A stretch of 64,000 nucleotides of DNA. Origin: a virus (lineage: Duplodnaviria; Caudoviricetes). The translations under genes were made by a program, and so were the position numbers. The DNA lies in the IMG/VR virus record IMGVR_UViG_3300014204_000134, positions 36,453 through 100,452 of that record. One strand, written 5' to 3'. Under the pieces are notes generated by a model, which worked only from the letters and a program-made list of their open reading frames with translations, had not been told where the DNA came from and ran no database searches. Positions 1 to 64,000 of the stretch are shown here, one piece after another (position 1 is the first letter of the stretch; each line of letters starts with the position of its first letter).

Positions 1-1
1 A

Positions 2-2518
2 AATATAAAATATGCAGAAGAAGAAACTTTTGATTTAAATTTAAAGACATACGATGAATTAGTAAATGCATTTAAAAAACAAGATGCCTTACCAGAAGAA
101 ATTTATCTTCAAGCAATTGAAAATACTAATCAATTATTAGATTTAGTGGAAGATTTTGAACTTGATACAACAAACAAATATCCTAGACTATATGAAAATG
201 CAGAAGAAATATTTAAAAAGAAAATTAATGAAGGTGTTATAAAAAGAAAAATAAACAATTATGATATCGAAGAAAGAAAGAAATACTTTAATAGAATTAA
301 AGAAGAACTTGAAGTATATAAAATATGTGATGCCATAGATTATATTTTACTACAAGAAAATATTACTTCTTGGGCAAGAGAAAATGGTATTGATCCAGGC
401 CCAGGTAGAGGATCGGTTACAGGTAGTGAAAACGCTTATATTTTAGGTGTAACTGATATGGATTCGATTAAACATAATTTAAACTTTACTCGATTTTTAA
501 ATCCTGATCGTATATCTTTATCGGACATAGATATAGACTACCCACCTTCACGGAGAAACGAAGTAATAGATTATGTAGCAAACATACCAGGAATATATTT
601 TTCTGAAATTGTAACTTTTAATACCATTAATTATAGGGGTGCTATAAGAGATACGGGGAGAGCATTAAATATACCTTTATCTGAAGTTGATGAAATAGCA
701 AAAAACTATGAGGGGAATGAAGATTATTACAGAAAGCAATATCCAGAATTATTTAAATATGTAGACTTACTTAAAGGAGTTAATGTTAGTATTGGTTCTC
801 ATCCTTCAGGATTTATTGTAAGTCCAATAAACATCGAAGAAAATATTGGAACATTTACAACTTCTACTTGTAGATACCCTGTTTCATGTTGTGATATGAA
901 AGCTGTAGATTCAATAAATTTTGTAAAATTAGATATTCTTGGACTTGACAATATTGAAATAATTAATGAAACATGTAAACTAGCAAATATTGAACGAGTT
1001 ACACCTGATAATGTTGATATTCATAATGATAAAGTATGGAATAGTATTAAAGAAAATGGATTATCAATATTTCAAATGGAAAGTAAATTTGCTCATGATT
1101 CACTATTAAAAGCATTAGAATCATATAATAAAATAAAAGAAACAAATAAAAATATTACTCGTATTGACTTGATGAGTATGGTAAATGGAGCAATACGTCC
1201 TTCTGGAGAATCTTTTAGAGATGCTTTAATTAGTGGTGAATTTAACAATAATGGTCATCCCGCATTAAATAATTTACTTTCAAATACACAAGGTTTTCTA
1301 GTATATCAAGAATCTATCATTCAATTTTTAGTTGAATTTTGTGGATTCACAGCAGCTCAAGCCGATTCTGTAAGGCGTAAAATAGGAAAAAAATTAGGTA
1401 CTGATGATGTTATTCCAGAAATTAAAGAACGATTTATTAAAACAATGCAGGATAAATATAATTTATCAAACAAAGAATTAGAAACAATTGTTGAACCATT
1501 TTTACAAATTATATCAGATGCTAGTTCATATGGGTTTTCACTAAATCATAGTCAACCATATTCATATATTGGTTATATTTGTGGATATTTACGTTATTAT
1601 TATCCCCTTGAGTTTCTTACAATAGTATTAAATATTAATAAAGATAATATTGAAAAAACAAGTGAAATAATTAAATATGCAAACTCTAAAAGCATTACCA
1701 TTCAACCAATTAAATTTCGCAAATCCCAAGCAAAATATTCAATGGATAAAGAAACAAATAGTATTTTTAAAGGTATCGAATCTATTAAATTTTGTAATTC
1801 TCAGATTGCCAAAGAACTCTACCAATTAAAAGATAATCAGTACAGTTCATTTATTAATCTTTTAATTGACATCGAAAATACTTCTTGTAACTCTCGACAA
1901 TTAGAAATTCTTATTACTCTTAACTTTTTTGATGAATTTAGTAATAACCAAAAACTATTAAACATTTATAATTTATTTAAAAAATTATACGGCAAAAAAC
2001 AAATCAAAAAAGAAAAAGTATTAGAACTAGGTATTGAAGAATCGACCGTTAAACAATATTCAAGAGAAACAGCAAAATCATATTTAGACGTTGATATAAT
2101 TGCCATACTTAAAGATTATGAAAATAAAATACCGAACGAATCAATTAATATTATTGATCAAATATCTTTTGAAAAAGAAAATCTCGGATATTCTCAAACT
2201 ACAATACCACAAATAAATAATAATATTTTCATCGTTGTAAATACAAATTTAAAATACACTCCTGTAGTAACTATATATTGTCTTCAAAATGGAGCAGAAG
2301 AAAAATATAAAATACCAAAAAAATATTTTAATCAAAAAGAAAAAATATTAGACATTGGTTCTATTATTGCAGTTTCCAAAAAAGAAAAGCGTCCAAGATA
2401 TAGAAAGACTGAAAATGGATTTGAGAAAATATCTGGAGAGTTTGAAGGTTATATCACGGACTATTATATTGCTTCAACAGACAAACTCAACAATTACATC
2501 AAAACTCTAACCCCATAA
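2..2518 (+). CDS. dnaE: DNA polymerase III alpha subunit (C-family, phage-encoded); 5'-partial
   Basis: GPGRGS, DIDID, HPSG, KLDILGL, IFQMES, YQE and YGFSLNHS motifs. Frame is open from base 2, so the gene starts upstream of the window. Confidence 0.95.
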   Translation, partial: NIKYAEEETFDLNLKTYDELVNAFKKQDALPEEIYLQAIENTNQLLDLVEDFELDTTNKYPRLYENAEEIFKKKINEGVIKRKINNYDIEERKKYFNRIKEELEVYKICDAIDYILLQENITSWARENGIDPGPGRGSVTGSENAYILGVTDMDSIKHNLNFTRFLNPDRISLSDIDIDYPPSRRNEVIDYVANIPGIYFSEIVTFNTINYRGAIRDTGRALNIPLSEVDEIAKNYEGNEDYYRKQYPELFKYVDLLKGVNVSIGSHPSGFIVSPINIEENIGTFTTSTCRYPVSCCDMKAVDSINFVKLDILGLDNIEIINETCKLANIERVTPDNVDIHNDKVWNSIKENGLSIFQMESKFAHDSLLKALESYNKIKETNKNITRIDLMSMVNGAIRPSGESFRDALISGEFNNNGHPALNNLLSNTQGFLVYQESIIQFLVEFCGFTAAQADSVRRKIGKKLGTDDVIPEIKERFIKTMQDKYNLSNKELETIVEPFLQIISDASSYGFSLNHSQPYSYIGYICGYLRYYYPLEFLTIVLNINKDNIEKTSEIIKYANSKSITIQPIKFRKSQAKYSMDKETNSIFKGIESIKFCNSQIAKELYQLKDNQYSSFINLLIDIENTSCNSRQLEILITLNFFDEFSNNQKLLNIYNLFKKLYGKKQIKKEKVLELGIEESTVKQYSRETAKSYLDVDIIAILKDYENKIPNESINIIDQISFEKENLGYSQTTIPQINNNIFIVVNTNLKYTPVVTIYCLQNGAEEKYKIPKKYFNQKEKILDIGSIIAVSKKEKRPRYRKTENGFEKISGEFEGYITDYYIASTDKLNNYIKTLTP

Positions 2519-2654
2519 AAAAATAAGCAGGATTTTCTCCCGCAAGAATAATATGTAATCGCATTTATGTTTATACAAAAAAATTGGCAGACATAGAGGG
2601 TGTCTGCGCTTTTGCGGAAATGTGAAGTGTTATGTTAATTTAATTATTACCATA
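2519..2654 (-). ncRNA. putative small RNA convergent with dnaE 3' end
   Basis: Minus-strand promoter upstream; internal hairpin GCAGACA-CCCTCTA-TGTCTGC; terminal GCGGGA-GAAAA-TCCTGC plus U-tract; no ORF. Confidence 0.45.
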
Positions 2655-2659
2655 AATTA

Positions 2660-2688
2660 AATATAATATACTTTAAATTAATTGTCAA
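2660..2688 (-). promoter_or_regulatory. sigma-A-type promoter for the putative sRNA
   Basis: TTGACA-17 nt-TATATT on the minus strand. Confidence 0.5.
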
Positions 2689-2730
2689 TATATTTATGAA
2701 AATAAATTAAAAAAATTTAGGAGTGATTTA

Positions 2731-3216
2731 TTGCGTTCTATATGTTTTGATCAATCAACATCAATTATTGGATGGTCAGTATTTGACAATAAAAATCTAA
2801 TAGACTATGGTCTTCAAGATTTTAAAAAAATAAAAAATACAGATCAAAGAATATCAGAAATTAAAAAATGGATGAATAATATCATAAAGGAAAAACAAGC
2901 AGAAGTATTTGCAATAGAAGACATTCAATATCAGGGCATGATTAATGCTTATAGATCATTAGCAGAATTAATAGGAGTAATCAAATCTCACTTTTATGAT
3001 AACAATTATGCCTACATAATAGTTAAAAATGGAGAATGGAAAAAACATTGTAATATCAAAGGTAGAAAAAGAGATGAGCAAAAGGCAAATGCTCAAAAGT
3101 TTATTAAAAACAAATATAATATAGAAGTCAGTCAAGATGTGGCAGATGCCATTTGTATTGGTGAATATTTAGTAAATAAAATACTTAAATTTCCAGACGT
3201 AGGACAAACCAACTGA
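2731..3216 (+). CDS. ruvC: RuvC-like Holliday junction resolvase
   Basis: RNase H-fold catalytic pattern FDQST..GW, AIED, DVADAICIG; RBS AGGAG before TTG. Confidence 0.8.
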   Translation: MRSICFDQSTSIIGWSVFDNKNLIDYGLQDFKKIKNTDQRISEIKKWMNNIIKEKQAEVFAIEDIQYQGMINAYRSLAELIGVIKSHFYDNNYAYIIVKNGEWKKHCNIKGRKRDEQKANAQKFIKNKYNIEVSQDVADAICIGEYLVNKILKFPDVGQTN

Positions 3217-3242
3217 TGAATATAATATTTTGAGGTGATTTA

Positions 3243-3371
3243 ATGAATAATTTAAATAAATATAAATTAAGCCTTATTTTCCTAAAAAATTTACTTAATG
3301 ATAAATTAATTACACAACAAGAATTTGACCTATCAAACAATGATTTAAAAACAATATATAACGTTAGTTAG
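3243..3371 (+). CDS. small SHOCT-like protein (42 aa) upstream of serine recombinase
   Basis: RBS GAGGTG; MNNLNKYKLSLIFLKNLLNDKLITQQEFD... resembles the short helical proteins found before large serine recombinases; not in ORF track. Confidence 0.6.
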   Translation: MNNLNKYKLSLIFLKNLLNDKLITQQEFDLSNNDLKTIYNVS

Positions 3372-3377
3372 TTTCAA

Positions 3378-3415
3378 TAGGAAGAAGTTGCTTATAAAAC
3401 TTCTTCCTAATTTTT
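3378..3415 (+). terminator. intrinsic terminator-like hairpin
   Basis: TAGGAAGAAGTT...AACTTCTTCCTA followed by T-tract. Confidence 0.55.
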
Positions 3416-3434
3416 GTTTATAATTTGATTCATA

Positions 3435-3463
3435 TTGACTATAACTTTATAAAAAAGTATAAT
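3435..3463 (+). promoter_or_regulatory. sigma-A-type promoter of serine recombinase
   Basis: TTGACT-17 nt-TATAAT. Confidence 0.65.
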
Positions 3464-3489
3464 TATTTAAAAATTTAGGAAGTGAAAAC

Positions 3490-5184
3490 ATGGAGCTATT
3501 AAATTTTCCTAATTATAAATTCAACGATACTATACGAGTTGCAGCATATTGTAGAGTATCGTCTGATAGTGAAGATCAAATTAATTCCTTTAATAATCAA
3601 AAACAATATTATAATGAATTATTTTTAAAATATAAAAATGTTACATTTATAGATTTGTTTGCGGACGAGGGCATTTCAGGTACGAGCACATTAAAAAGAC
3701 TTGATTTTAATCGTATGATAAAAGATGCCGAAGACAATAAGTTTGATTTAATATATACAAAAGAAGTATCAAGATTTGCTAGAAATACAATTGATACTTT
3801 AAAATATACAAGAAAATTAAAAGAGTTTGGAGTAGGCGTATATTTTGAAACTGATAATATTTTTACCTTAGATAATGATGGCGAATTAAGACTTACAATA
3901 ATGGCAACATTGGCGCAGGAAGAAAGCAGAAAAATAAGTATGCGTACTAAATGGGGTTTAAAACAAGCAATGAAAAAAGGAATTGTTTTTGGTAATGATA
4001 AAATATTAGGATTAAATATTGTAGATAAAAAAATTACAATAAATGAACAAGAAGCAATTTATATAAAAAATATTTTTCAATGGGTCAAAGAAGGAAAAAG
4101 TATTATGGGAATTATAAAACAGTTAAAAATAGATGGATTAAAATGTGGAAAATTAGGAGGAAAACTTACTCATACTAGTCTTAAACAAATGTTAAGAAAC
4201 GAAAAATATTGTGGAGATTTAATTCAACATAAAAATATTACTGAAGATTATTTAACACATAAAAAGACAAAAAATGAAAATAAAGATTCATTTGTAATAA
4301 TAAGAAATAATCATCCAGTAATAATTGATCGTAAAACTTGGAATGAAGTACAATTAATATTAGACGCAAAAGAAGAAAAATTTAAAAACGGGATAGGTTA
4401 TTCTAAATATGTTTGGGGTGGAAAAATAATTTGTAATTGTTGCGGAGGCATATATAGAAGGACTTCCTATAAGAATCCAAATGGTAAAAGACATTATATT
4501 TGGAAATGTCGTACATCTTCTGAAGAAGGTAAAACAGTTTGTTCAAATACAAGATATATAAGAGAAGACATTCTAGAAAAAATATTAATGGATATATTTA
4601 AAAATATCATTTCTAATGATGATAAAAATGAAGTACTACAAAACCTAATTAATATATTAGAAAAAAACATTCAAAACTCTAATGTATCTCAAGAAATAGA
4701 AACTGTAAAAAAACAATTAAATCAAATACTTATTAAAAAAAGCAAACTATTAGATTTATATATGGATGACAATTCTACTTTAACTAAAGAAAATTATAAT
4801 ATTAAAAATGAAGAATATATTAATATTGAAAATGAATTAAAAAACACCCTTAATGAACTAGAAAATATGAACCAATTAGTAGAAAACAAAAAAAACAAAT
4901 TAGAAAAATTTTACTTTATTATAAAAAAGAAAATAGAGTTTACTGATTTTAATAAAGATTTAATTGAAGAGTTTTTAGAAAAAATTGTTGTTAATGAGAA
5001 CAAATTATTAAAAATATTTTTAATTAATGATAAATATGAAGTAGATTTATCAAATAAATATGATGAAAAAATAATCCTAAACCACCATGAAAGGCAGGTT
5101 TCATTGCCTAATAGGATTAATTTATATAATATAATGTCATATAATGGTAATAATTATGACATTGAAATATATCTATATGCATAG
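3490..5184 (+). CDS. large serine recombinase (phage integrase)
   Basis: VAAYCRVSS catalytic motif, DEGISGT, SRFARN, recombinase domain, CxxCG...WKC...C zinc ribbon, C-terminal coiled coil. Confidence 0.93.
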   Translation: MELLNFPNYKFNDTIRVAAYCRVSSDSEDQINSFNNQKQYYNELFLKYKNVTFIDLFADEGISGTSTLKRLDFNRMIKDAEDNKFDLIYTKEVSRFARNTIDTLKYTRKLKEFGVGVYFETDNIFTLDNDGELRLTIMATLAQEESRKISMRTKWGLKQAMKKGIVFGNDKILGLNIVDKKITINEQEAIYIKNIFQWVKEGKSIMGIIKQLKIDGLKCGKLGGKLTHTSLKQMLRNEKYCGDLIQHKNITEDYLTHKKTKNENKDSFVIIRNNHPVIIDRKTWNEVQLILDAKEEKFKNGIGYSKYVWGGKIICNCCGGIYRRTSYKNPNGKRHYIWKCRTSSEEGKTVCSNTRYIREDILEKILMDIFKNIISNDDKNEVLQNLINILEKNIQNSNVSQEIETVKKQLNQILIKKSKLLDLYMDDNSTLTKENYNIKNEEYINIENELKNTLNELENMNQLVENKKNKLEKFYFIIKKKIEFTDFNKDLIEEFLEKIVVNENKLLKIFLINDKYEVDLSNKYDEKIILNHHERQVSLPNRINLYNIMSYNGNNYDIEIYLYA

Positions 5185-5196
5185 ACAATAGAAATA

Positions 5197-5252
5197 TTTT
5201 ATATTTGATTATAATAAAGCAAGAATAAATTTTATTATAATCAAATATAAAA
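5197..5252. repeat. perfect 22-bp inverted repeat with 12-bp core; candidate attP
   Basis: TTTTATATTTGATTATAATAAA-gcaagaataaat-TTTATTATAATCAAATATAAAA, 12 bp after the integrase stop. Confidence 0.6.
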
Positions 5253-5386
5253 TTTACCTACTTGTTAAAAATAGGTTATTTTTTGTAATTTTTTAATTAT
5301 TTTATAAATAATTATTGATTATTTAGTTTAAAAAGAATAAAATATAGAAAGAATATTAAAATGAAAATAAAACGGAGGTGTTCTTT

Positions 5387-6607
5387 ATGGAAGATAAGTT
5401 AGAAGGACAAGAGAATCAAGAAGGACAAGGATTGTTTGAGAAATATACGGAAGAGAAAAAGGAAAGGGGTAGACCAAAGATTTTGAAGGATGAACCAAAG
5501 TTTATTGAAGGTGAAGGATGGGAACTGCACGATATAACTCCTTTATACCGTAATGGAGAATTAGTTAAATATTTTTGTTCTGTTCCGATTAATACTCTAG
5601 CAGAAATGAGGTTATCAAATAATATTGTTTATAATGAAAAAGTACAACGTGGAACTAAATTAGATAATAAGGGTAACATTGTCGAAATATTCCAAAGAAA
5701 AAAAGTCAAAGAAATTTATAAAGCATTAGCAGAAGATCGTCTTCATGGTAGTGTAATTACACTTAATGCTAATAAAGATACGGGAATACAACTAAATTAT
5801 GATAAAGAAACTGGTGTATTATCAGGAAATAAACCACTTGATCTCTTGGATGGCAATCATAGAATTAAGGCGATGGTAAAATTTTACAGTGATTATCATA
5901 AAGGAAGTAAAAATACTGGAAGTATTAATCCTGAAATGTGGGAAATCCCACTTGTTATTGAGAATTTAAGCGAGGCAGATAGCTGTGCACTCTTCAGTGA
6001 GTATAGCTTAACTCCTCTAAAAGTTTCCAGAACTAGAGGATTATTCCTAAATGTGTATAATGCTGGAAATATGATTGTAAGACACCTAATGAAAAATGAA
6101 TTAAGAGGTAGAATTGACTGTATTAATGTAGGATTAAGAAATGAGTATGTTGCTACTTTTGGAACACTTACTAATGCTATTAATGCATATCTTCAACCTG
6201 CAACACCACAAGAAGCAGAAAATTACAAGAATTATATAAGTGATTTCTTTAAAATTCTTATAAATACTTTCCCTAGAGCATTTGGAGAAGTATCAAAAGA
6301 AGAAAGAAAAGAAGTTAGAAGTAAGTACTTTGTTATCGAACCAATATTTATGAATGCTTATATATTTTTACTGAAGAATCTTATTGGCAAAGATGATTGG
6401 GAGGGTAAAATCAGCAAACTAAAAGATATAATACAAATTGATGGGTGGTCTGGAGAATTACTATCCAGAGAAAACCCATATTTTGTCAACAACATTACTA
6501 GAGGACAAGGAAAAATGGTTTCGACACGTAGTACTAGTAAACTTGTGGCTGATTCTATAGTGAATTATATCTTGCATGGAGTTTTGACCGATAAACTTGA
6601 AGGATAG
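5387..6607 (+). CDS. DGQHR/DndB-like (ParB-superfamily) DNA-binding protein
   Basis: N..QRG and LLDGNHR motifs; N-terminal RGRPK AT-hook-like motif; ATG 5387 follows GGAGGTG RBS. Confidence 0.7.
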   Translation: MEDKLEGQENQEGQGLFEKYTEEKKERGRPKILKDEPKFIEGEGWELHDITPLYRNGELVKYFCSVPINTLAEMRLSNNIVYNEKVQRGTKLDNKGNIVEIFQRKKVKEIYKALAEDRLHGSVITLNANKDTGIQLNYDKETGVLSGNKPLDLLDGNHRIKAMVKFYSDYHKGSKNTGSINPEMWEIPLVIENLSEADSCALFSEYSLTPLKVSRTRGLFLNVYNAGNMIVRHLMKNELRGRIDCINVGLRNEYVATFGTLTNAINAYLQPATPQEAENYKNYISDFFKILINTFPRAFGEVSKEERKEVRSKYFVIEPIFMNAYIFLLKNLIGKDDWEGKISKLKDIIQIDGWSGELLSRENPYFVNNITRGQGKMVSTRSTSKLVADSIVNYILHGVLTDKLEG

Positions 6608-6610
6608 TAA

Positions 6611-6640
6611 AAAGGGGAGTACCACTTAGGTACTCCCTTA
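6611..6640. terminator. bidirectional terminator between convergent gene blocks
   Basis: GGGAGTACC-ACTTA-GGTACTCCC stem with flanking A/T runs. Confidence 0.7.
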
Positions 6641-6642
6641 AA

Positions 6643-7845
6643 TTATATTATATTTTTAAATTCTCCTTTAAACCATCTTTCTTTAAATTCATAAAATTGT
6701 TCTGGTGTAGTATTACCGTCTTTTTTATAAATTGCATGAAATAAATTATGTACTCTATCACAAAGACATACACCAAGAGGATATTTATAATGAATTTCTA
6801 AACATTTATTTTCTAATAATTTTAATTCTTCGTCAGTATATTCGTTTATAGTTTTATAAGTTAAAAAATCAAGCTCTAAAATTGTTTCTTTAACTATTTC
6901 AGCAAAAGAATGTAAATGATGAATTACATTAAATTTTTCACCAGTTATAATACATTTATAATTACAATATTTCATACTATCTTTCTTCCATTGTTTAATT
7001 TTATTTCTTAAATACTCTAATAAAGGAGTAATACCACCTTTCCAATGTCGAGACTTATCTCCAGAATAATATTCAACCATACAATAATGACATCCAAATC
7101 CATATAATTCTAAGCTTTTTAATGAAACCTTTTGAACACCTTTATCTTTATGTTTTTCACATATAAATTCATTTGATAAAGAACTTTTAGCATAATTATC
7201 TTTATTTACAAGAATTAATCCATGTGCTTTATAACGTTCATCTACATAATCAGAATTAAATTTTAATCTTTTGGAAATTGCTTCACTATTACATTTTTTA
7301 CAAGGATTATCTTGTTTATGTAAATTCCATAATAAAATATCTTGAACACCATATTCAGGATGTAAATCACAAATAAAGTTATATTGCAATTTTTGTGTCA
7401 TTATATTTTTATATTCATATTCATCTAAAAGTAAAGAACAATTTTTATTTTTAAACATTTTTACTAATTCTTCATACGGTGTCTTTTTTATATCTGACAT
7501 TTTCTTTTTATATTGTTCTGTATACATTGAATATTCAACACCATATTTATTTAAACAACTTTCTCTATTTTTCTTTGGTTGACAATCCCAACAACAATCT
7601 TTTTTAATAGTATTTTTTTCTTTTAAATTTCTATAATTATTATATTTTTTAACAATTATCGTTTCTTTTCCCTCTTCTAAACAATAATCACATAAGATTT
7701 CAATTTCAGCAGTACATCCTTTTGTTACTTCTTCTATTTTTACTTCAAACTCATCATCTTTTTTAGTAAATTTATATCCTTTGGATTCATAATGTTTTCT
7801 ATTTTTCCCACACCATTTAACCATTACAGTTTTACTTTTTAACAT
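6643..7845 (-). CDS. free-standing HNH-type (homing) endonuclease
   Basis: C-terminal C..TG...IHHL...GVCLC..VH..FH..Y..GN pattern; several CxxC modules. Confidence 0.75.
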   Translation of the reverse strand: MLKSKTVMVKWCGKNRKHYESKGYKFTKKDDEFEVKIEEVTKGCTAEIEILCDYCLEEGKETIIVKKYNNYRNLKEKNTIKKDCCWDCQPKKNRESCLNKYGVEYSMYTEQYKKKMSDIKKTPYEELVKMFKNKNCSLLLDEYEYKNIMTQKLQYNFICDLHPEYGVQDILLWNLHKQDNPCKKCNSEAISKRLKFNSDYVDERYKAHGLILVNKDNYAKSSLSNEFICEKHKDKGVQKVSLKSLELYGFGCHYCMVEYYSGDKSRHWKGGITPLLEYLRNKIKQWKKDSMKYCNYKCIITGEKFNVIHHLHSFAEIVKETILELDFLTYKTINEYTDEELKLLENKCLEIHYKYPLGVCLCDRVHNLFHAIYKKDGNTTPEQFYEFKERWFKGEFKNII

Positions 7846-7965
7846 CCATCAACCATCTCCTCACAGCAAATTTACCCCACAGAAAAATAAATAAAAAAGA
7901 GAGTGCTCTGTGAGGACAACACTCTCTTTTCTCTAAGCACGACTGATCGGGTCGTACAATTTTAT
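7846..7965 (-). promoter_or_regulatory. structured leader element E1 (anti-RBS loop)
   Basis: Two hairpins; loop TCCTCACAG complementary to downstream CTGTGAGGA RBS. Confidence 0.6.
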
Positions 7966-7978
7966 ATTAATTTAATAT

Positions 7979-8335
7979 TTAACCTTCTGTATTACTATCT
8001 GTATTATCTGTAGTAGTTATATTTTTCTTCTGCAACGCATCATAAGATTCCATACTTACACCAGCTAAAATCAATCCATTAATACTTGCTAAAAATATAT
8101 CTAAATTACTAGCTATTTGACCATTAAAATTTAACACAGAGAACAAAATGCTCTCACTCAATAATACAACCCATAACTTTGTAGGAAAACTATCTACTTC
8201 ATATTTAAAATAACTACAAATTTTCTTGAATAATAAATCTAATGCACCTTTGGAAAACTGAGTTATAACCATAATTGCTGCAACCATTCCTGCTATACTA
8301 CTTAAGGTTTCTAAAGTAAAAAATTGACCATCCAT
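7979..8335 (-). CDS. putative holin
   Basis: Three hydrophobic segments, 118 aa, directly downstream of amidase. Confidence 0.6.
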   Translation of the reverse strand: MDGQFFTLETLSSIAGMVAAIMVITQFSKGALDLLFKKICSYFKYEVDSFPTKLWVVLLSESILFSVLNFNGQIASNLDIFLASINGLILAGVSMESYDALQKKNITTTDNTDSNTEG

Positions 8336-8360
8336 ATTATAACCTCCTTATTTAACTACT

Positions 8361-9068
8361 TTATTTTGCCATCCTTGATAGCATTACCCAAAATAACCAC
8401 TGAGGAGTAGCAAGAGAAACATTACTAATATGTGATTCAGGATTTTGAATAAGTGGTTTTCCATTAATGTCTAAAATTTGAGTTAATTTATTAATTGCTT
8501 CTGCACCTTTTTGTCCCATCCAATCTTCATAAACGGGCATTGACATATCATCACCACCGATTAATAAAATTTCTGTTCTTACATCATTAACAAAATCATC
8601 CCAAGTTTTACCATGTTGTTGAAAATAACCTATAGGATCGGTATGATCTGTTTCATGCCAAGTTTCACTAACCCAAGCATGAGTATTTAGTTGATTAATA
8701 TTTGTAGGATCAAAACTATATCTAATACAAATATCTACTGTTAACCATATTGTTCTATTCCATGTTTCTTGAAATTTTGTTTCATCGGAAAAATTACACA
8801 TCTCAATCGACAAGAAACGAATATTAGCAGATTTACAACCATGCCATGCAGTTAAATTTTCAGGTAATATTTGAGTAATAGAATCATAATCTACAAAATA
8901 ATGTGCTGAAGCACCACGATCTGCATTATGAAAATATGTATTTTCGTTAGTATCACTCGCATCAGGAGTTGCAGTTTCATGAATTGTTAAACCAATAGGA
9001 CTTAAAGTAGTTCCTGAATGATTTAATCCATCTGGTAAAAAATCTTGAATTATACTATATCCTTGAAT
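8361..9068 (-). CDS. N-acetylmuramoyl-L-alanine amidase (Amidase_2 endolysin); probable ATT start
   Basis: Frame extends upstream of 8813 through IHETAT, ASAHYFVD and AWH to an ATT at 9068 behind AGGTGA; also SIEMC and H..H.DP motifs. Confidence 0.85.
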   Translation of the reverse strand: MQGYSIIQDFLPDGLNHSGTTLSPIGLTIHETATPDASDTNENTYFHNADRGASAHYFVDYDSITQILPENLTAWHGCKSANIRFLSIEMCNFSDETKFQETWNRTIWLTVDICIRYSFDPTNINQLNTHAWVSETWHETDHTDPIGYFQQHGKTWDDFVNDVRTEILLIGGDDMSMPVYEDWMGQKGAEAINKLTQILDINGKPLIQNPESHISNVSLATPQWLFWVMLSRMAK

Positions 9069-9381
9069 CTAAATCACCTACTTGTTGGTTGGTATTATTT
9101 GTAGTTGTATTTATATTATTTTGATTTGTCCCTATAGTTGAAACCCCACCATATCCACTATTTCGACTATAATAACTACTAAAACCATAAGCAATAGAAC
9201 CTACTCCATTAATACCTGCTACATAAAAGGCAATCCCTTTTATTAAATCTACATAAACAGCATCTATTGGTTGATTTGTAGCATAACGATATGTTATATA
9301 TGCAAAACCAATTATAAAACAAATCATTAACCCACTAATTTTCATTTCATCTGCTGATAAAAAATTTCTCAATCCATTCAC
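9055..9381 (-). CDS. holin-like membrane protein
   Basis: Two hydrophobic segments; in lysis cassette. Confidence 0.5.
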   Translation of the reverse strand: MNGLRNFLSADEMKISGLMICFIIGFAYITYRYATNQPIDAVYVDLIKGIAFYVAGINGVGSIAYGFSSYYSRNSGYGGVSTIGTNQNNINTTTNNTNQQVGDLDSRI

Positions 9382-9393
9382 ATTTTCACCAAC

Positions 9394-10437
9394 TTAATAG
9401 TAAACTATAAAAGCACTTTTGTATCCAGCACTCTTTATCTTATCTCTTAATATTTGTGCATCTATTTTATTTTCACATTTACCAACTTGAACTTTATGAT
9501 ATGAATTAATATAATATATATAAGCATTAAAACCCTTATTAATTAACACAGTCTTAGTATTTATAGCATTTTTTTCAATTTTATAATTACCTACTTGTAC
9601 CCTATAATATTTAGACGAAGGAGGTAGTGGAATAGGGTTTTTAAAATCTAATTCTATTGCATATGCTTCAAATACATATGGCATATTAAAATCTTTTTCA
9701 TGTCCTTCAAAAAATTTCTGCGACATAAAATAATGTCCTTTAAGTCCCCAATCATCTCCCCATGAATTACGAACTTTAACAAAACTAGTTAAGGTTATTC
9801 CATCTTTATATGTATAACTTAAATTTTTATTATAAGCTAATCCGAGAGTTGCATGTCCCCCATCAACAGTGCCTTCTGGCATACATAAAAATCCACCATC
9901 TTCAGGATGATAAAAACTAGTAGTTACAATTTGAGCAAAAAGAACTGGTTGATAATGAGATATAGCATGACAAACTTCGTCCCAAGTTTTAACTAAAGAA
10001 TATCCTTTAATTTTATAACCTAATGCTTCTTCCAATGCCTTTTGTGGTACTTTTGGTAATGGTTTTGACATCATAGAAAAAGGCATTGTTTTTTCTAAAC
10101 ATATTCCTTCTTTTCTTGCAATTTCTAATAATACTTTTGGGTACGTTCCATCTTCATTAAATTCTCCGTCTTCTTCTTTGGCCCTACAATATCCCTCGCA
10201 AACACTAGCAACATCAGGAGCATTATTTATTTTATTTTGTGCAGATAAAGCACCACAAACTGCTTCACTTACGCAACAAGGCCAAACATCTTGATCAAAA
10301 ATTGGTGGAAACAAATGCTCTATACTAAATTCGTCTGGTATATTCTGTAAATGCTCATCTGCTAAAGAAAATTTAATCGGATATTTATGAAGTTTCTTAT
10401 CATATGGCGAAGGTTTACATTTCCAACTTTTAAACAT
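9394..10437 (-). CDS. papain-family (C1) cysteine peptidase with C-terminal SPOR domain
   Basis: DQ....CC catalytic Cys region, GGHA, RNSWG..WG; C-terminal YRVQVG...NA / KVQVG...A..L...G SPOR pattern. Confidence 0.85.
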   Translation of the reverse strand: MFKSWKCKPSPYDKKLHKYPIKFSLADEHLQNIPDEFSIEHLFPPIFDQDVWPCCVSEAVCGALSAQNKINNAPDVASVCEGYCRAKEEDGEFNEDGTYPKVLLEIARKEGICLEKTMPFSMMSKPLPKVPQKALEEALGYKIKGYSLVKTWDEVCHAISHYQPVLFAQIVTTSFYHPEDGGFLCMPEGTVDGGHATLGLAYNKNLSYTYKDGITLTSFVKVRNSWGDDWGLKGHYFMSQKFFEGHEKDFNMPYVFEAYAIELDFKNPIPLPPSSKYYRVQVGNYKIEKNAINTKTVLINKGFNAYIYYINSYHKVQVGKCENKIDAQILRDKIKSAGYKSAFIVYY

Positions 10438-10449
10438 TAAATTCCTCCC

Positions 10450-10872
10450 TTATTTTGCAACTCCCCATGCAGCAGTTCCTAAAATTCCAATTAATCCTAT
10501 TACTGCAATCACAATCTCCCTTTTATTCCACCCTTTATTTAAATTAACTTCCATTTGATTATCATTCTTATCTTTTTTTGTTAAATAATTTAAAAAACTA
10601 TTACTCATTTGCAATATTGAATCAGTATTTTTGGTCATAATATCTTTAATATTATTAAAATTTTCTAAAGATGATTCACTATTTTTCATTAATACTGACT
10701 CAATATTTGATTGTGATTTTTCTATACTATCTAAACGTTGATTTGTAACAGCAAAATTCTTTTCTAATTCATTAATTTTATCTGTATTTTTTTCAACTTT
10801 GATTTCTATTTTTTCAATCTTACATTCTAATTCTTCATTATCCAAAGGGGACAACAGCATCATTCCTTCCAA
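10450..10872 (-). CDS. coiled-coil protein with C-terminal TM helix (lysis-associated, XhlA-like)
   Basis: Heptad coiled coil then IVIAVIGLIGILGTAAW; first gene of lysis block. Confidence 0.5.
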   Translation of the reverse strand: MEGMMLLSPLDNEELECKIEKIEIKVEKNTDKINELEKNFAVTNQRLDSIEKSQSNIESVLMKNSESSLENFNNIKDIMTKNTDSILQMSNSFLNYLTKKDKNDNQMEVNLNKGWNKREIVIAVIGLIGILGTAAWGVAK

Positions 10873-10993
10873 TTGAAATTAATCACCCTTTCATGGTATA
10901 ATAATTTCAACTCCTTTCAATGCACATTATTGATAGGGGAGAGGAGGGGAGTGGTTGGGTGAAACTGCTCCCCTCTGTTTTGTCGAATAATAT

Positions 10994-11197
10994 TTAATTT
11001 TCTTTTTTATCTTCTGTTATTTCTTCTGATATTTTATTTTTACTTTCTACTATATTACTTAATTTCATAATTTGAATTTGATATAAAACATTCTGTAAAC
11101 ATAACTCTACTACATTAAAAGGCAATTGACTTTGATTAATTACTTCACTAATTTTAGTATTAAATTGGGCAATAAAATCAATATTTTGTTCTGACAT
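10994..11197 (-). CDS. small hypothetical phage protein
   Basis: RBS AAAGGAG; 67-aa ORF. Confidence 0.6.
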   Translation of the reverse strand: MSEQNIDFIAQFNTKISEVINQSQLPFNVVELCLQNVLYQIQIMKLSNIVESKNKISEEITEDKKEN

Positions 11198-11284
11198 AAA
11201 TACTCCTTTCTAAAATATTTTTTATATAAATATTGACATTTTTAGTATTATTGTTCATAATATAGTAAAGGGAGGGATTAGATA

Positions 11285-11680
11285 ATGAAAAGAAAATCAT
11301 TTATTATTTTTATTTTGTTGTTATTGTTTACACTATCTAATATATCTTTTGCTTTTGCTGATGAAAATGAAACAATAGAATTTCCAACTAAATATGATGT
11401 ATGGAGTACTAAACCATTTACAGTAAAATTTAATAAACAGTATGATCCTGCTTCACTGGAAGGAAAAATATATGTTACAGATAAAGATAATAATAATGTT
11501 AGAATAAAATATACAATAGAATTATATAATAACTCTATTATAATTGAACCAGAAATATATTATCCTAAAAGAGGTTATGATTTGGGTGAATATATATTAC
11601 ACATTGATAAAGGAATTAAAGCAACTGATGGTTCAATTCTAAAACATAATATAATTATGAAATTTATTGTTATAAAATAA
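11285..11680 (+). CDS. secreted Ig-like (Big_5/SbsA-type) domain protein; moron
   Basis: Signal peptide MKRKSFIIF...AFA; VKFNK...I.V.D...Y.L.I..GIK..DG..L pattern; own promoter TTGACA-17-CATAAT. Confidence 0.7.
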   Translation: MKRKSFIIFILLLLFTLSNISFAFADENETIEFPTKYDVWSTKPFTVKFNKQYDPASLEGKIYVTDKDNNNVRIKYTIELYNNSIIIEPEIYYPKRGYDLGEYILHIDKGIKATDGSILKHNIIMKFIVIK

Positions 11681-11687
11681 TTATTTA

Positions 11688-14600
11688 TTAATGATACGCA
11701 GCAACATGTGCTGCCATAATATCATCAGTATATTGTTCTAATAACTGAATACAATAATTTATTATATTTGTAACCCAACTTTGTGTTGCAATTTCACTAC
11801 CGTTAATATAACCGGATAAACTATTAAAACTGCCATTCACATTTAGTTTATATGCACCTGGGGTAGTTGTGCCAATTGCTACATTGCCTTCAACAATTAA
11901 ACCATTCTGTAATGGAGTTGTACTAAAATAATAACTATTGCCTATAATTAAACTACCAGCAATGCCAATATAATTTTTATTTATATCGTAAGAAGGATAA
12001 CCACTCCCACTAGTTATACCTGGCGTTAAAAATATTGAAGTGCCATAACTTGAACCAATATTAACATTATCAGTAACATTTATCCATACTTCTTTATTAA
12101 TAGAACCACGTCTATATAAACTTAAATTACCATAATATAAAGAACTATTGCTGTATAAAGAATATAAGTTATAGGTTGCTGTACTACTTTGATAACCTAT
12201 AAGACTACCTTCAATCATATTTATCCATAAATCATTCGCACTTCTATTTGTAGAAAATTCTCCTGTTACATTTACATTTCCAGCAATATTTAAACTACTA
12301 CCATCCCAATCTAAATAACTCGTAGAATTACCTATTTTTAACTTCCATACTGAACTATCTTGTCCTAAAAAGAATCCTCCAGTACTATCAATATAACTTG
12401 TTTTTCCACCTAATAAATTACCTGCTAAACTTAAATTACCCAAAGTGTCCGTCCAAAATTTATCTACCCATGAACCACTTTCATATTTTTGAATCACAAA
12501 TGTTTTATTACTTGAATTAGTATCTAGTAAAATTTTATTAATACTGCTTGATAAAGTAATTGTACCTGGATTTAAAGTATCACTTTGTATCGTATTGCCA
12601 ATGATTGTTGATGCAGTTATATTAGTAGAAGTAATATTACTACCTGATATTGAACTACCTGAAATTGCTCCTGATATTGTTGCGCTTGTAGCAATTAAAT
12701 TACCTGCCATACTGACTCTGAAGGGAGCAGAAGCATAACTTGCATTTCCTAGATATATGCCAGAAGAATCTACCTTAAAAATATTATTTAAACTTCCGAT
12801 GGAAATAGTTCCACCAATTATAGAACTATTAGAAACAATAGATCCTGCTGTTAGCGTACCTAAAATATTTAAATTACCTATAGTTTCATCTACTTTAAAA
12901 ACATCGTACCAAACTCCACTTATTTGTCCTTGAATTTTAATACCATTATCTGTACCAAAATAATATTTAGCATTTGCTTTTAATAATTCTATGCCGGTTG
13001 ATTTTAAAGATAATCCACCCATTGTTATCCCTGTTTGATCTGCGGTTAAAGCATCATTATCATTACCGTCTTTTATATTAATACCATACACACCCGGAGC
13101 AATTTGACCTGCTGTAAATCTATCTATACCACCATAAACTACTCTCATACCCTTGAAATCATCAAATCGAAGTGAAGAATCATAGGTTTTACCTGTTTCT
13201 AAACCCTTAATTAATTTATCTATTACTGAAATAGTTGAATAATCTATAGTTCCACTTATAGAATCTTCAATACTAGCTGTGGTAGTATATTCTGTATATT
13301 GATCTATAGTCTTATAGTCAGAATAAAAATAAACAATAGGACTATATAATTTACCTTCGGCATCTATTGTAGTATGAACAGTTCTATATGTTCTGATTGC
13401 AAAACCATAATATTTATAATAATCTGTAGTAATGATAGTTTCTTTAAGGGGTAAATTGCGTAATATAATTCCTCTTGCATCCGAACAAATGGAAGTGTGA
13501 ATATCATCTTCATAATCAACAGTATAAACACCAGATGATGATCCAACTGAAATAAATAGTTCAAATCCATCAATTGGGTTAAGATCGTTAGGAAGATATT
13601 GCCAAGATAATGCAAGATTCTTTGATGTATCTACGTTGGTGTTATATTGAATTAGTAGAGAATTTGGAGCAGTTGGTATTGTTGAGTTGAAGAGGGAAGA
13701 ACCAATGTAATCCCCCGTTTTGGAGCGATCAAGCCAATCTGCTACCAATCCAGTAGCAACAGTAGGATAAGGAATACAATCAACTTGAGTATTCCAAGTA
13801 TTTTCTTGCATAGTATGTTTAATTGTACTCATAAGGTAGTCGTCGCTAATTCCTGTTGAACTTTCAACTACCGTACATTTTCCTAAAATTAAATATGCCA
13901 ACAGACTTGTTGCCGGTATAGATAATTTTTGAATTGGTTCATATAAATTTTGATATAAAAACTGCCCTAAAACCTTCGCTTGATTTTCACTAACTATGTA
14001 ATCATTAGATATTTCAAGTGTTTTTTCACCATATTTAGCAATTGAAACTTGATTAGTAAATTTTGCCTTTATAGGTTGGAAACTCGCAATAGGTTGACCT
14101 CTTAATATTAAAGTACTAATTGTTATAATATCGCTTGTATTATTTTTTAAGGTAAATCTTATTTTACTATCTTTTTGTTCAATTGTATTTACTAAATGAA
14201 CTGTATTAGCAGCAGGAATCGTTGAAAATTCCACTTCTTCACCTTGATTATATTCACTAACATTTTTGTGTGCTGAACATAATATAGTAATATTTGTTGC
14301 TGTATCAAAACTTATTGCATTATTACCTGATGCAGAATTATTTGTTATTTCAAGAGTATATAATCGTTCTTGTAAAGGAAGTAAAGCCATTGTTTGATAT
14401 TGATAATTTACACCAACTAAAGTTCCTACGGCTAAATTACTAGTAAGATAAATATAACCGTTTTCAATATCTATATCACTAATAGGAGATAGTGTTCCAA
14501 AATTAGGATCTGAAAGAATAACTACAGAATTATTTGTCTTATATTTATACTCGCCATCATCATCAAGTTCCATCTCTTTCCATAATGGTTTTTCATCTGT

Positions 14601-15410
14601 AGTAATTCTATTTTCGTGTCCAGCAACAATAGTATAAGATTCATTTTTAATTTCCTGAATATTGACATAGTTTTCCGAAACGAGTTGACTAGGGCATTCA
14701 CTCTTAAATTCACTTGATATAATTATTGAATTAATCACATCTTGATCCGAATATGTAATACTTAAATCCGAAATATTATCAACTGTGAATGAATGTTGTG
14801 AAATTTCACTATCTGAAAAAAATTGTTTGAATTTAAAAGTTTCTTCCTCGTAGCAAATTACACATAAACAACTTTCACAGAGAAGTTTTAATAACTCATT
14901 CCAGGTAGAATATAAATTTAAATCACATACAGGTATTACTATACCCGTGTTATATATACTTGTTAATTCACCAGAAGGGGTGCATTCTTGGAACGCACGC
15001 AAAATAATTTCTTCAATACGATAATTTAATAATACTTCTTTATTTGTAATTGCTTTTTTAAATACCTGTATATAAGATTCAGCAGAAAGAGAAAGTTGCT
15101 TACCTTTAACTTTCATATTATTTTTATTAAGGAAACCGCGAAAAATTTCCGAATAAGTATTGTTATACCCTGCAAGAATTTTAACTTTAGTTTTTGATAA
15201 ATCTGAATTAAAATATCCAGTTGAATTATCTACTGTTAATGATGCTGTGCTTGGATCAATATTAGATAATATATAGTTACTTCCTGTAGTTTGGATAGTA
15301 ACCTCAATTGATAAAACATAATCCGATATATCAGTTGCAAATGTATCTCCAATTAATACTTGATAGTTTTTTATTTTAAAAGTTTTTGCTGTTTCAGTTT
15401 GTATTGTCAA
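11688..15410 (-). CDS. tail tip / central fibre (host-specificity) protein
   Basis: Hub-like N-terminus (SIAKYGEK..EI..DYI), FN3-like middle, Gly/Ser/Thr-rich beta-repeat C-terminus; lies after TMP. Confidence 0.7.
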   Translation of the reverse strand: MTIQTETAKTFKIKNYQVLIGDTFATDISDYVLSIEVTIQTTGSNYILSNIDPSTASLTVDNSTGYFNSDLSKTKVKILAGYNNTYSEIFRGFLNKNNMKVKGKQLSLSAESYIQVFKKAITNKEVLLNYRIEEIILRAFQECTPSGELTSIYNTGIVIPVCDLNLYSTWNELLKLLCESCLCVICYEEETFKFKQFFSDSEISQHSFTVDNISDLSITYSDQDVINSIIISSEFKSECPSQLVSENYVNIQEIKNESYTIVAGHENRITTDEKPLWKEMELDDDGEYKYKTNNSVVILSDPNFGTLSPISDIDIENGYIYLTSNLAVGTLVGVNYQYQTMALLPLQERLYTLEITNNSASGNNAISFDTATNITILCSAHKNVSEYNQGEEVEFSTIPAANTVHLVNTIEQKDSKIRFTLKNNTSDIITISTLILRGQPIASFQPIKAKFTNQVSIAKYGEKTLEISNDYIVSENQAKVLGQFLYQNLYEPIQKLSIPATSLLAYLILGKCTVVESSTGISDDYLMSTIKHTMQENTWNTQVDCIPYPTVATGLVADWLDRSKTGDYIGSSLFNSTIPTAPNSLLIQYNTNVDTSKNLALSWQYLPNDLNPIDGFELFISVGSSSGVYTVDYEDDIHTSICSDARGIILRNLPLKETIITTDYYKYYGFAIRTYRTVHTTIDAEGKLYSPIVYFYSDYKTIDQYTEYTTTASIEDSISGTIDYSTISVIDKLIKGLETGKTYDSSLRFDDFKGMRVVYGGIDRFTAGQIAPGVYGINIKDGNDNDALTADQTGITMGGLSLKSTGIELLKANAKYYFGTDNGIKIQGQISGVWYDVFKVDETIGNLNILGTLTAGSIVSNSSIIGGTISIGSLNNIFKVDSSGIYLGNASYASAPFRVSMAGNLIATSATISGAISGSSISGSNITSTNITASTIIGNTIQSDTLNPGTITLSSSINKILLDTNSSNKTFVIQKYESGSWVDKFWTDTLGNLSLAGNLLGGKTSYIDSTGGFFLGQDSSVWKLKIGNSTSYLDWDGSSLNIAGNVNVTGEFSTNRSANDLWINMIEGSLIGYQSSTATYNLYSLYSNSSLYYGNLSLYRRGSINKEVWINVTDNVNIGSSYGTSIFLTPGITSGSGYPSYDINKNYIGIAGSLIIGNSYYFSTTPLQNGLIVEGNVAIGTTTPGAYKLNVNGSFNSLSGYINGSEIATQSWVTNIINYCIQLLEQYTDDIMAAHVAAYH

Positions 15411-15425
15411 ATATAAGTATCACCT

Positions 15426-15797
15426 CTATTCTTCTTCTAGTGTAAATGACATAGTATAATAAGGAGTAAAACTAGAATCGCATATTTCTTCTAAATCTAT
15501 AGTGTCGTTAGTAATTTGTGTCGTATAACTACTACTACTCGTAGGGTATCCGGTAAATGTAATTGAATTTGAAGAAGTAGATGTAAAAAGAGTAAGTAAA
15601 TTATCTTTATTTGCGGAAGATAATAGATCGAACTCTAGTAAAAAACAGTTTTTTATTATACTAAATTCAGACCACATTTTACCATTAAGTGCTCGAACAG
15701 AAGAATAACCTATACGTTTAACCGAAGGTTTGATATTTGATAATAAATCATCTATATTAATAGAAGAGGTAGTACTATTACTAAGGGTTATACTTAT
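15426..15797 (-). CDS. tail (distal-tail-like) protein; probable ATA start
   Basis: Frame open upstream of 15677 to ATA 15797 behind AAGGAGGTG; contains VRALNGK and ends FTLEEE, as in tail proteins. Confidence 0.6.
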   Translation of the reverse strand: MSITLSNSTTSSINIDDLLSNIKPSVKRIGYSSVRALNGKMWSEFSIIKNCFLLEFDLLSSANKDNLLTLFTSTSSNSITFTGYPTSSSSYTTQITNDTIDLEEICDSSFTPYYTMSFTLEEE

Positions 15798-16946
15798 TTA
15801 AACCACCTCCTTAATTAAATCATTTTTAGTTATTTTTCTTAATTCACCAAAATTATATTCTTTTTCATATTGAGAACAAATTATTTTACCATTATCAATA
15901 TCAAAATGAATCCATGAATGACCTGAATTTAAGTATTCTTTAGCATATTGAATTATTTCTATTATTTTATCATCTTGTGGTATTTTGTCCGTTATAGATA
16001 TTATTCTTATTTCTTTCCAATTATTATTATATAAGGCATACCATCTTTTCCTTTGTCTTTCATTAAATTCCTCTTTTGTTTCATTACCTAATTTAACACT
16101 TAGTTCATGCCCTCCAAAATCACATTCAATATAAATCATTTCTTCTGTAAATGCTATATCTAAATTACATCTACTAAAAGGATAATTTAATTCTCCACCT
16201 ATAAGATTATAAATATATTTTTGTTGATTAGAACAAGGAGCGGTACCATTTTGATATAATGTTTTTATTTGCTTCATTTTTATTTCAGTATTTTCACAAG
16301 GTGTTTTAGTTCCATACTTTGATAAATTAGTATTTACTTTTTTATTTTTAAACTCTTCTACTTGTGTTACATATTCGCAACCATATTTATTTAAATTTGT
16401 TTTTCTTAGTTTATCCAATCCTTCTTTAGTATTTAAATAGGTTTTTGCTCCATATCTTTGCATGTTTGTTTTTAAGGCACGTTCTTTTGATTCGTTTGTT
16501 TGTGAATAAAATTTATGATTGTATTTTTCATAGTTTGTTAATATTGCTTTATTTTTTATATCTTCATTTTTCATTGGATTATCAACACCATAATTATTCA
16601 ACCATGTATTTTTAGTTTTATTTTTCACATGTATTAAAGAACTTGTATTTTCTACGTTATACTGTAATAAATTACTCTCTTTTCTTTTAATATTTCTACA
16701 TTCCATACAACAATCTTTATGTATTATACTATTTATATTTTGTTTAATATATTCGCAATATGTTTTAATAAAAACTCTACCACAATAATCACATTCTACT
16801 TCAACTTTTATTTCACTGCCAGTTGATAATTCACTAATATATACTTCAAATTCATCTTTATTTTTTGTATAAATATATCCTTTATTTTCATAATATTTTT
16901 TGTTTTTTGGATTCCATTTTACTTTTATAATTTTAGTTTTTAACAT
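15798..16946 (-). CDS. free-standing endonuclease (KYG-repeat domain plus Vsr/DUF559-like nuclease)
   Basis: TNL.KYG repeats; C-terminal LDIA...IECDFGGH...W..IRI; N-terminus shared with 6643 and 30285 proteins. Confidence 0.7.
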   Translation of the reverse strand: MLKTKIIKVKWNPKNKKYYENKGYIYTKNKDEFEVYISELSTGSEIKVEVECDYCGRVFIKTYCEYIKQNINSIIHKDCCMECRNIKRKESNLLQYNVENTSSLIHVKNKTKNTWLNNYGVDNPMKNEDIKNKAILTNYEKYNHKFYSQTNESKERALKTNMQRYGAKTYLNTKEGLDKLRKTNLNKYGCEYVTQVEEFKNKKVNTNLSKYGTKTPCENTEIKMKQIKTLYQNGTAPCSNQQKYIYNLIGGELNYPFSRCNLDIAFTEEMIYIECDFGGHELSVKLGNETKEEFNERQRKRWYALYNNNWKEIRIISITDKIPQDDKIIEIIQYAKEYLNSGHSWIHFDIDNGKIICSQYEKEYNFGELRKITKNDLIKEVV

Positions 16947-17065
16947 ATAATCAACTCCTAACCATTGAGTTATTCTAACTAAAAAAGAAAATAAAGAAGG
17001 AGAGGGTTAGGATTATATTCCTCTCCTTATCAGTACAGTTGCGCTTCCGTACCTATCTTTATTTG
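16947..17065 (-). promoter_or_regulatory. structured leader element E2
   Basis: P1 AAATAAAGA/TCTTTATTT encloses GTACGGAAGCGCAACTGTAC and a hairpin whose TCCTAACC matches RBS GGTTAGGA. Confidence 0.65.
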
Positions 17066-17072
17066 TTAAATA

Positions 17073-20000
17073 TTACCATCTATTTTCTTCCATATCCTTC
17101 CAGTACCCAAATATTATTGTCGCTAGATCCTTCATTGCCATTTCGTTTGCTATAATATTTCCAGCATTTACCGAATATGACATATAATAGTTGGCCGGCA
17201 TGCTGCTTTCATACACAGTATTCTCTATCCTACTAGTCACCGTAGGTGTTATATTCTCTAATTCGGCAATATTTACATGTAATATACTCCCTAACGTTTG
17301 TGTCACAGAATTTAAACTATTTATTATTGAATTACTAAGAGAAGTACTTAGTCCACTTTGTAATTGTGCCATTATTACAGGTAATTTTTCTAAAACATTT
17401 GTTACAACCATAGGGATTGAGTTGAGGGAAGATTCTATTAGTTGACCCAATATCCCCCCAAAGTCACCAAATTGTGCAATTCCTGTTTCTATAGCGTCTC
17501 CAAACTCAGTACCACTAAAGAACGAGAATGCATCTTCGCCCATTTCGCTTAAAGTACCCGCCCATCTCTCCTGAACATCACCAAACGCATCCGTCAAAGT
17601 TCCAGACAAGTTAGCAAATCCTGAATCACTAAATATATCATCCCACATTGATTGCTGATTAGTTATCAAATCAACCATTGTTTGACTCATTTGTTCTTTT
17701 AGTTTATTAAATACTTCATCAGCAACTTCGCTACTTTCTTTGAGTATTTTACTTACCTGACCAGTAACAGTATAAATTTTATTTCCAAATTCATCCAATG
17801 ACTCCGTAAACAAATTGTCAAAACTAAATATATCACTAAATACACCTTTCAATTTTTCAGCAATTTCAATTTGTTTATTAATCTCTTCTAATTGTTCTCT
17901 TAAATCTTCAGCAGTTATAGGAGTTTGAGCCAAATCCACATTAATACTTGTTATTTTACTATTTATTTCAGTTAAAATTGCATCCAAATCAATATAACCC
18001 TGATTAATACCATCTATTAAACCTTCTGTAGTTGCTATTTGACCAACAACAGAATCATTTAATATTTGTGTATCAGAGATATTACTAATATAATTTTGAA
18101 TATCTTGTAAAATTCCACCAATTTGAGCACGGACACCTTCTGCTTCTTCACTAGTATCCGTAAAAAATCCATCTTCCATTTTATATATATCTTTATTTTC
18201 ATTATATAAATCTTTTATTATATTAAAATTGGTGATTAAATCCTCTTTTACATTTTCAAATCCTTCAAAATTATCAGTATTAGTTAATTCACCTATAATA
18301 GCTGATATACTATCAAAATCAAAAGTTAAATAATCTTTAGTTCCTGTCTCAACAGTTTCTGCTATATCCTGTATCGCACTACTATAAGTAGCAACACTGT
18401 CTAATAAAGAACCAACTTGATTATTAAATTCAGTAGTCATTTGCTCAAAACTAGTATAATCTGCTGAATCACTAATAAAATCTTCCCATGCTAATTTTAC
18501 TTCACCTAATTGTTCAATCATATAAGACTTAGCATTTTCAAATCCTACATATTTATTTGGATCATTCAATTCAGTAGCCATACTTGTAATTATTGATGCA
18601 AAACTATTTCTTAAAGAACCAACATTTTCTTTTGTTATTGTATCAAGGTTAATACTCCTTAAACTATTATTAATATATTCTTGTAATGGTGCTGCTAATG
18701 TCGTTGTTGTTTCTGTTGTCGTTTCTGTTCCCATGCCGAAATATTGTTCTATGAAATTCTTTAAAGGAGAAGCAAATGCTGTTTCATATTTTGCATTTTC
18801 TAAATCTTTTAAATCCTGTTCTAGTTTTGTTTTATATTCTGCTAAACCTTCTTGAACATCACCTGTATTAATTTTAAATTTCATTTCTTCTAAAGATTTT
18901 TGTTTATTTAATAATTCATCAATTTTACTTTTTTCTTCATCTATTCTTTGTTGAATATTATATTGTTGTAATTCTAATGGATCTGTTGGAATATCATCAT
19001 ACAAATGATTATATTTATTATATAATTCGTCAAAATAACTTCCAAATTGCTCATTAAAATCCATACTAATTAAAGTATCTTTAAAACCTTCAACTGTAGA
19101 AGTTAAGTCTTCTAGTTTTTTAATTGCACTATCAATATCTGCAAAAACCGAAGCAAACAATTGTGCTTGCTCTGTTGTTTGTGCTAAACCACGATTTAAA
19201 TCTTCAACACTACCTAATAAATATTGATATTCTTTTCTTGCTCGTTTTAAAATCTCAATTTCTGCTTCAGTAATTGTACCATTAGCTTCTTTTGCTTCTA
19301 ATGTACTTATTAGCCGTGATAAACCATTAATCTGTTGTGTTATTTGGTTTAGAGCAGTTCTACTATCTTGGATTTTTTGTATACTAGCATTATACATACT
19401 ATCTAGACTAGATAATCCGGTTCTAAAACTTTCTAATAGTTGCTCAAATGGTTCTAAATTTTTATTTTTCAAATAACCAACATTTTTAAAAATATATTTT
19501 TCAAAATCAATACTTTCTAGACTTTGTTTAAAATTATCACCAATATTTGATAATAAAGTATTTAATTCTTCTAATGATTTTAGATTGTATAATTTTAAAA
19601 TATCATTAAGTGCGCTTGCAGCGTTTGCTGCTGCCGTTAAATCAGTAGTAGTACCAGCAATTAAACCATTTATTGTTTCTAATAATTCAGGAGCCAATTT
19701 ACCATCTTTAATTGCTTGATTGATAATATCAACTATACTTTGCAATTGAGCAGACGCATCCTTATAGTCATCTTTTCCTGCCCATTCAGCAATTTGCGCT
19801 ATCATTTGATCTCTATAATCTAATAATGTTTGAATATTACCATCATTTAGATCTCCAGCTAATTGATTAAAATCAAATTTCATTCTTTCTAATTCTTTTA
19901 CTTGACTAACTAAATCATCAATTTTAGTCTTTGTTTTTTCTAAGTCAGATTGTAAAAATCCTAATAAATCACTAGGAACATCTTCAAACATATTTATAAA

Positions 20001-23000
20001 AGAACCATAAGCATTCTCAAATTGTTTTTCAAATTCTTCATCAATTTTTGAAGTCTCAATTTTATCTTTTATACTATCTAAACCATCAGAAAATAAACTA
20101 ATTATATTGACAGCAGGTAATGCCATATCATTAAATACTTTTTTTATTGCATTTGCTACTTCAATCTGATGTGCTAAGTCTGCTTCTGTTTCAGTATTTT
20201 CTCCTGTTGTGTCCGCTGTAGGAGAACCACTTCCATATTCAGACTTCTTAGCTTCTAATTTTTTTTCTTGTTCTTCTAGTAATTTTAAGAAATTTACTGT
20301 TGAATTATATAACTTTACTAACGGATCTGATTTAATACTCTCATCTAAATTATCCCATCCACTTGTAATTTTACTAATTATATCATCGCCATATTTTTCT
20401 TTTAAATCTGTTTCAATACTGCTTTTTAAATTTGTATATTGAATTACTTTAGCATTAAGATCTGCTAATTTAGCATAAAGATCTGTAAGAGAAGTTATTT
20501 TTGTGGGATCATAATTAGCATCTATATATTCTTGTTGACTTTGAGCATTTTTTTCTATTAATTTAACAAATTCACTAATTATTGCTGCTCTATCTTCTTT
20601 CGTTGCTTTTGAAATCTGTTCTAATATTTTATCAAGATCACTACCACTTAAAATTTTATTTTCATAGCTTTTTAAAAATTCAATAAAATCAGCTAAAGTA
20701 ATTTCTGTGCCTGTTGGTTTTGTTAGGTCTGTTGGATTATCTGTTGGTTTTGTGTTTATTGGGTCTGTTGTATCTGGTGGTTCTGTTGGTGTCGTTGGCT
20801 CTGTAGGTGTTGTAGGTGTTGTTGGTGTTTCTGATATAATACTTCCTAAAAGTTTAGCTATTGCTTCTCCTGCACTTACAATACTAGTATTTAAAGTCTT
20901 ACCAACAGAAGCTCCTGCAATAACAAAACCACTACTAACAGAATTACCAGCATCAATAATTGCATTTTTCATGTCGGTAGCAGCATCTTCTCCACTATTA
21001 CTAATAGTAGTACCTAAAAGATCCGCTAATTCACTACCACCCGCTGCAATTGCTTCTTCAATAGTTGCGCTTATATTTTCTATAGTAAGACCTAATGAAT
21101 CTAATATAGTTTGAGTTGAATCAACAATTGCTTGTGCAGCCATCATTTCATTTTGTATTCTACTCTCTTCAAGAATATCTTTTTCTGTTTGTTTTAATTC
21201 GTCTAATAATTCACTTACTCTATTTGCCTGTTCATCTAATAATTGTTTTAAATTATCACCAACAACATTGGCAGCTTCACCATATTTACCTTGATCTAAT
21301 AAATTTTGTATATTTTTGCTAGTATCTTCTTGTAATTTCTCAACAGCGTCAAAATAGGCTTGATATTTAGCCTTAAACATTGCTTCAAATGCTTTATCTT
21401 CTTTTCTTTGATTTATAGATTCATATAATGAATCAAGTTCATTTTTTAAGCTTTCTACTTTACTCTTTGCTTCATTGAATTGATCTTGAATTAATTGTGC
21501 ATATTTTTTTATTTCATTTAATCTAGTAATATTTTTTAATAAATCTGCTAAATTACCATTAATTCCTCCTAATGCTGCATCAATTGCAGCCATTGCATCT
21601 GCAAAATTACCAGCATCTAAAGCGTCAATTGCTTTTTGTAAATTTTCAAGTTGTATTAATGCTTCAGGGGTTAATATACGTTGTTGACTAATTTCAGTTA
21701 TAATACTAGTTAATTCAGTCTTTAAATTTGCTGCTGCTGCATCAATCTCGTCTATAGAACCTGTCCATAGTAATTCATTAAATTTATTTAAAGGTTCTGT
21801 TAGTCGTGATATATAAGGAGCAAGTTCGGGAATAGCAGTTATCTTTTGTCTTAATTCATCTATTTTAGTACCATAACCTTCAATATACTCTTGTGCCATT
21901 GCCCAATAATCTTCTTCGCCCCATTGTGCCCATGCTTTCCTTACTGCATCAACTGTTTCCCATTCTTTGTCAGTTAAAGTACCAGTTCTCCATTTGTCAA
22001 ATAATTGACCTATTTTTGACATATTTCCATTATCGTCTATAAATGTTGCTTTTTTATATAAATCAGTTAATGAAGTAGTCCATAATTCACTATATTGCAT
22101 TATATCTTCTGTTAGTTCGTTACTTGTAAAATATGAAGTTATATTATCTTTGATTGCTTTAATTTGATCTTCTAAATCTTTTCTATATTTATCAAAACTT
22201 TCTTTTACATTACCCATTTTAAAATCAAACTTTAATCTTTCAAGTTCTTTGGCAACATCTAGTAATTCAGAAAATTTGTCTTTTGTTTTTTGTATTAAAG
22301 CGTCTATTTTGTCAACAGCAGTAGCATCTTCATCTTCAAAAGCACTAAGAAAATCTTTATATTTTTCATTAAACATAGAATCAAATATACTATCAAATTT
22401 TAAAGTTTTTAATTTTTCTTTAGTCTCTTCAATTCTATTATTAAATTCTGAAACAGCATTTGCAGCTTTTTTAATTAATTCGTAATTTTTAAATGCTAAA
22501 AGAAGAGAATTACTATCTCTGATAACATCTTCAATTGTTAAACCATATTGTTTTAATACTGCAATAATTTCAGGATCTAATTTAAGTTTCTCAAAATCTA
22601 TTTTTTCCTGATCAGTTAATGTTCCAGATAAACTTTTACCAATCAAATCAAAGAATTTTGTTCCTTTGTCGCCCAAATATTCTTCAAGACCTTTTTTAAC
22701 TTTCATATATTCAGACATTCTTTCTTGTGCAGCACTTAATATTTGATTAGCAATATCTTCTGGTGTTCCAAATAAATTAAAATTAAACATCTTATTTAAT
22801 TCTAATTTATCTAATGCAGAAATTATCTCATCACCTATATCAGAAATATTTTGTCCTATTTCTAATTTTTTATATTGTTCATTCATTTCTTTTAATTTCT
22901 GAACAGATTGAGTTAATTCGTTATTATAATCTCCTAACATTGCGGTTATTTTTGCTACAATTTGCTGTTGTGAATAACCTTCTTTTGACATTGCAGATAT

Positions 23001-26000
23001 AGCAGAATTCATATCTGCTTGTACTTCGGAAGGTAAATCTGCTATTGCATTTCTAAGTTTTGTTAAATCATCTGCATATTTAATATCAAATTTAATTCTT
23101 TCAAGTTCTTCGATATCACTCATCATATCTTGAATTTTTGATTTTAAATCATCTATTTTACGTTGAAATGCTTCTAGTTCATTAGCTGGTTCACCTGCTA
23201 ATGCATTTTGAACCCAACCATATTTAGATTCCATCATATCGTTAAATTGATTATCTAATTGCATATTTTTTATTTGATCTGCGAAGGCTTTCATTTTTTG
23301 TTGATATGAATCAAGCATTGATTGAACTGATGACTCTTGCTCTAGCATTTTTTGATTAAATCCTATATTATTTAATAAATCTTTTGCTTGTGCAGCAGTT
23401 AAACCAAATTCAATAATCTTTTTACGTGCTTCCTCAATTTGCGCCTGTAATTCTTTATATTTCTCAGAACCAACTTCTAATGTACTTAATTTCTTTTCGT
23501 CTTCAATCATTTGCAATTTAAGATATTCTATTTCACGATATTTTTTATATTTTTCTATTAAAGCATTGTTCTCTTCTTGTAAAAGAGAAATATTTAATTC
23601 AGCTTTAGCACGTTCGTTTTCATAATCAGAATTAAATGAATTAGTACCAGTATAGGTACTTTTAATTATTCTATCTGTATCAATATCATATATACTTTTT
23701 TTATAATTATCATTCATTTCTGTAATTAAGTTTGCTATACTTTTAATCTTTTCTGTATATACATCTAAAAAATCAGTTTCTTTCCATAAATCTTTAAATA
23801 TTTTAGTTTCTTCATTTAAATTTTGCTGGTCTAATTTATTATCTTTTAATTTTTGAGCAATATTATCCATTGCTTCAGCAACATAAAATAAATCTTCTTT
23901 TTCCTGACTTGTAATATTACCAGCAGATTCTTTTGATTTTAATTCTTCATATATTTTTTTCTTTTGAAGATATGAATTCCATAATTCAGTTTCTTTTGCT
24001 TGTAATTCAGGTAATGCTTTTAGATTTTCAAAATATGCATTTTTTAAATTGTTAATCTGAGATACATCAAATTCCAAGTTTTTAACAAAATTATTCATAG
24101 GAGACATAAATGCATTTTCATTAATTAGTAATGGTTTAATATTCTTATTCATATCAATTTCTGCTAATGATTCTCTAAACTTTTTACCAATATTATCTAA
24201 TGAATCAGATAATTTTTGTATGTTTTCTCCCATATCAGCTAAAACTTGAAATCGTTGAGTTTTTAATAATTGTTCTTGTTGTAACTCACCTAGACTTGCT
24301 TGCTCTTGTTCGAGTTTTCTAATATAATCAAGAATATCTGAGTAAGAATCTAAATATCGTTCATTATTTTGAATATTAGTCTCAATTGCTTGATTTCTTG
24401 CTTCAATTGCTTCAATATGCCAATCTTCATTCCCTAAAGGTTTATTTAAACCAAATTTTTGCAATTCTGAATTAGTTGTTCCTGTTGCCCAACCTGCTAC
24501 ATCTGCTGCATTACCATAATTATGTTGACTATTACCAGGGGGAGCAACCCACTTTCTTGCTTCTGCTTCACTACCATATTTTGCTAATGCTTCTTCCCAA
24601 AGTTGTGCTTGTTCTTCAACCGATCTAAAACCAGAATTAATTTCAAGTATTTCATTTTTATATTTTGCTAATGATGCAAGTCTTTTTGCTAATACAGAAT
24701 CTAATTGTTGCCAATCACCAGACAACCATTCAGAAGGATTAGCATTACCTTCCATGTAACTAGACGATAATCCAGCAGAAGAAGAACCTTTAGGTGGATT
24801 ATTTTGTATATTATGTAGTTTAGCTGTCCAATCAATTATCTGCTTTGTATATTCACTATTCATGTCAAAGTATTTATTTAAGGCATCTGTTTCTATTTTT
24901 AGACGTTCTCTAAGAATATCCATACCTTCGATAATGCCGAAATCAACTTTTTTGTTGAATAGTGCAAGAGATTCTACATATTCTTGATTGAATTTTTCTA
25001 ATGGTGTTTGTACTTTTTCTAGTGATTCTTGGAGAGAAGAGTAGGATTTGGAAGCTGAATCGGATTCGTTTAGATTAAGACCAAAATTACCTGAACCTAC
25101 CATATTAGCAAGTTCATTTGCCTTATTCATAAGAGAACCGTAATTACCTAGTTGTTTTTGTACTTTTGCTAATCCTCTCTGATATTCAGCAGAATTATAA
25201 GTTTCAGGAGATACTTCGGTATCGGACATATATTTATAATGAGCAAAAGTTTCATATGCATCTTGCAAGTTTTGAATACCTTCTATTTCAAGACCGAAGT
25301 TTAATAAACGTGCTTTTGTTTCAGCACTTACAATATTGCTTTTTGCTATTTGAGATTGAATAGCTGTTTGTGCTTCTGTTACCCTTGCCTGTTTTAATAT
25401 TTCAAGTGCTTCAACACTAATTGACATTTCTCCATTTTCAATATTTATTGCTTGCAAAAGAGTAGGATATTGAGCTACTAATTTTACTATTTGTTCTGTA
25501 TTTATTTTTTTACCTTCTGCTAAATCACGTAATAGCTGATTATATTCTATTATTTCAGAAGAAGATTCTTTGAATGTATCAATTAATCCTTTACTTGCTG
25601 TAGCAAAATCAGTAGTTTGAGTAGATAATTTTTTGACAGGCATTTTTAGAAAATTATCTCTAATTGCTTTCATTATTTTTTCATCAGTTATCCCTGCATT
25701 TTTTAATGATTCATTAAATTGATCTACTGCTACAGCCTGTTGTTGCCATAAATTTTGATATGCTAAGTCACCAGATTGATATTTTTTAATTTGTTCCTGA
25801 AAAGTCTTTCCAATATCTACTGATCCACTTTCAACAAAACTATCAAAAATACCTTTTAACTTTTCGGTAGTTATACCTTCCATATTACCAATCTCTTTAG
25901 TTACATTTTTTATTAATAAAAGTAATCCAGAATTATCTAAGTTTTTAAATTTTTGATCTCCTTGATAAGTCGCCAATAAACCAGATTCAATTTCTTGGAA

Positions 26001-28116
26001 AGAAGTAGCAGACTCCGCTTTTAATTTTTCTATTAATTTTATATTTGTCTCAATTTGCATATTTGTATCTGTTTTTTCTCTACTGGTAAGATTAGGATTA
26101 TTTAATTTATTTTGTAATTCACGTATTGATTTTTCATATTCAGCTACTTTTTCCTGATTATCTATTAATGTTTTAAGATCTTTATCACCTTGACTATTAA
26201 AATTAGTTTGCATTTTTTGTTTATTTAATTGTAATTCTTGTTCTTTTTGTTCATTATATTGTTTTAGCAACTCCGTATTGAAACTTGTAGCCTTCCCCTC
26301 TAAATCTAACCCACTAACTGCTCCAGGATAAAGAGTTGCTAATCGATCCATTGTACTTGCTAATTTATCTTTTTGTTCTGTAGTAAGGGCAGTAGCAGAA
26401 GATAATTGTTCATAAGTTGATATTAATTTAGATGATTCATTTACTTCTGAAGAAAGATTTGCAACATCATTTTTTAATTGATTAAAATACTCTTGTTGCT
26501 TTTGTTTAGCATTAATAAAACCATCAATTAATTTCATTACCCAACCAAAAGCTAAAGAAAATGCCACAGAAAGACCAAGAGTGAGGGCGCTCTGAAGGGC
26601 GATCGTGGCGATCTTTGCACCAATTGCACCTATTTCAAGTGCTTTTAAAGCAGCAACTAAACTAAAAACTCCACCTTTTGCTAATGAGGCTGCATTACCC
26701 AAAGCAATAATTGGATGTGCTACAATTTTACCTATTGCTAATCTTATATTATTTGCCCCATCAAAAACTTTAGCCATTGTTGGTGCAATTCTATTCATTG
26801 CTGCATCAATTTTGCTTGCAGTATTAGCAAAATTGATGTCAAAAGCAGGAATAAGAGGAGATGACTTACCCGATTGATATGCTTGTTTTATTTTATTTTG
26901 TGATGCAATTATTTTATCTAATACTGGTATAACTGCATTTAATCCTCCAATTGAAAAAGTTGAAGCTAAACCTAATTTATTTAATTGCTGTAATGTATAA
27001 AACCTACCAATTATACCGTCAAGTTTTGTACTAAATAAAGCTACCGCAACAGTCGCAGTAGTTATTAGCGCAGGAATACCACCAACAATAGAAGCAAATT
27101 TAGTAAATCCAGTTGTTGCTGAAGTTGCAACATCTACAATACCTTTTAAAGTACCCGTACTTGATAATGTACTATACAATCCTTCAAGAGAGGATTTAAA
27201 CATATTAAGATGCGCACGTAATGATTCCATATATATATCCTGTTTACTTTGGGCCACACCAAGACTATTAGTTGCCTGTTCAGTATTTGATAAAATATTG
27301 GAATAATTTTCCATTGTAGCAATAAAAATATTTTTTTGTCTGACTCCGGCACTATCTAATGCAATTTGATTTTTTTGTACAGAATTTAGGGAATTCCATT
27401 TATTACCAAGAGAATCAAGTATTTCTCCTAGTGGTTTTATTTGTGTTGCTGAAGATTTTATACTAATACCTATATCATAAAAACTTTTCTCGATTTTTTT
27501 AAATTGTTCCGGGTCGGACTCGTCGCCAACATTAGTAATTCTAGAAAAAATAGTCTTATATGCGTTCCCAATAACATCTCCGCTCATTCTTGTAACCTCG
27601 GCAGTTGTCCCAATCATTGCCGACAATTTTTCTAATGAAACACCACTTTGATTTGCCACAGAACCAACTCGTTGAATACCACTTGCTACCTCTTTTATTG
27701 CCACAGGATAATCAATTTGAAGCATCCTCGCTGTGCCAGCTAATATATCAACTAAATGTTCCGACTCCGCAGCAGTATATTTAAACTGCTGTTGCATTGC
27801 TAAAATAGCATTAGAAGATTCTTCCATTGACTGTCCACTAAGATTACTAAGTAAAATAGCCGCTTTTGAACGAGTTATAGTGTCTTCAAGTGTACTATTG
27901 TAATTACCAAAAATGGAAATAGCTGACAATACATTTTGAGTGGTACTACCCATTGCTAAAGCAAACTGATTAGCTGTTGTAGTTAATTCTGAGAAATTTA
28001 ATTTCGTTCCAGTCATTTCCATTTGCAAAGTAGTTAATTTATAGTTAGTAGATTCAATAAATGAAAATGCATCATTTATTTGATGAATTAAGCCCATAAT
28101 TGCTGTGGATGCAACA
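17073..28116 (-). CDS. tail tape measure protein, exon 2 (contains M15 peptidase domain)
   Basis: TP901-type TMP core (SGDVIGNAYKTIFSR), long helical repeats, SGFRS...PPGNSQH..G.A.D...EDWH metallopeptidase motif. Confidence 0.92.
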
Positions 28117-28391
28117 CTTTAATACCCTCGGTTTCCCGATATTTAATAAGGGAATAGACCATACCATCATCCCTTTAGGGATGTCCCTTGGTGGTCGTTG
28201 AGAGCTTACCATATGATCTTCAAAATAAAAAAGACCACTTAGGTCTATCTCTGCTGATTGCCCAATTCTTTAGATTTTCAGATATTTAATAAGTTTCCTC
28301 CATTAAATTACTACTAAAGACTCTAAGGGGTTTCCAGCATATTCAGGATTTGCTTATATTATTACTAATATAAGGGACTATTAGTTAATTA
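28117..28391 (-). ncRNA. group I intron (275 nt, no ORF) in tape measure gene
   Basis: P TGCTGGAAA, Q AATCAGCAG, R TCAACGACCA, S GTATGGTC; P1 GGAU/GUCC with U.G at the 5' splice site; terminal G; splicing restores frame (PVW-I-VASTAIM). Confidence 0.9.
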
Positions 28392-29191
28392 ATCCAAACA
28401 GGGAACCTTTCAAAAGCCACTTTTAATGTTTCTCCAAGAGTCATAGAAGATTTATTTACTAAATCTAAACCCCTAGATGCTGATTCTGCCTTCATTAATC
28501 CAAATTCTTTATCTAATAATTGCATTTGATAAGTTAAGTTTTGTGTTTGTGGTGTTAATGCCTTAACTTTATTCATCCAATTATTTAATTGTGTTTCATC
28601 ATATAATCCGGTATATCTATCTTTCATTTTTACTACATCAATATTTGCTTGCATTTGATATAATTTCAATGATTGAGTTACTTGTTTTACTTTTTGATCA
28701 TTCACTGTTAATACTTCTGTAAAAACTGCTTCTTTGCCAGACACGTTTTCTATAACTTTTGCGGTTTCACCTAAAGCAATATTATAATCTGAAACAGTTT
28801 TTGCCAATTTACCATTTACTAATGTTTCAGATTGTTTAAGTAATTCACCATTTATAACTGGGACATATCCACCAGAACTAGAAGAAGTATCCGTATTAGA
28901 CACAACATTCGCTTTAACATTTATATTTGCTTTTCCTAATTTATTTTGTAATCCTTGAATTTGAGCATTTATAGCACCTTCATTAATATAAGTTTTAATT
29001 TCTACATTTAATGGTTTTTGTGCTATATATTGACGCATTTCAGACAAACTAATATCTAATGATTTTTTTGTCCAACTAAAACCAATATTAGTATTTATTT
29101 TATCTTTCATGTATGTTTTAACTGTTCGTATAACATCATCCATATTTTTATTAGTTGGAACGTCTATTATAATTCTTATTCCTTCACCCAA
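28392..29191 (-). CDS. tail tape measure protein, exon 1
   Basis: Ends KVAFERFPVW, a motif preceding the TMP core in SPbeta-like phages; joins exon 2 in frame after intron removal. Confidence 0.85.
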
Positions 29192-29215
29192 TAATTAACT
29201 CACCTCACTTCATAA

Positions 29216-29692
29216 CTAATATCTCCATTTACTTGATAATTTTTTAACTTCCACTATAGCAATTTCTTTTAAATATATTTCTAAGTCTTTTTTAATTCTT
29301 TTCATAGCTTGTTCTACATAATGATATCCGTCATATTGATGTAGTCTTTTAGGTGACATCTTTGTTTTATGATGATGTCCCATATTTGTGAGTAAAGAAA
29401 CATCAGCATAAATCCCTTTAGTAGTACCAAATTTAGATTCATGTTCCATTAAGTCCTCATTAAAGAATATGTCAAAAGTAATTTGATTCCCTTTTATTTG
29501 AACCGGAGTAGAATCGATACTCCGTAATAATTGCCCTGTTCTTTCATACATTTCATTTGGTTCAGAATAAACAGTTGTTAATATTTCTTGTCGCAAATCT
29601 TCAATTGCTAATTCTTTTAATTTCTCTAATTTAAGTATTAATTGAATAGATAACATTTTTATAAATTTATTATTATCTATTGCTAAAACCAT
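29216..29692 (-). CDS. putative tail completion protein (HK97 gp10-like)
   Basis: VY....YERTGQLLRSI motif; position before TMP. Confidence 0.6.
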   Translation of the reverse strand: MVLAIDNNKFIKMLSIQLILKLEKLKELAIEDLRQEILTTVYSEPNEMYERTGQLLRSIDSTPVQIKGNQITFDIFFNEDLMEHESKFGTTKGIYADVSLLTNMGHHHKTKMSPKRLHQYDGYHYVEQAMKRIKKDLEIYLKEIAIVEVKKLSSKWRY

Positions 29693-29729
29693 ATTTTCAC
29701 CACCAATAAAAAAACACCCTTAAAGGTGT

Positions 29730-30230
29730 TTATATTTCATGAGGATAATTTAACGTTTCTCTATATTGTTCAAATTCTTTTTCTTTATCTATATTTATTT
29801 TTTGCTTTACTTTTTCAACGAATTCTTGCGCTACTTTATCATAACCCCAATTATTATATATGATAAATTTTAAAATATTATCGTAATTATCCTTATCAAT
29901 ATAATTAATAATTAAGTATTTTGTAATATTCTTAATTTCTTTTTTGCCTATACCAGAAGCAGAACCAACAACTGCTCCAATTGGCCCTGCGATCAGTAAC
30001 CCCAAGATACCCCTACCGATAATACTTTTATCTTCTTGTTTAATTTTTATATCTTCTTTAATATAAATATCTTTAATACGATCTAATGGTAGAATAAGAT
30101 TTTTATTTATAGTAAGTCTATCATTAAATAAATCTATGTTAATTTTTTCTCTTTCTTTAAAACATTTTAAACCATCAGTGAACATAAGTTCTATTGATTG
30201 AATTGATTGAATTGGTTTATCTTTATTCAT
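29730..30230 (-). CDS. hypothetical membrane-associated accessory protein
   Basis: SIIGRGILGLLIAGPIGAVVG glycine-zipper segment; RBS sequestered in a hairpin. Confidence 0.6.
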   Translation of the reverse strand: MNKDKPIQSIQSIELMFTDGLKCFKEREKINIDLFNDRLTINKNLILPLDRIKDIYIKEDIKIKQEDKSIIGRGILGLLIAGPIGAVVGSASGIGKKEIKNITKYLIINYIDKDNYDNILKFIIYNNWGYDKVAQEFVEKVKQKINIDKEKEFEQYRETLNYPHEI

Positions 30231-30284
30231 ACTAATCCCTCCTAATATTATTATATTCTATAATGGAAGGATTAGTAAAGAATT

Positions 30285-31859
30285 TTAATCCAAAAAGTAA
30301 TAAATATAATTCAATTCATTTTTCTTTAATGATCTAAATAATTCAGAACATTTTCTACTACAAAAATGATGCTCTGCCCGTTTATATTCACTAATTATTC
30401 TATTAGATATTTTTCCGCAAAAATCACATTTAAAATCAATATATTTATTTGCTCTATTTTTATTTAATTTTTCTCTAAGTCCCATATCAAATAAATTTCT
30501 TAAAATATCATAATTATAATTCATATATGGAACAATTAATTTATTGTTTAAATATATTTTTTCTTCAGCATCTAAAAAATAATTAAAACTATGATAATTG
30601 AATAATCTTCCACTATTTTTGATATATTCTATAATAAGTTGTTTACATATACTATAATTGTTAATAATATCATATTCCCATAGATATAATATCTCTTTGA
30701 AAAATTTATTTTTTATAAATGTATGTTTTGATTTATCGTTTATTATTACTTTTAGCTGATTTTCATTCTTAATATTACTATAAAACCTACTATCAGTATG
30801 CCAATAAGTTCCCATAACTTCAATATATAAGTTAAAATCTACTAAATAATTATCTACAGTAAAATAATCACAAATATATTCATTTTCAAATTTAATGTTT
30901 AAATCATTTAAAATTTGATTAGTTATAATCTGAGGCTTACTATTAGTATAACTAATTTTACCATTTGTTAAATTATTTAACATTACATTTCTCATTTTAT
31001 TTTTAAAATCTTCTGTTTGTATAAATACTTTTGTTTGATATTCTATTGCACAGTTTTTACAACAAAAATGATGATCAAAAGTATCTAATTTATATCTTTT
31101 GTCTTTAAATTCGTTCCCACACCAATCACAAACAAAAGTAAGTTTTCCACCTTTATAATTAGGGTTATTATTACCTGCATTGTTTTCGCTACGCCATTTT
31201 CCATGACACTTATTAGAACAAAAATTAGAATTATCCTTATTGTAATTCTTTACCTCATATTCATTACCACAATATTTACAAATGTTTTTAACTCTATTAT
31301 ATAATGAACTATTTTCTCCACTTTTATTTGCACTAATCCATTTACCTTGACAGTCCCTACTACAAAAATTATTATCTTTTATTTGAGAAGGTCTTCGTCT
31401 TATTTCTTTTCCACAAAATTTGCATTCAACTATAATTTGCTTATTTCTTGCTTTACCAGAACATTCATTGCTACAATATTTTCCATAACCCCTATTTGAA
31501 TCATATAATTTTATATAAAAATGTTTACCACACTGTTGGCACAATTTTTTTACTTGTTTAGAATTATCTTTATTTTTAATATTAAATTCTTCATCTTTTT
31601 TTATATACTTACAATTATCACAACAATCCTTATTAGTTAAAGATTTACTATTTTTTTTAACATAATTTTTGTATATTTTATTTATAATTTCATCGCAATA
31701 ATCACATTTTACCTTTACTATTACCCTACTTCCTAACATCAAATCTAAAACATCTACTTCAAACTCATCGTCTTTTTTAGTAAATTTATATCCTTTAAAT
31801 TCATAATGTTTTCTATTATTACCAGACCATTTAATTTTAACTATTTGTTCTAATAACAT
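30285..31859 (-). CDS. free-standing endonuclease with multiple CxxC..FCS.xC zinc-finger repeats
   Basis: Repeated C..CG.....FCS..C modules; C-terminal VDNY...IEVMGTYWH...K....LWE nuclease-like motif. Confidence 0.7.
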   Translation of the reverse strand: MLLEQIVKIKWSGNNRKHYEFKGYKFTKKDDEFEVDVLDLMLGSRVIVKVKCDYCDEIINKIYKNYVKKNSKSLTNKDCCDNCKYIKKDEEFNIKNKDNSKQVKKLCQQCGKHFYIKLYDSNRGYGKYCSNECSGKARNKQIIVECKFCGKEIRRRPSQIKDNNFCSRDCQGKWISANKSGENSSLYNRVKNICKYCGNEYEVKNYNKDNSNFCSNKCHGKWRSENNAGNNNPNYKGGKLTFVCDWCGNEFKDKRYKLDTFDHHFCCKNCAIEYQTKVFIQTEDFKNKMRNVMLNNLTNGKISYTNSKPQIITNQILNDLNIKFENEYICDYFTVDNYLVDFNLYIEVMGTYWHTDSRFYSNIKNENQLKVIINDKSKHTFIKNKFFKEILYLWEYDIINNYSICKQLIIEYIKNSGRLFNYHSFNYFLDAEEKIYLNNKLIVPYMNYNYDILRNLFDMGLREKLNKNRANKYIDFKCDFCGKISNRIISEYKRAEHHFCSRKCSELFRSLKKNELNYIYYFLD

Positions 31860-31882
31860 TTTTAGATCACATCCAAACAATA

Positions 31883-33289
31883 CTAATTATTCTTTAATAC
31901 ATTACCCAATATATTATCTGCGTTTTCAACTTCCCAATACCATATTTCTAATAAATCTATATTGTTATTTTCTGCATATTCTTGTTTCCGTCTATCATGC
32001 TCCTGTTGTTTTTCAAGATTCTGTTTCGTATAATAACTTCTGCCACCATCATGAAATTCGCCTTGGTACTCAACTAATAAGTTATATTTAGGTAAATAAA
32101 AATCATATGATAATAAACCATTTCCTAACCCTACAAGTCCACTAAATGTTTTTTGCGAAATAAAATACATATTATCATTTTTATTTAATAATTTATTATA
32201 AGTTTCTTGATCAATTTCAATAAAACCATTATTCACAAAAATATCTTTACATTTTTTTTCGCCTCTAGATTTATTACACTCAGGGCAACCAGTTTCCCAA
32301 TTACTACTTCTATCAGAAATAATAGCTTTCCATTCGTATCCACATTCTTTACATATCCACCAAACCTTTTTACTACTATAAGGACAATATTCTTCAGGTT
32401 TATCTTTATTCCTTTTATAATTCCATTCTTTACTAAGTTCGGGATTAATCACTAATAAATTATAATCTTTACTAGGTAATAGATGAGCACAATAAGGACA
32501 ATTACTACCATCATTTCTACTTTTAATTGTTGCTTGCCATTCATGTCCCTTTTCGCACATCCACCAGACTTTTTTACCACTACCAGGAGTATATTCTTCT
32601 GGTTTTTTCTTATTTTTATTATAATCCCATTCTTTGCAAAGTTCTGGATTAATAAATAATAAATTATAATCCTTACTTGGTAATTGACCAACACAATATG
32701 GACAATTATTACCCTTACTATTACGTGTACTAATTTTTGTTTTCCACTCATGTTTAGGATTTTTAGAACATTGCCACCAAACTTCTTTATTACTATTACA
32801 AACTACATTATATGGTGTTAAATCACCATTTTTAGTTGGATGCCATTCTTTAGCCAAATCATGACGTTTTGTTGCAAGGCAATTTGATAAACCTGCTTTT
32901 AATCCCCTACAATAAGGACAACCAGTATTTTGTAATATACTATCCCAAATTACTTCAAATATTTCTTCGCAATTTTCTTTTAAACACTTCCATTTTAATT
33001 TTATATCACTTCTAATATATTCTTCACTAATTAACTCAAATGATTTATTATTTAATTTACACCATAATTTTATATTTTGAATTGTATAGGGATTAACCTT
33101 ATCAACAATTCTTGGGAAATGACCACTCCTTAATTTATCTAATGAAGTCACATAATAATATCCGTATTTATCTTTTAAAATAAGTTTAGTTAAATTATTC
33201 TTATATTCTTTACTAATTAATTCATATCCTAAATTTTCAATATTTTTTTTAACTTCTTCATATGTAAACTTTTTATTATTTTTACCCAA
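31883..33289 (-). CDS. free-standing endonuclease with zinc-ribbon repeats and DUF2726/PD-(D/E)XK-like C-terminus
   Basis: Repeats PEL.KEW...KN......S.KKVWW.C..GHEW...CPYC; YDFYLP..L.EYQGEFH...IWYWE; TTG start behind GGGGGA. Confidence 0.75.
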   Translation of the reverse strand: MGKNNKKFTYEEVKKNIENLGYELISKEYKNNLTKLILKDKYGYYYVTSLDKLRSGHFPRIVDKVNPYTIQNIKLWCKLNNKSFELISEEYIRSDIKLKWKCLKENCEEIFEVIWDSILQNTGCPYCRGLKAGLSNCLATKRHDLAKEWHPTKNGDLTPYNVVCNSNKEVWWQCSKNPKHEWKTKISTRNSKGNNCPYCVGQLPSKDYNLLFINPELCKEWDYNKNKKKPEEYTPGSGKKVWWMCEKGHEWQATIKSRNDGSNCPYCAHLLPSKDYNLLVINPELSKEWNYKRNKDKPEEYCPYSSKKVWWICKECGYEWKAIISDRSSNWETGCPECNKSRGEKKCKDIFVNNGFIEIDQETYNKLLNKNDNMYFISQKTFSGLVGLGNGLLSYDFYLPKYNLLVEYQGEFHDGGRSYYTKQNLEKQQEHDRRKQEYAENNNIDLLEIWYWEVENADNILGNVLKNN

Positions 33290-33407
33290 ATTCTCGTCCC
33301 CCAATCTCATATTATCCCGCACACTTTAAAAAATAGGGAAGGGGTGTGCAGGACGAGTACCATACCCCTTTGTCAAGCAGTTGCGCTTCTGCTTCAATCC
33401 CTATTCA
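33290..33407 (-). promoter_or_regulatory. structured leader element E3
   Basis: P1 AATAGGGA/TCCCTATT, hairpin AAGCAGAAGCGCAACTGCTT, second hairpin with CTCGTCC complementary to GGACGAG at the RBS. Confidence 0.65.
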
Positions 33408-33730
33408 ACACTATCCAAAGCAACTGCAATCAATTTTTTAACTTCTGTATTAATCTTATATTTCTTAATTTTAACTCCATATTCTTGAGTAAAATTACCA
33501 CAATTAACAAACCTATGAATTTCTACAAAAGAATTGTCTCGAATATTTATGTATTTACTATATTCTTTTTTCCATTTCTTAATATTAGTACCAGGATAAT
33601 TTTCTTTAATCTTTTCCTTCACACCAATATCTTTTATCTTATCCTTTTTTGGTTGACTAATTAACTTCCATTGTTTATTCTGTCTAACTTCTAATATTAA
33701 TAAATTTTCTACATATCTACTTAATTCCAT
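33401..33730 (-). CDS. hypothetical protein
   Basis: ATG 33730 after GGAG; the track's longer start lies inside a terminator hairpin. Confidence 0.5.
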   Translation of the reverse strand: MELSRYVENLLILEVRQNKQWKLISQPKKDKIKDIGVKEKIKENYPGTNIKKWKKEYSKYINIRDNSFVEIHRFVNCGNFTQEYGVKIKKYKINTEVKKLIAVALDSVE

Positions 33731-33745
33731 TGTCACATCTCCATC

Positions 33746-33945
33746 AAAAGAAAAAGCAGACATTACGTCTGCATGTCGTGTCCAAGGGAACGCTTCTTAA
33801 CGACTCGTTCTTGCCATAGAACCATCTTACGATGTACCATATTTAAACAGGTTCAAATCCCTAAAGGTTATAGATAGCTGCCATAACCGTTAATATGGTG
33901 AGTGTCGTTCCAACCGTCCGACTCTGCTTGGACTTCCTTGATGTT
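33746..33945 (-). ncRNA. ~200-nt structured non-coding RNA of unknown class
   Basis: Promoter TTGACA-18-TACAAT (33981-33952); nested long-range stems; GTAA tetraloops; terminator GCAGAC-GTAA-TGTCTGC-T tract; raised GC. Confidence 0.65.
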
Positions 33946-34077
33946 GTGTTTATTGTAACATGCAGAAAATTTATTTGTCAAGAAAATATTTACAGTAAAC
34001 TAATATATTATCATATGTATTATATTTACTTTTGCCACAAAATCATGTCCCTTTGCAGGGAGCATAATTTCTTCCTT

Positions 34078-34419
34078 TTAATGCAACCATTTTTTGTTTT
34101 CTTCGATTAATCCTCTGACCTTATCCAACCATCTGTCAAAATCGCTCACAAACAACTCGCTATAAAAATCTTCTATCATATTCATATCATCCAAAAACAT
34201 GTATAACTCTTCTTCTTCATAATCTCTTGTAACAATGTAAAACAACATCTGAACACCTGGATACAATACCAACCCATACGATTCAGCAAATAATTTGTAC
34301 TTATCCAACGTCAATAGATAATCAAATTCCCCTTGAAGCAATTTCAACTTACCCGATAATAGCAGTTGATTAACCAGTTCGTCTTCGTACTCCCATGCGT
34401 CTGAAATCCATAACTTCAT
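34078..34419 (-). CDS. hypothetical acidic protein
   Basis: RBS AGGAGG, ATG 34419; own promoter TTGACA-17-TATACT. Confidence 0.6.
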   Translation of the reverse strand: MKLWISDAWEYEDELVNQLLLSGKLKLLQGEFDYLLTLDKYKLFAESYGLVLYPGVQMLFYIVTRDYEEEELYMFLDDMNMIEDFYSELFVSDFDRWLDKVRGLIEENKKWLH

Positions 34420-34522
34420 TAACAAAACCTCCTGTATTTTTATTCTATAATTAGTATACAAGAGGTAAAACATAATGTCAATATGTATTTACAATATTAC
34501 TATAAGTAATAACTTAATATTG

Positions 34523-34738
34523 TTACTCTATATAAAATATATCTTCAATACTTACATTTAATATTTTTGCTACTGCTAGACCATATAAAAGCAACCAATT
34601 AGAACGATTATGGTATAATTGTAAAAAATTATTATAATCCATTTTAATTCCCATTTCATTCATTCTATCAGATAGGAATTTAATTGGACGACCATCTAAT
34701 AATAATTTAACTTTTTTAGTTGCTAAATAAGCTCTCAT
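34523..34738 (-). CDS. XRE-like helix-turn-helix protein
   Basis: C-terminal AVAKILNVSIEDIFY typical of HTH_3; promoter TTGACT-17-TATTAT. Confidence 0.6.
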   Translation of the reverse strand: MRAYLATKKVKLLLDGRPIKFLSDRMNEMGIKMDYNNFLQLYHNRSNWLLLYGLAVAKILNVSIEDIFYIE

Positions 34739-34864
34739 CCCAACCACCTATACCCAACCAGTTTTTTTAATAATACCTTATAGATAAAATATAGTCAACA
34801 AAATAAGAAAATATGCGTAAATGACAATGTTATATTATATTTATTTTATATCAAAAATTATTTG

Positions 34865-35425
34865 TCAAACATTTTCCTTACTTGCCGCAACTTCCTGCAT
34901 TGTAATATATTCCATACATACTTTCTCTAATTTTTTAAAATCAAAACATCTTCTTGCAATTATATTTTCAGGATATTTATATTTTAATTCATAAATTTTT
35001 AAAGCATTTTTTATAATTGGTAACTGATTTATTTTAACTAATTCAACCTTTAATAAGTCAACATACTTGCTTTTTTCTTCTAAATTATTAAATGTTCTAT
35101 ATTTTTCAATGTCACTATATTTTAAATTTGTAAATAAAGACTTATGAATAGGAAACATATAATTTAAATTTATAACTGCAATGAATCTCCCATCAGCAGG
35201 ATGATATATTTTATAAAAATCAATATTTTGTTTTAGCGTTTTATGTCTTTCTTGAGGATGCGATATTTGCGTAACATATGTTATACTATTATCTACATCA
35301 AACAAAGAACCAAAAAATGGCTTAAATTTATTTAATCCATAATCCGAATTTGGTATTCTTGATTCATAGTTATTTCTTAAATAATTTAAATAATTTTCAT
35401 CTAATGTCTTCCAAATTATACTCAT
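34865..35425 (-). CDS. toxN: type III toxin-antitoxin endoribonuclease, ToxN/AbiQ family
   Basis: YLNYLR..E.RIP......KPFFG, Y...SHP...H, INLNYMFPI, RCFDFKKLE motifs; preceded by tandem repeats and a terminator; start at 35425 (186 aa). Confidence 0.88.
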   Translation of the reverse strand: MSIIWKTLDENYLNYLRNNYESRIPNSDYGLNKFKPFFGSLFDVDNSITYVTQISHPQERHKTLKQNIDFYKIYHPADGRFIAVINLNYMFPIHKSLFTNLKYSDIEKYRTFNNLEEKSKYVDLLKVELVKINQLPIIKNALKIYELKYKYPENIIARRCFDFKKLEKVCMEYITMQEVAASKENV

Positions 35426-35435
35426 TGTTTTTCCT

Positions 35436-35467
35436 AAAATAAAACGAGCTAAATAGCTCATTTTATT
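35436..35467 (-). terminator. terminator between antitoxin array and toxin
   Basis: AATAAAATGAGCT-ATTT-AGCTCGTTTTATTTT; classic toxIN layout. Confidence 0.75.
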
Positions 35468-35566
35468 AATACGATTTTGGTAGGATTCGTAACCTCTATT
35501 AATACGATTTTGGTAGGATTCGTAACCTCTATTAATACGATTTTGGTAGGATTCGTAACCTCTATT
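35468..35566 (-). ncRNA. toxI: ToxI-type antitoxin RNA: 3 identical 33-nt repeats
   Basis: Unit AATAGAGGTTACGAATCCTACCAAAATCGTATT; AGG/CCT and TACGA/TCGTA form an H-type pseudoknot. Confidence 0.85.
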
Positions 35567-35568
35567 CT

Positions 35569-35734
35569 GCATTAAAACTTCTCATTTAACGGTTGAGATA
35601 CACCGAGCATTAAACACTTAAAGTCTCCCACTTACTGGCAGGGAATCTCCTCACTTAAAGTTTTCCACTTGTAGGGCAGGAACTCTCCACACCTTTAAAA
35701 TTCCCTACTATTTGGCAAAGGATCTCCTCACTTA
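35569..35734 (-). ncRNA. four further 37-39-nt pseudoknot-like repeats (heterologous antitoxin-like units)
   Basis: Three related units delimited by A(A)GTG and one unit delimited by TTTAATGC (CGGT/ACCG plus TCTCA/TGAGA pseudoknot). Confidence 0.65.
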
Positions 35735-35743
35735 TATAAGACA

Positions 35744-35840
35744 ATTATATTGTACCAAATATTTGTTTGTCAAGAAAAAATATTTCTATTAATAATAGTT
35801 TTCCGTATATATTATACCATATTAATACATAGTATGTCAA
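35744..35840 (-). promoter_or_regulatory. tandem sigma-A promoters driving the antitoxin array/toxin
   Basis: TTGACA-18-TATAAT at 35773-35744 and TTGACA-18-(TGn)TATAAT at 35840-35811. Confidence 0.65.
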
Positions 35841-35861
35841 GTAAAATATATTATATTTATA

Positions 35862-36833
35862 TTAAAAACAATCATCTAAATCATTACTACCATCACGTAT
35901 AACGTATATCTGAGTAGTCTCAGATGATAAATGTCCGAGTAGAGCTTGTGCCGATTTTATATCTTTCCCTTGTCCTACTACGATATCCGTAGCTCTAGTT
36001 TCCCGCAGAAGGTGAGGGTGAACTCTTCTGCCAACTATTTTTGTAAACATTCCCGAACACCATTTATTAAAAGTGGTTTCAGTAACTTGCTGATATTCAC
36101 CATTCTTATTTTTTGTTACAAATACAAAAGGACAATCATCATTTCCTCTAATGGATAACCAAAATTTTATTGCTTCTAATGCTTTATCGTCATACTGTAA
36201 TCTTCTAACTTTTCCTTCACGACCCTTACCCTTACAGCGAATCAAAGGAGTCAAATAATAATTTTTTCCTTCAACTTTTTCATTATTAACCGTTTCTTTA
36301 AGTAATAATCTTGCTTCTGCTCTACGGCAACCAGAGGCATAACTAAATCCCAAATATGCTATCTGTTGCCATTTCCCTTTTTCTTTTAATGTATTAATTA
36401 ATAATTCATATTCTTCTTGATTTAAAGGAATTTTCTCATGTAAAAATGCTTTTGCAGGATTGGGTATTTTCTTATTATAAATATTTCTAAACAACGGATA
36501 ATCTTCACAATAATATAATTCAATATATCCACACAAACTAGAAACCGAACTTCTTTTAAATTTAACAGCAGAAGAAGACAATCCACGATTAATTAAAAAA
36601 TTCTGATATTTTAATGCATCTCTTGGCTTTAATTCATACAAAGGTCTATTATCCGCATTATCTTTCACCCATCTGAAGAAAATTTTAAGTGCACTGTCAT
36701 ACTGTTCAAGAGTCTTAGGACTTAAATGACCTTGTTCTAAAAATTCTTCCGTCATTTGTCTATTCCATTCATTACATTCTTGCCATTCCTTAGTTGTTAC
36801 TGGATTTATTTTATCAGCAATCTTTTCAACCAA
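35862..36833 (-). CDS. tyrosine recombinase (XerC/D-like) within tail module
   Basis: SGCRRAE, KGK, HPHLLR, LLGH...TT..Y catalytic residues; N-terminal SAM-like domain. Confidence 0.9.
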   Translation of the reverse strand: MVEKIADKINPVTTKEWQECNEWNRQMTEEFLEQGHLSPKTLEQYDSALKIFFRWVKDNADNRPLYELKPRDALKYQNFLINRGLSSSAVKFKRSSVSSLCGYIELYYCEDYPLFRNIYNKKIPNPAKAFLHEKIPLNQEEYELLINTLKEKGKWQQIAYLGFSYASGCRRAEARLLLKETVNNEKVEGKNYYLTPLIRCKGKGREGKVRRLQYDDKALEAIKFWLSIRGNDDCPFVFVTKNKNGEYQQVTETTFNKWCSGMFTKIVGRRVHPHLLRETRATDIVVGQGKDIKSAQALLGHLSSETTQIYVIRDGSNDLDDCF

Positions 36834-36934
36834 AAAATCACTCACCACCAATTTAATATACTATATGTAGTATCTCTATCACTAAAAGACACTACATATA
36901 GTTACAAAACTACCATAAAAGCCATCTTTCATGA

Positions 36935-37678
36935 CTAAAAAATTACAAACCCTTCAAGGACGATCATATACGCAGAAATTACATCACTACTAGCCAGCCA
37001 GCCTAATTCATCAGTAGAAACTATTCCATTATTCCTTACTTGTGGACATCTTAATCCTTGAGCAGTAAACAAACTTACATTTTGAGTTATAAAATATTCG
37101 ACCTTACTACTCAAACTTGCTGCATCCTCCGAATTTTTTGATAAACAAAATATAGGTATCGTTACATTTCTACGATAAGGTTGACCATATGCAGCATAGA
37201 CATAATTTTTCATCTTACTAGAAAATCCGTCTAAGACTAAGATATAATCTGCAAGTATATCCTTGCTTGAAGTTAATTTCTTTTTATCAACATAAACAGA
37301 TTCATTATCAAGTACAATCTGTATAATACCTTGTGATACGGGTTTCTGTGTAACAGTTAATGTAAAAATCTCTGATAATGCGGTAGTCCCATTCTGCGTC
37401 AGAAACACCGTACTAGTGACTCCCGTACCATATGGTTTAAAAACTGCTAAAGTTTCATTACCTAATTGTGTACTAGTTGCAGTTATAACACCACTAGAAG
37501 AAGTTGTTGCTGTGTAATTGGGTAATGCGTCAATAGTATCTTTAATATTAGTGGTAATAGTAGAAATTGTATCAGTAGTTTTTACATTTACCAATACTGC
37601 ATTATGATATTCAGAAAAAAGTAAATTATAAATAGAAGTCTTAATATCTAAAAGATATGATTCTGGACTATATATTAT
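36935..37678 (-). CDS. putative tail terminator/neck protein; probable ATA start
   Basis: Frame open 84 nt upstream of the track start to ATA codons behind GGTGA; synteny. Confidence 0.5.
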   Translation of the reverse strand: MIYSPESYLLDIKTSIYNLLFSEYHNAVLVNVKTTDTISTITTNIKDTIDALPNYTATTSSSGVITATSTQLGNETLAVFKPYGTGVTSTVFLTQNGTTALSEIFTLTVTQKPVSQGIIQIVLDNESVYVDKKKLTSSKDILADYILVLDGFSSKMKNYVYAAYGQPYRRNVTIPIFCLSKNSEDAASLSSKVEYFITQNVSLFTAQGLRCPQVRNNGIVSTDELGWLASSDVISAYMIVLEGFVIF

Positions 37679-37691
37679 TAATCACCACACT

Positions 37692-38096
37692 TTAAACCTT
37701 CTCGCCTATATATCGCACACTTTCTTCAAATCGAAAATCATCTAAAAAATAACTTATTTTAATATTACTTAAATCAGGTAATATATTTATTGGATTCTTA
37801 GTATTATGATACAATACAAACCGTATCGAATTTTTTTCAGTCTCACTCATACTATCTAAATCAATTTGATCATTTACATCGAGCCACACGCCCCATTGCC
37901 CAACGGGAATTCCGTTTAATAATATTGTATTTTCTGATAATGTCAGACTTTTTGCTTCTTGTGCAATGCAATATAAATTACTACTTTGATAACCTAAACT
38001 ATCATCAGTCCAATAAATCTTTATAGGTACAACACAATTCTCTAAAAAAACACTCTTACTAAATTCAGCCCATTCTTTTAATGTTTGTTCGTCTAT
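37692..38096 (-). CDS. putative head-closure/virion protein; probable ATA start
   Basis: Track GTG lies inside RBS AAGGTGG; next candidate start is ATA 38096. Confidence 0.45.
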   Translation of the reverse strand: MDEQTLKEWAEFSKSVFLENCVVPIKIYWTDDSLGYQSSNLYCIAQEAKSLTLSENTILLNGIPVGQWGVWLDVNDQIDLDSMSETEKNSIRFVLYHNTKNPINILPDLSNIKISYFLDDFRFEESVRYIGEKV

Positions 38097-38135
38097 ATAA
38101 ACCACCTTCTTAAAAATAAAAGAGGGATATCCCTC

Positions 38136-39116
38136 TTATTTTGTGTTTTTAGTTTTATCACGTTCCCTTTTTAATTCAGCATGAATTGATGCTTCATGTT
38201 GGTTATCTAAAGTATAACTAGAATAAAGTATATCTACCATAAGTTTTTCTTCTTCACTTAATTTATTATTTAATAACTTTAAGAATATCTCATCTGATAA
38301 AAAATATTTCGCCTTCATTTGGGCCATTAAGCCCCACATCTTCACTCCGTGCTCGAATCCATAATTATCCTTTATCTTTCCACTGCTTCTTTGCAACTCA
38401 TCTAATTTATCTTCTAATTCCTTTATTTTTTTCTCAATTATTTTCTTTTCTTCTTCATCTTCAGTCTGTTGATATCTATTCCTTAATATCTGAAGTTCTT
38501 TTATTAATCTATCTAATTCTTGTTCATATTTTTTATTTTCTCTATCACTTATAGATTTCTCAAATTTTGAAGCAGAAAGTAAAGAACGAATCATTCTATT
38601 TTGTTGTTCTGGTAATTTTATAAATTTAAATTCAATACAATCTGAAATTGCCTTTTTAATTATATTAAATAATTCGTCAGAAATATTTTTAACAATTTCC
38701 ACACATTCATCATTATCATCTGGCAAATCTAGTCCGTTTCCCATAAGTTTTATTAATTCAATAATTCTTAATAAACCTATTTTATTATTATATTCAATAA
38801 TTTCTCTATCAGTTGTATCTCTTTTAGGTTCATTGTTTTTATCTAAAAGAGGCATATTAGATTCATCAGTTAAAATTGGAAATTCTTTATCTTTTAATTT
38901 ATTACAAATCTCAAAATATTTTAATCTACTAAAATTAGTAGAGAGATAACCTATCATATATCCTTGATATATAATAGGTATCTCATAAGAAAGCAATTTA
39001 ACTTCTTCTAATGTAACCTGTTTCGGCAGGGTAGGGGAGGGAGGAGTATTACCCTTCTGTTCCTTCTGTTTCTTCGGACTGTTGTTCTGTAATTTCCGAT
39101 TCTTGTTTTCCTGCAT
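38136..39116 (-). CDS. putative tail assembly chaperone (downstream, overlapping)
   Basis: Charged helical protein overlapping the upstream chaperone by 68 nt. Confidence 0.45.
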   Translation of the reverse strand: MQENKNRKLQNNSPKKQKEQKGNTPPSPTLPKQVTLEEVKLLSYEIPIIYQGYMIGYLSTNFSRLKYFEICNKLKDKEFPILTDESNMPLLDKNNEPKRDTTDREIIEYNNKIGLLRIIELIKLMGNGLDLPDDNDECVEIVKNISDELFNIIKKAISDCIEFKFIKLPEQQNRMIRSLLSASKFEKSISDRENKKYEQELDRLIKELQILRNRYQQTEDEEEKKIIEKKIKELEDKLDELQRSSGKIKDNYGFEHGVKMWGLMAQMKAKYFLSDEIFLKLLNNKLSEEEKLMVDILYSSYTLDNQHEASIHAELKRERDKTKNTK

Positions 39117-39549
39117 TTAAATCGACTCCAGACTCCATAATTTTAGCATATATTTTATTAAGATTCTCAATACGTGTATTTATCTTGGAAAATACTAAAT
39201 CTTCAAAAGTTTTATTTATAGAACTAGTAATTTCATCACTAAAATTATTATAATATTTAACAAGTTGATCATCATCCATATCACCAAAATCTACACCAAT
39301 ACACATTCTACGAAGTAAAAATGCAATACTAGTATTATTATTAATGGTATTAAATATTTTATTTTCTTTTTCATTTTCAGTCTTATCGTTATTACTATGT
39401 TGGGCTACTAACATATCCCAAAATTTAGCAAAATCTTCTGCACCTAATTCTTGTAAATAAAATAATGTCCTAGTTCCTTCTTCATCAGTATAATCTACAG
39501 GAATTTTTTTCTTTAAATTAACAAGATCCTGCCATTTTACAGTTTTCAT
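39049..39549 (-). CDS. putative tail assembly chaperone
   Basis: Acidic helical protein, RBS AAAGGT, located between tail-tube and TMP genes. Confidence 0.5.
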   Translation of the reverse strand: MKTVKWQDLVNLKKKIPVDYTDEEGTRTLFYLQELGAEDFAKFWDMLVAQHSNNDKTENEKENKIFNTINNNTSIAFLLRRMCIGVDFGDMDDDQLVKYYNNFSDEITSSINKTFEDLVFSKINTRIENLNKIYAKIMESGVDLNAGKQESEITEQQSEETEGTEG

Positions 39550-39654
39550 TTGATTACCTTTCTTATTTAACAAACTTGCCAAAAATACCAATCCTCCAAT
39601 TTAATTTTAATAAAAAACACTACTAGAATATTTAGCAGTGTCTAAAACACTAAT

Positions 39655-40761
39655 TTAATTTTTGATATCAATATCAATTACTTTTTGAAGTTGCCATTTT
39701 TCATATTTTGATTTTCTTATATAAATTTCTATACGAGAAACACCATATGTTGGGATTTTTAATTCAAATATATCTTTACTGTACCATGTATTATAATTCC
39801 AATTACCATCAGGAGATAATAGTCCTATTTTATAATCACTGTATTTTATATTACTATCTCTCGTTATACTAAATATAAAATTCGGTTCAACTAAAAATTG
39901 TCCATACGATTCACTATCAACTACCGACCATGCTTCAACAATTGGATAATCAAAAGGCATTCTACAGTAACCTTTATAGATACCCCAATCTGATCCCCAA
40001 CTATTTAGTACAATATAATAGGGAATACCGTTTATCTTCTCCCATCCAACAATAGTCAACATATGATATCCATATGAAGACTCTATCCCTGCATTTGGCA
40101 ATGGTAAAATTCCACCATAATAAAATGAATCAAAAACAGGAATCATTATAGAAACAGGAGATGTAGTCATAATTGCAGATTGTATTTCATTTGAATTATA
40201 TAACTTTGTATATGAAGTAATCTTATGATTTAACGCTTCATCTTTCATTGATTGGGTAATTAATGGATAAAGAGTTCTAAGATCTCCATTAACTGAAAAT
40301 TGAGAATTTAAACATACACCACTATTTTTAAGATTATATAATGCTTGACGAGGTATCATACCATCATTATAATAATCATTACTATTTCTATTAGCATAAA
40401 TAAAACTAGCACTATGAAATCTTGTTGTCGAAGGGTGATATTTTAATTCCAACATATCTTTTACGGCTCGTAATGAATAGGCAACACACATTGGATATGA
40501 ACCTTGATCAAGTACTTGTGGTAACAAGTTAGGCCAAATATATGATTCTGGAATATTTTGTACTTGAGTAAGATTGTGGGTGCTAAACGTATTGTAAGTA
40601 TTATAAGTATCTGATGGTATAGCACCTAAACCTTTTTGTTTATAATTAATATCTGATGCATTTGCTACTGAACAAAATAATAAACTAAAAAGAAATATTA
40701 TTGTTGTAAATATCTTAAATAATTTTATTTTGTTTTCACCTTCTTCCTTACATAAAACCAT
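39655..40761 (-). CDS. secreted papain-family (C1) cysteine peptidase
   Basis: Signal peptide ...LFSLLFCSVANA; DQG...MCVAY, GYHML.IVGW, LNSWG.DWG; true start may be ATA ~40728 after AAGGTG. Confidence 0.85.
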   Translation of the reverse strand: MVLCKEEGENKIKLFKIFTTIIFLFSLLFCSVANASDINYKQKGLGAIPSDTYNTYNTFSTHNLTQVQNIPESYIWPNLLPQVLDQGSYPMCVAYSLRAVKDMLELKYHPSTTRFHSASFIYANRNSNDYYNDGMIPRQALYNLKNSGVCLNSQFSVNGDLRTLYPLITQSMKDEALNHKITSYTKLYNSNEIQSAIMTTSPVSIMIPVFDSFYYGGILPLPNAGIESSYGYHMLTIVGWEKINGIPYYIVLNSWGSDWGIYKGYCRMPFDYPIVEAWSVVDSESYGQFLVEPNFIFSITRDSNIKYSDYKIGLLSPDGNWNYNTWYSKDIFELKIPTYGVSRIEIYIRKSKYEKWQLQKVIDIDIKN

Positions 40762-40881
40762 AATAAAAAAAACGAAGTAAAATATCTCTCATTTACTCCG
40801 TTTTTCTTCGATTTACTATACTATCTATTTGTAAATATGGTAATAAAATGGAACTTTTGTGACGTGTTATATTTAATTCTA

Positions 40882-41028
40882 TTACGCAGGAAGTAAACCA
40901 ACTAGTTCGTTATACTGTTCCTGCCCAATCCGGTTGTTAAGCAAAAAAACGTCAAGTTTGATTAACATATCTTCTCTGGTCCCATATGTTCCGTTTTGAA
41001 TAACTTTCTTGCAATAAGTGTATGTCAT
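40882..41028 (-). CDS. small XkdX-like tail-fibre-associated protein (48 aa)
   Basis: RBS GAGGG; MTYTYCKKVI...KLDVFLLNNRIGQEQYNELV; not in ORF track. Confidence 0.65.
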   Translation of the reverse strand: MTYTYCKKVIQNGTYGTREDMLIKLDVFLLNNRIGQEQYNELVGLLPA

Positions 41029-41040
41029 TTGTTTACCCTC

Positions 41041-41223
41041 CTATATTCCTAATTCAATTTTTGACAATCTGTAATCAAGATCAAGTAAATAATCTTCCGC
41101 TGTCGGGTCCGCTGCCACAGGTGGGTTTTGTTGGGCATCCTGCTCTAGCGTAGCTATTTCCTCTGCTGTTAATTCAACAACCTCCGTTGCTCCCGTGGAA
41201 CAATTTACAATTACCTTATCCAT
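41041..41223 (-). CDS. tail fibre assembly/chaperone-like protein
   Basis: LTAEE..., DYLLDLDYRLSKIELG pattern typical of proteins after fibres. Confidence 0.6.
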   Translation of the reverse strand: MDKVIVNCSTGATEVVELTAEEIATLEQDAQQNPPVAADPTAEDYLLDLDYRLSKIELGI

Positions 41224-42479
41224 TACAGCCTCGCCCCCAGTAATACAAATTCGCAGCCAGTTGCAAGATAATTTGCATCAGGATATAGTCTTATACTTGT
41301 AATTTTGTCAGTAGTATTGTTCCATCGACCGTTTAAGGTCCAGGGGGAAATAGAGCCAGCAGTCCATTGACCATTACAAAGCTTTCTTTTTGTAGCTGAT
41401 ACATTTGATATTAACAAATCTAATTGGGAACCTCTTCCTGTTGATGCTAATAAGGAACTGGCTCCAAACGATATATATGCTGCATCCACTCCGGCACTAC
41501 TGACGTAATAATCGTAGTTAGCACCTGTGTCACTATTAAACCTCATTCTAAGTTCATGTGCAGACGTATCTAACGAAAGAAGATTTATTCCTATAATCCA
41601 AAACAAGTCGTAATCCGTTGATATGTCGGTAAAATCAACATATGTTGCAGTAGAAGCTAACACTGTGTAAACTATTTTTTCCCATAAACTTGCCACTCCC
41701 CATACAGGGAGTCCACCTGATAGAACTAAAACCTGTCCATCCGTTCCCTTTGCTAACCTCGCAGGAGTACCAGCCGCCGAAGCGTAAATAATATCCCCTG
41801 CGGCAGTTAAAAGAGATTTAAGAATAGGATTTGGGGGGATGAGTTGGAAATTGGTACCATCATAAATTACGGTTACAATCTGATTTGCCAGTATATCTCC
41901 TGTTTCTAAATCATTACTCACATTCTTTTTAATTGTTTTTGCGCCCTTGCCATTTACGTTAAGCGTAGCAGCCCCAGTGTTTGCTGTGTTGGCCTTGAAA
42001 TTAAACGTCTGCCCTGCCGCATAAGCCGATATGGCAGGACTAGGGGTAATAACGTAGTCATCAGAAGCTTCACTGTCAGCAAAATAATGATGCGCATAAT
42101 CAGCTTCATGCGCCAAAACTTCTGTTTCAATTGCTACTACCGCATCTTGTAAATTATTTATATCTGAACATTCATTTTGATCGCCAGTACTTTTATAAAT
42201 CATAAATGCAGTAGCACCATTATTACCTGAAAATGTTAGATATCCTCTCCATAAATTAGTGTCAGTATGATAAGTTGCAGAACCTGTATAATCAGTTCCA
42301 GTTCCATCTGAACTAGAATTAACCGTCCATCCTGGATTAATTATATTATCATGACTAAATGGAAAATGTGTTCCATCTGTTAATATTGTTATTTGAGAAT
42401 CAACACAATCTATACCTGCATCATTTTTATCGATCTTCGTTAAAAATGAATCTACTGATGTAGGGAAGCTACTTGCCAT
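41223..42479 (-). CDS. tail fibre protein
   Basis: SFPTSVDSF N-terminus, INNLQDAVVAIET, ANTGAATLNVNG.GAK.I, GDIIYA..AGTPARLA.GT.GQVL motifs. Confidence 0.75.
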   Translation of the reverse strand: MASSFPTSVDSFLTKIDKNDAGIDCVDSQITILTDGTHFPFSHDNIINPGWTVNSSSDGTGTDYTGSATYHTDTNLWRGYLTFSGNNGATAFMIYKSTGDQNECSDINNLQDAVVAIETEVLAHEADYAHHYFADSEASDDYVITPSPAISAYAAGQTFNFKANTANTGAATLNVNGKGAKTIKKNVSNDLETGDILANQIVTVIYDGTNFQLIPPNPILKSLLTAAGDIIYASAAGTPARLAKGTDGQVLVLSGGLPVWGVASLWEKIVYTVLASTATYVDFTDISTDYDLFWIIGINLLSLDTSAHELRMRFNSDTGANYDYYVSSAGVDAAYISFGASSLLASTGRGSQLDLLISNVSATKRKLCNGQWTAGSISPWTLNGRWNNTTDKITSIRLYPDANYLATGCEFVLLGARL

Positions 42480-42491
42480 TTATCCACCACC

Positions 42492-42887
42492 TTAACTCCA
42501 CCTGAAATTTCCATTAAATTTTAATGAACATAAACTTTTTTCTTTCCACTCTATTGTATAAGCATCAAATTCAATATTCGTAAGTGTCCTTGTATATTGT
42601 GCAACTTCATCTTCATCAAAAAAATTAAGAATTATTTGTAAATCACTATCTTCAAACCAATCTAATACTTTATTATTTGTTGTATCTACTAACATACTGT
42701 CAATGTTAATCGTACCTTTTTTATCTGTAATTATTGAACTTACATTCTGCCTCCAAATACGTTTTTCTTTTCTTGTAAGATTAAAATTAGCTGTTCCACT
42801 ACAATAAGATGGTTCATAATATTGAGTATCGGTAGAAGATTTAACTAATAAAACTTGAACGTTATCCCCTATTAGAAGTTCACTCAA
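42492..42887 (-). CDS. putative tail/baseplate protein
   Basis: Tube-like beta protein in fibre cluster; synteny only. Confidence 0.45.
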   Translation of the reverse strand: MSELLIGDNVQVLLVKSSTDTQYYEPSYCSGTANFNLTRKEKRIWRQNVSSIITDKKGTINIDSMLVDTTNNKVLDWFEDSDLQIILNFFDEDEVAQYTRTLTNIEFDAYTIEWKEKSLCSLKFNGNFRWS

Positions 42888-43617
42888 TCAAATATCCAAC
42901 TCCCTTTAAAGATTCAGTAACTAATGAATTTTCATTACCAGAAACAGAATATTCATTTAATTCAACTTCGCAAAATATATATTCAAATGCTTCGTGATTT
43001 TCTTCGTCATAACCATTTACAATAATATGCCAAGTTGTGTCTATATCTACCAAATCATCTAAACTTTCATTTATCATGTTATTATTTATTGAAATATTAT
43101 TTTTACCTTTAATTATTCTTACTTCTTTATTTTCACTATTATAATATTTTTTAGGCAACTCTATTATAGTATCATTATTTTGTATTTCAACACTAGTACT
43201 ACTATATATTTTATAAGGAGTATTATTAAAATAATTATATTTTACTTCATAACTTGCACTTTTAGTTATTGCACCAACTTGTAATTGACAACTAAAATAA
43301 TTATTCTCTTTTATAATAGGATATCTATTAATAAATAAATAATTTCCATTTAAAGTACAAATTCTATTTTCTGAATCAATTATAATAATATCACCAATAT
43401 TTAAATTACCTGATATGGCAATATTATAAGTAGTATCATTATTCATTACTACTAAATTAGGGTTAATACAAGATTCTCCTAAAGTAATAGTCAAATATAT
43501 TGATGTATCACAATTATTAAAATTGTATATTTCAACAAAATCAGTAAAATTTTCTGTTTTAGTTTCTTCTTGAAAGAAAAAAACACTACATCCTTCAGAA
43601 ATAAATGGTTCATTCAT
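42880..43617 (-). CDS. putative tail/baseplate protein (paralog of 43617-44381)
   Basis: C.NP...N....GD.IIIDSENR shared with neighbour; siphovirus-tail C-terminal-like motif. Confidence 0.55.
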   Translation of the reverse strand: MNEPFISEGCSVFFFQEETKTENFTDFVEIYNFNNCDTSIYLTITLGESCINPNLVVMNNDTTYNIAISGNLNIGDIIIIDSENRICTLNGNYLFINRYPIIKENNYFSCQLQVGAITKSASYEVKYNYFNNTPYKIYSSTSVEIQNNDTIIELPKKYYNSENKEVRIIKGKNNISINNNMINESLDDLVDIDTTWHIIVNGYDEENHEAFEYIFCEVELNEYSVSGNENSLVTESLKGVGYLIE

Positions 43618-44381
43618 TAACTTGATCCACTCCAGACTAAACTTCCAATTGCATCAAATTTTTCAGTAATTAATCCTGAATCACTTTTTGACCAATTATA
43701 ACCATTAAATTTAACATTACCAAAAATATAACTAACAATATTATCACTAAATACTTCAGTATTATCTCCAATTAATTCCATATGATAAGTATAACTATCA
43801 TTTACATAACTCTTCATATTATCATTAACAAAATTCCTATCTAATGATAATTTATTTTCTAAATTTGTTTTCTTTGATTTTTGTTTAAGGTTGTAATACT
43901 TATTAGGTAAATCAACAGTATTATAATTTTTTTGATAACTTACATTTGATTTATAATGAATTAATTTTGAGTTAGTACTATAACCAACATATGATAATGT
44001 AATTGGAAAATTATATAATTCATCACATATAAATTGAAAAGAAAAACTAGTATTTGATTTAATAGAAGGATAAGAATTAAATATAGACAACACTGAAACA
44101 TCGTTCTTTGTTATTAATCTATTATCTGAATCTATCACTACAACATCATTTTGAGATAAAGTAGTAAAAGGAAAGATAATATTAGATCCACTATTAATTT
44201 TTATTATTGGATTTGTACAATTAGATGTAATTGATATAGAAATAGAAGGGAGGGAACCTATATTATTTGTATTAGTCAATATAACTGTTCCGTTTTGGGT
44301 TAAAGTTTTTATCTCTTCTTGATAAATATTAATATCAAATTCTTCAGTAATAAAAGCGTTTAAGTCATTAATATAGTTCAC
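43617..44381 (-). CDS. putative tail/baseplate protein
   Basis: N.G..P.I.I...CTNP.I......D.VVIDSDNR motif. Confidence 0.55.
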   Translation of the reverse strand: MNYINDLNAFITEEFDINIYQEEIKTLTQNGTVILTNTNNIGSLPSISISITSNCTNPIIKINSGSNIIFPFTTLSQNDVVVIDSDNRLITKNDVSVLSIFNSYPSIKSNTSFSFQFICDELYNFPITLSYVGYSTNSKLIHYKSNVSYQKNYNTVDLPNKYYNLKQKSKKTNLENKLSLDRNFVNDNMKSYVNDSYTYHMELIGDNTEVFSDNIVSYIFGNVKFNGYNWSKSDSGLITEKFDAIGSLVWSGSS

Positions 44382-44876
44382 CTACCTTCGTCTAATATTT
44401 TCATAAATATAAAAAATTAGTTTACCAAACTTATGTAAAGTTGCCCTAATTGATTTAGAAAGTGTAGAATTTATTGTAAATGTTTTAGTTGCTAAAAATG
44501 CTAATAATTTTGATAATTTATAATTTATATTAAAATATTTTGTTATAATAAAAGTAGCAAATTTGGTTGTTAAAATATTAACATTAAATATTTTATTTAT
44601 TGAAATATCTAAATTTTTAGTAAATATTGAATTAATTATAAAATTATTAATTATTGATAAATTTATCGTTTTGGATAGATTTGTTAATATATTAAAATTT
44701 GCTATAAATAATTCAACAAAATTAGCAATTATAATTAAAGTAAATATAATTGAAAAACTTTTAATTGTACTAATAAATTTATTATGAGATAAAGAAGAAG
44801 ATATATTAAAATTTAATGTTAAAGAATAACCAGATTCACCATATCTTAAAGCACTATATTTATTTTCACCATACAA
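44382..44876 (-). CDS. hypothetical virion protein with FxIxxxLSK repeats
   Basis: YG..KYS..RYG N-terminus; repeated F.I...L.K units. Confidence 0.45.
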   Translation of the reverse strand: MYGENKYSALRYGESGYSLTLNFNISSSLSHNKFISTIKSFSIIFTLIIIANFVELFIANFNILTNLSKTINLSIINNFIINSIFTKNLDISINKIFNVNILTTKFATFIITKYFNINYKLSKLLAFLATKTFTINSTLSKSIRATLHKFGKLIFYIYENIRRR

Positions 44877-44917
44877 AATTAAGACACCACCTTAAAGTTG
44901 TGGTTAATTATATTATA

Positions 44918-45313
44918 TTAAGTAGTTGTACTAACAGTTACTTTTGCTGTAATTTGAAAAGAATCACCATTTTGACAAACATAAGCAGAAAATATACTTC
45001 TACCTAACATTGTTCCTGCACTTGGAGAATTAAAAATTCCTATTTCAGATACATTGCGCGTAGTTGTAAAAGTCCACGTTTTTTGAAGCTGTAATATATG
45101 TCCACTTTCTAATGTTGGTGTTACTTGAGCACGATCTGCGTCTGTACCATCAGTAAACTCTGCTCCTAATGCAGTATTAGTAGCAGCAAGCGGTAAGACT
45201 GATCCAGTATCACTTCCAATTGCAATATAATTAAAAGGATCAGGAACTACTACTATACCTCCAATTATTTTTACAACAGCATCTAAACCATCATTAGTAA
45301 TTTGCTCTGCCAC
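44918..45313 (-). CDS. tail-fibre attachment-like protein
   Basis: IT..G....YIAIG....T.LG.E....EIGIF...G.M..R..F pattern. Confidence 0.6.
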   Translation of the reverse strand: MAEQITNDGLDAVVKIIGGIVVVPDPFNYIAIGSDTGSVLPLAATNTALGAEFTDGTDADRAQVTPTLESGHILQLQKTWTFTTTRNVSEIGIFNSPSAGTMLGRSIFSAYVCQNGDSFQITAKVTVSTTT

Positions 45314-45328
45314 AAAATCACTCCTTTA

Positions 45329-45505
45329 TTAAACAAATAAATTATATAAAAATAATAATATATAATTATGATAATATACTTTATAATCTTTTATTAATTT
45401 AAATTCTATTCCGTTTTTTAATACAAACTTGTGTTTTATATTACCGTTTATATCTGTTACAATATTTTCATACTCAATCAAAGGTTTAATACTTGGAAAA
45501 CTCAT
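45329..45505 (-). CDS. small hypothetical protein (58 aa)
   Basis: RBS GAGGGG, ATG 45505; not in ORF track. Confidence 0.5.
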   Translation of the reverse strand: MSFPSIKPLIEYENIVTDINGNIKHKFVLKNGIEFKLIKDYKVYYHNYILLFLYNLFV

Positions 45506-45517
45506 AAAAACCCCTCT

Positions 45518-45895
45518 CTAAGTTAATACATATGATAATTTAAAAATTACAGTTCTTGGATTTAAATCATCAGTAGCAAGGTCAGAAATATTTTGTTTAA
45601 CATAAAAATATTTAATTTCTTCGGGATCAAAATCACCAAGATCAATTATATTTGAATAAATAATATTATCTAATGAATAAGTTATGAATTGCTCACTATC
45701 AGTTTCTTTTTGAAGTAAACAATTATAAACTAAATTGTCTGATTCAGTACCAATATTTTTGATAAATAACTTAACTGTTTTTGTATCTCCTGGTTTACAA
45801 AATGGTAAATTATAATAAAAATAATTATTTATAGTTTGTAATGCTTGTTCTAGTAGACAGTCTTCGTTGGTATAAATGTTTAGTCCAATAGAAAT
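45518..45895 (-). CDS. hypothetical virion protein (125 aa), ATT start
   Basis: Stop-free frame behind AGAGGTG: SIGLNIYTNEDC...PGDTKTVKLFIKNIG...LGDFDPEEIKYFYVKQ; absent from track. Confidence 0.65.
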   Translation of the reverse strand: MSIGLNIYTNEDCLLEQALQTINNYFYYNLPFCKPGDTKTVKLFIKNIGTESDNLVYNCLLQKETDSEQFITYSLDNIIYSNIIDLGDFDPEEIKYFYVKQNISDLATDDLNPRTVIFKLSYVLT

Positions 45896-46028
45896 AAAAT
45901 CACCTCTAGGAGTTCAAATATTAAAATTTTGAGTTAGCAAATCAAAGAAAATGGGAGATAATGAACGTATGAAGAAGGTAAAATGGCAATAAAAGAAATC
46001 TTTTGTGATACATAAGAAATAAAATAAA

Positions 46029-46060
46029 AAGAGGGAATAGAATGATAATCTAGTCCCTCT
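46029..46060 (-). terminator. terminator after major tail gene
   Basis: AAGAGGGA...TCCCTCTT followed by T-tract. Confidence 0.6.
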
Positions 46061-46089
46061 TATGTTATATTTACTTTAATATTTTAATT

Positions 46090-46944
46090 TTATACAGTTG
46101 TGTAAGTAATTGTCTTATTTGCCGAATAAAATGTTCCACCATTACTTGTAACTACCTTACCTCTTAATACTATAGATCCTGGTGTAGTTGAAGAAGCAGT
46201 AATTTTTACAATATTACTATCTGTACCAGCAGACTGAGTAAACGTAACACCAGAAGTAGATTCAACTGTAATAGATGTAATTTCATTCATTAAAGACAAT
46301 GCTGTAATATCAGTTAAAGTAATAGCATCTCCATAAATATCATTTGCTGTAATAGTTAGATTTGCCGTACTACCTGACACCAAACCAGTTGCACCACTAA
46401 TAGTGGGTGAAACAGGAGTAACGCCCTTTTGAAGAATTTTTTTGGAAGTTACTGTGTAGCTTCCAGTACCTTCTAATTTATACAAAGATTCGGCGTCTCC
46501 CTTTGTTTCGGATATGTTATTAATCTTCCCGCGATAAAGCCTCATCTCATAATAAATAGCTGAACCATCTGCTGCCGTAGGAGCACGGTCATCAGTAATA
46601 CATTCTGCAAACCACAAATCATCACCCTTGTAAGGATAGATTGAGTTAAGCAAACCCCTTTGAACCTGAGTAATTTTAAGTTCGCTAGAAGTTTTACCTT
46701 CTTTTTGTTCAGTTAAGTCCTTGTTGTCATAAACGTCCACAAGGTTAGTAGTATCAGATGCTTCGAACGATTCTAAACCATCAACAAAAACCCAAGTACT
46801 CCCTGTACCAACTGGATCATATTGACTGATAGTGCCATAAGGCATAATATATAAATCCCTCTCTGATCCAATAATTGCAGATGCATAGTTACGATCACCA
46901 ATAATCGTTTCTGAGAAAGTATCAACCGAAGGGATAAAAGCCAT
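46090..46944 (-). CDS. major tail (tube) protein with C-terminal Ig-like domain
   Basis: Strong RBS AAGGAGG, terminator after, tube-like N-terminus, Thr/Ser-rich C-terminal domain, synteny. Confidence 0.65.
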   Translation of the reverse strand: MAFIPSVDTFSETIIGDRNYASAIIGSERDLYIMPYGTISQYDPVGTGSTWVFVDGLESFEASDTTNLVDVYDNKDLTEQKEGKTSSELKITQVQRGLLNSIYPYKGDDLWFAECITDDRAPTAADGSAIYYEMRLYRGKINNISETKGDAESLYKLEGTGSYTVTSKKILQKGVTPVSPTISGATGLVSGSTANLTITANDIYGDAITLTDITALSLMNEITSITVESTSGVTFTQSAGTDSNIVKITASSTTPGSIVLRGKVVTSNGGTFYSANKTITYTTV

Positions 46945-46963
46945 AAATAAATTCCTCCTTTAA

Positions 46964-48322
46964 TTAATTTAATATAATATTTAGTTTTTCTTTTACACCT
47001 TGTAAATTATTTTTTAAATCTTCAGGATATAATGCGATAAATTTCATATTGTTTTTATTGCAATAATTATTATAAAATTCAATTTTGCGATATGTTTTAT
47101 TTACATATTCAACTAATATATTTTCATTTCGATTTTCGTGAAACCATCCAAAATACTCTAATATAAAATTATTATTTAATATCCAATCTGGAATATAATT
47201 TTCTCCAGTTTCGTTATTATATATTTTATACTTTCTACTGGTTCCATAATAATTTACTTCAACATCATAATTGTCTAACATACAATGATGTATCATTACT
47301 TCTTCTTTTGAATCCATTTTTAAACCATCTCTACTTAATGGTATCTTAAAATCTAATGGATTAAAAATATTTGGATATACTTCATTTATCCATAAATAAA
47401 TATTAGAATTATAGAATTTATCTAAAACTAATGAAAATTTATGAAAACATTCTTTAATATAAGTATATGATAGAGTAGATGGGACTTTAGATAAATCCAA
47501 TTTTAGTATATCTTCTATTAACCATTTCATTGCGCTAATACGATGTTGTTTATCTTTCCAATAATTAGTAGGAATAACATTCATTTCATATTCCCTTATA
47601 TTTAATTCTGGAAAAGCAGTAGATATTGCTTTATATACCGAACAATTAAAATGTGTAATAGCGGCACCAAGATTGTTGTCATTAAAATCTTTAGTTTGTA
47701 ATTTAAGCAAATCTTCTCTTTTAGTTATATTTAATCTGTCACAAATTAACCACCGAATCGCCTCAATTAATTTACTTTTATCTTCCCAATAGTTTCTTTG
47801 AACTACATTCATTTGAAATGGTTTCCATCTATTAGGAAATACATAATTCAAATAATCATACAATATTCCATTAAATTTACCATTTACTAAACTACTCAAC
47901 CTATATTTATATATTAATTTATGAGTAAGTTTTTTGGGAATATCATCTATATTATGGATTATATTATTTTTTATTAATCTATTAATTAACCAATCTGTAG
48001 CAATTAATATATTTTCATCATTCCAAAAAGAAATATTAACATCCCAAAAATACCAATCATATATTTTAAATTCAGGAAACCACTCTTTAAATTTTTCGTA
48101 AATATTAAAATATTGAGATATTCTTATTAAATTATATTCTTTTAAAATACTTCTTAATTTTAATCCAAGTAAATCTGCTTCTGATAATTTAAGTTTTTCT
48201 AAGAATAAATACCTTATTAATATTTTTGCATTATCTTCATTTTGAAATGTTCCATCTGGAAATTTCTTTCTTGCTCCAGATAATACTTCCTCATAAATAT
48301 TTATTAAACATTTTTCCAACAA
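46964..48322 (-). CDS. DUF4046-like repeat protein with C-terminal PD-(D/E)XK nuclease domain
   Basis: IYEEVL.G..KKFP.G, repeated P.NYW......A..WLI units; DS.EE...YIPDW...LEYFG...K C-terminus. Confidence 0.65.
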   Translation of the reverse strand: MLEKCLINIYEEVLSGARKKFPDGTFQNEDNAKILIRYLFLEKLKLSEADLLGLKLRSILKEYNLIRISQYFNIYEKFKEWFPEFKIYDWYFWDVNISFWNDENILIATDWLINRLIKNNIIHNIDDIPKKLTHKLIYKYRLSSLVNGKFNGILYDYLNYVFPNRWKPFQMNVVQRNYWEDKSKLIEAIRWLICDRLNITKREDLLKLQTKDFNDNNLGAAITHFNCSVYKAISTAFPELNIREYEMNVIPTNYWKDKQHRISAMKWLIEDILKLDLSKVPSTLSYTYIKECFHKFSLVLDKFYNSNIYLWINEVYPNIFNPLDFKIPLSRDGLKMDSKEEVMIHHCMLDNYDVEVNYYGTSRKYKIYNNETGENYIPDWILNNNFILEYFGWFHENRNENILVEYVNKTYRKIEFYNNYCNKNNMKFIALYPEDLKNNLQGVKEKLNIILN

Positions 48323-48463
48323 TCCACCCTCTTAATTTATATTCCCTCTTATAAAATAAAAAATAGGGATAAAGGTAAGAGGGTGCAAACCTTATCGTCA
48401 AGGATCGCGTTTCCCTGACTATCCCTATCAACATATTATATCATATTTTATTCAATTTGTCAA
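48323..48463 (-). promoter_or_regulatory. promoter plus structured leader element E4
   Basis: TTGACA-17-(TGn)TATAAT (48463-48435) just before P1 ATAGGGATA/TATCCCTAT; loop CACCCTCTTA complementary to RBS TAAGAGGGTG. Confidence 0.7.
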
Positions 48464-48477
48464 TTATTATTTTATTT

Positions 48478-48720
48478 TCACTCCATTATCAAACCTTTAT
48501 TCAATTGCACAATCATACTATTCACCTGTGTCACTACTTTCTTCAATTCCTGATTCTTATCCATATCTTTTTTCAAAATTTCAATTAATCCATTAAATCT
48601 TTTAGAAAGTAATCCACAATATTTATCTAAAGGTATCTGCATTTCGCACACCTTATTAAATTCATCAATATACTTATAATTTACTTTTAGATTGGCACCA
48701 CCCAACTTCGCTCCATACAT
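48478..48720 (-). CDS. hypothetical protein
   Basis: RBS AAGGAG; 80 aa. Confidence 0.55.
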   Translation of the reverse strand: MYGAKLGGANLKVNYKYIDEFNKVCEMQIPLDKYCGLLSKRFNGLIEILKKDMDKNQELKKVVTQVNSMIVQLNKGLIME

Positions 48721-48732
48721 GATTCACACTCC

Positions 48733-49131
48733 TTATAATTGTGTTGCTAAAATATCATTTATTTTACTACTAACCTTTAATAAATCTTCTCTCAATGATT
48801 TTTTAGTATCACCCATGCCTGTTAACTTGTAGGCATCACTTACAATATTTGTAAGGGCACTATATTTTGTTACTTTATCTTCTTTAAGTCTTTCATACAT
48901 CCATAACCCAAGCAGATTCTTTAACTTTTCAGTTAATTCATCTGTAGTAGTAAATTGTTTTACCGTATAATCAATAGTTGCATCTTCATCAATATAAGTA
49001 ACAAAATTAGCAAATTTTGCTTGAATATATTTATCACACTTCGTTGTAGGATTTTGTTTTTCCTCTTCATCTGTACATTGTGCATAAAAATAACTATATA
49101 TGTCTTCGAAATCATAAATATAAGACATCAA
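48733..49131 (-). CDS. putative head-tail connector protein
   Basis: FEDIY..F N-terminus, helical; synteny after capsid genes. Confidence 0.5.
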   Translation of the reverse strand: MMSYIYDFEDIYSYFYAQCTDEEEKQNPTTKCDKYIQAKFANFVTYIDEDATIDYTVKQFTTTDELTEKLKNLLGLWMYERLKEDKVTKYSALTNIVSDAYKLTGMGDTKKSLREDLLKVSSKINDILATQL

Positions 49132-49174
49132 AACACCTACTTAATAGGAATAAAAGGGAAGTTTTATCTTCCCT

Positions 49175-49489
49175 TTACGACCCAACAGCAATCCAATTTG
49201 CAGTTACCGAACTAGTTGAGGTAGTTGCAGTATACAAATAAGTATAGCAATTTAATATGATATAACCTGGATCAGTACTCAATATTGCAGTACAATTAGC
49301 AGGAGCAGCACCACCAGTTGAAGGAGCAGTAGTAAGATTTGCTACAGCACTAACAACAGTATTAAGACCAGTATTTACAGCAAGAGAGTGTCCTGCACCA
49401 GTAGTTGTTACAGCAGTTGCATTTCTAGCAATTTTTTCATTACCATTTATGGATATTACTGTATTATATTTAAGTTGAAAATCACTCAA
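49175..49489 (-). CDS. putative virion decoration protein
   Basis: Ala/Thr-rich, ends ANWIAVG. Confidence 0.5.
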   Translation of the reverse strand: MSDFQLKYNTVISINGNEKIARNATAVTTTGAGHSLAVNTGLNTVVSAVANLTTAPSTGGAAPANCTAILSTDPGYIILNCYTYLYTATTSTSSVTANWIAVGS

Positions 49490-49526
49490 TTGATTTAACC
49501 TCCTTTACTACAAGGATAACAAATAT

Positions 49527-49802
49527 TTACCTATAGTCCTGTTTTTCTCCTAAGAATCTAAAACTAGCAGCAGTACTAGCTGTAGTATAATAAATCTTAT
49601 AAACAGGAAACTTCATATCATTAAGAGATTCGCCAGCTTTTAAAGTAAAATAATTACTTTCTGTAGTACCACCATCGAAATTGAAAGTGATAGTACTAGT
49701 ACTATCATTAACAAGAAGATTTGTTTTCTTAGTATCAACAGTACTATATCCTTCACTAGTAGTTGCATTTGTTGCAACAGAAACATGATATTGATAAGAC
49801 AT
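49527..49802 (-). CDS. putative virion protein
   Basis: ND....I.FNFDG....FTLKAGE motif; RBS AAGGAGG. Confidence 0.5.
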   Translation of the reverse strand: MSYQYHVSVATNATTSEGYSTVDTKKTNLLVNDSTSTITFNFDGGTTESNYFTLKAGESLNDMKFPVYKIYYTTASTAASFRFLGEKQDYR

Positions 49803-49824
49803 CTATAAAAACCTCCTTAATATT

Positions 49825-50289
49825 TTATTTTTCATTTCCACTCTTTTCTAATTCTGATAATTCATCGTCATAAACAACCATTCCAGTAACCTTTTCAATA
49901 AAATCAATTTTACTGCGTGGTAAATCATATTTTCTTGCAGCTTCAACTAACTTTTCTTTAGAATGATGTTCAGTTACTTCGGACAATCTTTCTTTAACTG
50001 CTTTACTAAGACTACCAGTAATTAGTTTTTCAAATTCTGCAATAGAAAAAGTATTAGCACTTCTGACAGCATAACCCAATTCTTGCAACAGTTCTTTTTC
50101 ACTTTGATCTATTTCGAGCAAACCCTTAGAAAAACTTTTACTAGTAGCATTTACGTGATATAACTCATTAAGAGGAACAGGTTGGTATCCATCTCTAGTA
50201 ATAGGAATTATCCTATTAGTATCTGAACAAACAAAATAATGAGTACCCTTTGTTCTATTATAAACCTTAACTTTCCTGTCATCCGACAT
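49825..50289 (-). CDS. conserved phage protein following major capsid gene
   Basis: KVKVYNR...F..GLL.I...I..IEK.TG pattern; synteny. Confidence 0.55.
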   Translation of the reverse strand: MSDDRKVKVYNRTKGTHYFVCSDTNRIIPITRDGYQPVPLNELYHVNATSKSFSKGLLEIDQSEKELLQELGYAVRSANTFSIAEFEKLITGSLSKAVKERLSEVTEHHSKEKLVEAARKYDLPRSKIDFIEKVTGMVVYDDELSELEKSGNEK

Positions 50290-50435
50290 AAATTAAATAC
50301 GACACATCCTTTATAATTTTAAATTTAATTGTTCCTTAACACATAGATATAAAAATTAAATAAAAGAAGAGTATGAATTAAAGGAAATCATACTCTCGTC
50401 AATAATTTCATGACACTTATCTATCTTTTATTTGA
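50290..50435 (-). promoter_or_regulatory. structured leader element E5 / capsid-gene terminator
   Basis: P1 AAATAAAAGA/TCTTTTATTT, GTCA..TGAC hairpin, second hairpin loop TTCCTTTAA complementary to downstream TTAAGGAA and TAAAGGA. Confidence 0.55.
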
Positions 50436-50444
50436 TAATAAATT

Positions 50445-51431
50445 TTAAAGAGTTGAGTCTTCATATACCGCAAGGGGGAACCTATTCGATACTAAGCCAA
50501 TTCCGACTTTCTTATACATGGGAACTTCATAAATCCTACTCTGAGTATGAGTATCGGGGTAAGTCTGAACTTCGCCTTCAAAGACTACCTTAAGGGATCT
50601 CTTACTCCTATCTAAACTAGAAGGAACAATATACACATAACCTTTATCCAACACAGTAGTAGTCATATCGGTGTCATTCGCTAAAGGATTATTTAACTGA
50701 ACAATTCTTGCACCACGATAATTACCAAGAACTCCAGTTTCATTAAAGTTAACAGCAATACTTTCAGGAACAATATTATTAAAACCAGTTAGTGGAACAA
50801 ACTTCTGAGCAGCAGCAATATCCGCAAAAATTAATGGAGTACCTAATCTCCTGATAGCAGTAATGAGAGTATCAATACCAGGAGTAATACCGTTCCCACT
50901 AGCATACCACGGAGAACTTAAAGCACTCCAATAAGCATAAAGTACAGTCTCTATCTTCTGTACAAATGTAACTTCCATTGCTGTTACAGCATCATTTACA
51001 ACACTTGTAAAGTCAATCTGACCATTTTGTAGTTGTTCAAGATCAACAGCAGGAGCAACAGAAATTTCATCAGTCTCAATAGTGACATATTTTGTACCAA
51101 CCATAGTTCTAAGAGCAGTAGAACCTTTAGCTTGCCATAAAGCAGTAATGTTACCACGTTGCTTTTTAAATTCTGCTTTATCACCCAATGATACACGTTT
51201 TACATCAGCAATTTCATCTACAAACTGATTAAGATTAATAGCCAATTTATCATCAACTAAAAATCCAACCAATTGTCCCAATTCAAACAAACTCATAGGA
51301 TCACGTTTTGTAGCAAGTTCCTTTAAAATTTCTTGTGCCTCTTGATAATCTTCATTTTTTACTTCATTAGGCTTATACATAACCTGCGAACAAATCTCAA
51401 CGATAGGTGATTTTTTACTTAAAGTTGCCAT
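50445..51431 (-). CDS. major capsid protein
   Basis: 328 aa, strong RBS GAGGAGG, G.LG.YRGA..V.L.N and G...IVP motifs; follows scaffold and decoration genes. Confidence 0.8.
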   Translation of the reverse strand: MATLSKKSPIVEICSQVMYKPNEVKNEDYQEAQEILKELATKRDPMSLFELGQLVGFLVDDKLAINLNQFVDEIADVKRVSLGDKAEFKKQRGNITALWQAKGSTALRTMVGTKYVTIETDEISVAPAVDLEQLQNGQIDFTSVVNDAVTAMEVTFVQKIETVLYAYWSALSSPWYASGNGITPGIDTLITAIRRLGTPLIFADIAAAQKFVPLTGFNNIVPESIAVNFNETGVLGNYRGARIVQLNNPLANDTDMTTTVLDKGYVYIVPSSLDRSKRSLKVVFEGEVQTYPDTHTQSRIYEVPMYKKVGIGLVSNRFPLAVYEDSTL

Positions 51432-51472
51432 CTATATAAACTACCTCCTCAAATATATTATATTAACTTTTA

Positions 51473-51943
51473 TTAGGCGCCAGCTATACGTAATTGAAGT
51501 GCATTATTACCATAAAGCGTAGTTTTACCATGTACTACTGCACGAAGTACAGGACTTTCTGTGGTAATAGCAATCCACTTGCCTTGAGTACCACTACCAG
51601 TAGAACTATTAACTAAAAAAGCATCTCCTTTAGTAATAGAAGCATAAGTACCAATAAACCTATCGGTTGTAATTATATCTCCAACAAGTGGTGCTTTTAA
51701 ACGCAGATATTCACCATCAGCGACATAAAAATCCTCACTATCAGTCATATCAGTGTCAGCGTAACTATCATAGTTACAACAAATAAATAAATTGTAACCT
51801 GCTGCAATGTCAGTAGTAGTAGGAATAGTAGCAGTACCGGCAGAATCACTAGCATAAACTACATCACCAGGATAAACCGAACCAGACGCTTTAAAAGTAC
51901 CAATATAAACTTCACTATTAGTTCTATCAACACAAATTGCCAT
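51473..51943 (-). CDS. capsid decoration/cement-like protein
   Basis: Between scaffold and MCP; V..GEYLRL..P..GD..TT motif. Confidence 0.6.
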   Translation of the reverse strand: MAICVDRTNSEVYIGTFKASGSVYPGDVVYASDSAGTATIPTTTDIAAGYNLFICCNYDSYADTDMTDSEDFYVADGEYLRLKAPLVGDIITTDRFIGTYASITKGDAFLVNSSTGSGTQGKWIAITTESPVLRAVVHGKTTLYGNNALQLRIAGA

Positions 51944-51976
51944 TAAAATACTCCTCCTTAAATAAAAGTTTTATTT

Positions 51977-53875
51977 TTACTTACTATGTGGTGTATACAT
52001 TTTTTCTTTTAGAGATTGAGGGATGAGATCCTTACCATTTTCATTAATATGAATTGTTACATCGTCTGTTTTAGTTTTGGTTTCATTTAGTTCAGTAGTT
52101 GCTTTTTCAACTACTTTTTTAGCAATAATAGTATTTATTTTTATTTCGTCTACTTCATTAATAGCAACTTTAATTTCTTCATTTTCTTCAATATCTTTTT
52201 CAGAAATAAATTTACTATCTAGAGCAAATTTTTTAAGATGTTCACGTTTTTCGTTTAATTCTTTTTCTTTTAGTTCATTTTGAATTTTATTATATTCTTC
52301 TTTAATAGGTTCAAAAGATTTTACCTGCTCTTGAAGATCAGTAACAACCTTTCCTAATTGAATTATTTTTTCATTTGCCTCATTACTACTAAATTTTAAT
52401 GCTTCGTCTTTTTGAGAAATTTCACCTTGAAGAGTTTCAAGTTGAGTTTTGAGATCGTTGATTTCAGTATCTTTAGTAGTAATTGTCTCTTTAAGTCCAT
52501 TAACTTCATTTTGTAGATCTTCGTTTACCGTATTTGTTTCAGTACCTTCATTCTGATTTACAGGAATCCAAGCACTTACAACCTCAACGGCAGAACTCAT
52601 ATCAACAGTTACATCACTTTCTCCAGCAGTATAAGTAAACTTAAAATACTTACCAGATTCATTTTCACAAGCAACAACATATTCATTAAAAAGTTCAGCT
52701 ATCCAATATTTGTAAATCACATAACCATCTGCATCCTTTTCGTTATTTAGTTGTGACCATAATTGTTCTCTTATGTCATCAAAAGATAAAGCATTATTTT
52801 CAATATAGTTTTTTATTTCTTTACCGAAATTAAATTCTATTTGTTGTTTATCTGGCACATCTTTACCTCCTTCATTATTTATATTTAAACTTGATATTTC
52901 AAGATCAAGTTCATTGTAGTGTTTTTTAATGTGTTTTAACGCCTTACTATTATCAGGATCATTTTGCATTAACCTAGAATAAGCTGCTTGCACACCTCTT
53001 TTATGAACAACAAGAGTATCATCTTTAATAACATGATGTGGATACTTTAAATTACTACTTGGACTATCTTCATATCCATCTAGCACAATTAAATAAGTCT
53101 CCTTTACAAGAGACTTATAATTACTTGCGTTCATAATACTTTTACGTAAAGCAGACTTATCTACTTCTGACCAATCACCATCTGTTGCTGAATCTGAAGA
53201 ATTGTCAATAGATATTTTATCACTAGTTCCATTATCAGCAGAAACTTCTAAGTCTTTTTGATATGCTTCTGCAACCTGTAAATTATATTCATACATAGCA
53301 GAATCAGCATATGCTCCACGCTTGGTTGAACCCAACAAACAGTGACCAAAATAGAGTACAGATTTTATTGCTGTCCTACCATTTTCGGAAAATTCAAAAC
53401 CACCTAATGAGACTTCGCACGATGTATCAATTCTACCATTCTCGTTATATAATTCTTCTATTACATTTAATGTGTTTTGGAATCTTAACCATAAAAATCC
53501 TTCTGCCCAAAGCCCGTATACATCTTCATTATTAATCTGATGTGTACCAATATGAGTATTAAAAAGTGTTCCGATCCCTTCGGTATTCAAGCGGATTATG
53601 TTTCCATCCTCATCGAACTCAGGTTCGTGCCCACCTAAATCGTCACCTTTTAATGCAGCAACTATAGGAGCACCGTTTAAACTATCATAAAATGGTTTGT
53701 TGGTTTTAGGATTGTTGGTAGAACATAATTCCTCGGTAATACGAAAATTATTCCCATTAAAGTCGAAATTATGGATAAAAAATAAACATAGTTTTCTATC
53801 TGAATAAGGTGATTCTGATAATATTGATGCAAGTTGTATATTAAGAAGTTCTTTGTTTGGTTTAGGCAACTTCAT
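51977..53875 (-). CDS. prohead protease/scaffold protein
   Basis: N.N, GHE, G.LW.RF, TSCE, GHCLLG N-terminal domain and acidic coiled-coil C-terminus. Confidence 0.75.
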   Translation of the reverse strand: MKLPKPNKELLNIQLASILSESPYSDRKLCLFFIHNFDFNGNNFRITEELCSTNNPKTNKPFYDSLNGAPIVAALKGDDLGGHEPEFDEDGNIIRLNTEGIGTLFNTHIGTHQINNEDVYGLWAEGFLWLRFQNTLNVIEELYNENGRIDTSCEVSLGGFEFSENGRTAIKSVLYFGHCLLGSTKRGAYADSAMYEYNLQVAEAYQKDLEVSADNGTSDKISIDNSSDSATDGDWSEVDKSALRKSIMNASNYKSLVKETYLIVLDGYEDSPSSNLKYPHHVIKDDTLVVHKRGVQAAYSRLMQNDPDNSKALKHIKKHYNELDLEISSLNINNEGGKDVPDKQQIEFNFGKEIKNYIENNALSFDDIREQLWSQLNNEKDADGYVIYKYWIAELFNEYVVACENESGKYFKFTYTAGESDVTVDMSSAVEVVSAWIPVNQNEGTETNTVNEDLQNEVNGLKETITTKDTEINDLKTQLETLQGEISQKDEALKFSSNEANEKIIQLGKVVTDLQEQVKSFEPIKEEYNKIQNELKEKELNEKREHLKKFALDSKFISEKDIEENEEIKVAINEVDEIKINTIIAKKVVEKATTELNETKTKTDDVTIHINENGKDLIPQSLKEKMYTPHSK

Positions 53876-55196
53876 TTATCACCTCCTTTAAAAAATTATC
53901 CAAAATAATCTCTATATTATCAAATTCCCAATAAGGAATACGAAGAAGAGGAATGTTGTTCTTAATACAATATTCATATTTTATATTATCATTGCATTGA
54001 ACATATTCTAAATGTTTTTGTCCTCCCCAATATTCTATAGGTTCATAATGTTGTATTCCTTGATATTCAATAAGACCTACTAAATTATAATTAGAATTTA
54101 GTAATCCAAAATCAAAGCGAAGTTGAGTTATATTTTTACAATCTTTAAATGAATATTGTGGTTTGAATAATATATTATTAATATCTAATATATATTTAAT
54201 TTTATTTTCACCCTTAGATTTATTATTACATATATGACATCCAGATTTACCAGATAAAAAAGAATTTGGCGTAACTAAAAATTCATTACCGCAAATATTA
54301 TGCTTTATTAAAATATTTGTACTACTATTTACATATTCTCCTAAAACACAATACTCATTATTAGTTAATAATTTAACTTCTTCTTTAAAATATTCTGTTG
54401 TTTTTTTTATTAAACCAGAACAATTAGGACATACATTCGTTTTTAATAAATATTGAGGATTTGTATAAAATATATTATTACACTCATTATGTTGTACTTT
54501 TATATTAATTTTACAATTAATATATTCATTTAAAATTGTATACTTATCACCATATAAATCATATATTTCATTACAATATTGATCATGCATTTTTGTACCA
54601 AGTTTATTTCTACTAATTTGCCTTATTTTATTACAAGTAGGACATCTTGTATCACTCAAAAAAGAACTAGGTAGTATCATATATTCGCTATTACATATAT
54701 TATGCTTCATTAAAATATCTGTATGATTATTTATATATTCACCTAATACAAAATATTCGTTGTTAACCAATTGGTATACTTCTTCTTTAAATTGTTCTGT
54801 TGTTTTCTTAATATTACCAGCACATTGAGGACAACGATTACCTTTTAAAAAATCATTAGGTCTGACATCCCATTCATGTTTACATATTAAATGTTTAATT
54901 TTTATTTTAGTTTTATTGTTTATATATTCACCTAAAACTTCATATTCGTTATTGCTTATACTTTTAACTTTAGTACCAAAAGTTTCTGTTGTATATTTTA
55001 ATCTATTACCGCATTTTGGACATCTTCTACCAGATAAAAACATTGCAGGTTTAACTTTGTATTCATAATTACATTTATTATGTTTTATATCAATATGTAT
55101 ATTGGCATTTATATATTTACTTAATATTATATATTCATCTTCAACTAAATCAAAAACCTCTTTGCAGAATTCTTCGTGTGTTTTTTGTTTTCCCAT
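53862..55196 (-). CDS. free-standing endonuclease, five KT.E.F..EV...Y..L..Y...H..C...P..FL...CP.C repeats plus DUF2726-like nuclease
   Basis: Tandem ~65-aa zinc-binding repeats; LRFDF...IEYQGIQH...IPLLRIPYWE. Confidence 0.75.
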   Translation of the reverse strand: MGKQKTHEEFCKEVFDLVEDEYIILSKYINANIHIDIKHNKCNYEYKVKPAMFLSGRRCPKCGNRLKYTTETFGTKVKSISNNEYEVLGEYINNKTKIKIKHLICKHEWDVRPNDFLKGNRCPQCAGNIKKTTEQFKEEVYQLVNNEYFVLGEYINNHTDILMKHNICNSEYMILPSSFLSDTRCPTCNKIRQISRNKLGTKMHDQYCNEIYDLYGDKYTILNEYINCKINIKVQHNECNNIFYTNPQYLLKTNVCPNCSGLIKKTTEYFKEEVKLLTNNEYCVLGEYVNSSTNILIKHNICGNEFLVTPNSFLSGKSGCHICNNKSKGENKIKYILDINNILFKPQYSFKDCKNITQLRFDFGLLNSNYNLVGLIEYQGIQHYEPIEYWGGQKHLEYVQCNDNIKYEYCIKNNIPLLRIPYWEFDNIEIILDNFLKEVINEVA

Positions 55197-55233
55197 ATAC
55201 CAACACTCCTTTAGTAATGTAAATTAAAAGAAG

Positions 55234-55455
55234 TTAAATCATTGACTTAACTTCTCTCATATATTTCATAAAACTATGTAAATGTTCATCTTCTTTCCAT
55301 TTACCTATCAACTCATCTAATCTCTCACCAGTTTCAAAATAGAATATCGTCTTACCTGTATCCTTGTGCTTTGCAACCTTTTCAATTTTTAATCCATTCA
55401 TTTTTAAGTAAGCGCAGAGAGGAATTGAATAGAAATATTGTAGTTTTTTATTCAT
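55234..55455 (-). CDS. small DUF5659-like protein
   Basis: YS..L..YL...G.......H..TG...F.F pattern; paralog of 60676-60906. Confidence 0.6.
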   Translation of the reverse strand: MNKKLQYFYSIPLCAYLKMNGLKIEKVAKHKDTGKTIFYFETGERLDELIGKWKEDEHLHSFMKYMREVKSMI

Positions 55456-55544
55456 AAAAACTCCTTTTAGAAATTATCCAAAATATAAAAACCTACCGAA
55501 TAGGGTAGGGGAGTGGGGGAATAAAAGAATTGTTTTGTGGTTAG

Positions 55545-57098
55545 TTATTTAGTATTTGGTTGATTGTTTCCATCTGCATTATCACTCTTAATTGAATTGT
55601 CTTTTTTATCTTTAGTTTTCTTTTTTGGTGCTCCAACATCATCTTTACCAGATTGTGTAAAAGTCGATTTCGGAGGCTCAAGTTTATCTTTTATTTTCTT
55701 TTCATTTTCTTCATCAATTAATTGTTCAAACGCATCAATAGGTACGCCAATACTATTAATATAAAGCGACAAACTACCACCATACTCAAATTGTGTTTTC
55801 ATATTATCAATAAAGTCTTGTCTATTAATATTAGTAATTCTAAAGAATTTCATTTCAAAAACAAAATTTCTTGAAGGTACTAATCTATCAAATTGTTTAT
55901 TAAATAAATATTCTTCTACATGTTCCATAATCGTAAACATCTGACTAGCAATTGCTTCAATATTAAATGTTTGTCCTGAGAAAGTAGCACCAGTACCATT
56001 AAGTACTGCCAAACTAACTCCCAAATCTGCCGTCATCCTATTTAAACTTTCTTCATTACGTTTAGTTTGTAAAACATCTGTATTTACGTCAATACCTTTA
56101 AGTTCACTATAAAAAGGAGTTGTAATTAATTTTATTCCACCATTTTTATTTGTAGTATCATTTAAAACAGTCCTTACGCTTTCGTGTGCTTGTTTTTGTT
56201 GCGTTGGTGTCGGCCTATATGAATCCTTATTCATATCACCTAATTTCTGGTGAATCAATTGTCTATTAATCCGATCATAAATAGTACGATCTGTATTAAT
56301 TAAAGCATTATCATAAAGTAAATCATCAAATGCAGCTAAACCTAATGGTCTGCCCCAAACATCTTCTAATTTACACCATGCTTTTACACAAACTGTATTA
56401 TTTATATCTAGAGGATACCAACGTTTAGCACTATCTTTTTTATAGGTTAAATAACCAGTTTTAAATTCAGGAGGAAAACCATCTAAAGCATCTTGGATAG
56501 TAATAACATTTCCTTCGCTATCGTAATTCTTAGTTATATTAAATTTGTCAAAATACTTCATATCAAAAGCTAATTGAAAATCTGTATTTGTAATTTTGAT
56601 AATTTTTGTATAGTCCAAGTCTAATGGTTGAACAGTTTTATAATCTCTTATATAAGCAAAATATGTACCATAGAGTAAAACCTTAAATAAGATATCGCGA
56701 ATAATTATTCTTGACTTAATATCTTTTACAAATCGTTCAATTTTCTTTTGATAATCTTTATATTTTGCCTTCTCTTTTTCATTACAAAGAATTATATAAT
56801 CAAGAGGAAGAATATTGACCATAAAATCTATTGCTTTTCTATAAACACCTTTTGAGTTATACATTAGTTCAGATATATTACGTAATTGTTTATTATAAGA
56901 AATATGATTTCTAAGATAATTATTTAAATCTTGTAAACTAATGTTAACACCATTCATATCATTTATATACATTGATGTAATTGTATCAGCATAAGACTGG
57001 AGTTCAATTAGGTTTTTATTTTCAGTTTGGTTTATCTCTGTAATAATTGGTTGAGATTTATTAGATTTAGATTTATTCTTTTTACGTTGTTTGGTCAA
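55545..57098 (-). CDS. portal protein
   Basis: 517 aa directly after terminase; L...S...Y...G.Y, FDM.YF, GRP motifs; C-terminal TQSG..GAP. Confidence 0.8.
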   Translation of the reverse strand: MTKQRKKNKSKSNKSQPIITEINQTENKNLIELQSYADTITSMYINDMNGVNISLQDLNNYLRNHISYNKQLRNISELMYNSKGVYRKAIDFMVNILPLDYIILCNEKEKAKYKDYQKKIERFVKDIKSRIIIRDILFKVLLYGTYFAYIRDYKTVQPLDLDYTKIIKITNTDFQLAFDMKYFDKFNITKNYDSEGNVITIQDALDGFPPEFKTGYLTYKKDSAKRWYPLDINNTVCVKAWCKLEDVWGRPLGLAAFDDLLYDNALINTDRTIYDRINRQLIHQKLGDMNKDSYRPTPTQQKQAHESVRTVLNDTTNKNGGIKLITTPFYSELKGIDVNTDVLQTKRNEESLNRMTADLGVSLAVLNGTGATFSGQTFNIEAIASQMFTIMEHVEEYLFNKQFDRLVPSRNFVFEMKFFRITNINRQDFIDNMKTQFEYGGSLSLYINSIGVPIDAFEQLIDEENEKKIKDKLEPPKSTFTQSGKDDVGAPKKKTKDKKDNSIKSDNADGNNQPNTK

Positions 57099-57110
57099 AA
57101 ATTCACCTCC

Positions 57111-58847
57111 TTAGTTGTAGAAACAGTAAAATTCATCTTCTTCTGTATTTGCATTCATTTTATTTTCTTCTTCCATCTCTTTACATATTAATAATGCCAT
57201 TCCTAAAGCAGATACACGGTCTTTTCTAGAACTTTTATTTATTCTTCTATAAAGTACATTTCCACTATCAGAAATATATTGCTCCATATTTCCTAATTCT
57301 TGAATTAATAAATCCGTTTCCAAATAAAGGGAATACTCATTTTCATTAATTTGATCGCTAGCAAACTGATTATACATTTGAGTAGAAGGAAATAATAATT
57401 CTAAACTTTTATTTTCAAAACAGTTCTTCATGTATGTATATAAAGTATTATTTAATGAACCTACTGCTTTAAAAACCCTAAGTAATGGTATTGCACCTTT
57501 TAAATTCTTTCTTTGTTCATCGTCATCGGGAACAAGAGGATTTCTCTCTTCTCTTTCTCCTTTATCATTTACAAATTCCCATGTTTCATCAAATAATTCT
57601 GGTAATATCTCACCCATACTTCTACCATCAAATACCAACTTAATTGCATTAGGAAATAATTCTACTAATTTTCTTAATTCATCTCTTTGTTCATGTAGAG
57701 TTAAACCACGATAAGTTTTTATATATACTAATTTTTTACTATATGTACCATTTGGTTTAGGTTTTAATTTTAAGACAATAGAACAAGCGTTATCTCCTTC
57801 TTTTTTGTCACTCAAAGCTATATCATGAGAAATTATATATTGTGTATTTGATTTTTTAGGTTGTTGTTTTTCAAAACTTTCTAATGTTCTACATGGTTCA
57901 GTTAATTCATAAGGATAAAAACTTCCTTCAACACTACCGACCCATTTTGCTTCCCACTCATATTGAAAAATTGATTTTGTCATTGAAGGTTTTGTGCGTT
58001 CTCTTTCTATAAAATCAGGGGTAATAATACCAGATCGAATACCAGTATTATAATGAAACTGACACACAAAATAATCCTTATTAGTTGGTTTTTTCATTTC
58101 TTCTAAGTAATGTGCATATCTTCCAAATAAATCGCATGTTTTTAAATATGCAGAAGATATTTCTATTATTTTACTATCTTCATCCATAAAACCTTGCTCT
58201 TTAAATTTATAATATAAATCCCTATGATATTGTGTCATAGGGGTAATTATTTCATCTATCAATTTCGTTTTTACGAGGCGTGACTCATCAATCACCGCAA
58301 TTTTGAATCTCCAACCACGTGCAAAATCTCCATGTGCTCCAAGAGCTACCGTTCTTATTGTGGAACCAGATTTTAATTTTACCAAACACTCGTCTTTACC
58401 AGTTTTTAAAGGGAAAACAAGCTCTCTACGAATATTCTCGTTTTTGGAAAACTGTCCCTCTATGTACTGCTTAACAATCATAGCTGCCTGACCCTGCGTA
58501 CCTGACATAATTCCAATAGGACAATTGCTATAAAGTATTCCGAGGCATAAAACCGCAAGTGCAATCATAAATGATTTTCCCATTGAACGTGGCATAATAG
58601 CCATAATATTAGGATATCTACCTATAGCACGAAGTAATACTTTCTGAAAATCAAAAAGTTTCACTTGTAAAACCTCTTCGGCAAAAATATCCATATATTG
58701 ACGATAAAAATAAATCTGCTTTTTCCATTCTTCTTCATTTCTTAATTCTACTTTTAATGGAGTATAACTATCTGGACTTTCCGCATTATCATAAGCACCA
58801 TCTTTGATTTTTCTGCTTTTATGACTAAAATTATTATGAATTGCCAA
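57111..58847 (-). CDS. terL: terminase large subunit
   Basis: Walker A RSMGKS, Walker B VIDESR, ISSA coupling motif, nuclease D.A..D, DGR..G, KDRVSAL. Confidence 0.92.
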   Translation of the reverse strand: MAIHNNFSHKSRKIKDGAYDNAESPDSYTPLKVELRNEEEWKKQIYFYRQYMDIFAEEVLQVKLFDFQKVLLRAIGRYPNIMAIMPRSMGKSFMIALAVLCLGILYSNCPIGIMSGTQGQAAMIVKQYIEGQFSKNENIRRELVFPLKTGKDECLVKLKSGSTIRTVALGAHGDFARGWRFKIAVIDESRLVKTKLIDEIITPMTQYHRDLYYKFKEQGFMDEDSKIIEISSAYLKTCDLFGRYAHYLEEMKKPTNKDYFVCQFHYNTGIRSGIITPDFIERERTKPSMTKSIFQYEWEAKWVGSVEGSFYPYELTEPCRTLESFEKQQPKKSNTQYIISHDIALSDKKEGDNACSIVLKLKPKPNGTYSKKLVYIKTYRGLTLHEQRDELRKLVELFPNAIKLVFDGRSMGEILPELFDETWEFVNDKGEREERNPLVPDDDEQRKNLKGAIPLLRVFKAVGSLNNTLYTYMKNCFENKSLELLFPSTQMYNQFASDQINENEYSLYLETDLLIQELGNMEQYISDSGNVLYRRINKSSRKDRVSALGMALLICKEMEEENKMNANTEEDEFYCFYN

Positions 58848-58849
58848 TT

Positions 58850-59677
58850 CTATATCACCACAGTTGAAGAAGTTATTATATACTTATAATCGTTTAAAAC
58901 TTTTTCAGTATTATCGTCTGGTATATCTAAATCTAAATTTGTAGGAATAAACCCTTTATCCTCAAGTCTTTTAGTTATCACGCCAACACTTCCTAATCCA
59001 ACTACATCATTTGCACTTCTACTACTTTCATTAAATTGAGCACTTTTACAAAGATCATCAAATATTTTTTTGCAACTTTCATATCTTTTTTCTGCACCAG
59101 CACTATTATCTAACATTTCTTCATACGCAATATCCATTGCTAATGATGCTTTTGCAATTTTCATTGCATAATCCATATGGTTTCTTGTTATAATGTTATA
59201 ATCTTGTATTAAATTTTGCACATATTCATTTAAATAGTTAATTTCTGATTCAGTATAATTACCTCTCCATTTTTCATTATAATCTTTTTTACTATCTTTC
59301 TTTTTTGTTTTATTATTTTTACTTTTTAATGGAAAGTGTTCATAATTACCACTTATATTTCCTTGAGCATAATATTTACTAATAGCACTCTTCATTACAA
59401 GTTCATTAAAGTTAGATGGTAAATTTTGGTGATTAGGATATTTTTTTAATTCTCTATCTCTACTCCAATTAAAAGCATCATTAAAATTAATTTCATTAAA
59501 TTCTGTATTGTTTATATCTAAATATTCTATTAAAGAATCTTTAGATATTATTTTCTCTTTTTTGCAAGTTCTACAAAAACATTCGTAACCGTCTTTTGTG
59601 AATTTTGATTTAGGAAATTCAGATATTCTTTTTGTCTTTTTGCAATTTCTACATTCTTTGCTAACTAACTCAGACAT
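58850..59677 (-). CDS. putative terminase small subunit / zinc-finger protein
   Basis: N-terminal C..CK.....F.......C..C, KW.G.Y..E..YL; immediately upstream of terL. Confidence 0.55.
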   Translation of the reverse strand: MSELVSKECRNCKKTKRISEFPKSKFTKDGYECFCRTCKKEKIISKDSLIEYLDINNTEFNEINFNDAFNWSRDRELKKYPNHQNLPSNFNELVMKSAISKYYAQGNISGNYEHFPLKSKNNKTKKKDSKKDYNEKWRGNYTESEINYLNEYVQNLIQDYNIITRNHMDYAMKIAKASLAMDIAYEEMLDNSAGAEKRYESCKKIFDDLCKSAQFNESSRSANDVVGLGSVGVITKRLEDKGFIPTNLDLDIPDDNTEKVLNDYKYIITSSTVVI

Positions 59678-59685
59678 AATACACC

Positions 59686-60642
59686 TCAAGCAATTAGTTT
59701 TATATTTAAACTTTTTAGATAATTATCTAAAATATTCTCTATATTATTAAATTCCCAATAGGGTATTCTTAATAAAAGAATGTTATTTTTCTTACAATAG
59801 ATATTTTTCATTTGATCGTGTTTAATTGTTCTTTCATATGAATATTTACCAAAAATATTGTCTCTATAATGACCTTCGCCATCATATTCGATAAGTAATT
59901 TTAAATTATTATCATCTAATACTCCAAAGTCAAATTTTAAAGGATTACCTTTATCTGACAATAAATTAGAAAAATAATATTGTGGAACAAAATATAATTT
60001 TAATTTTTCCAAATAATATCTTACCTCTTTTTCGCCTTTTGATTCGTTACAAACAGGGCATCTACTACCACATAAAAAATTATTTGGTATTATAAACCAT
60101 TCATGATTATTACAACTATTATTATTATGTTTCATTAATATTGGTGTTTTGTTATTTTTATATTTACCCAATACTGAATATTCATTATTAGTTATACTGT
60201 ATACTTCTTGTACAAATATATTATGTTTTTTAGTCTGTTTAATCTTAGTATTTTTATTGCCACATATAGGACACCTATATCCATGTAAAAAATTATTTGG
60301 AGTTACATAATATTCATGTTCACAAATATTATGTTTCATTAAAATATGCGTAGCAGTATTTATATATTTACTTAATACTGAATACTCATTTTTAACTAAA
60401 TTGAAAACCTCTTGTACAAACTCATCATGAGTCTTTTTATAACTTCTATGTTGACACTGAGGACACCTAACACCTCTTAGAAATGTTATTGGTGCTATAT
60501 CCCATTTATACCCACATATCTTATGTTTCATTGTTATTTTAGTAGTAGATTTTATATAGTTACTACCAACTTCATATTCATCATTAGTTAATGTTTTAAC
60601 TTCCAAACAGTATGTTTCGTGAGTTCTTTTAACTTTTTCCAA
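59686..60642 (-). CDS. free-standing endonuclease, three zinc-binding repeats plus DUF2726-like nuclease
   Basis: Paralog of 53862-55196; LKFDF...IEYDGEGH...LLRIPYWE. Confidence 0.75.
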   Translation of the reverse strand: MEKVKRTHETYCLEVKTLTNDEYEVGSNYIKSTTKITMKHKICGYKWDIAPITFLRGVRCPQCQHRSYKKTHDEFVQEVFNLVKNEYSVLSKYINTATHILMKHNICEHEYYVTPNNFLHGYRCPICGNKNTKIKQTKKHNIFVQEVYSITNNEYSVLGKYKNNKTPILMKHNNNSCNNHEWFIIPNNFLCGSRCPVCNESKGEKEVRYYLEKLKLYFVPQYYFSNLLSDKGNPLKFDFGVLDDNNLKLLIEYDGEGHYRDNIFGKYSYERTIKHDQMKNIYCKKNNILLLRIPYWEFNNIENILDNYLKSLNIKLIA

Positions 60643-60675
60643 AAAATTTCCTCCTTGTAATATGTAATTTAGATT

Positions 60676-60906
60676 TTATAAACCAATCATTAATTTTCTT
60701 ACTTCTTTAAATGCTTTATAATAATTATTAAATTGTTGATCTAATTTCCATTTTTGAATTATTTCTTCTAGTTTAGGTGTATTCTCAACAAAAAACATCG
60801 TTCTTCCTGTTTGATGATGCTTATCTACTTTTTCAATTTTGATATTGTTTAGAATTAAAAAAGCAACTAATGGTTGAGAATAAAAATATTGTAATTTCTT
60901 ATCCAA
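60676..60906 (-). CDS. small DUF5659-like protein
   Basis: TTG 60906 after GGAAGGA; DKKLQYFYS.PL matches 55234-55455. Confidence 0.6.
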   Translation of the reverse strand: MDKKLQYFYSQPLVAFLILNNIKIEKVDKHHQTGRTMFFVENTPKLEEIIQKWKLDQQFNNYYKAFKEVRKLMIGL

Positions 60907-60981
60907 TCTATCATCCTTCCAAACAAAAAAGAGGACTATTATCATCCTCTTCCGCACTACCATAAAGTCCACAATTTATTT

Positions 60982-61299
60982 CTAATCTATATATTTTTTC
61001 AATTGATATACAAATTTCTGAGTTCCCACATTTACATCAACATCTATATAATTCCATCCCAAAGTTGTTACTGTAATAGGACAATACACAATCTCATCAC
61101 TAACTACACAATTTATCACACTTGTAGTACCAGTAATTGTACATGTAGCACTATCTATGGCAAAAATTTTATTACTCGGACTATATAATTCTAACCCTAA
61201 ATTTAAATTATCATCAATTTCCAAAGTCTTTAAAGGTAATTCTCTAAATTGTAAATCTAATGTACTACTACTTACGATTGGATCTAAATCAATTGGCAT
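60982..61299 (-). CDS. hypothetical virion-associated protein
   Basis: ATG 61299 after AGGTGA; beta-rich. Confidence 0.5.
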   Translation of the reverse strand: MPIDLDPIVSSSTLDLQFRELPLKTLEIDDNLNLGLELYSPSNKIFAIDSATCTITGTTSVINCVVSDEIVYCPITVTTLGWNYIDVDVNVGTQKFVYQLKKYID

Positions 61300-61307
61300 A
61301 TCATCAC

Positions 61308-62231
61308 CTACCATGATGCACATGCATCAAGATTTATACTAGCAACAGAAGGTATTGTTCTCTTTATTTCTTTTGCATACGCTACACTAGATTTTTTAAA
61401 CTCGAATATGTAATTCTCTGGATCAAGATTAAAAATCACTTGACCACTTACATCACTAATTGCACTCAGTAAAGCAACCCTACTTGAATCATAAACTATT
61501 ACATTAACATCTTCTGCAACAACACCAGAAATTGTTATATCTACTGTTACAGCACAACTTCCAACACCATCATAACTATCAGAAGATAACTTCCTATTAG
61601 TGTAACTCCAAATACTATCGTCCGTTACAACGCTTCTTGTACTAACCTTTGCATCCAAATTATCTAATTTTGATGATCTAGTACTAGTTAATTTAGTATT
61701 TAATAAAAATACTCCGGTTGCAGCATCATTAGCATTAGTATTTATAGTATTAATTTTAGTATCTACACTATCAATATTTGTATCTATAATATCAATTTTA
61801 TCATCAATTGTATCTATCGTATTATTAATTGTAGTTGTATTATTTAATATATTACTTATATTTGCATTATCTGGAATAGTATAATCAGCACTTGCTAATC
61901 TACTTGAGATTGTTGCATCTATTTTATCAAATTCATCTATTACACTAAAAGCAATCCCATCTTCAGTTTTGTAAACTAAAGGTTCACTACATCTAACTAT
62001 AAAATAATCAGCTTCAGTAGGGGTAAAACCATATATGTATACACCAGCAAATTTATGTGTCATTAAATTATTAAAACTTACGTCCTGCCACTCTGAAGTT
62101 GTTCCATTCCAATATTTATTTTTTGATTGTGACCAAATTACACAGAAGGAGGAGACGCTATCAGTAACAGGAGAATTAGCATTATCTAGTATTAAAAATG
62201 GAATACTGATAAGTTGATTTACTTTATATAT
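61308..62231 (-). CDS. putative minor structural/fibre-like protein; probable ATA start
   Basis: Frame open 168 nt upstream of the track start to ATA behind GGGGG; LDA.VS.R repeats and coiled coil. Confidence 0.55.
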   Translation of the reverse strand: MYKVNQLISIPFLILDNANSPVTDSVSSFCVIWSQSKNKYWNGTTSEWQDVSFNNLMTHKFAGVYIYGFTPTEADYFIVRCSEPLVYKTEDGIAFSVIDEFDKIDATISSRLASADYTIPDNANISNILNNTTTINNTIDTIDDKIDIIDTNIDSVDTKINTINTNANDAATGVFLLNTKLTSTRSSKLDNLDAKVSTRSVVTDDSIWSYTNRKLSSDSYDGVGSCAVTVDITISGVVAEDVNVIVYDSSRVALLSAISDVSGQVIFNLDPENYIFEFKKSSVAYAKEIKRTIPSVASINLDACASW

Positions 62232-62799
62232 GTGTCAAACCCCCTTCCATTAAAATGGCCTTCATATTTCCTTTATCTTTATACTGATAATAATATATAG
62301 GTCTATTTGATACTGTAGAATTACTAGAATAAAAAGAAGTATATGTTAATAAATCTTCATCACTTGCTTTTATTAAAATACCATTATTAGCAGATATACC
62401 TAATACCCAATTTTTAACCAAATCTAATATATCAAAAACATAAACCGTACCTGAACTTGTAATTATATTGTATGAATTTATTGGTATTGGATTATAATCA
62501 GGTTGACCAACCCAATTAATATTTTCTAGCCAACTATTTGTCACTTCATGAATATTATATAATCCACTACCACCAACATCACATTTTAAATAAATATTCG
62601 CTTGAAGTAATATCGACATTCTAGGCAAGAGTGAAATTTCCGGTGGTTTCGTCAGTAATCTCCATTTATTACCACTTGAATCCTTACCTAATCTTAAAAA
62701 TATATCATTAGCAAAATTTGATATTGGATTTAATGAAGAAATACAAGTATCAACTACACTACTTTCAGGATATTGAAGTTGGAGGACATGTACCGAAAT
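62224..62799 (-). CDS. DNRLRE/CBM96-like domain protein; probable ATT start
   Basis: Extended frame gives DT.IS...P..NF...L.LG....R.L, W.E..I.W..QP, DI..LV..W...NNGI, F.SS...P. Confidence 0.65.
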   Translation of the reverse strand: MSVHVLQLQYPESSVVDTCISSLNPISNFANDIFLRLGKDSSGNKWRLLTKPPEISLLPRMSILLQANIYLKCDVGGSGLYNIHEVTNSWLENINWVGQPDYNPIPINSYNIITSSGTVYVFDILDLVKNWVLGISANNGILIKASDEDLLTYTSFYSSNSTVSNRPIYYYQYKDKGNMKAILMEGGLTHI

Positions 62800-62801
62800 T
62801 T

Positions 62802-62969
62802 TTAATCCCCACCCTCTTTATCAGTATAAATTAATTGTATTTGTTTTTTAGATTTGTAATATTTATCTCTTTGCTTTTTTCTATTATTTTTATCTTTAAC
62901 ATTATATTCTAATAAACATTCTGATTGTTCGCAACTATCAAAATACTTACAACGTTCATTACAATTCAA
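62802..62969 (-). CDS. small Cys-rich/basic protein (55 aa)
   Basis: TTG after GGAGTGA; C...C....C....C then basic tail; not in ORF track. Confidence 0.4.
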   Translation of the reverse strand: MNCNERCKYFDSCEQSECLLEYNVKDKNNRKKQRDKYYKSKKQIQLIYTDKEGGD

Positions 62970-63060
62970 TTAAAAATATCTCACTCCAATTTTATAAAAT
63001 TTATATCATAAAACTATCGTTTTGTTATTATATTAAGATTTATCTTATTAATTAAAAAAA

Positions 63061-63999
63061 TTATGCATCAATCAACCTAATGCATCTCTTAATTGCAGAT
63101 ACCGGCTTTACAACACCAACAGGTTTTACAACCTCAACAGTCTTTAAAACACTTGATACATCCACCAAACTAACCCTAATCGTAACCTTGTCTATCTGCA
63201 GATATGTATACATATACCCATTTTTGTCCTGCTTAGTCCAGTTCCACATAGTATTTGACTTAATTAATATGCGCTGTGGCATCATACCGAGCGTTGGGAA
63301 CCAATCTGCTCCTTCATTGTCTGAGAGATAAAAATAACTGTTTTGCTCATCTGTACTGGTAACATCATAAGCATTGGAAGCCATCAATACACCGCTTGTA
63401 TTCCACTTGTGATGCCACATTACCTCATATCTACAAGGAGAGGTTTTTTCAACTTCACCTGTGACACGGTTATACCTAACCATATAAGCTGTTTCAGCGT
63501 TGGCATCCATGCCCCAATGGACGTAGTTTTGCGTAAACAATGCCCCGCAAGCCCTGGCTCTTTGACTGCCCTGATCAACCCATGTCCAGGATTCCCCGCC
63601 ATCTGATGAATACCCTATCCGTGGTTGTGTGCCTGTATCTCCACAACCCATCCAGAGGTTGTTAGTGTACGGGTCAAGCTGTATAAAGTGGATATGACGT
63701 ACAACACTGTCCGTAAACACATATACAGGAGAAAAAGTCAATCCGTCATCGATGCTTTTCCACAGGTTTATCGTGGTTTTACCAACCGTGTTATACTCAC
63801 CGATGTAGATATTTCCGTACTGATCATCACAAATACCATGAGTTAAAAAGGTGCTGTCACCCGTGACCAATACCTGTGTCCAGGTTATTAAATCTGTTGA
63901 TCGTGCCACATAATACTGAGCTTTCCCCAACCCGGTATCCCAATAGACCATAAGAGCGATATATGTTCCTGATGTTGCAAGGAATACTTCTTTTAAAAA
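63061..63999 (-). CDS. BNR/Asp-box beta-propeller protein (sialidase-like fold); 5'-partial
   Basis: Asp-box repeats S.D...W, SIDDGLTF, SSDGGESW, SDNEGADW; frame open to window end; higher GC. Confidence 0.7.
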   Translation of the reverse strand, partial: FLKEVFLATSGTYIALMVYWDTGLGKAQYYVARSTDLITWTQVLVTGDSTFLTHGICDDQYGNIYIGEYNTVGKTTINLWKSIDDGLTFSPVYVFTDSVVRHIHFIQLDPYTNNLWMGCGDTGTQPRIGYSSDGGESWTWVDQGSQRARACGALFTQNYVHWGMDANAETAYMVRYNRVTGEVEKTSPCRYEVMWHHKWNTSGVLMASNAYDVTSTDEQNSYFYLSDNEGADWFPTLGMMPQRILIKSNTMWNWTKQDKNGYMYTYLQIDKVTIRVSLVDVSSVLKTVEVVKPVGVVKPVSAIKRCIRLIDA

Positions 64000-64000
64000 A

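Follow-up and report, generated by a model that had tools for sequence, protein, structure and literature searches.

Three-way-junction leader RNAs with loops complementary to their own ribosome-binding regions in an SPbeta-like phage

The window, the 64,000-nucleotide stretch of phage DNA analysed here, contains five minus-strand elements, E1 to E5 (Table 1). Reading and folding of the sequence resolve each of them into P2, a small hairpin, P3, a long hairpin with a large loop, and a U-rich tail, which agrees with the places and architecture proposed in the initial annotation. E2 to E5 also have a closing stem (P1); in E1, where it had been described as weak, the stem is absent. The phage is SPbeta-like, and the phages that host this leader family are of the Firmicutes type.

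Table 1. Positions of leaders, loop targets, promoter and downstream genes in the window.
Feature	Position	Strand	Evidence or detail
E1, variant without closing stem	7894..7965	-	reading, folding
E1 targets: CTGTGGGG 7882-7875 (one G·U), CTGTGAGGA 7866-7858 (SD)	7858..7882	-	
Homing endonuclease behind E1, paralogue of the E2 gene	6643..7845	-	phrog_12131 3e-13; 26% identity (alignment A1)
E2 leader	16990..17064	-	R1 40.4 bits, E 5e-8
E2 targets: AGTTAGAA 16980-16973, GGTTAGGA 16963-16956 (SD), GATTATAT 16952-16945 (with AT of ATG)	16945..16980	-	
DUF7487 homing endonuclease behind E2	15798..16946	-	Pfam DUF7487 4e-19; phrog_12131 9e-46
E3 leader	33332..33406	-	R1 27.4 bits, E 2e-4; reading, folding
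E3 targets: GTGTGCGGG 33324-33316, GGGACGAG 33300-33293	33293..33324	-	
Homing endonuclease behind E3, DUF4379 treble-clef repeats	31883..33289	-	phrog_559 HNH endonuclease
Consensus sigma-A promoter before E4, TTGACA-17-TG-n-TATAAT	48435..48463	-	12/12 hexamer matches plus TG extension
E4 three-way-junction leader	48362..48429	-	folds as three-way junction, -23.5 kcal/mol, z -3.7; R1 40.5 bits, E 5e-8
E4 targets: copy 1 TAAGAGGGA 48351-48343, copy 2 TAAGAGGGTG 48334-48325	48325..48351	-	
Gene behind E4, 452 aa, DUF4046 N-terminus	46964..48322	-	Pfam DUF4046 8e-9
E5 leader after major capsid gene	50360..50430	-	R1 29.3 bits, E 7e-5
E5 targets: TTAAGGAA 50339-50332, TAAAGGA 50313-50307	50307..50339	-	

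In E1, P2 reads GUACGAC-CCGAUCA-GUCGUGC and P3, which is a terminator, holds TCCTCACAG (7916-7908), the complement of CTGTGAGGA over 9 nt, in its 14-nt loop. E2 has AAAGA/UCUUU as P1 and the P2 loop AAGCGCAA, which is also that of E3; its 14-nt P3 loop contains TCCTAACC (17012-17005), complementary to GGTTAGGA over 8 nt, and a further 8-nt complement, ATATAATC/GATTATAT, extends into the ATG. Together with its U-tract, this P3 forms a canonical terminator behind a 3674-aa gene. P1 of E3 (AUAGGGAU/UCCCUAU) overlaps the TAG stop of the upstream gene, UUUUUU follows P3, and the 18-nt P3 loop comprises CTCGTCC (33357-33351), which complements GGACGAG over 7 nt, and CCTGCACAC (33352-33344). The downstream gene was taken to start at TTG 33289, preceded by GGGACGAG as its SD region. 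In E4, with AUAGGGAUAG/UAUCCCUAU as P1, AACGCGA as P2 loop and UUUUUU after P3, the P3 loop contains CACCCTCTTA (48385-48376), the complement of TAAGAGGGTG over 9-10 nt, a copy that spans the SD of the downstream gene, which begins with TTG. E5 has AAAAGA/UCUUUU as P1, GUCAUGA within the P2 region and a U-tract after P3, the loop of which (UUUCCUUUAAU) holds TCCTTTA (50385-50379), complementary to TAAAGGA over 7 nt. That target adjoins a 4-codon mini-ORF and, lying 20 nt upstream of the ATG called for a 154-aa gene, is not a normally spaced SD.

Four of the five elements had been placed before nuclease genes. E1, E2 and E3 precede clear homing endonucleases (the E2 product has 296 homologues), whereas the C-terminus of the E4 product gives weak endonuclease-like matches only (phrog_945 'endonuclease', 1.7e-4; Phage_endo_I, 0.012). 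The 154-aa product behind E5 has no PHROG or clear Pfam match and is not recognisable as a nuclease. A pattern-only search of IMG/VR returned 24 real leaders, 21 with a nearby downstream ORF, which is an endonuclease gene in 19 of the 21 (family matches or clear kinship). HNH, DUF4379/NUMOD, DUF7487, HNH_repeat and endonuclease VII-like types are represented, such that one layout is common to unrelated nuclease families with different DNA-binding modules. In our best explanation the family sits before free-standing homing-endonuclease genes.

A covariance model (R1) was built from 12 leaders of other phages only, without E1 to E5. Its matches in the 100-kb genome are exactly E4, E2, E5 and E3; E1 was not recovered there at E<=1. 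Across 500 kb of loci R1 gives 65 matches, and about 45 distinct leaders lie at loci elsewhere. Among the matches, 95.4% of stem cells are paired (74.6% when shuffled), 17 of the 19 stem pairs display compensatory changes with both sides altered, and the covariation score, from an alignment that had been fitted to the R1 structure, is 0.534 against 0.191 for shuffled sequences (0/500 shuffles) and at most 0.117 for slid controls. The stems hold 40 interior G·U pairs and 3 A·C mismatches, which argues for RNA rather than DNA, and the sense strand folds better than the opposite strand (p 0.01). No Rfam model, HEARO included, reaches threshold for these leaders, and no published description of the family was found in the literature. 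The leaders are a real RNA family, absent from Rfam, and the proposal of a conserved cis RNA element travelling with mobile nuclease genes is supported. On balance we read E2 to E5 as belonging to a family of portable leader RNAs, 60-80 nt long and built on a three-way junction, of which E1 is a degenerate variant.

The P3 loop complements the RBS region of its own gene in all five elements, as the initial annotation had claimed, with exact complements of 7-10 nt against 3-6 nt when the loop of one element is set against the downstream region of another. In 27 leaders the duplex energy averages -8.7 kcal/mol for own pairs and -5.2 for cross-pairs, and the longest exact complement 6.2 versus 4.1 nt; 0/20,000 permutations reach either own-pair value, so that loop and RBS covary among homologues. 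The flanking gene-specific bases of loop and target covary too, and G·U pairs are also present in these duplexes (L027, L066, E1 copy 1). Complementary sites number 1.76 per leader (0.66 in cross controls), with usual positions of -28 to -38 and -11 to -21 relative to the start codon; the upstream site, a putative decoy in the initial annotation and usually 15-21 nt from the SD-proximal one, likewise covaries with the P3 loop. The second, partial target copy that had been noted for every element is found in E1, E2, E4 and E5, but in E3 the upstream GTGTGCGGG complements the adjacent 3' loop segment CCTGCACAC, with one G·U. In many IMG/VR members the upstream site matches the loop better than the SD does, and the single target of the 'AUGG' subtype adjoins the SD core without covering it; masking of the SD may therefore be partial, and loop pairing could even activate translation.

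Such complementarity might arise if these were ordinary terminators or 5' stabiliser hairpins, with pyrimidine-rich loops that match purine-rich SDs by chance. A U-tract follows all five elements, four of them lie at the end of an upstream gene, and any CCUCC-like loop partly complements any SD (the cross-pair baseline is 4-6 nt). However, own-pair complementarity exceeds that of cross-pairs in every permutation, gene-specific flanking bases covary and a model from foreign phages finds these elements specifically, on which grounds we disfavour this explanation and give it hardly any credence. Moreover, among the 42 terminator-like hairpins of the 100-kb genome, a set from which the P3 of E4 is absent, E1, E2, E3 and E5 take ranks 1-4 for loop-to-downstream complementarity, whereas the remaining terminators have small loops with AT-only complements of <=6 nt.

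E4 begins right at a consensus promoter, as had been noted, with perfect hexamers and a TG extension that would start the transcript ~7 nt downstream, at P1. A -10 hexamer ends 3-10 nt before P1 in 23 of 43 distinct leaders, and many leaders are, judging by this placement, the predicted 5' end of their own sigma-A transcript. A sigma-70 scan found no own promoter for E1, E2, E3 and E5, and none nested within the leader structure. Of the 43, 34 are followed by a U-rich tail (>=6 T within 10 nt), but as such tails are expected in AT-rich DNA, termination can be predicted firmly only in clear cases such as E2 and E4.

The P2 loops (7-10 nt) vary in sequence while their self-complementarity is kept: a palindrome of at least 4 nt occurs in 17 of 18 unique loops (null 5.6) and one of 6 nt in 8 of 18 (null 1.0). 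No 6-nt palindrome was found in the P3 loops examined, and no second copy of the P2 palindrome, hence no intramolecular partner, lies nearby. The conserved trait of the P2 loop is thus its palindromy, not its sequence, which suggests a kissing-loop dimer of two leader copies.

These features also suit a leader RNA acting in trans, in which the promoter-proximal junction and U-tract release a discrete RNA of ~65-75 nt that finds the full-length nuclease mRNA by a P2-P2 kiss and occupies the RBS site with its P3 loop, leaving the upstream site to the loop of the mRNA itself; repression would then depend on copy number or time, as in plasmid antisense control or type I antitoxins. The perfect promoter, junction and U6 of E4, the promoters and tails of the wider set, the partnerless palindromes and the fit of two targets to the two loops of an sRNA:mRNA pair all speak for it. 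Nevertheless, E1, E2, E3 and E5 lack a dedicated promoter, kinetics favour cis over trans pairing, and the single-target 'AUGG' subtype has palindromic loops as well, so the two-loop, two-site stoichiometry is not general. We consider this reading unlikely. A guide small RNA, raised earlier, is also unlikely, as the loops are just 6-10 nt and aimed at the own SD.

At the DNA level, each endonuclease might repress its own gene, as I-TevI does, through an operator triplet that consists of the loop sequence and the complement or two complements downstream of it, with the P2 palindrome as site for a dimeric DNA-binding protein. Gene-specific sequences do recur close to the gene's 5' end, the entire P2 reads as a DNA palindrome, and autorepression via operators that mimic the homing site is established for the I-TevI type (PMC2988022). 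The excess of G·U over A·C in the stems and the G·U pairs in loop/target duplexes are not expected of DNA sites, and disfavour this earlier alternative; the stem covariation is structural rather than sequence-based, purine-purine mismatches are retained next to the palindromes, and the shared layout serves nucleases with different DNA-binding modules. DNA sites are thus very improbable.

The minimum free energy (MFE) predictions for full leaders are not uniform between members. That of E3 is a nested long hairpin, and that of E4 (-34.1 kcal/mol) pairs the P3 loop with copy 2 and the 3' strand of P1 with copy 1. Such folds, which swap P1/P3 for long-range pairing with both downstream sites, could reflect a riboswitch-like leader in which the conserved nucleotides of the junction (UAG; YGAYAA or GUAAUWAA; U) recognise a small molecule or a factor from phage or host; by stabilising P1, this contact would set whether the pyrimidine-rich 3' strand of P1 and the P3 loop can mask the SD. 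The promoter-proximal layout of three-way junction, U-rich tail and RBS would fit, as would the conservation of junction strands among members with differing stems. Against this, junction sequences depend on subtype (AGGGAUAG, AUGGUU and AAGCAGA types), gene-specific and palindromic loops are atypical of riboswitches, Rfam gave no match and there is no candidate factor; we think sensing of this kind quite improbable.

The fold and its covariation, the loop/target covariation, the palindromes, the RNA-strand asymmetry and the nuclease-gene link were computed directly, and from these we infer translational repression, termination, dimerisation and any switching. In our preferred proposal, for which we see slightly better than even prospects, the leader family limits the nuclease via P3-loop/SD pairing, termination and a P2 kiss. 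The exposed P3 loop is fitted to the SD-proximal sequence of its own gene and, in most cases, also to a site 15-21 nt further upstream. Pairing with these sites in cis, either as a pseudoknot or, for E3 and E4, through refolding to a long nested hairpin, would hinder 30S binding. The junction, or P3 with its U-tract, would stop most transcription, from upstream late genes in E1, E2, E3 and E5 and from the own strong promoter in E4, so that nuclease synthesis would require both read-through and unmasking. As self-complementarity of the P2 loop is kept, kissing is probable between two leaders, or between a terminated leader and full-length mRNA, and may tune the lock to RNA concentration. The likely role of the leader is to lock the nuclease gene at the level of translation and, in this phage, of transcription as well, with a tailored loop that probably keeps the nuclease scarce.

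In T-even phages, the homing endonucleases I-TevI, I-TevII, I-TevIII, segB and mobE are silenced by RNA structures that sequester the RBS (PMC2988022). As there, a cis RNA structure before a selfish nuclease gene pairs with the SD region and travels with the gene (PMC2988022), such that upstream-initiated transcripts would be poorly translated. The T-even structures are simple hairpins that enclose a late promoter (PMC2988022), whereas here any promoter lies upstream of the entire structure, the anti-RBS sequence is displayed in a hairpin loop of a conserved three-way-junction scaffold for pseudoknot or long-range pairing, a second complementary site and a palindromic second loop are usual, and the hosts are of the Firmicutes type. 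I-TevI in addition represses its own transcription via an operator mimicking its homing site (PMC2988022). The short gene-specific repeats at the 5' end of the gene and the purpose of limiting nuclease expression are alike, but I-TevI control is protein-DNA, whereas for the present leaders the excess of G·U over A·C, covariation in structure only and use by unrelated nuclease families point to RNA-RNA contacts. Riboswitch leaders of three-way-junction type, such as the purine riboswitch, whose expression platforms are terminators or act on the RBS, share the promoter-proximal, P1-closed junction followed by a U-rich tail and RBS, and in both the 3' strand of P1 can pair in another way; here, however, junctions vary by subtype, Rfam has no match, no ligand is assigned, and the loops are gene-specific or palindromic and do not dock together. 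HEARO/IscB omega RNA is likewise a structured RNA with a variable segment just 5' of an HNH-type nuclease gene, but measures 200-300 nt and carries a 5' guide that targets DNA beyond the element, in contrast to a 60-80-nt RNA, below threshold for the Rfam HEARO model, with a 6-10-nt loop complementary to the SD of its own mRNA. Dimerisation through a kissing-loop hairpin occurs in the HIV-1 DIS, and two-site kissing regulators include OxyS-fhlA and plasmid antisense RNAs. P2 resembles these in its loop size and its palindrome of 4-8 nt, usually flanked by purines, but the candidate dimer sits in a bacterial phage mRNA leader, and the P3 loop, as second contact, is directed at the RBS of the same RNA.

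The coding strand in this region is the minus strand, and all five leader elements (E1-E5) are on it; the window forms the final 64 kb of the 100,452-bp IMG/VR record. Reading and folding bear out the single architecture proposed in the initial annotation, in that all five have P2 (a small hairpin), P3 (a long one whose loop spans 11-18 nt) and a U-rich tail; the closing stem (P1), described there as weak in E1, is present in E2-E5 and missing from E1. The folds are more stable than those of shuffled versions (z -2.3 to -3.7), and the intergenic regions of the 100-kb genome contain no other three-way junctions with the features of the family. The consensus promoter noted at E4 is indeed perfect (TTGACA-17-TG-n-TATAAT), with E4 starting about 7 nt downstream. 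In a set of 43 distinct leaders, P1 is preceded by a -10 hexamer at a distance of 3-10 nt in 23 cases, and the 10 nt after P1 include at least 6 T in 34; as read from sequence, many leaders form the start of a transcript of their own. In the T-even mask a late promoter nested in the structure yields late transcripts free of the masking arm; here a sigma-70 scan, the motif of which may not be that of the phage polymerase, found no promoter on the gene strand between junction and RBS. In E1, E2 and E5 the P3 stem is a G+C-rich hairpin followed by a U-tract, as in a terminator, and these are predicted terminators; in E3 and E4 the junction is closed by P1 and then followed by UUUUUU, which makes them putative terminators.

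Coordinates of the leader elements and of other features (positions in the window unless stated otherwise), with the palindrome in the P2 loop, the length of the exact complement between P3 loop and RBS region, and the gene behind each leader
Feature	Position	Strand	P2-loop palindrome	Loop/RBS complement (nt)	Gene behind, or content
E1	7894..7965	minus	GATC	9	phrog_12131 homing endonuclease, paralogue of the gene behind E2
E2	16990..17064	minus	GCGC	8	phrog_12131 / DUF7487 homing endonuclease
E3	33332..33406	minus	GCGC	7	DUF4379 / HNH-type endonuclease
E4	48362..48429	minus	CGCG	9-10	DUF4046 protein, nuclease hits weak only
E5	50360..50430	minus	TCATGA	7	154-aa protein, no assigned function
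Mini-ORF	50305-50291	minus			ATG TGT CGT ATT TAA
3674-aa ORF	17073-28097	minus			presumably a giant structural or tail protein
Intergenic gap	28098-28384				287 nt; terminator at 28232-28246
Structured stretch	33764-33900	minus			ORF-free, just before the gene at 33763
33-nt repeats	35470-35580	minus			unit aatagaggttacgaatcctaccaaaatcgtatt, three in tandem
Called ORF	34865-35572				true start probably further in
Orphan leader	3804-3897 of L175 (IMGVR_UViG_3300025010_000216)		TAGCTA		no nuclease gene

The position directly upstream of a homing-endonuclease gene is clear for E1-E3, while E5 may be an orphan leader or may serve a non-nuclease gene. The SD-like TAAAGGA that the E5 loop targets stands right in front of a 4-codon mini-ORF. 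Between the end of this mini-ORF and the start codon (ATG) of the 154-aa gene lie 3 nt, and translational coupling is possible there. The single 3674-aa ORF is ended by the terminator hairpin of E2, and either strand of the intergenic gap after this ORF folds into a stable branched structure, at about -23 to -26 kcal/mol. The ORF-free structured stretch is G+C-richer, with several nested hairpins, is possibly an independent structured RNA, and ends with a GCAGACG-taa-TGTCTGC terminator. Elsewhere in the window, a small terminator and an ATG come, in that order, after the tandem 33-nt repeats, which resemble an array in front of a gene.

The complementarity claimed between each P3 loop and the RBS region of its own gene proved exact in every leader of the window, and the E2 loop has another 8 complementary nt that extend into the start codon; loops paired with the downstream regions of the other genes over only 3-6 nt. 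When 42 terminator-like hairpins genome-wide were ranked by loop-to-downstream complementarity, E1, E2, E3 and E5 took ranks 1-4, and the complements of the remaining hairpins were at most 6 nt and AT-only. An unrestricted comparison of upstream and RBS sequences was uninformative, being swamped by AT-rich matches, and a loop-restricted test was used instead. Across 27 leaders (5 from the window, 22 foreign), each of which forms a three-way junction by MFE, the mean pairing energy of the P3 loop is -8.7 kcal/mol with the region downstream of it versus -5.2 kcal/mol with foreign downstream regions, and the longest exact complement averages 6.2 nt versus 4.1 nt. Neither the energy nor the complement length was matched in any of 20,000 permutations; the loop/RBS covariation that the initial annotation expected of homologues is thus found in these leaders. 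Co-varying loop/target pairs include CCGATA/TATCGG, CCGATTA/TAATCGG, CCTATA/TATAGG, CCGTTAC/TAACGGG, ATTCACTCC/GGAGTGAA and TCTCTACAC/GTGTAGAGA.

Most leaders carry a pair of sites, 15-21 nt apart, that complement the P3 loop; relative to the start codon these lie at about -28 to -38 (upstream) and -11 to -21 (SD-proximal). There are 1.76 complementary sites per leader versus 0.66 in cross controls. Gene-specific bases covary in the loop and in both sites. The better partner of the loop is the SD-proximal site in the window and the upstream site in many IMG/VR members, and in E3 each site pairs with a loop segment of its own, the two segments being adjacent. A variant topology is seen in three loci, L017, L020 and L022, in which the nuclease starts at 1501. 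Some 60-110 nt ahead of that start, a hairpin with a palindromic loop is nested in the terminator stem and the anti-RBS sequence lies in the 3' internal loop; two downstream complementary sites are kept, e.g. TCTCTACAC with GTGTAGAGA and GTGTAGA.

We regard a cis-acting translational lock on the nuclease gene as reasonably probable. The tailored P3 loop would pair with the SD-proximal region of its own gene and lock translation, and in the window phage, where a terminator is added, the nuclease would be made only from rare read-through, unmasked transcripts. For E3 and E4, the MFE structure of the full-length leader is an alternative, long nested hairpin, in which the SD site pairs with the P3 loop and the upstream site with the 3' strand of P1 or with a second loop segment, suggesting that read-through transcripts would be locked. 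Together with the loop/SD complementarity, these full-leader folds predict an SD paired in structure with upstream sequence, as in the T-even mask. Rival explanations are a terminated leader RNA acting in trans, a junction that senses a factor, operators in DNA, and chance. The roles proposed for the upstream site and for the P2 palindrome are putative.

The leaders are not confined to the window. Homologues of the E2 nuclease number 296 in the protein collection, and with an alignment of 34 homologues as query 80 IMG/VR loci were obtained; many of the nuclease genes in these loci have the same layout, in quite different sequences, in their upstream 170 nt. A gene-independent pattern (type A, TAGGGATAG-N38-62-CTTCCCTAWT) matched 35 stretches in IMG/VR (27 unique), with 24 real leaders that have P2, P3 and targets. 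Nearby downstream ORFs are present for 21 of these 24, and 19 of the 21 are endonuclease genes (HNH, DUF4379 with NUMOD, DUF7487, HNH_repeat and endonuclease VII-like; 16 assigned from their own family hits and 3 from clear kinship to those), the other two having no family hit. The leader scaffold is therefore common to unrelated nuclease families. In 596 Gb of bacterial genomes the pattern had 41 matches; in the inspected part of these, which does not include the Fictibacillus locus L129, one (Lysinibacillus) was judged real and most others chance-like. Megablast with a 6-kb query had no match among GenBank phages, the exact P2-loop pattern of E2 and E3 had one chance match in IMG/VR, in a high-GC coding region, and no related loci were found with the major capsid protein as query. 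The relatives were too diverged to provide an empty allele, lacking the homing-endonuclease gene, for the cassette edges.

One related locus, L175, has a promoter and three-way junction at the position where the related phage L172 has a leader and a DUF7487 nuclease gene. Behind it lie about 270 nt of non-coding DNA, with no loop-complementary sites. Promoter and leader are present here without nuclease or targets, which shows that leaders can be orphans and that a breakpoint can lie at the junction after P1.

Alignment of all members with MAFFT lost the register of the stems, which was remedied by building a covariance model (R1) from a coherent subset, 12 leaders of other phages and none from the window, followed by realignment. 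In the 100-kb genome R1 found exactly E4 (40.5 bits), E2 (40.4), E5 (29.3) and E3 (27.4), with E values of 5e-8 to 2e-4; E1 was not found there at E<=1. In 500 kb of loci there were 65 hits. In the alignment of R1 hits, which is fitted to the structure of the model, 95.4% of stem cells are paired versus 74.6% after shuffling, 17 of 19 stem pairs have changes on both sides, and the covariation score is 0.534 versus 0.191 when shuffled (0 of 500 shuffles), with slid controls at or below 0.117. R1 also matched in 7 of the 151 genomes that were sampled in the family to which the Lysinibacillus member belongs; the eight hits fetched there are similar to the leaders in layout, a -10 box immediately precedes most of them, and their nearest ORFs appear to start like nuclease N-termini. 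As to an already described Rfam family, a possibility raised in the initial annotation, Rfam 15 at the gathering threshold gave no hits in the window and 20 related loci, and a permissive scan of E4 returned only sub-threshold chance hits of miRNA and snoRNA type. Neither the motif nor DUF7487 was found described in the literature searched.

Operator control of the I-TevI type is established for T4 (PMC2988022), and an I-TevI-like operator triplet in DNA would be a rival to a structured RNA. The stems contain 40 interior G·U pairs and 3 A·C single mismatches, as expected of RNA, whereas DNA sites or decaying DNA palindromes would give G·T about as often as A·C. This asymmetry argues against DNA operators, as do the better fold of the sense strand (mean -20.8 versus -18.7 kcal/mol for the antisense, p 0.01), the G·U used in several loop/target pairs, and the use of the leader by nucleases with different DNA-binding modules. 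A hammerhead ribozyme of type III topology, defined by junction strands CUGANGA, GAAA and UH around three helices, was considered and rejected: a J2/3 like UGANGA is found in E4 and E5 only, the GAAA strand is absent, the P3-P1 strand has 0-2 nt, and the Rfam hammerhead models gave no hit in the window.

In the P2 loop, what is conserved is palindromy, not sequence. Examples are TTCGAA, TTGCAA, TGATCA, GTCGAC, TGTACA, TCATGA, TCGCGA, TAGCTA, TAATTA, GTAATTAC, ATCGAT and TTATAA. Palindromes of at least 4 nt occur in 17 of 18 unique P2 loops (null 5.6) and 6-nt palindromes in 8 of 18 (null 1.0); P3 loops have no 6-nt palindromes, and neither an intramolecular partner nor a second nearby copy of the P2 palindrome is enriched. 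Because a 6-nt palindrome cannot pair within a loop of 7-10 nt and has no second copy nearby, the simplest reading is an intermolecular loop-loop kiss between P2 loops. An extended proposal, which we put forward tentatively and consider rather unlikely, casts the leaders as programmable riboregulators that dimerise with themselves. Through a kiss of their palindromic P2 loops, one leader would be joined to another, or a full-length mRNA to a terminated leader RNA; both P3 loops would then clamp the two covarying target sites, and the concentration of leader RNA would set nuclease translation, as a sensor of copy number or infection time. Such a module would sit on unrelated selfish nuclease genes and be re-addressed by changing one loop.

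Homing endonucleases need expression that is just sufficient to spread without harm to their own phage, and to our knowledge the control of this expression outside the T-even phages is largely unknown. The leader family would represent a modular RNA solution, common to several unrelated nuclease families of Firmicutes phages and prophages, in which the scaffold is fixed, one loop is re-addressed to each ribosome site and one loop is kept self-complementary. Covariation among three partners, a loop and its two targets, can be tested cleanly in this family, which is possibly also a natural case of phage gene control by RNA dimerisation. The compact, programmable design could serve as a synthetic translational lock, and in annotation such leaders may flag mobile nuclease cassettes. 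Compared with the T-even phages, the leaders described here would extend the same principle (PMC2988022) with a scaffold that is different and conserved.

What the first reader, a model, noticed from the sequence alone, without database searches (positions are those of the whole stretch)
35436..35840. Mosaic type III antitoxin array: three classes of pseudoknot RNA on one phage transcript (possible multi-toxin decoy cassette)
Seen: between a sigma-A promoter and the terminator before a ToxN/AbiQ gene lie 7 units of 33-39 nt, in three unrelated classes. (a) Three degenerate units bounded by A(A)GTG, e.g. AAGTGAGGAGATTCCCTGCCAGTAAGTGGGAGACTTT. (b) One unit bounded on both sides by TTTAATGC, with CGGT/ACCG and TCTCA/TGAGA pairings. 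(c) Three identical 33-mers with AGG/CCT and TACGA/TCGTA pairings. Classes b and c fold as H-type pseudoknots; class a has a clear second stem (TTCCC/GGGAG) and a weaker first stem. Established: ToxI/antiQ arrays are normally near-identical repeats cut by the cognate toxin at a short motif, and phage phiTE evades ToxIN with ToxI-mimic repeats. Inference: class c is the cognate antitoxin. Classes a and b have different boundary (cleavage-like) motifs and may be captured antitoxins that neutralise other hosts' type III TA/Abi toxins. The phage would then carry its own Abi toxin plus an RNA 'keyring' against several others.
Basis: partly seen in the sequence, partly recalled or inferred. Interest (0 to 1): 0.85.

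Follow-up and report, generated by a model that had tools for sequence, protein, structure and literature searches.

The report
Phage ToxIN operon carrying foreign antitoxin RNAs
A gut-type phage carries a toxin gene with its RNA antidote, and the same transcript also holds four RNA units of the kind that normally neutralise a different branch of this toxin family, so the phage may use them to disarm a rival or host suicide nuclease.

Summary
On the minus strand, two perfect sigma-70 promoters are followed by 3 degenerate ~38-nt units (a), 1 unit framed by TTTAATGC (b) and 3 identical 33-mers (c). A terminator hairpin and a ToxN/AbiQ gene follow (true start 35425).

Class c is the cognate antitoxin. 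About 170 related toxin loci have promoter, c-type units, terminator and toxin, and none has a or b.

Classes a and b are not junk. Covariance models built only from other loci hit them at E 3e-7, 3e-5 and 7.5e-6. Elsewhere such units are the native arrays in front of a deeply separate ToxN clade (31% identity, split 100/100). The 100-kb phage contig encodes no toxin of that clade.

Stem 2 of class a covaries (100% paired). A relative with an 89%-identical toxin keeps unit b with a compensatory T-A to C-G change.

The module looks inserted, with its own promoter, between the old leader and the first c unit.

Toxin-less a-like and b-like units also occur in other phages, two of them complete genomes. 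Earlier reports of this scan found orphan ToxI-like arrays in other phages too.

The three classes share one pseudoknot plan, and a and b map to a single toxin subclade. This is therefore two systems, not a many-toxin keyring. A decoy function is inferred, not shown.

The parts
35811..35840 (-). Promoter P1 (TTGACA, 18 nt, TATAAT, with TG). Its ~25-nt leader ends in TTAATAG near 35786.
   Evidence: One search gives 12 of 12. The leader end equals the tail motif that precedes the first c unit in relatives.
35744..35773 (-). Promoter P2, directly upstream of unit a1. Probably the promoter that came with the foreign module.
   Evidence: One search gives 12 of 12. The spacing to the first unit resembles native clade-2 loci such as L296.
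35695..35733 (-). Unit a1, a foreign ToxI-like pseudoknot and the most divergent of the three.
   Evidence: CM R1 E 2.9e-5. S2 is kept with one G-U pair.
35657..35694 (-). Unit a2.
   Evidence: nhmmer E 2.5e-4. The CM hit is partial (E 0.24). S2 is TTCC/GGAA. The GGAGAG...TGCCC core is identical to a native Dehalobacter-type unit.
35620..35656 (-). Unit a3, followed by a truncated unit start (AAGTG, 35619-35615).
   Evidence: CM R1 42.4 bits, E 2.9e-7. It is near-identical to the orphan unit in L225.
35569..35614 (-). Unit b (35614-35577) plus the second TTTAATGC. S1 is CGGT/ACCG and S2 is TCTCA/TGAGA.
   Evidence: CM R2 40.5 bits, E 7.5e-6, the only strong hit in the window. It matches the model consensus across the conserved core of the 21-unit family.
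35463..35561 (-). Units c1-c3, three identical 33-mers: the cognate ToxI array. They are preceded by AGAATAG (35568-35562).
   Evidence: S2 ACGA/TCGT covaries across 160 distinct units and S1 is AGG/CCT.
35436..35466 (-). Terminator hairpin with a T-run, between the array and the toxin.
   Evidence: the hairpin was detected; it is symmetrical. Read on the minus strand. It holds the same position in all relatives.
34865..35425 (-). ToxN/AbiQ-family endoribonuclease toxin, 186 aa, with an AGGA ribosome-binding site at about 35435.
   Evidence: PF13958 E 3e-39. 272 homologues. PDB 7D8O E 9.8e-6. Clade 1 in the tree.
35862..36851 (-). Tyrosine integrase gene directly upstream. Context only.
   Evidence: PF00589 E 3.8e-17. 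phrog_1 E 1.7e-38.

Best explanation
This is a chimeric type III toxin-antitoxin operon in a phage.

Shown:
- The toxin is a clade-1 ToxN.
- The three c units are its cognate ToxI.
- Units a1-a3 and b are true homologues of the ToxI units that sit in front of a different, deeply diverged ToxN clade.
- They lie between the promoters and the only terminator, with no promoter-like site between b and c1, so all seven units should be on one precursor RNA.
- The 100-kb contig encodes no clade-2 toxin.

Inferred history: a foreign module, promoter P2 plus a-a-a-b, was inserted by recombination at the shared TTAA-type tail. The insertion point is between the old P1 leader, which still ends in TTAATAG, and the first c unit.

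Inferred function: the foreign units act as orphan antitoxins. A clade-2 ToxN made by the host, a resident prophage or a plasmid would cut the precursor at the unit tails. It would then be locked into an inactive RNA-protein ring by the released ~37-nt pseudoknots. That would block abortive infection or a competitor's addiction killing. The c units meanwhile keep the phage's own toxin in check.
For: - Class c is cognate. It matches 100% over 102 nt in loci whose toxins are 51-53% identical. The canonical layout recurs in about 170 loci.
- By BLAST and nhmmer, a and b occur in none of those loci. Only G000 is scored 'abc'.
- Models built without the window give a3 E 2.9e-7, a1 2.9e-5 and b 7.5e-6.
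- Native class-a arrays with terminator and ToxN: L296, identical to a Dehalobacter restrictus toxin, PF13958 E 9e-46 and 31% identical to ours; also L326, L330 and L331.
- Native class-b arrays: 18 of 26 viral pattern hits have a clade-2 toxin directly downstream, as do L318-322 and L335.
- The two toxin clades split at 100/100 support.
- Structure is kept. Class-a S2 is 100% paired, all 4 pairs change on both sides, and 0 of 500 shuffles reach the score. Unit b has a new C-G / T-A version of S1.
- P0002 (toxin 89% identical) reads through 3 c units and a b unit with a T-A to C-G double change in S2.
- Toxin-less relatives occur in other phages. L347 has an a-like plus b-like pair in a complete 140-kb genome with no ToxN. 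L339 is a complete 22-kb Lactococcus phage. L354 has three different units, a terminator and then a tRNA gene. L225 has an a3-like unit.
- Precedent: the phiTE pseudo-ToxI (PMC3475682).
Against: - No expression, processing or protection data exist.
- The host is unknown, so no target toxin is identified.
- The contig is only 69% complete, so a clade-2 toxin could lie in the missing part.
- Unit a1 departs from the conserved AAGT loop, and a truncated AAGTG stub sits between a3 and b. Both look like decay or recombination scars.
- Unit b diverges faster than c between the two lineages.
- Only one other lineage (P0002) shares the fusion, and its DNA could not be fetched. No other b-to-c junction exists in IMG/VR.
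- Folding energies are uninformative.
Confidence: 0.5

Rival explanations
1. Recombination relic. The a-b segment is the leftover of a clade-2 ToxIN locus, or of a recombination between two loci at their similar tails. It is carried along because it lies inside an essential antitoxin transcript, and it has no function of its own.
For: - Junction scars: the P1 leader ends in the c-type tail, an AGAATAG copy precedes c1, and a truncated AAGTG sits between a3 and b.
- a1 is degenerate.
- The fusion is rare.
- An earlier scan note read one toxin-less ToxI array in another genome as a deletion leftover.
Against: - S2 pairing is intact in all four units.
- Unit b matches the family consensus across its conserved core.
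- A compensatory change is seen in the 89% relative.
- Similar units occur as stand-alone orphans in unrelated phages.
Confidence: 0.27
2. One expanded cognate array. All seven units are cut by and inhibit the phage's own ToxN. Mixed arrays of unlike units are natural in this family.
For: - Mixed three-unit arrays with different stems serve single toxins in clade 2 (L318-322, L337, L361).
- Many class-c arrays have a variant middle unit.
- All tails here share TTAA.
Against: - None of about 170 clade-1 loci uses a-type or b-type units.
- Loop lengths and conserved single-stranded bases differ between c and a/b.
- The native partners of a and b are only about 31% identical to this toxin.
Confidence: 0.13
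3. Split system. A clade-2 toxin that pairs with a-b is encoded in the unsequenced ~31% of the phage genome, so a-b is a displaced cognate array rather than a decoy.
For: CheckV completeness is 69%.
Against: - In every native locus seen, the array sits directly upstream of its toxin.
- No second ToxN is found in 100 kb.
- Complete phage genomes with orphan units and no ToxN exist.
Confidence: 0.06
4. DNA-level repeats, such as integrase arm sites or iterons, next to the integrase gene.
For: The repeats are adjacent to a tyrosine integrase. Each a unit contains two AAGTG-GGAGA half-sites.
Against: The same units elsewhere sit between promoter and terminator in front of ToxN genes. They show RNA-type compensatory changes.
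Confidence: 0.02

Closest known systems
Pseudo-ToxI of Pectobacterium phage phiTE, and the phiTE-F recombinant (PMC3475682)
   Same: Phage-encoded repeats resemble the ToxI antitoxin of a ToxIN system that the phage does not itself encode. Recombination with a toxIN locus gave mosaic repeats. The RNA suppresses ToxN.
   Different: Here the foreign units are fused upstream of a complete, different ToxIN operon on one transcript. There are four full units of two sequence types. The arrangement is natural rather than selected in the laboratory. No function has been tested.
Canonical toxIN / AbiQ-antiQ type III toxin-antitoxin loci (PMC3401426, PMC8860590)
   Same: Promoter, tandem ~33-36-nt pseudoknot repeats, terminator, and a ToxN-family RNase. 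Plasmid prophages are known carriers.
   Different: Described toxIN arrays are near-identical repeats of one kind. This locus adds units of another clade's kind and a second promoter.
tenpI arrays with non-identical repeats (PMC12283969)
   Same: Unlike repeat units within one type III array.
   Different: That is a different toxin family. There the unlike repeats are taken to serve the adjacent toxin. Here the extra units match arrays of another toxin clade.
Orphan antitoxin counter-defence genes in phages, e.g. DarG-like enzymes of T4-like phages (PMC11825919)
   Same: A phage carries an antitoxin without its toxin to neutralise a host toxin-antitoxin defence.
   Different: Those are proteins, whereas these are RNA pseudoknots embedded in another system's antitoxin precursor.

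Membership tests
[quoted passage not shown] | Toxin with the ToxN_toxin (PF13958) fold | tested here: met
   E 3e-39 over the whole profile. PDB 7D8O E 9.8e-6.
[quoted passage not shown] | Tandem short repeats between a promoter and a terminator directly upstream of the toxin | tested here: met
   The same layout is seen in relatives.
[quoted passage not shown] | Repeat folds as a pseudoknot supported by covariation | tested here: met
   S2 ACGA/TCGT has double changes at 4 pairs. S1 AGG/CCT has two invariant G-C pairs and a covarying outer pair.
[quoted passage not shown] | Toxin cuts the precursor into monomers that inhibit it | not testable with these tools
   Needs RNA and toxicity assays.
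ToxI units of the clade-2 ToxN lineage (units a1-a3 and b) | Significant match to a model built from units that sit in front of clade-2 toxins | tested here: met
   R1 gives a3 2.9e-7, a1 2.9e-5 and a2 only partial. R2 gives b 7.5e-6. nhmmer gives a2 2.5e-4.
ToxI units of the clade-2 ToxN lineage (units a1-a3 and b) | Family stems kept by compensatory change | tested here: met
   Class-a S2 is 100% paired with 4 of 4 pairs doubly changed. Unit b S1 has a C-G/T-A variant. Class-a S1 rests on two invariant G-C pairs only.
ToxI units of the clade-2 ToxN lineage (units a1-a3 and b) | Adjacent cognate clade-2 toxin | tested here: not met
   The only ToxN in the 100-kb contig is clade 1. The units are therefore orphans here.
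Phage-encoded ToxI mimic (phiTE type) | Encoded in a phage genome | tested here: met
   IMG/VR virus record. Phage integrase and endonuclease families nearby.
Phage-encoded ToxI mimic (phiTE type) | At least one whole unit in phase, flanked by tail motifs and transcribed | tested here: inconclusive
   Whole units and two consensus promoters are present. Transcription was not measured.
Phage-encoded ToxI mimic (phiTE type) | Suppresses a host ToxN and rescues phage growth | not testable with these tools
   The host and the target toxin are unknown.
Single mixed cognate array | The same unit types accompany this toxin clade elsewhere | tested here: not met
   No other clade-1 locus of about 170 has a or b units.

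The most novel reading that the evidence does not exclude
ToxI units behave as exchangeable modules among phages. This phage makes one precursor RNA that carries antidotes both for its own ToxN and for a foreign ToxN clade. Each nuclease cuts out its own inhibitor, so the phage is armed and immune at once. The toxin-less units in L225, L347, L354 and Lactococcus c2-like phages would be the same trick in simpler form. That would make RNA antitoxin decoys a common anti-defence or anti-addiction strategy of Bacillota phages.
Probability: 0.4. Interest if true: 0.75.

Novelty: new variant of a known kind. Interest (0 to 1): 0.6.

Why it matters
Only one phage RNA mimic of a type III antitoxin (phiTE) turned up in the papers searched, and it needed laboratory selection to become active. 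A natural operon that joins foreign antitoxin units to a working ToxIN system would show three things. Phages collect such RNAs in the wild. ToxI units recombine at their shared tails. One transcript can serve two nucleases. It also gives a concrete, cheap test set: four units and two toxin clades for cross-protection assays. These would probe what sets ToxI-ToxN specificity.

Tried and rejected
- Rfam scan of the region: nothing below E 1.
- Megablast and distant BLAST of the region, or of single units, against phage and plasmid records: chance-level hits only. The one exception was a 27-nt hit to Lactococcus c2-like phages, which turned out to be a class-b-like unit.
- First viral scan with the single toxin: nothing.
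The DNA of P0002, P0003 and P0004 could not be fetched.
- Pattern scan for class a: 103 hits, nearly all chance matches in coding DNA.
- Scan for another b-to-c junction: chance hits only.
- Nested folding energies: z-scores between -0.5 and +0.3 for every unit, so uninformative for these short pseudoknots.
- The integrase-site or iteron reading was rejected, because the same units elsewhere are RNA arrays in front of toxins.
It was redone with short motifs.

Full report
**What is there**

The finding lies on the minus strand.

- Two sites match the sigma-70 consensus at 12 of 12 positions: P1 at 35840-35811 and P2 at 35773-35744.
- After P2 come three unlike units of 37-39 nt: a1 35733-35695, a2 35694-35657 and a3 35656-35620.
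- A five-base stub of a further unit follows (35619-35615).
- Next is one 38-nt unit framed by TTTAATGC (b, 35614-35577, second copy of the frame at 35576-35569).
- Then come three identical 33-mers (c1-c3, 35561-35463). Tandem Repeats Finder gives 3.1 copies at 100%.
- A hairpin with a T-run follows (about 35466-35436), then a ribosome-binding site and a ToxN/AbiQ gene (PF13958, E 3e-39).
- The real start of the toxin is ATG 35425 (186 aa), as in relatives that begin MSIKWK. The longer ORF calls read through the repeats.
- The window is part of a 100,452-base IMG/VR virus record that CheckV rates 69% complete. That record has a single ToxN match.

**Class c is the cognate antitoxin**

The toxin has 272 homologues. 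I fetched about 180 loci from metagenomes, genomes and viral contigs.

- The common layout is promoter, then 2-6 c-type units, then terminator, then toxin.
- The 33-mer is 100% identical over 102 nt in loci whose toxins are only 51-53% identical.
- Across 160 distinct units, stem 2 (ACGA/TCGT) changes on both sides at all four pairs. Stem 1 is AGG/CCT.

**Classes a and b belong to another toxin clade**

BLAST and nhmmer found no a or b unit in any of the other clade-1 loci.

Pattern scans of IMG/VR led to L296. Its toxin is identical to a Dehalobacter restrictus ToxN/AbiQ-family protein. That locus has a promoter, two class-a-like units, a terminator and a ToxN (E 9e-46) that is 31% identical to ours.

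A sample of 399 Clostridia genomes gave 17 with toxins of this second type.

- Class-a-like arrays: L326, L330, L331 and L329.
- Class-b-like arrays: L318-322 and L335.

A class-b pattern found 26 viral stretches. Eighteen have a second-type toxin directly downstream.

Covariance models built only from these outside units hit the window as follows:

| Model | Unit | E-value |
|---|---|---|
| R1 (class a) | a3 | 2.9e-7 |
| R1 (class a) | a1 | 2.9e-5 |
| R1 (class a) | b | 0.099 |
| R1 (class a) | a2 (partial) | 0.24 |
| R2 (class b) | b | 7.5e-6 |

By nhmmer, a2 scores 2.5e-4.

The toxin tree splits into two clades with 100/100 support. One holds all c-type loci and this phage. The other holds the a-type, b-type and other arrays. 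Within the second clade, the toxins with strict class-a arrays (L296, L326, L330) and those with class-b arrays share one subclade (99/75).

**Structure**

All three classes have the same order of strands: S1-5', S2-5', S1-3', a loop, S2-3', and a tail that contains TTAA.

- In class a, with the window units included, S2 is paired in 100% of cells. All four pairs change on both sides, and no shuffle out of 500 reaches the score. S1 is two invariant G-C pairs.
- Unit b has CGGT/ACCG where relatives have GGG/CCC, AGG/CCT or TGG/CCA. It matches the model consensus across the conserved core of the family.
- Nested energy folding says nothing either way.

**History**

In relatives, the leader after the promoter ends in TTAATAG just before the first c unit. 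Here the P1 leader still ends in TTAATAG, but P2 follows it. A degenerate copy, AGAATAG, precedes c1.

I read this as an insertion, or a recombination at the tail motif, of a foreign module: P2 plus a-a-a-b.

The a3-to-b junction also looks recombinant. A phage fragment, L225, carries an a3-like unit that runs straight into TTTAATGC and then a terminator.

**Conservation**

The gene call for P0002 (toxin 89% identical) reads through its own array. It gives three RGYESYQNRIN repeats, which are the c units, and before them a peptide colinear with unit b.

- The visible codon changes include T to C at the first base of S2-5' and A to G at its partner in S2-3'. This is a compensatory T-A to C-G change.
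- The residues before that fit the 3' end of a class-a unit.

**Orphans elsewhere**

Eight of the 26 class-b stretches have no toxin in the fetched stretch.

- L347 has an a-like plus b-like pair. It lies in a complete 140-kb phage genome with terminal repeats and no ToxN.
- L339 has a single b-like unit just upstream of the endolysin gene. It lies in a complete 22-kb Lactococcus c2-like phage with no ToxN.
- L354 has three different units, a terminator and then a tRNA gene.

Earlier reports of this scan describe orphan ToxI-like arrays in other gut and rumen phages. I did not test those.

**Reading**

The identity of the parts is well supported. Their function is not shown.

- I favour orphan antitoxins directed at a foreign clade-2 ToxN (0.5).
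- A functionless recombination relic comes next (0.27).
- A single expanded cognate array follows (0.13).
- A partner toxin in the missing part of the genome is less likely (0.06).
- DNA-level repeats are least likely (0.02).

The known precedent is the phiTE pseudo-ToxI and its recombinant phiTE-F (PMC3475682). Non-identical repeats have been reported for tenpI but, in the papers I searched, not for toxIN (PMC12283969). I found no paper on natural fused arrays.

Noticed in passing
L318, L319, L320, L322, L337, L361, L362 (about 250 nt upstream of each toxin): Clade-2 ToxIN loci carry a fixed order of three unlike units: a b-type unit, then two units with quite different stems. Each keeps its own pairing. 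This suggests a ring built from three different antitoxin RNAs. The papers I read call toxIN repeats near-identical.
   Followed up: partly
L339:7841-7880 (+); GenBank MF443119, MN689511, MN689527: Lactococcus c2-like phages have a single class-b-like pseudoknot unit directly upstream of the endolysin gene. The complete 22-kb genome has no ToxN.
   Followed up: partly
L354:9420-9560 (+): A 118-kb phage contig has three different ToxI-like units in a row. A hairpin and a tRNA gene follow, and there is no toxin.
   Followed up: partly
L347:5828-5905 (-): A complete 140-kb phage with terminal repeats carries an a-like and a b-like unit side by side and no ToxN anywhere.
   Followed up: partly
L225:273-370 (+), 1458-2036 (+): A phage fragment has one a3-like unit with its own terminator upstream of the small terminase gene. 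A short tyrosine recombinase gene sits between the small and large terminase genes.
   Followed up: no
L082, L002, L106 and other class-c loci: Many cognate c arrays have a middle unit whose stem 2 is changed on both strands (ACGA/TCGT to ACAG/CTGT). Unlike units therefore also occur in clade 1.
   Followed up: partly
window 34865-35572 (-); P0001, P0002, P0084: Gene callers extend ToxN ORFs through the repeat array, giving false N-terminal repeats such as RGYESYQNRIN x3. These read-through calls can be mined to see arrays when the DNA is not at hand.
   Followed up: yes
window 31883-33322 (-): A 479-aa protein has four DUF4379 zinc-ribbon repeats and HNH/homing-endonuclease matches. It lies about 1.5 kb downstream of the toxin gene.
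   Followed up: no
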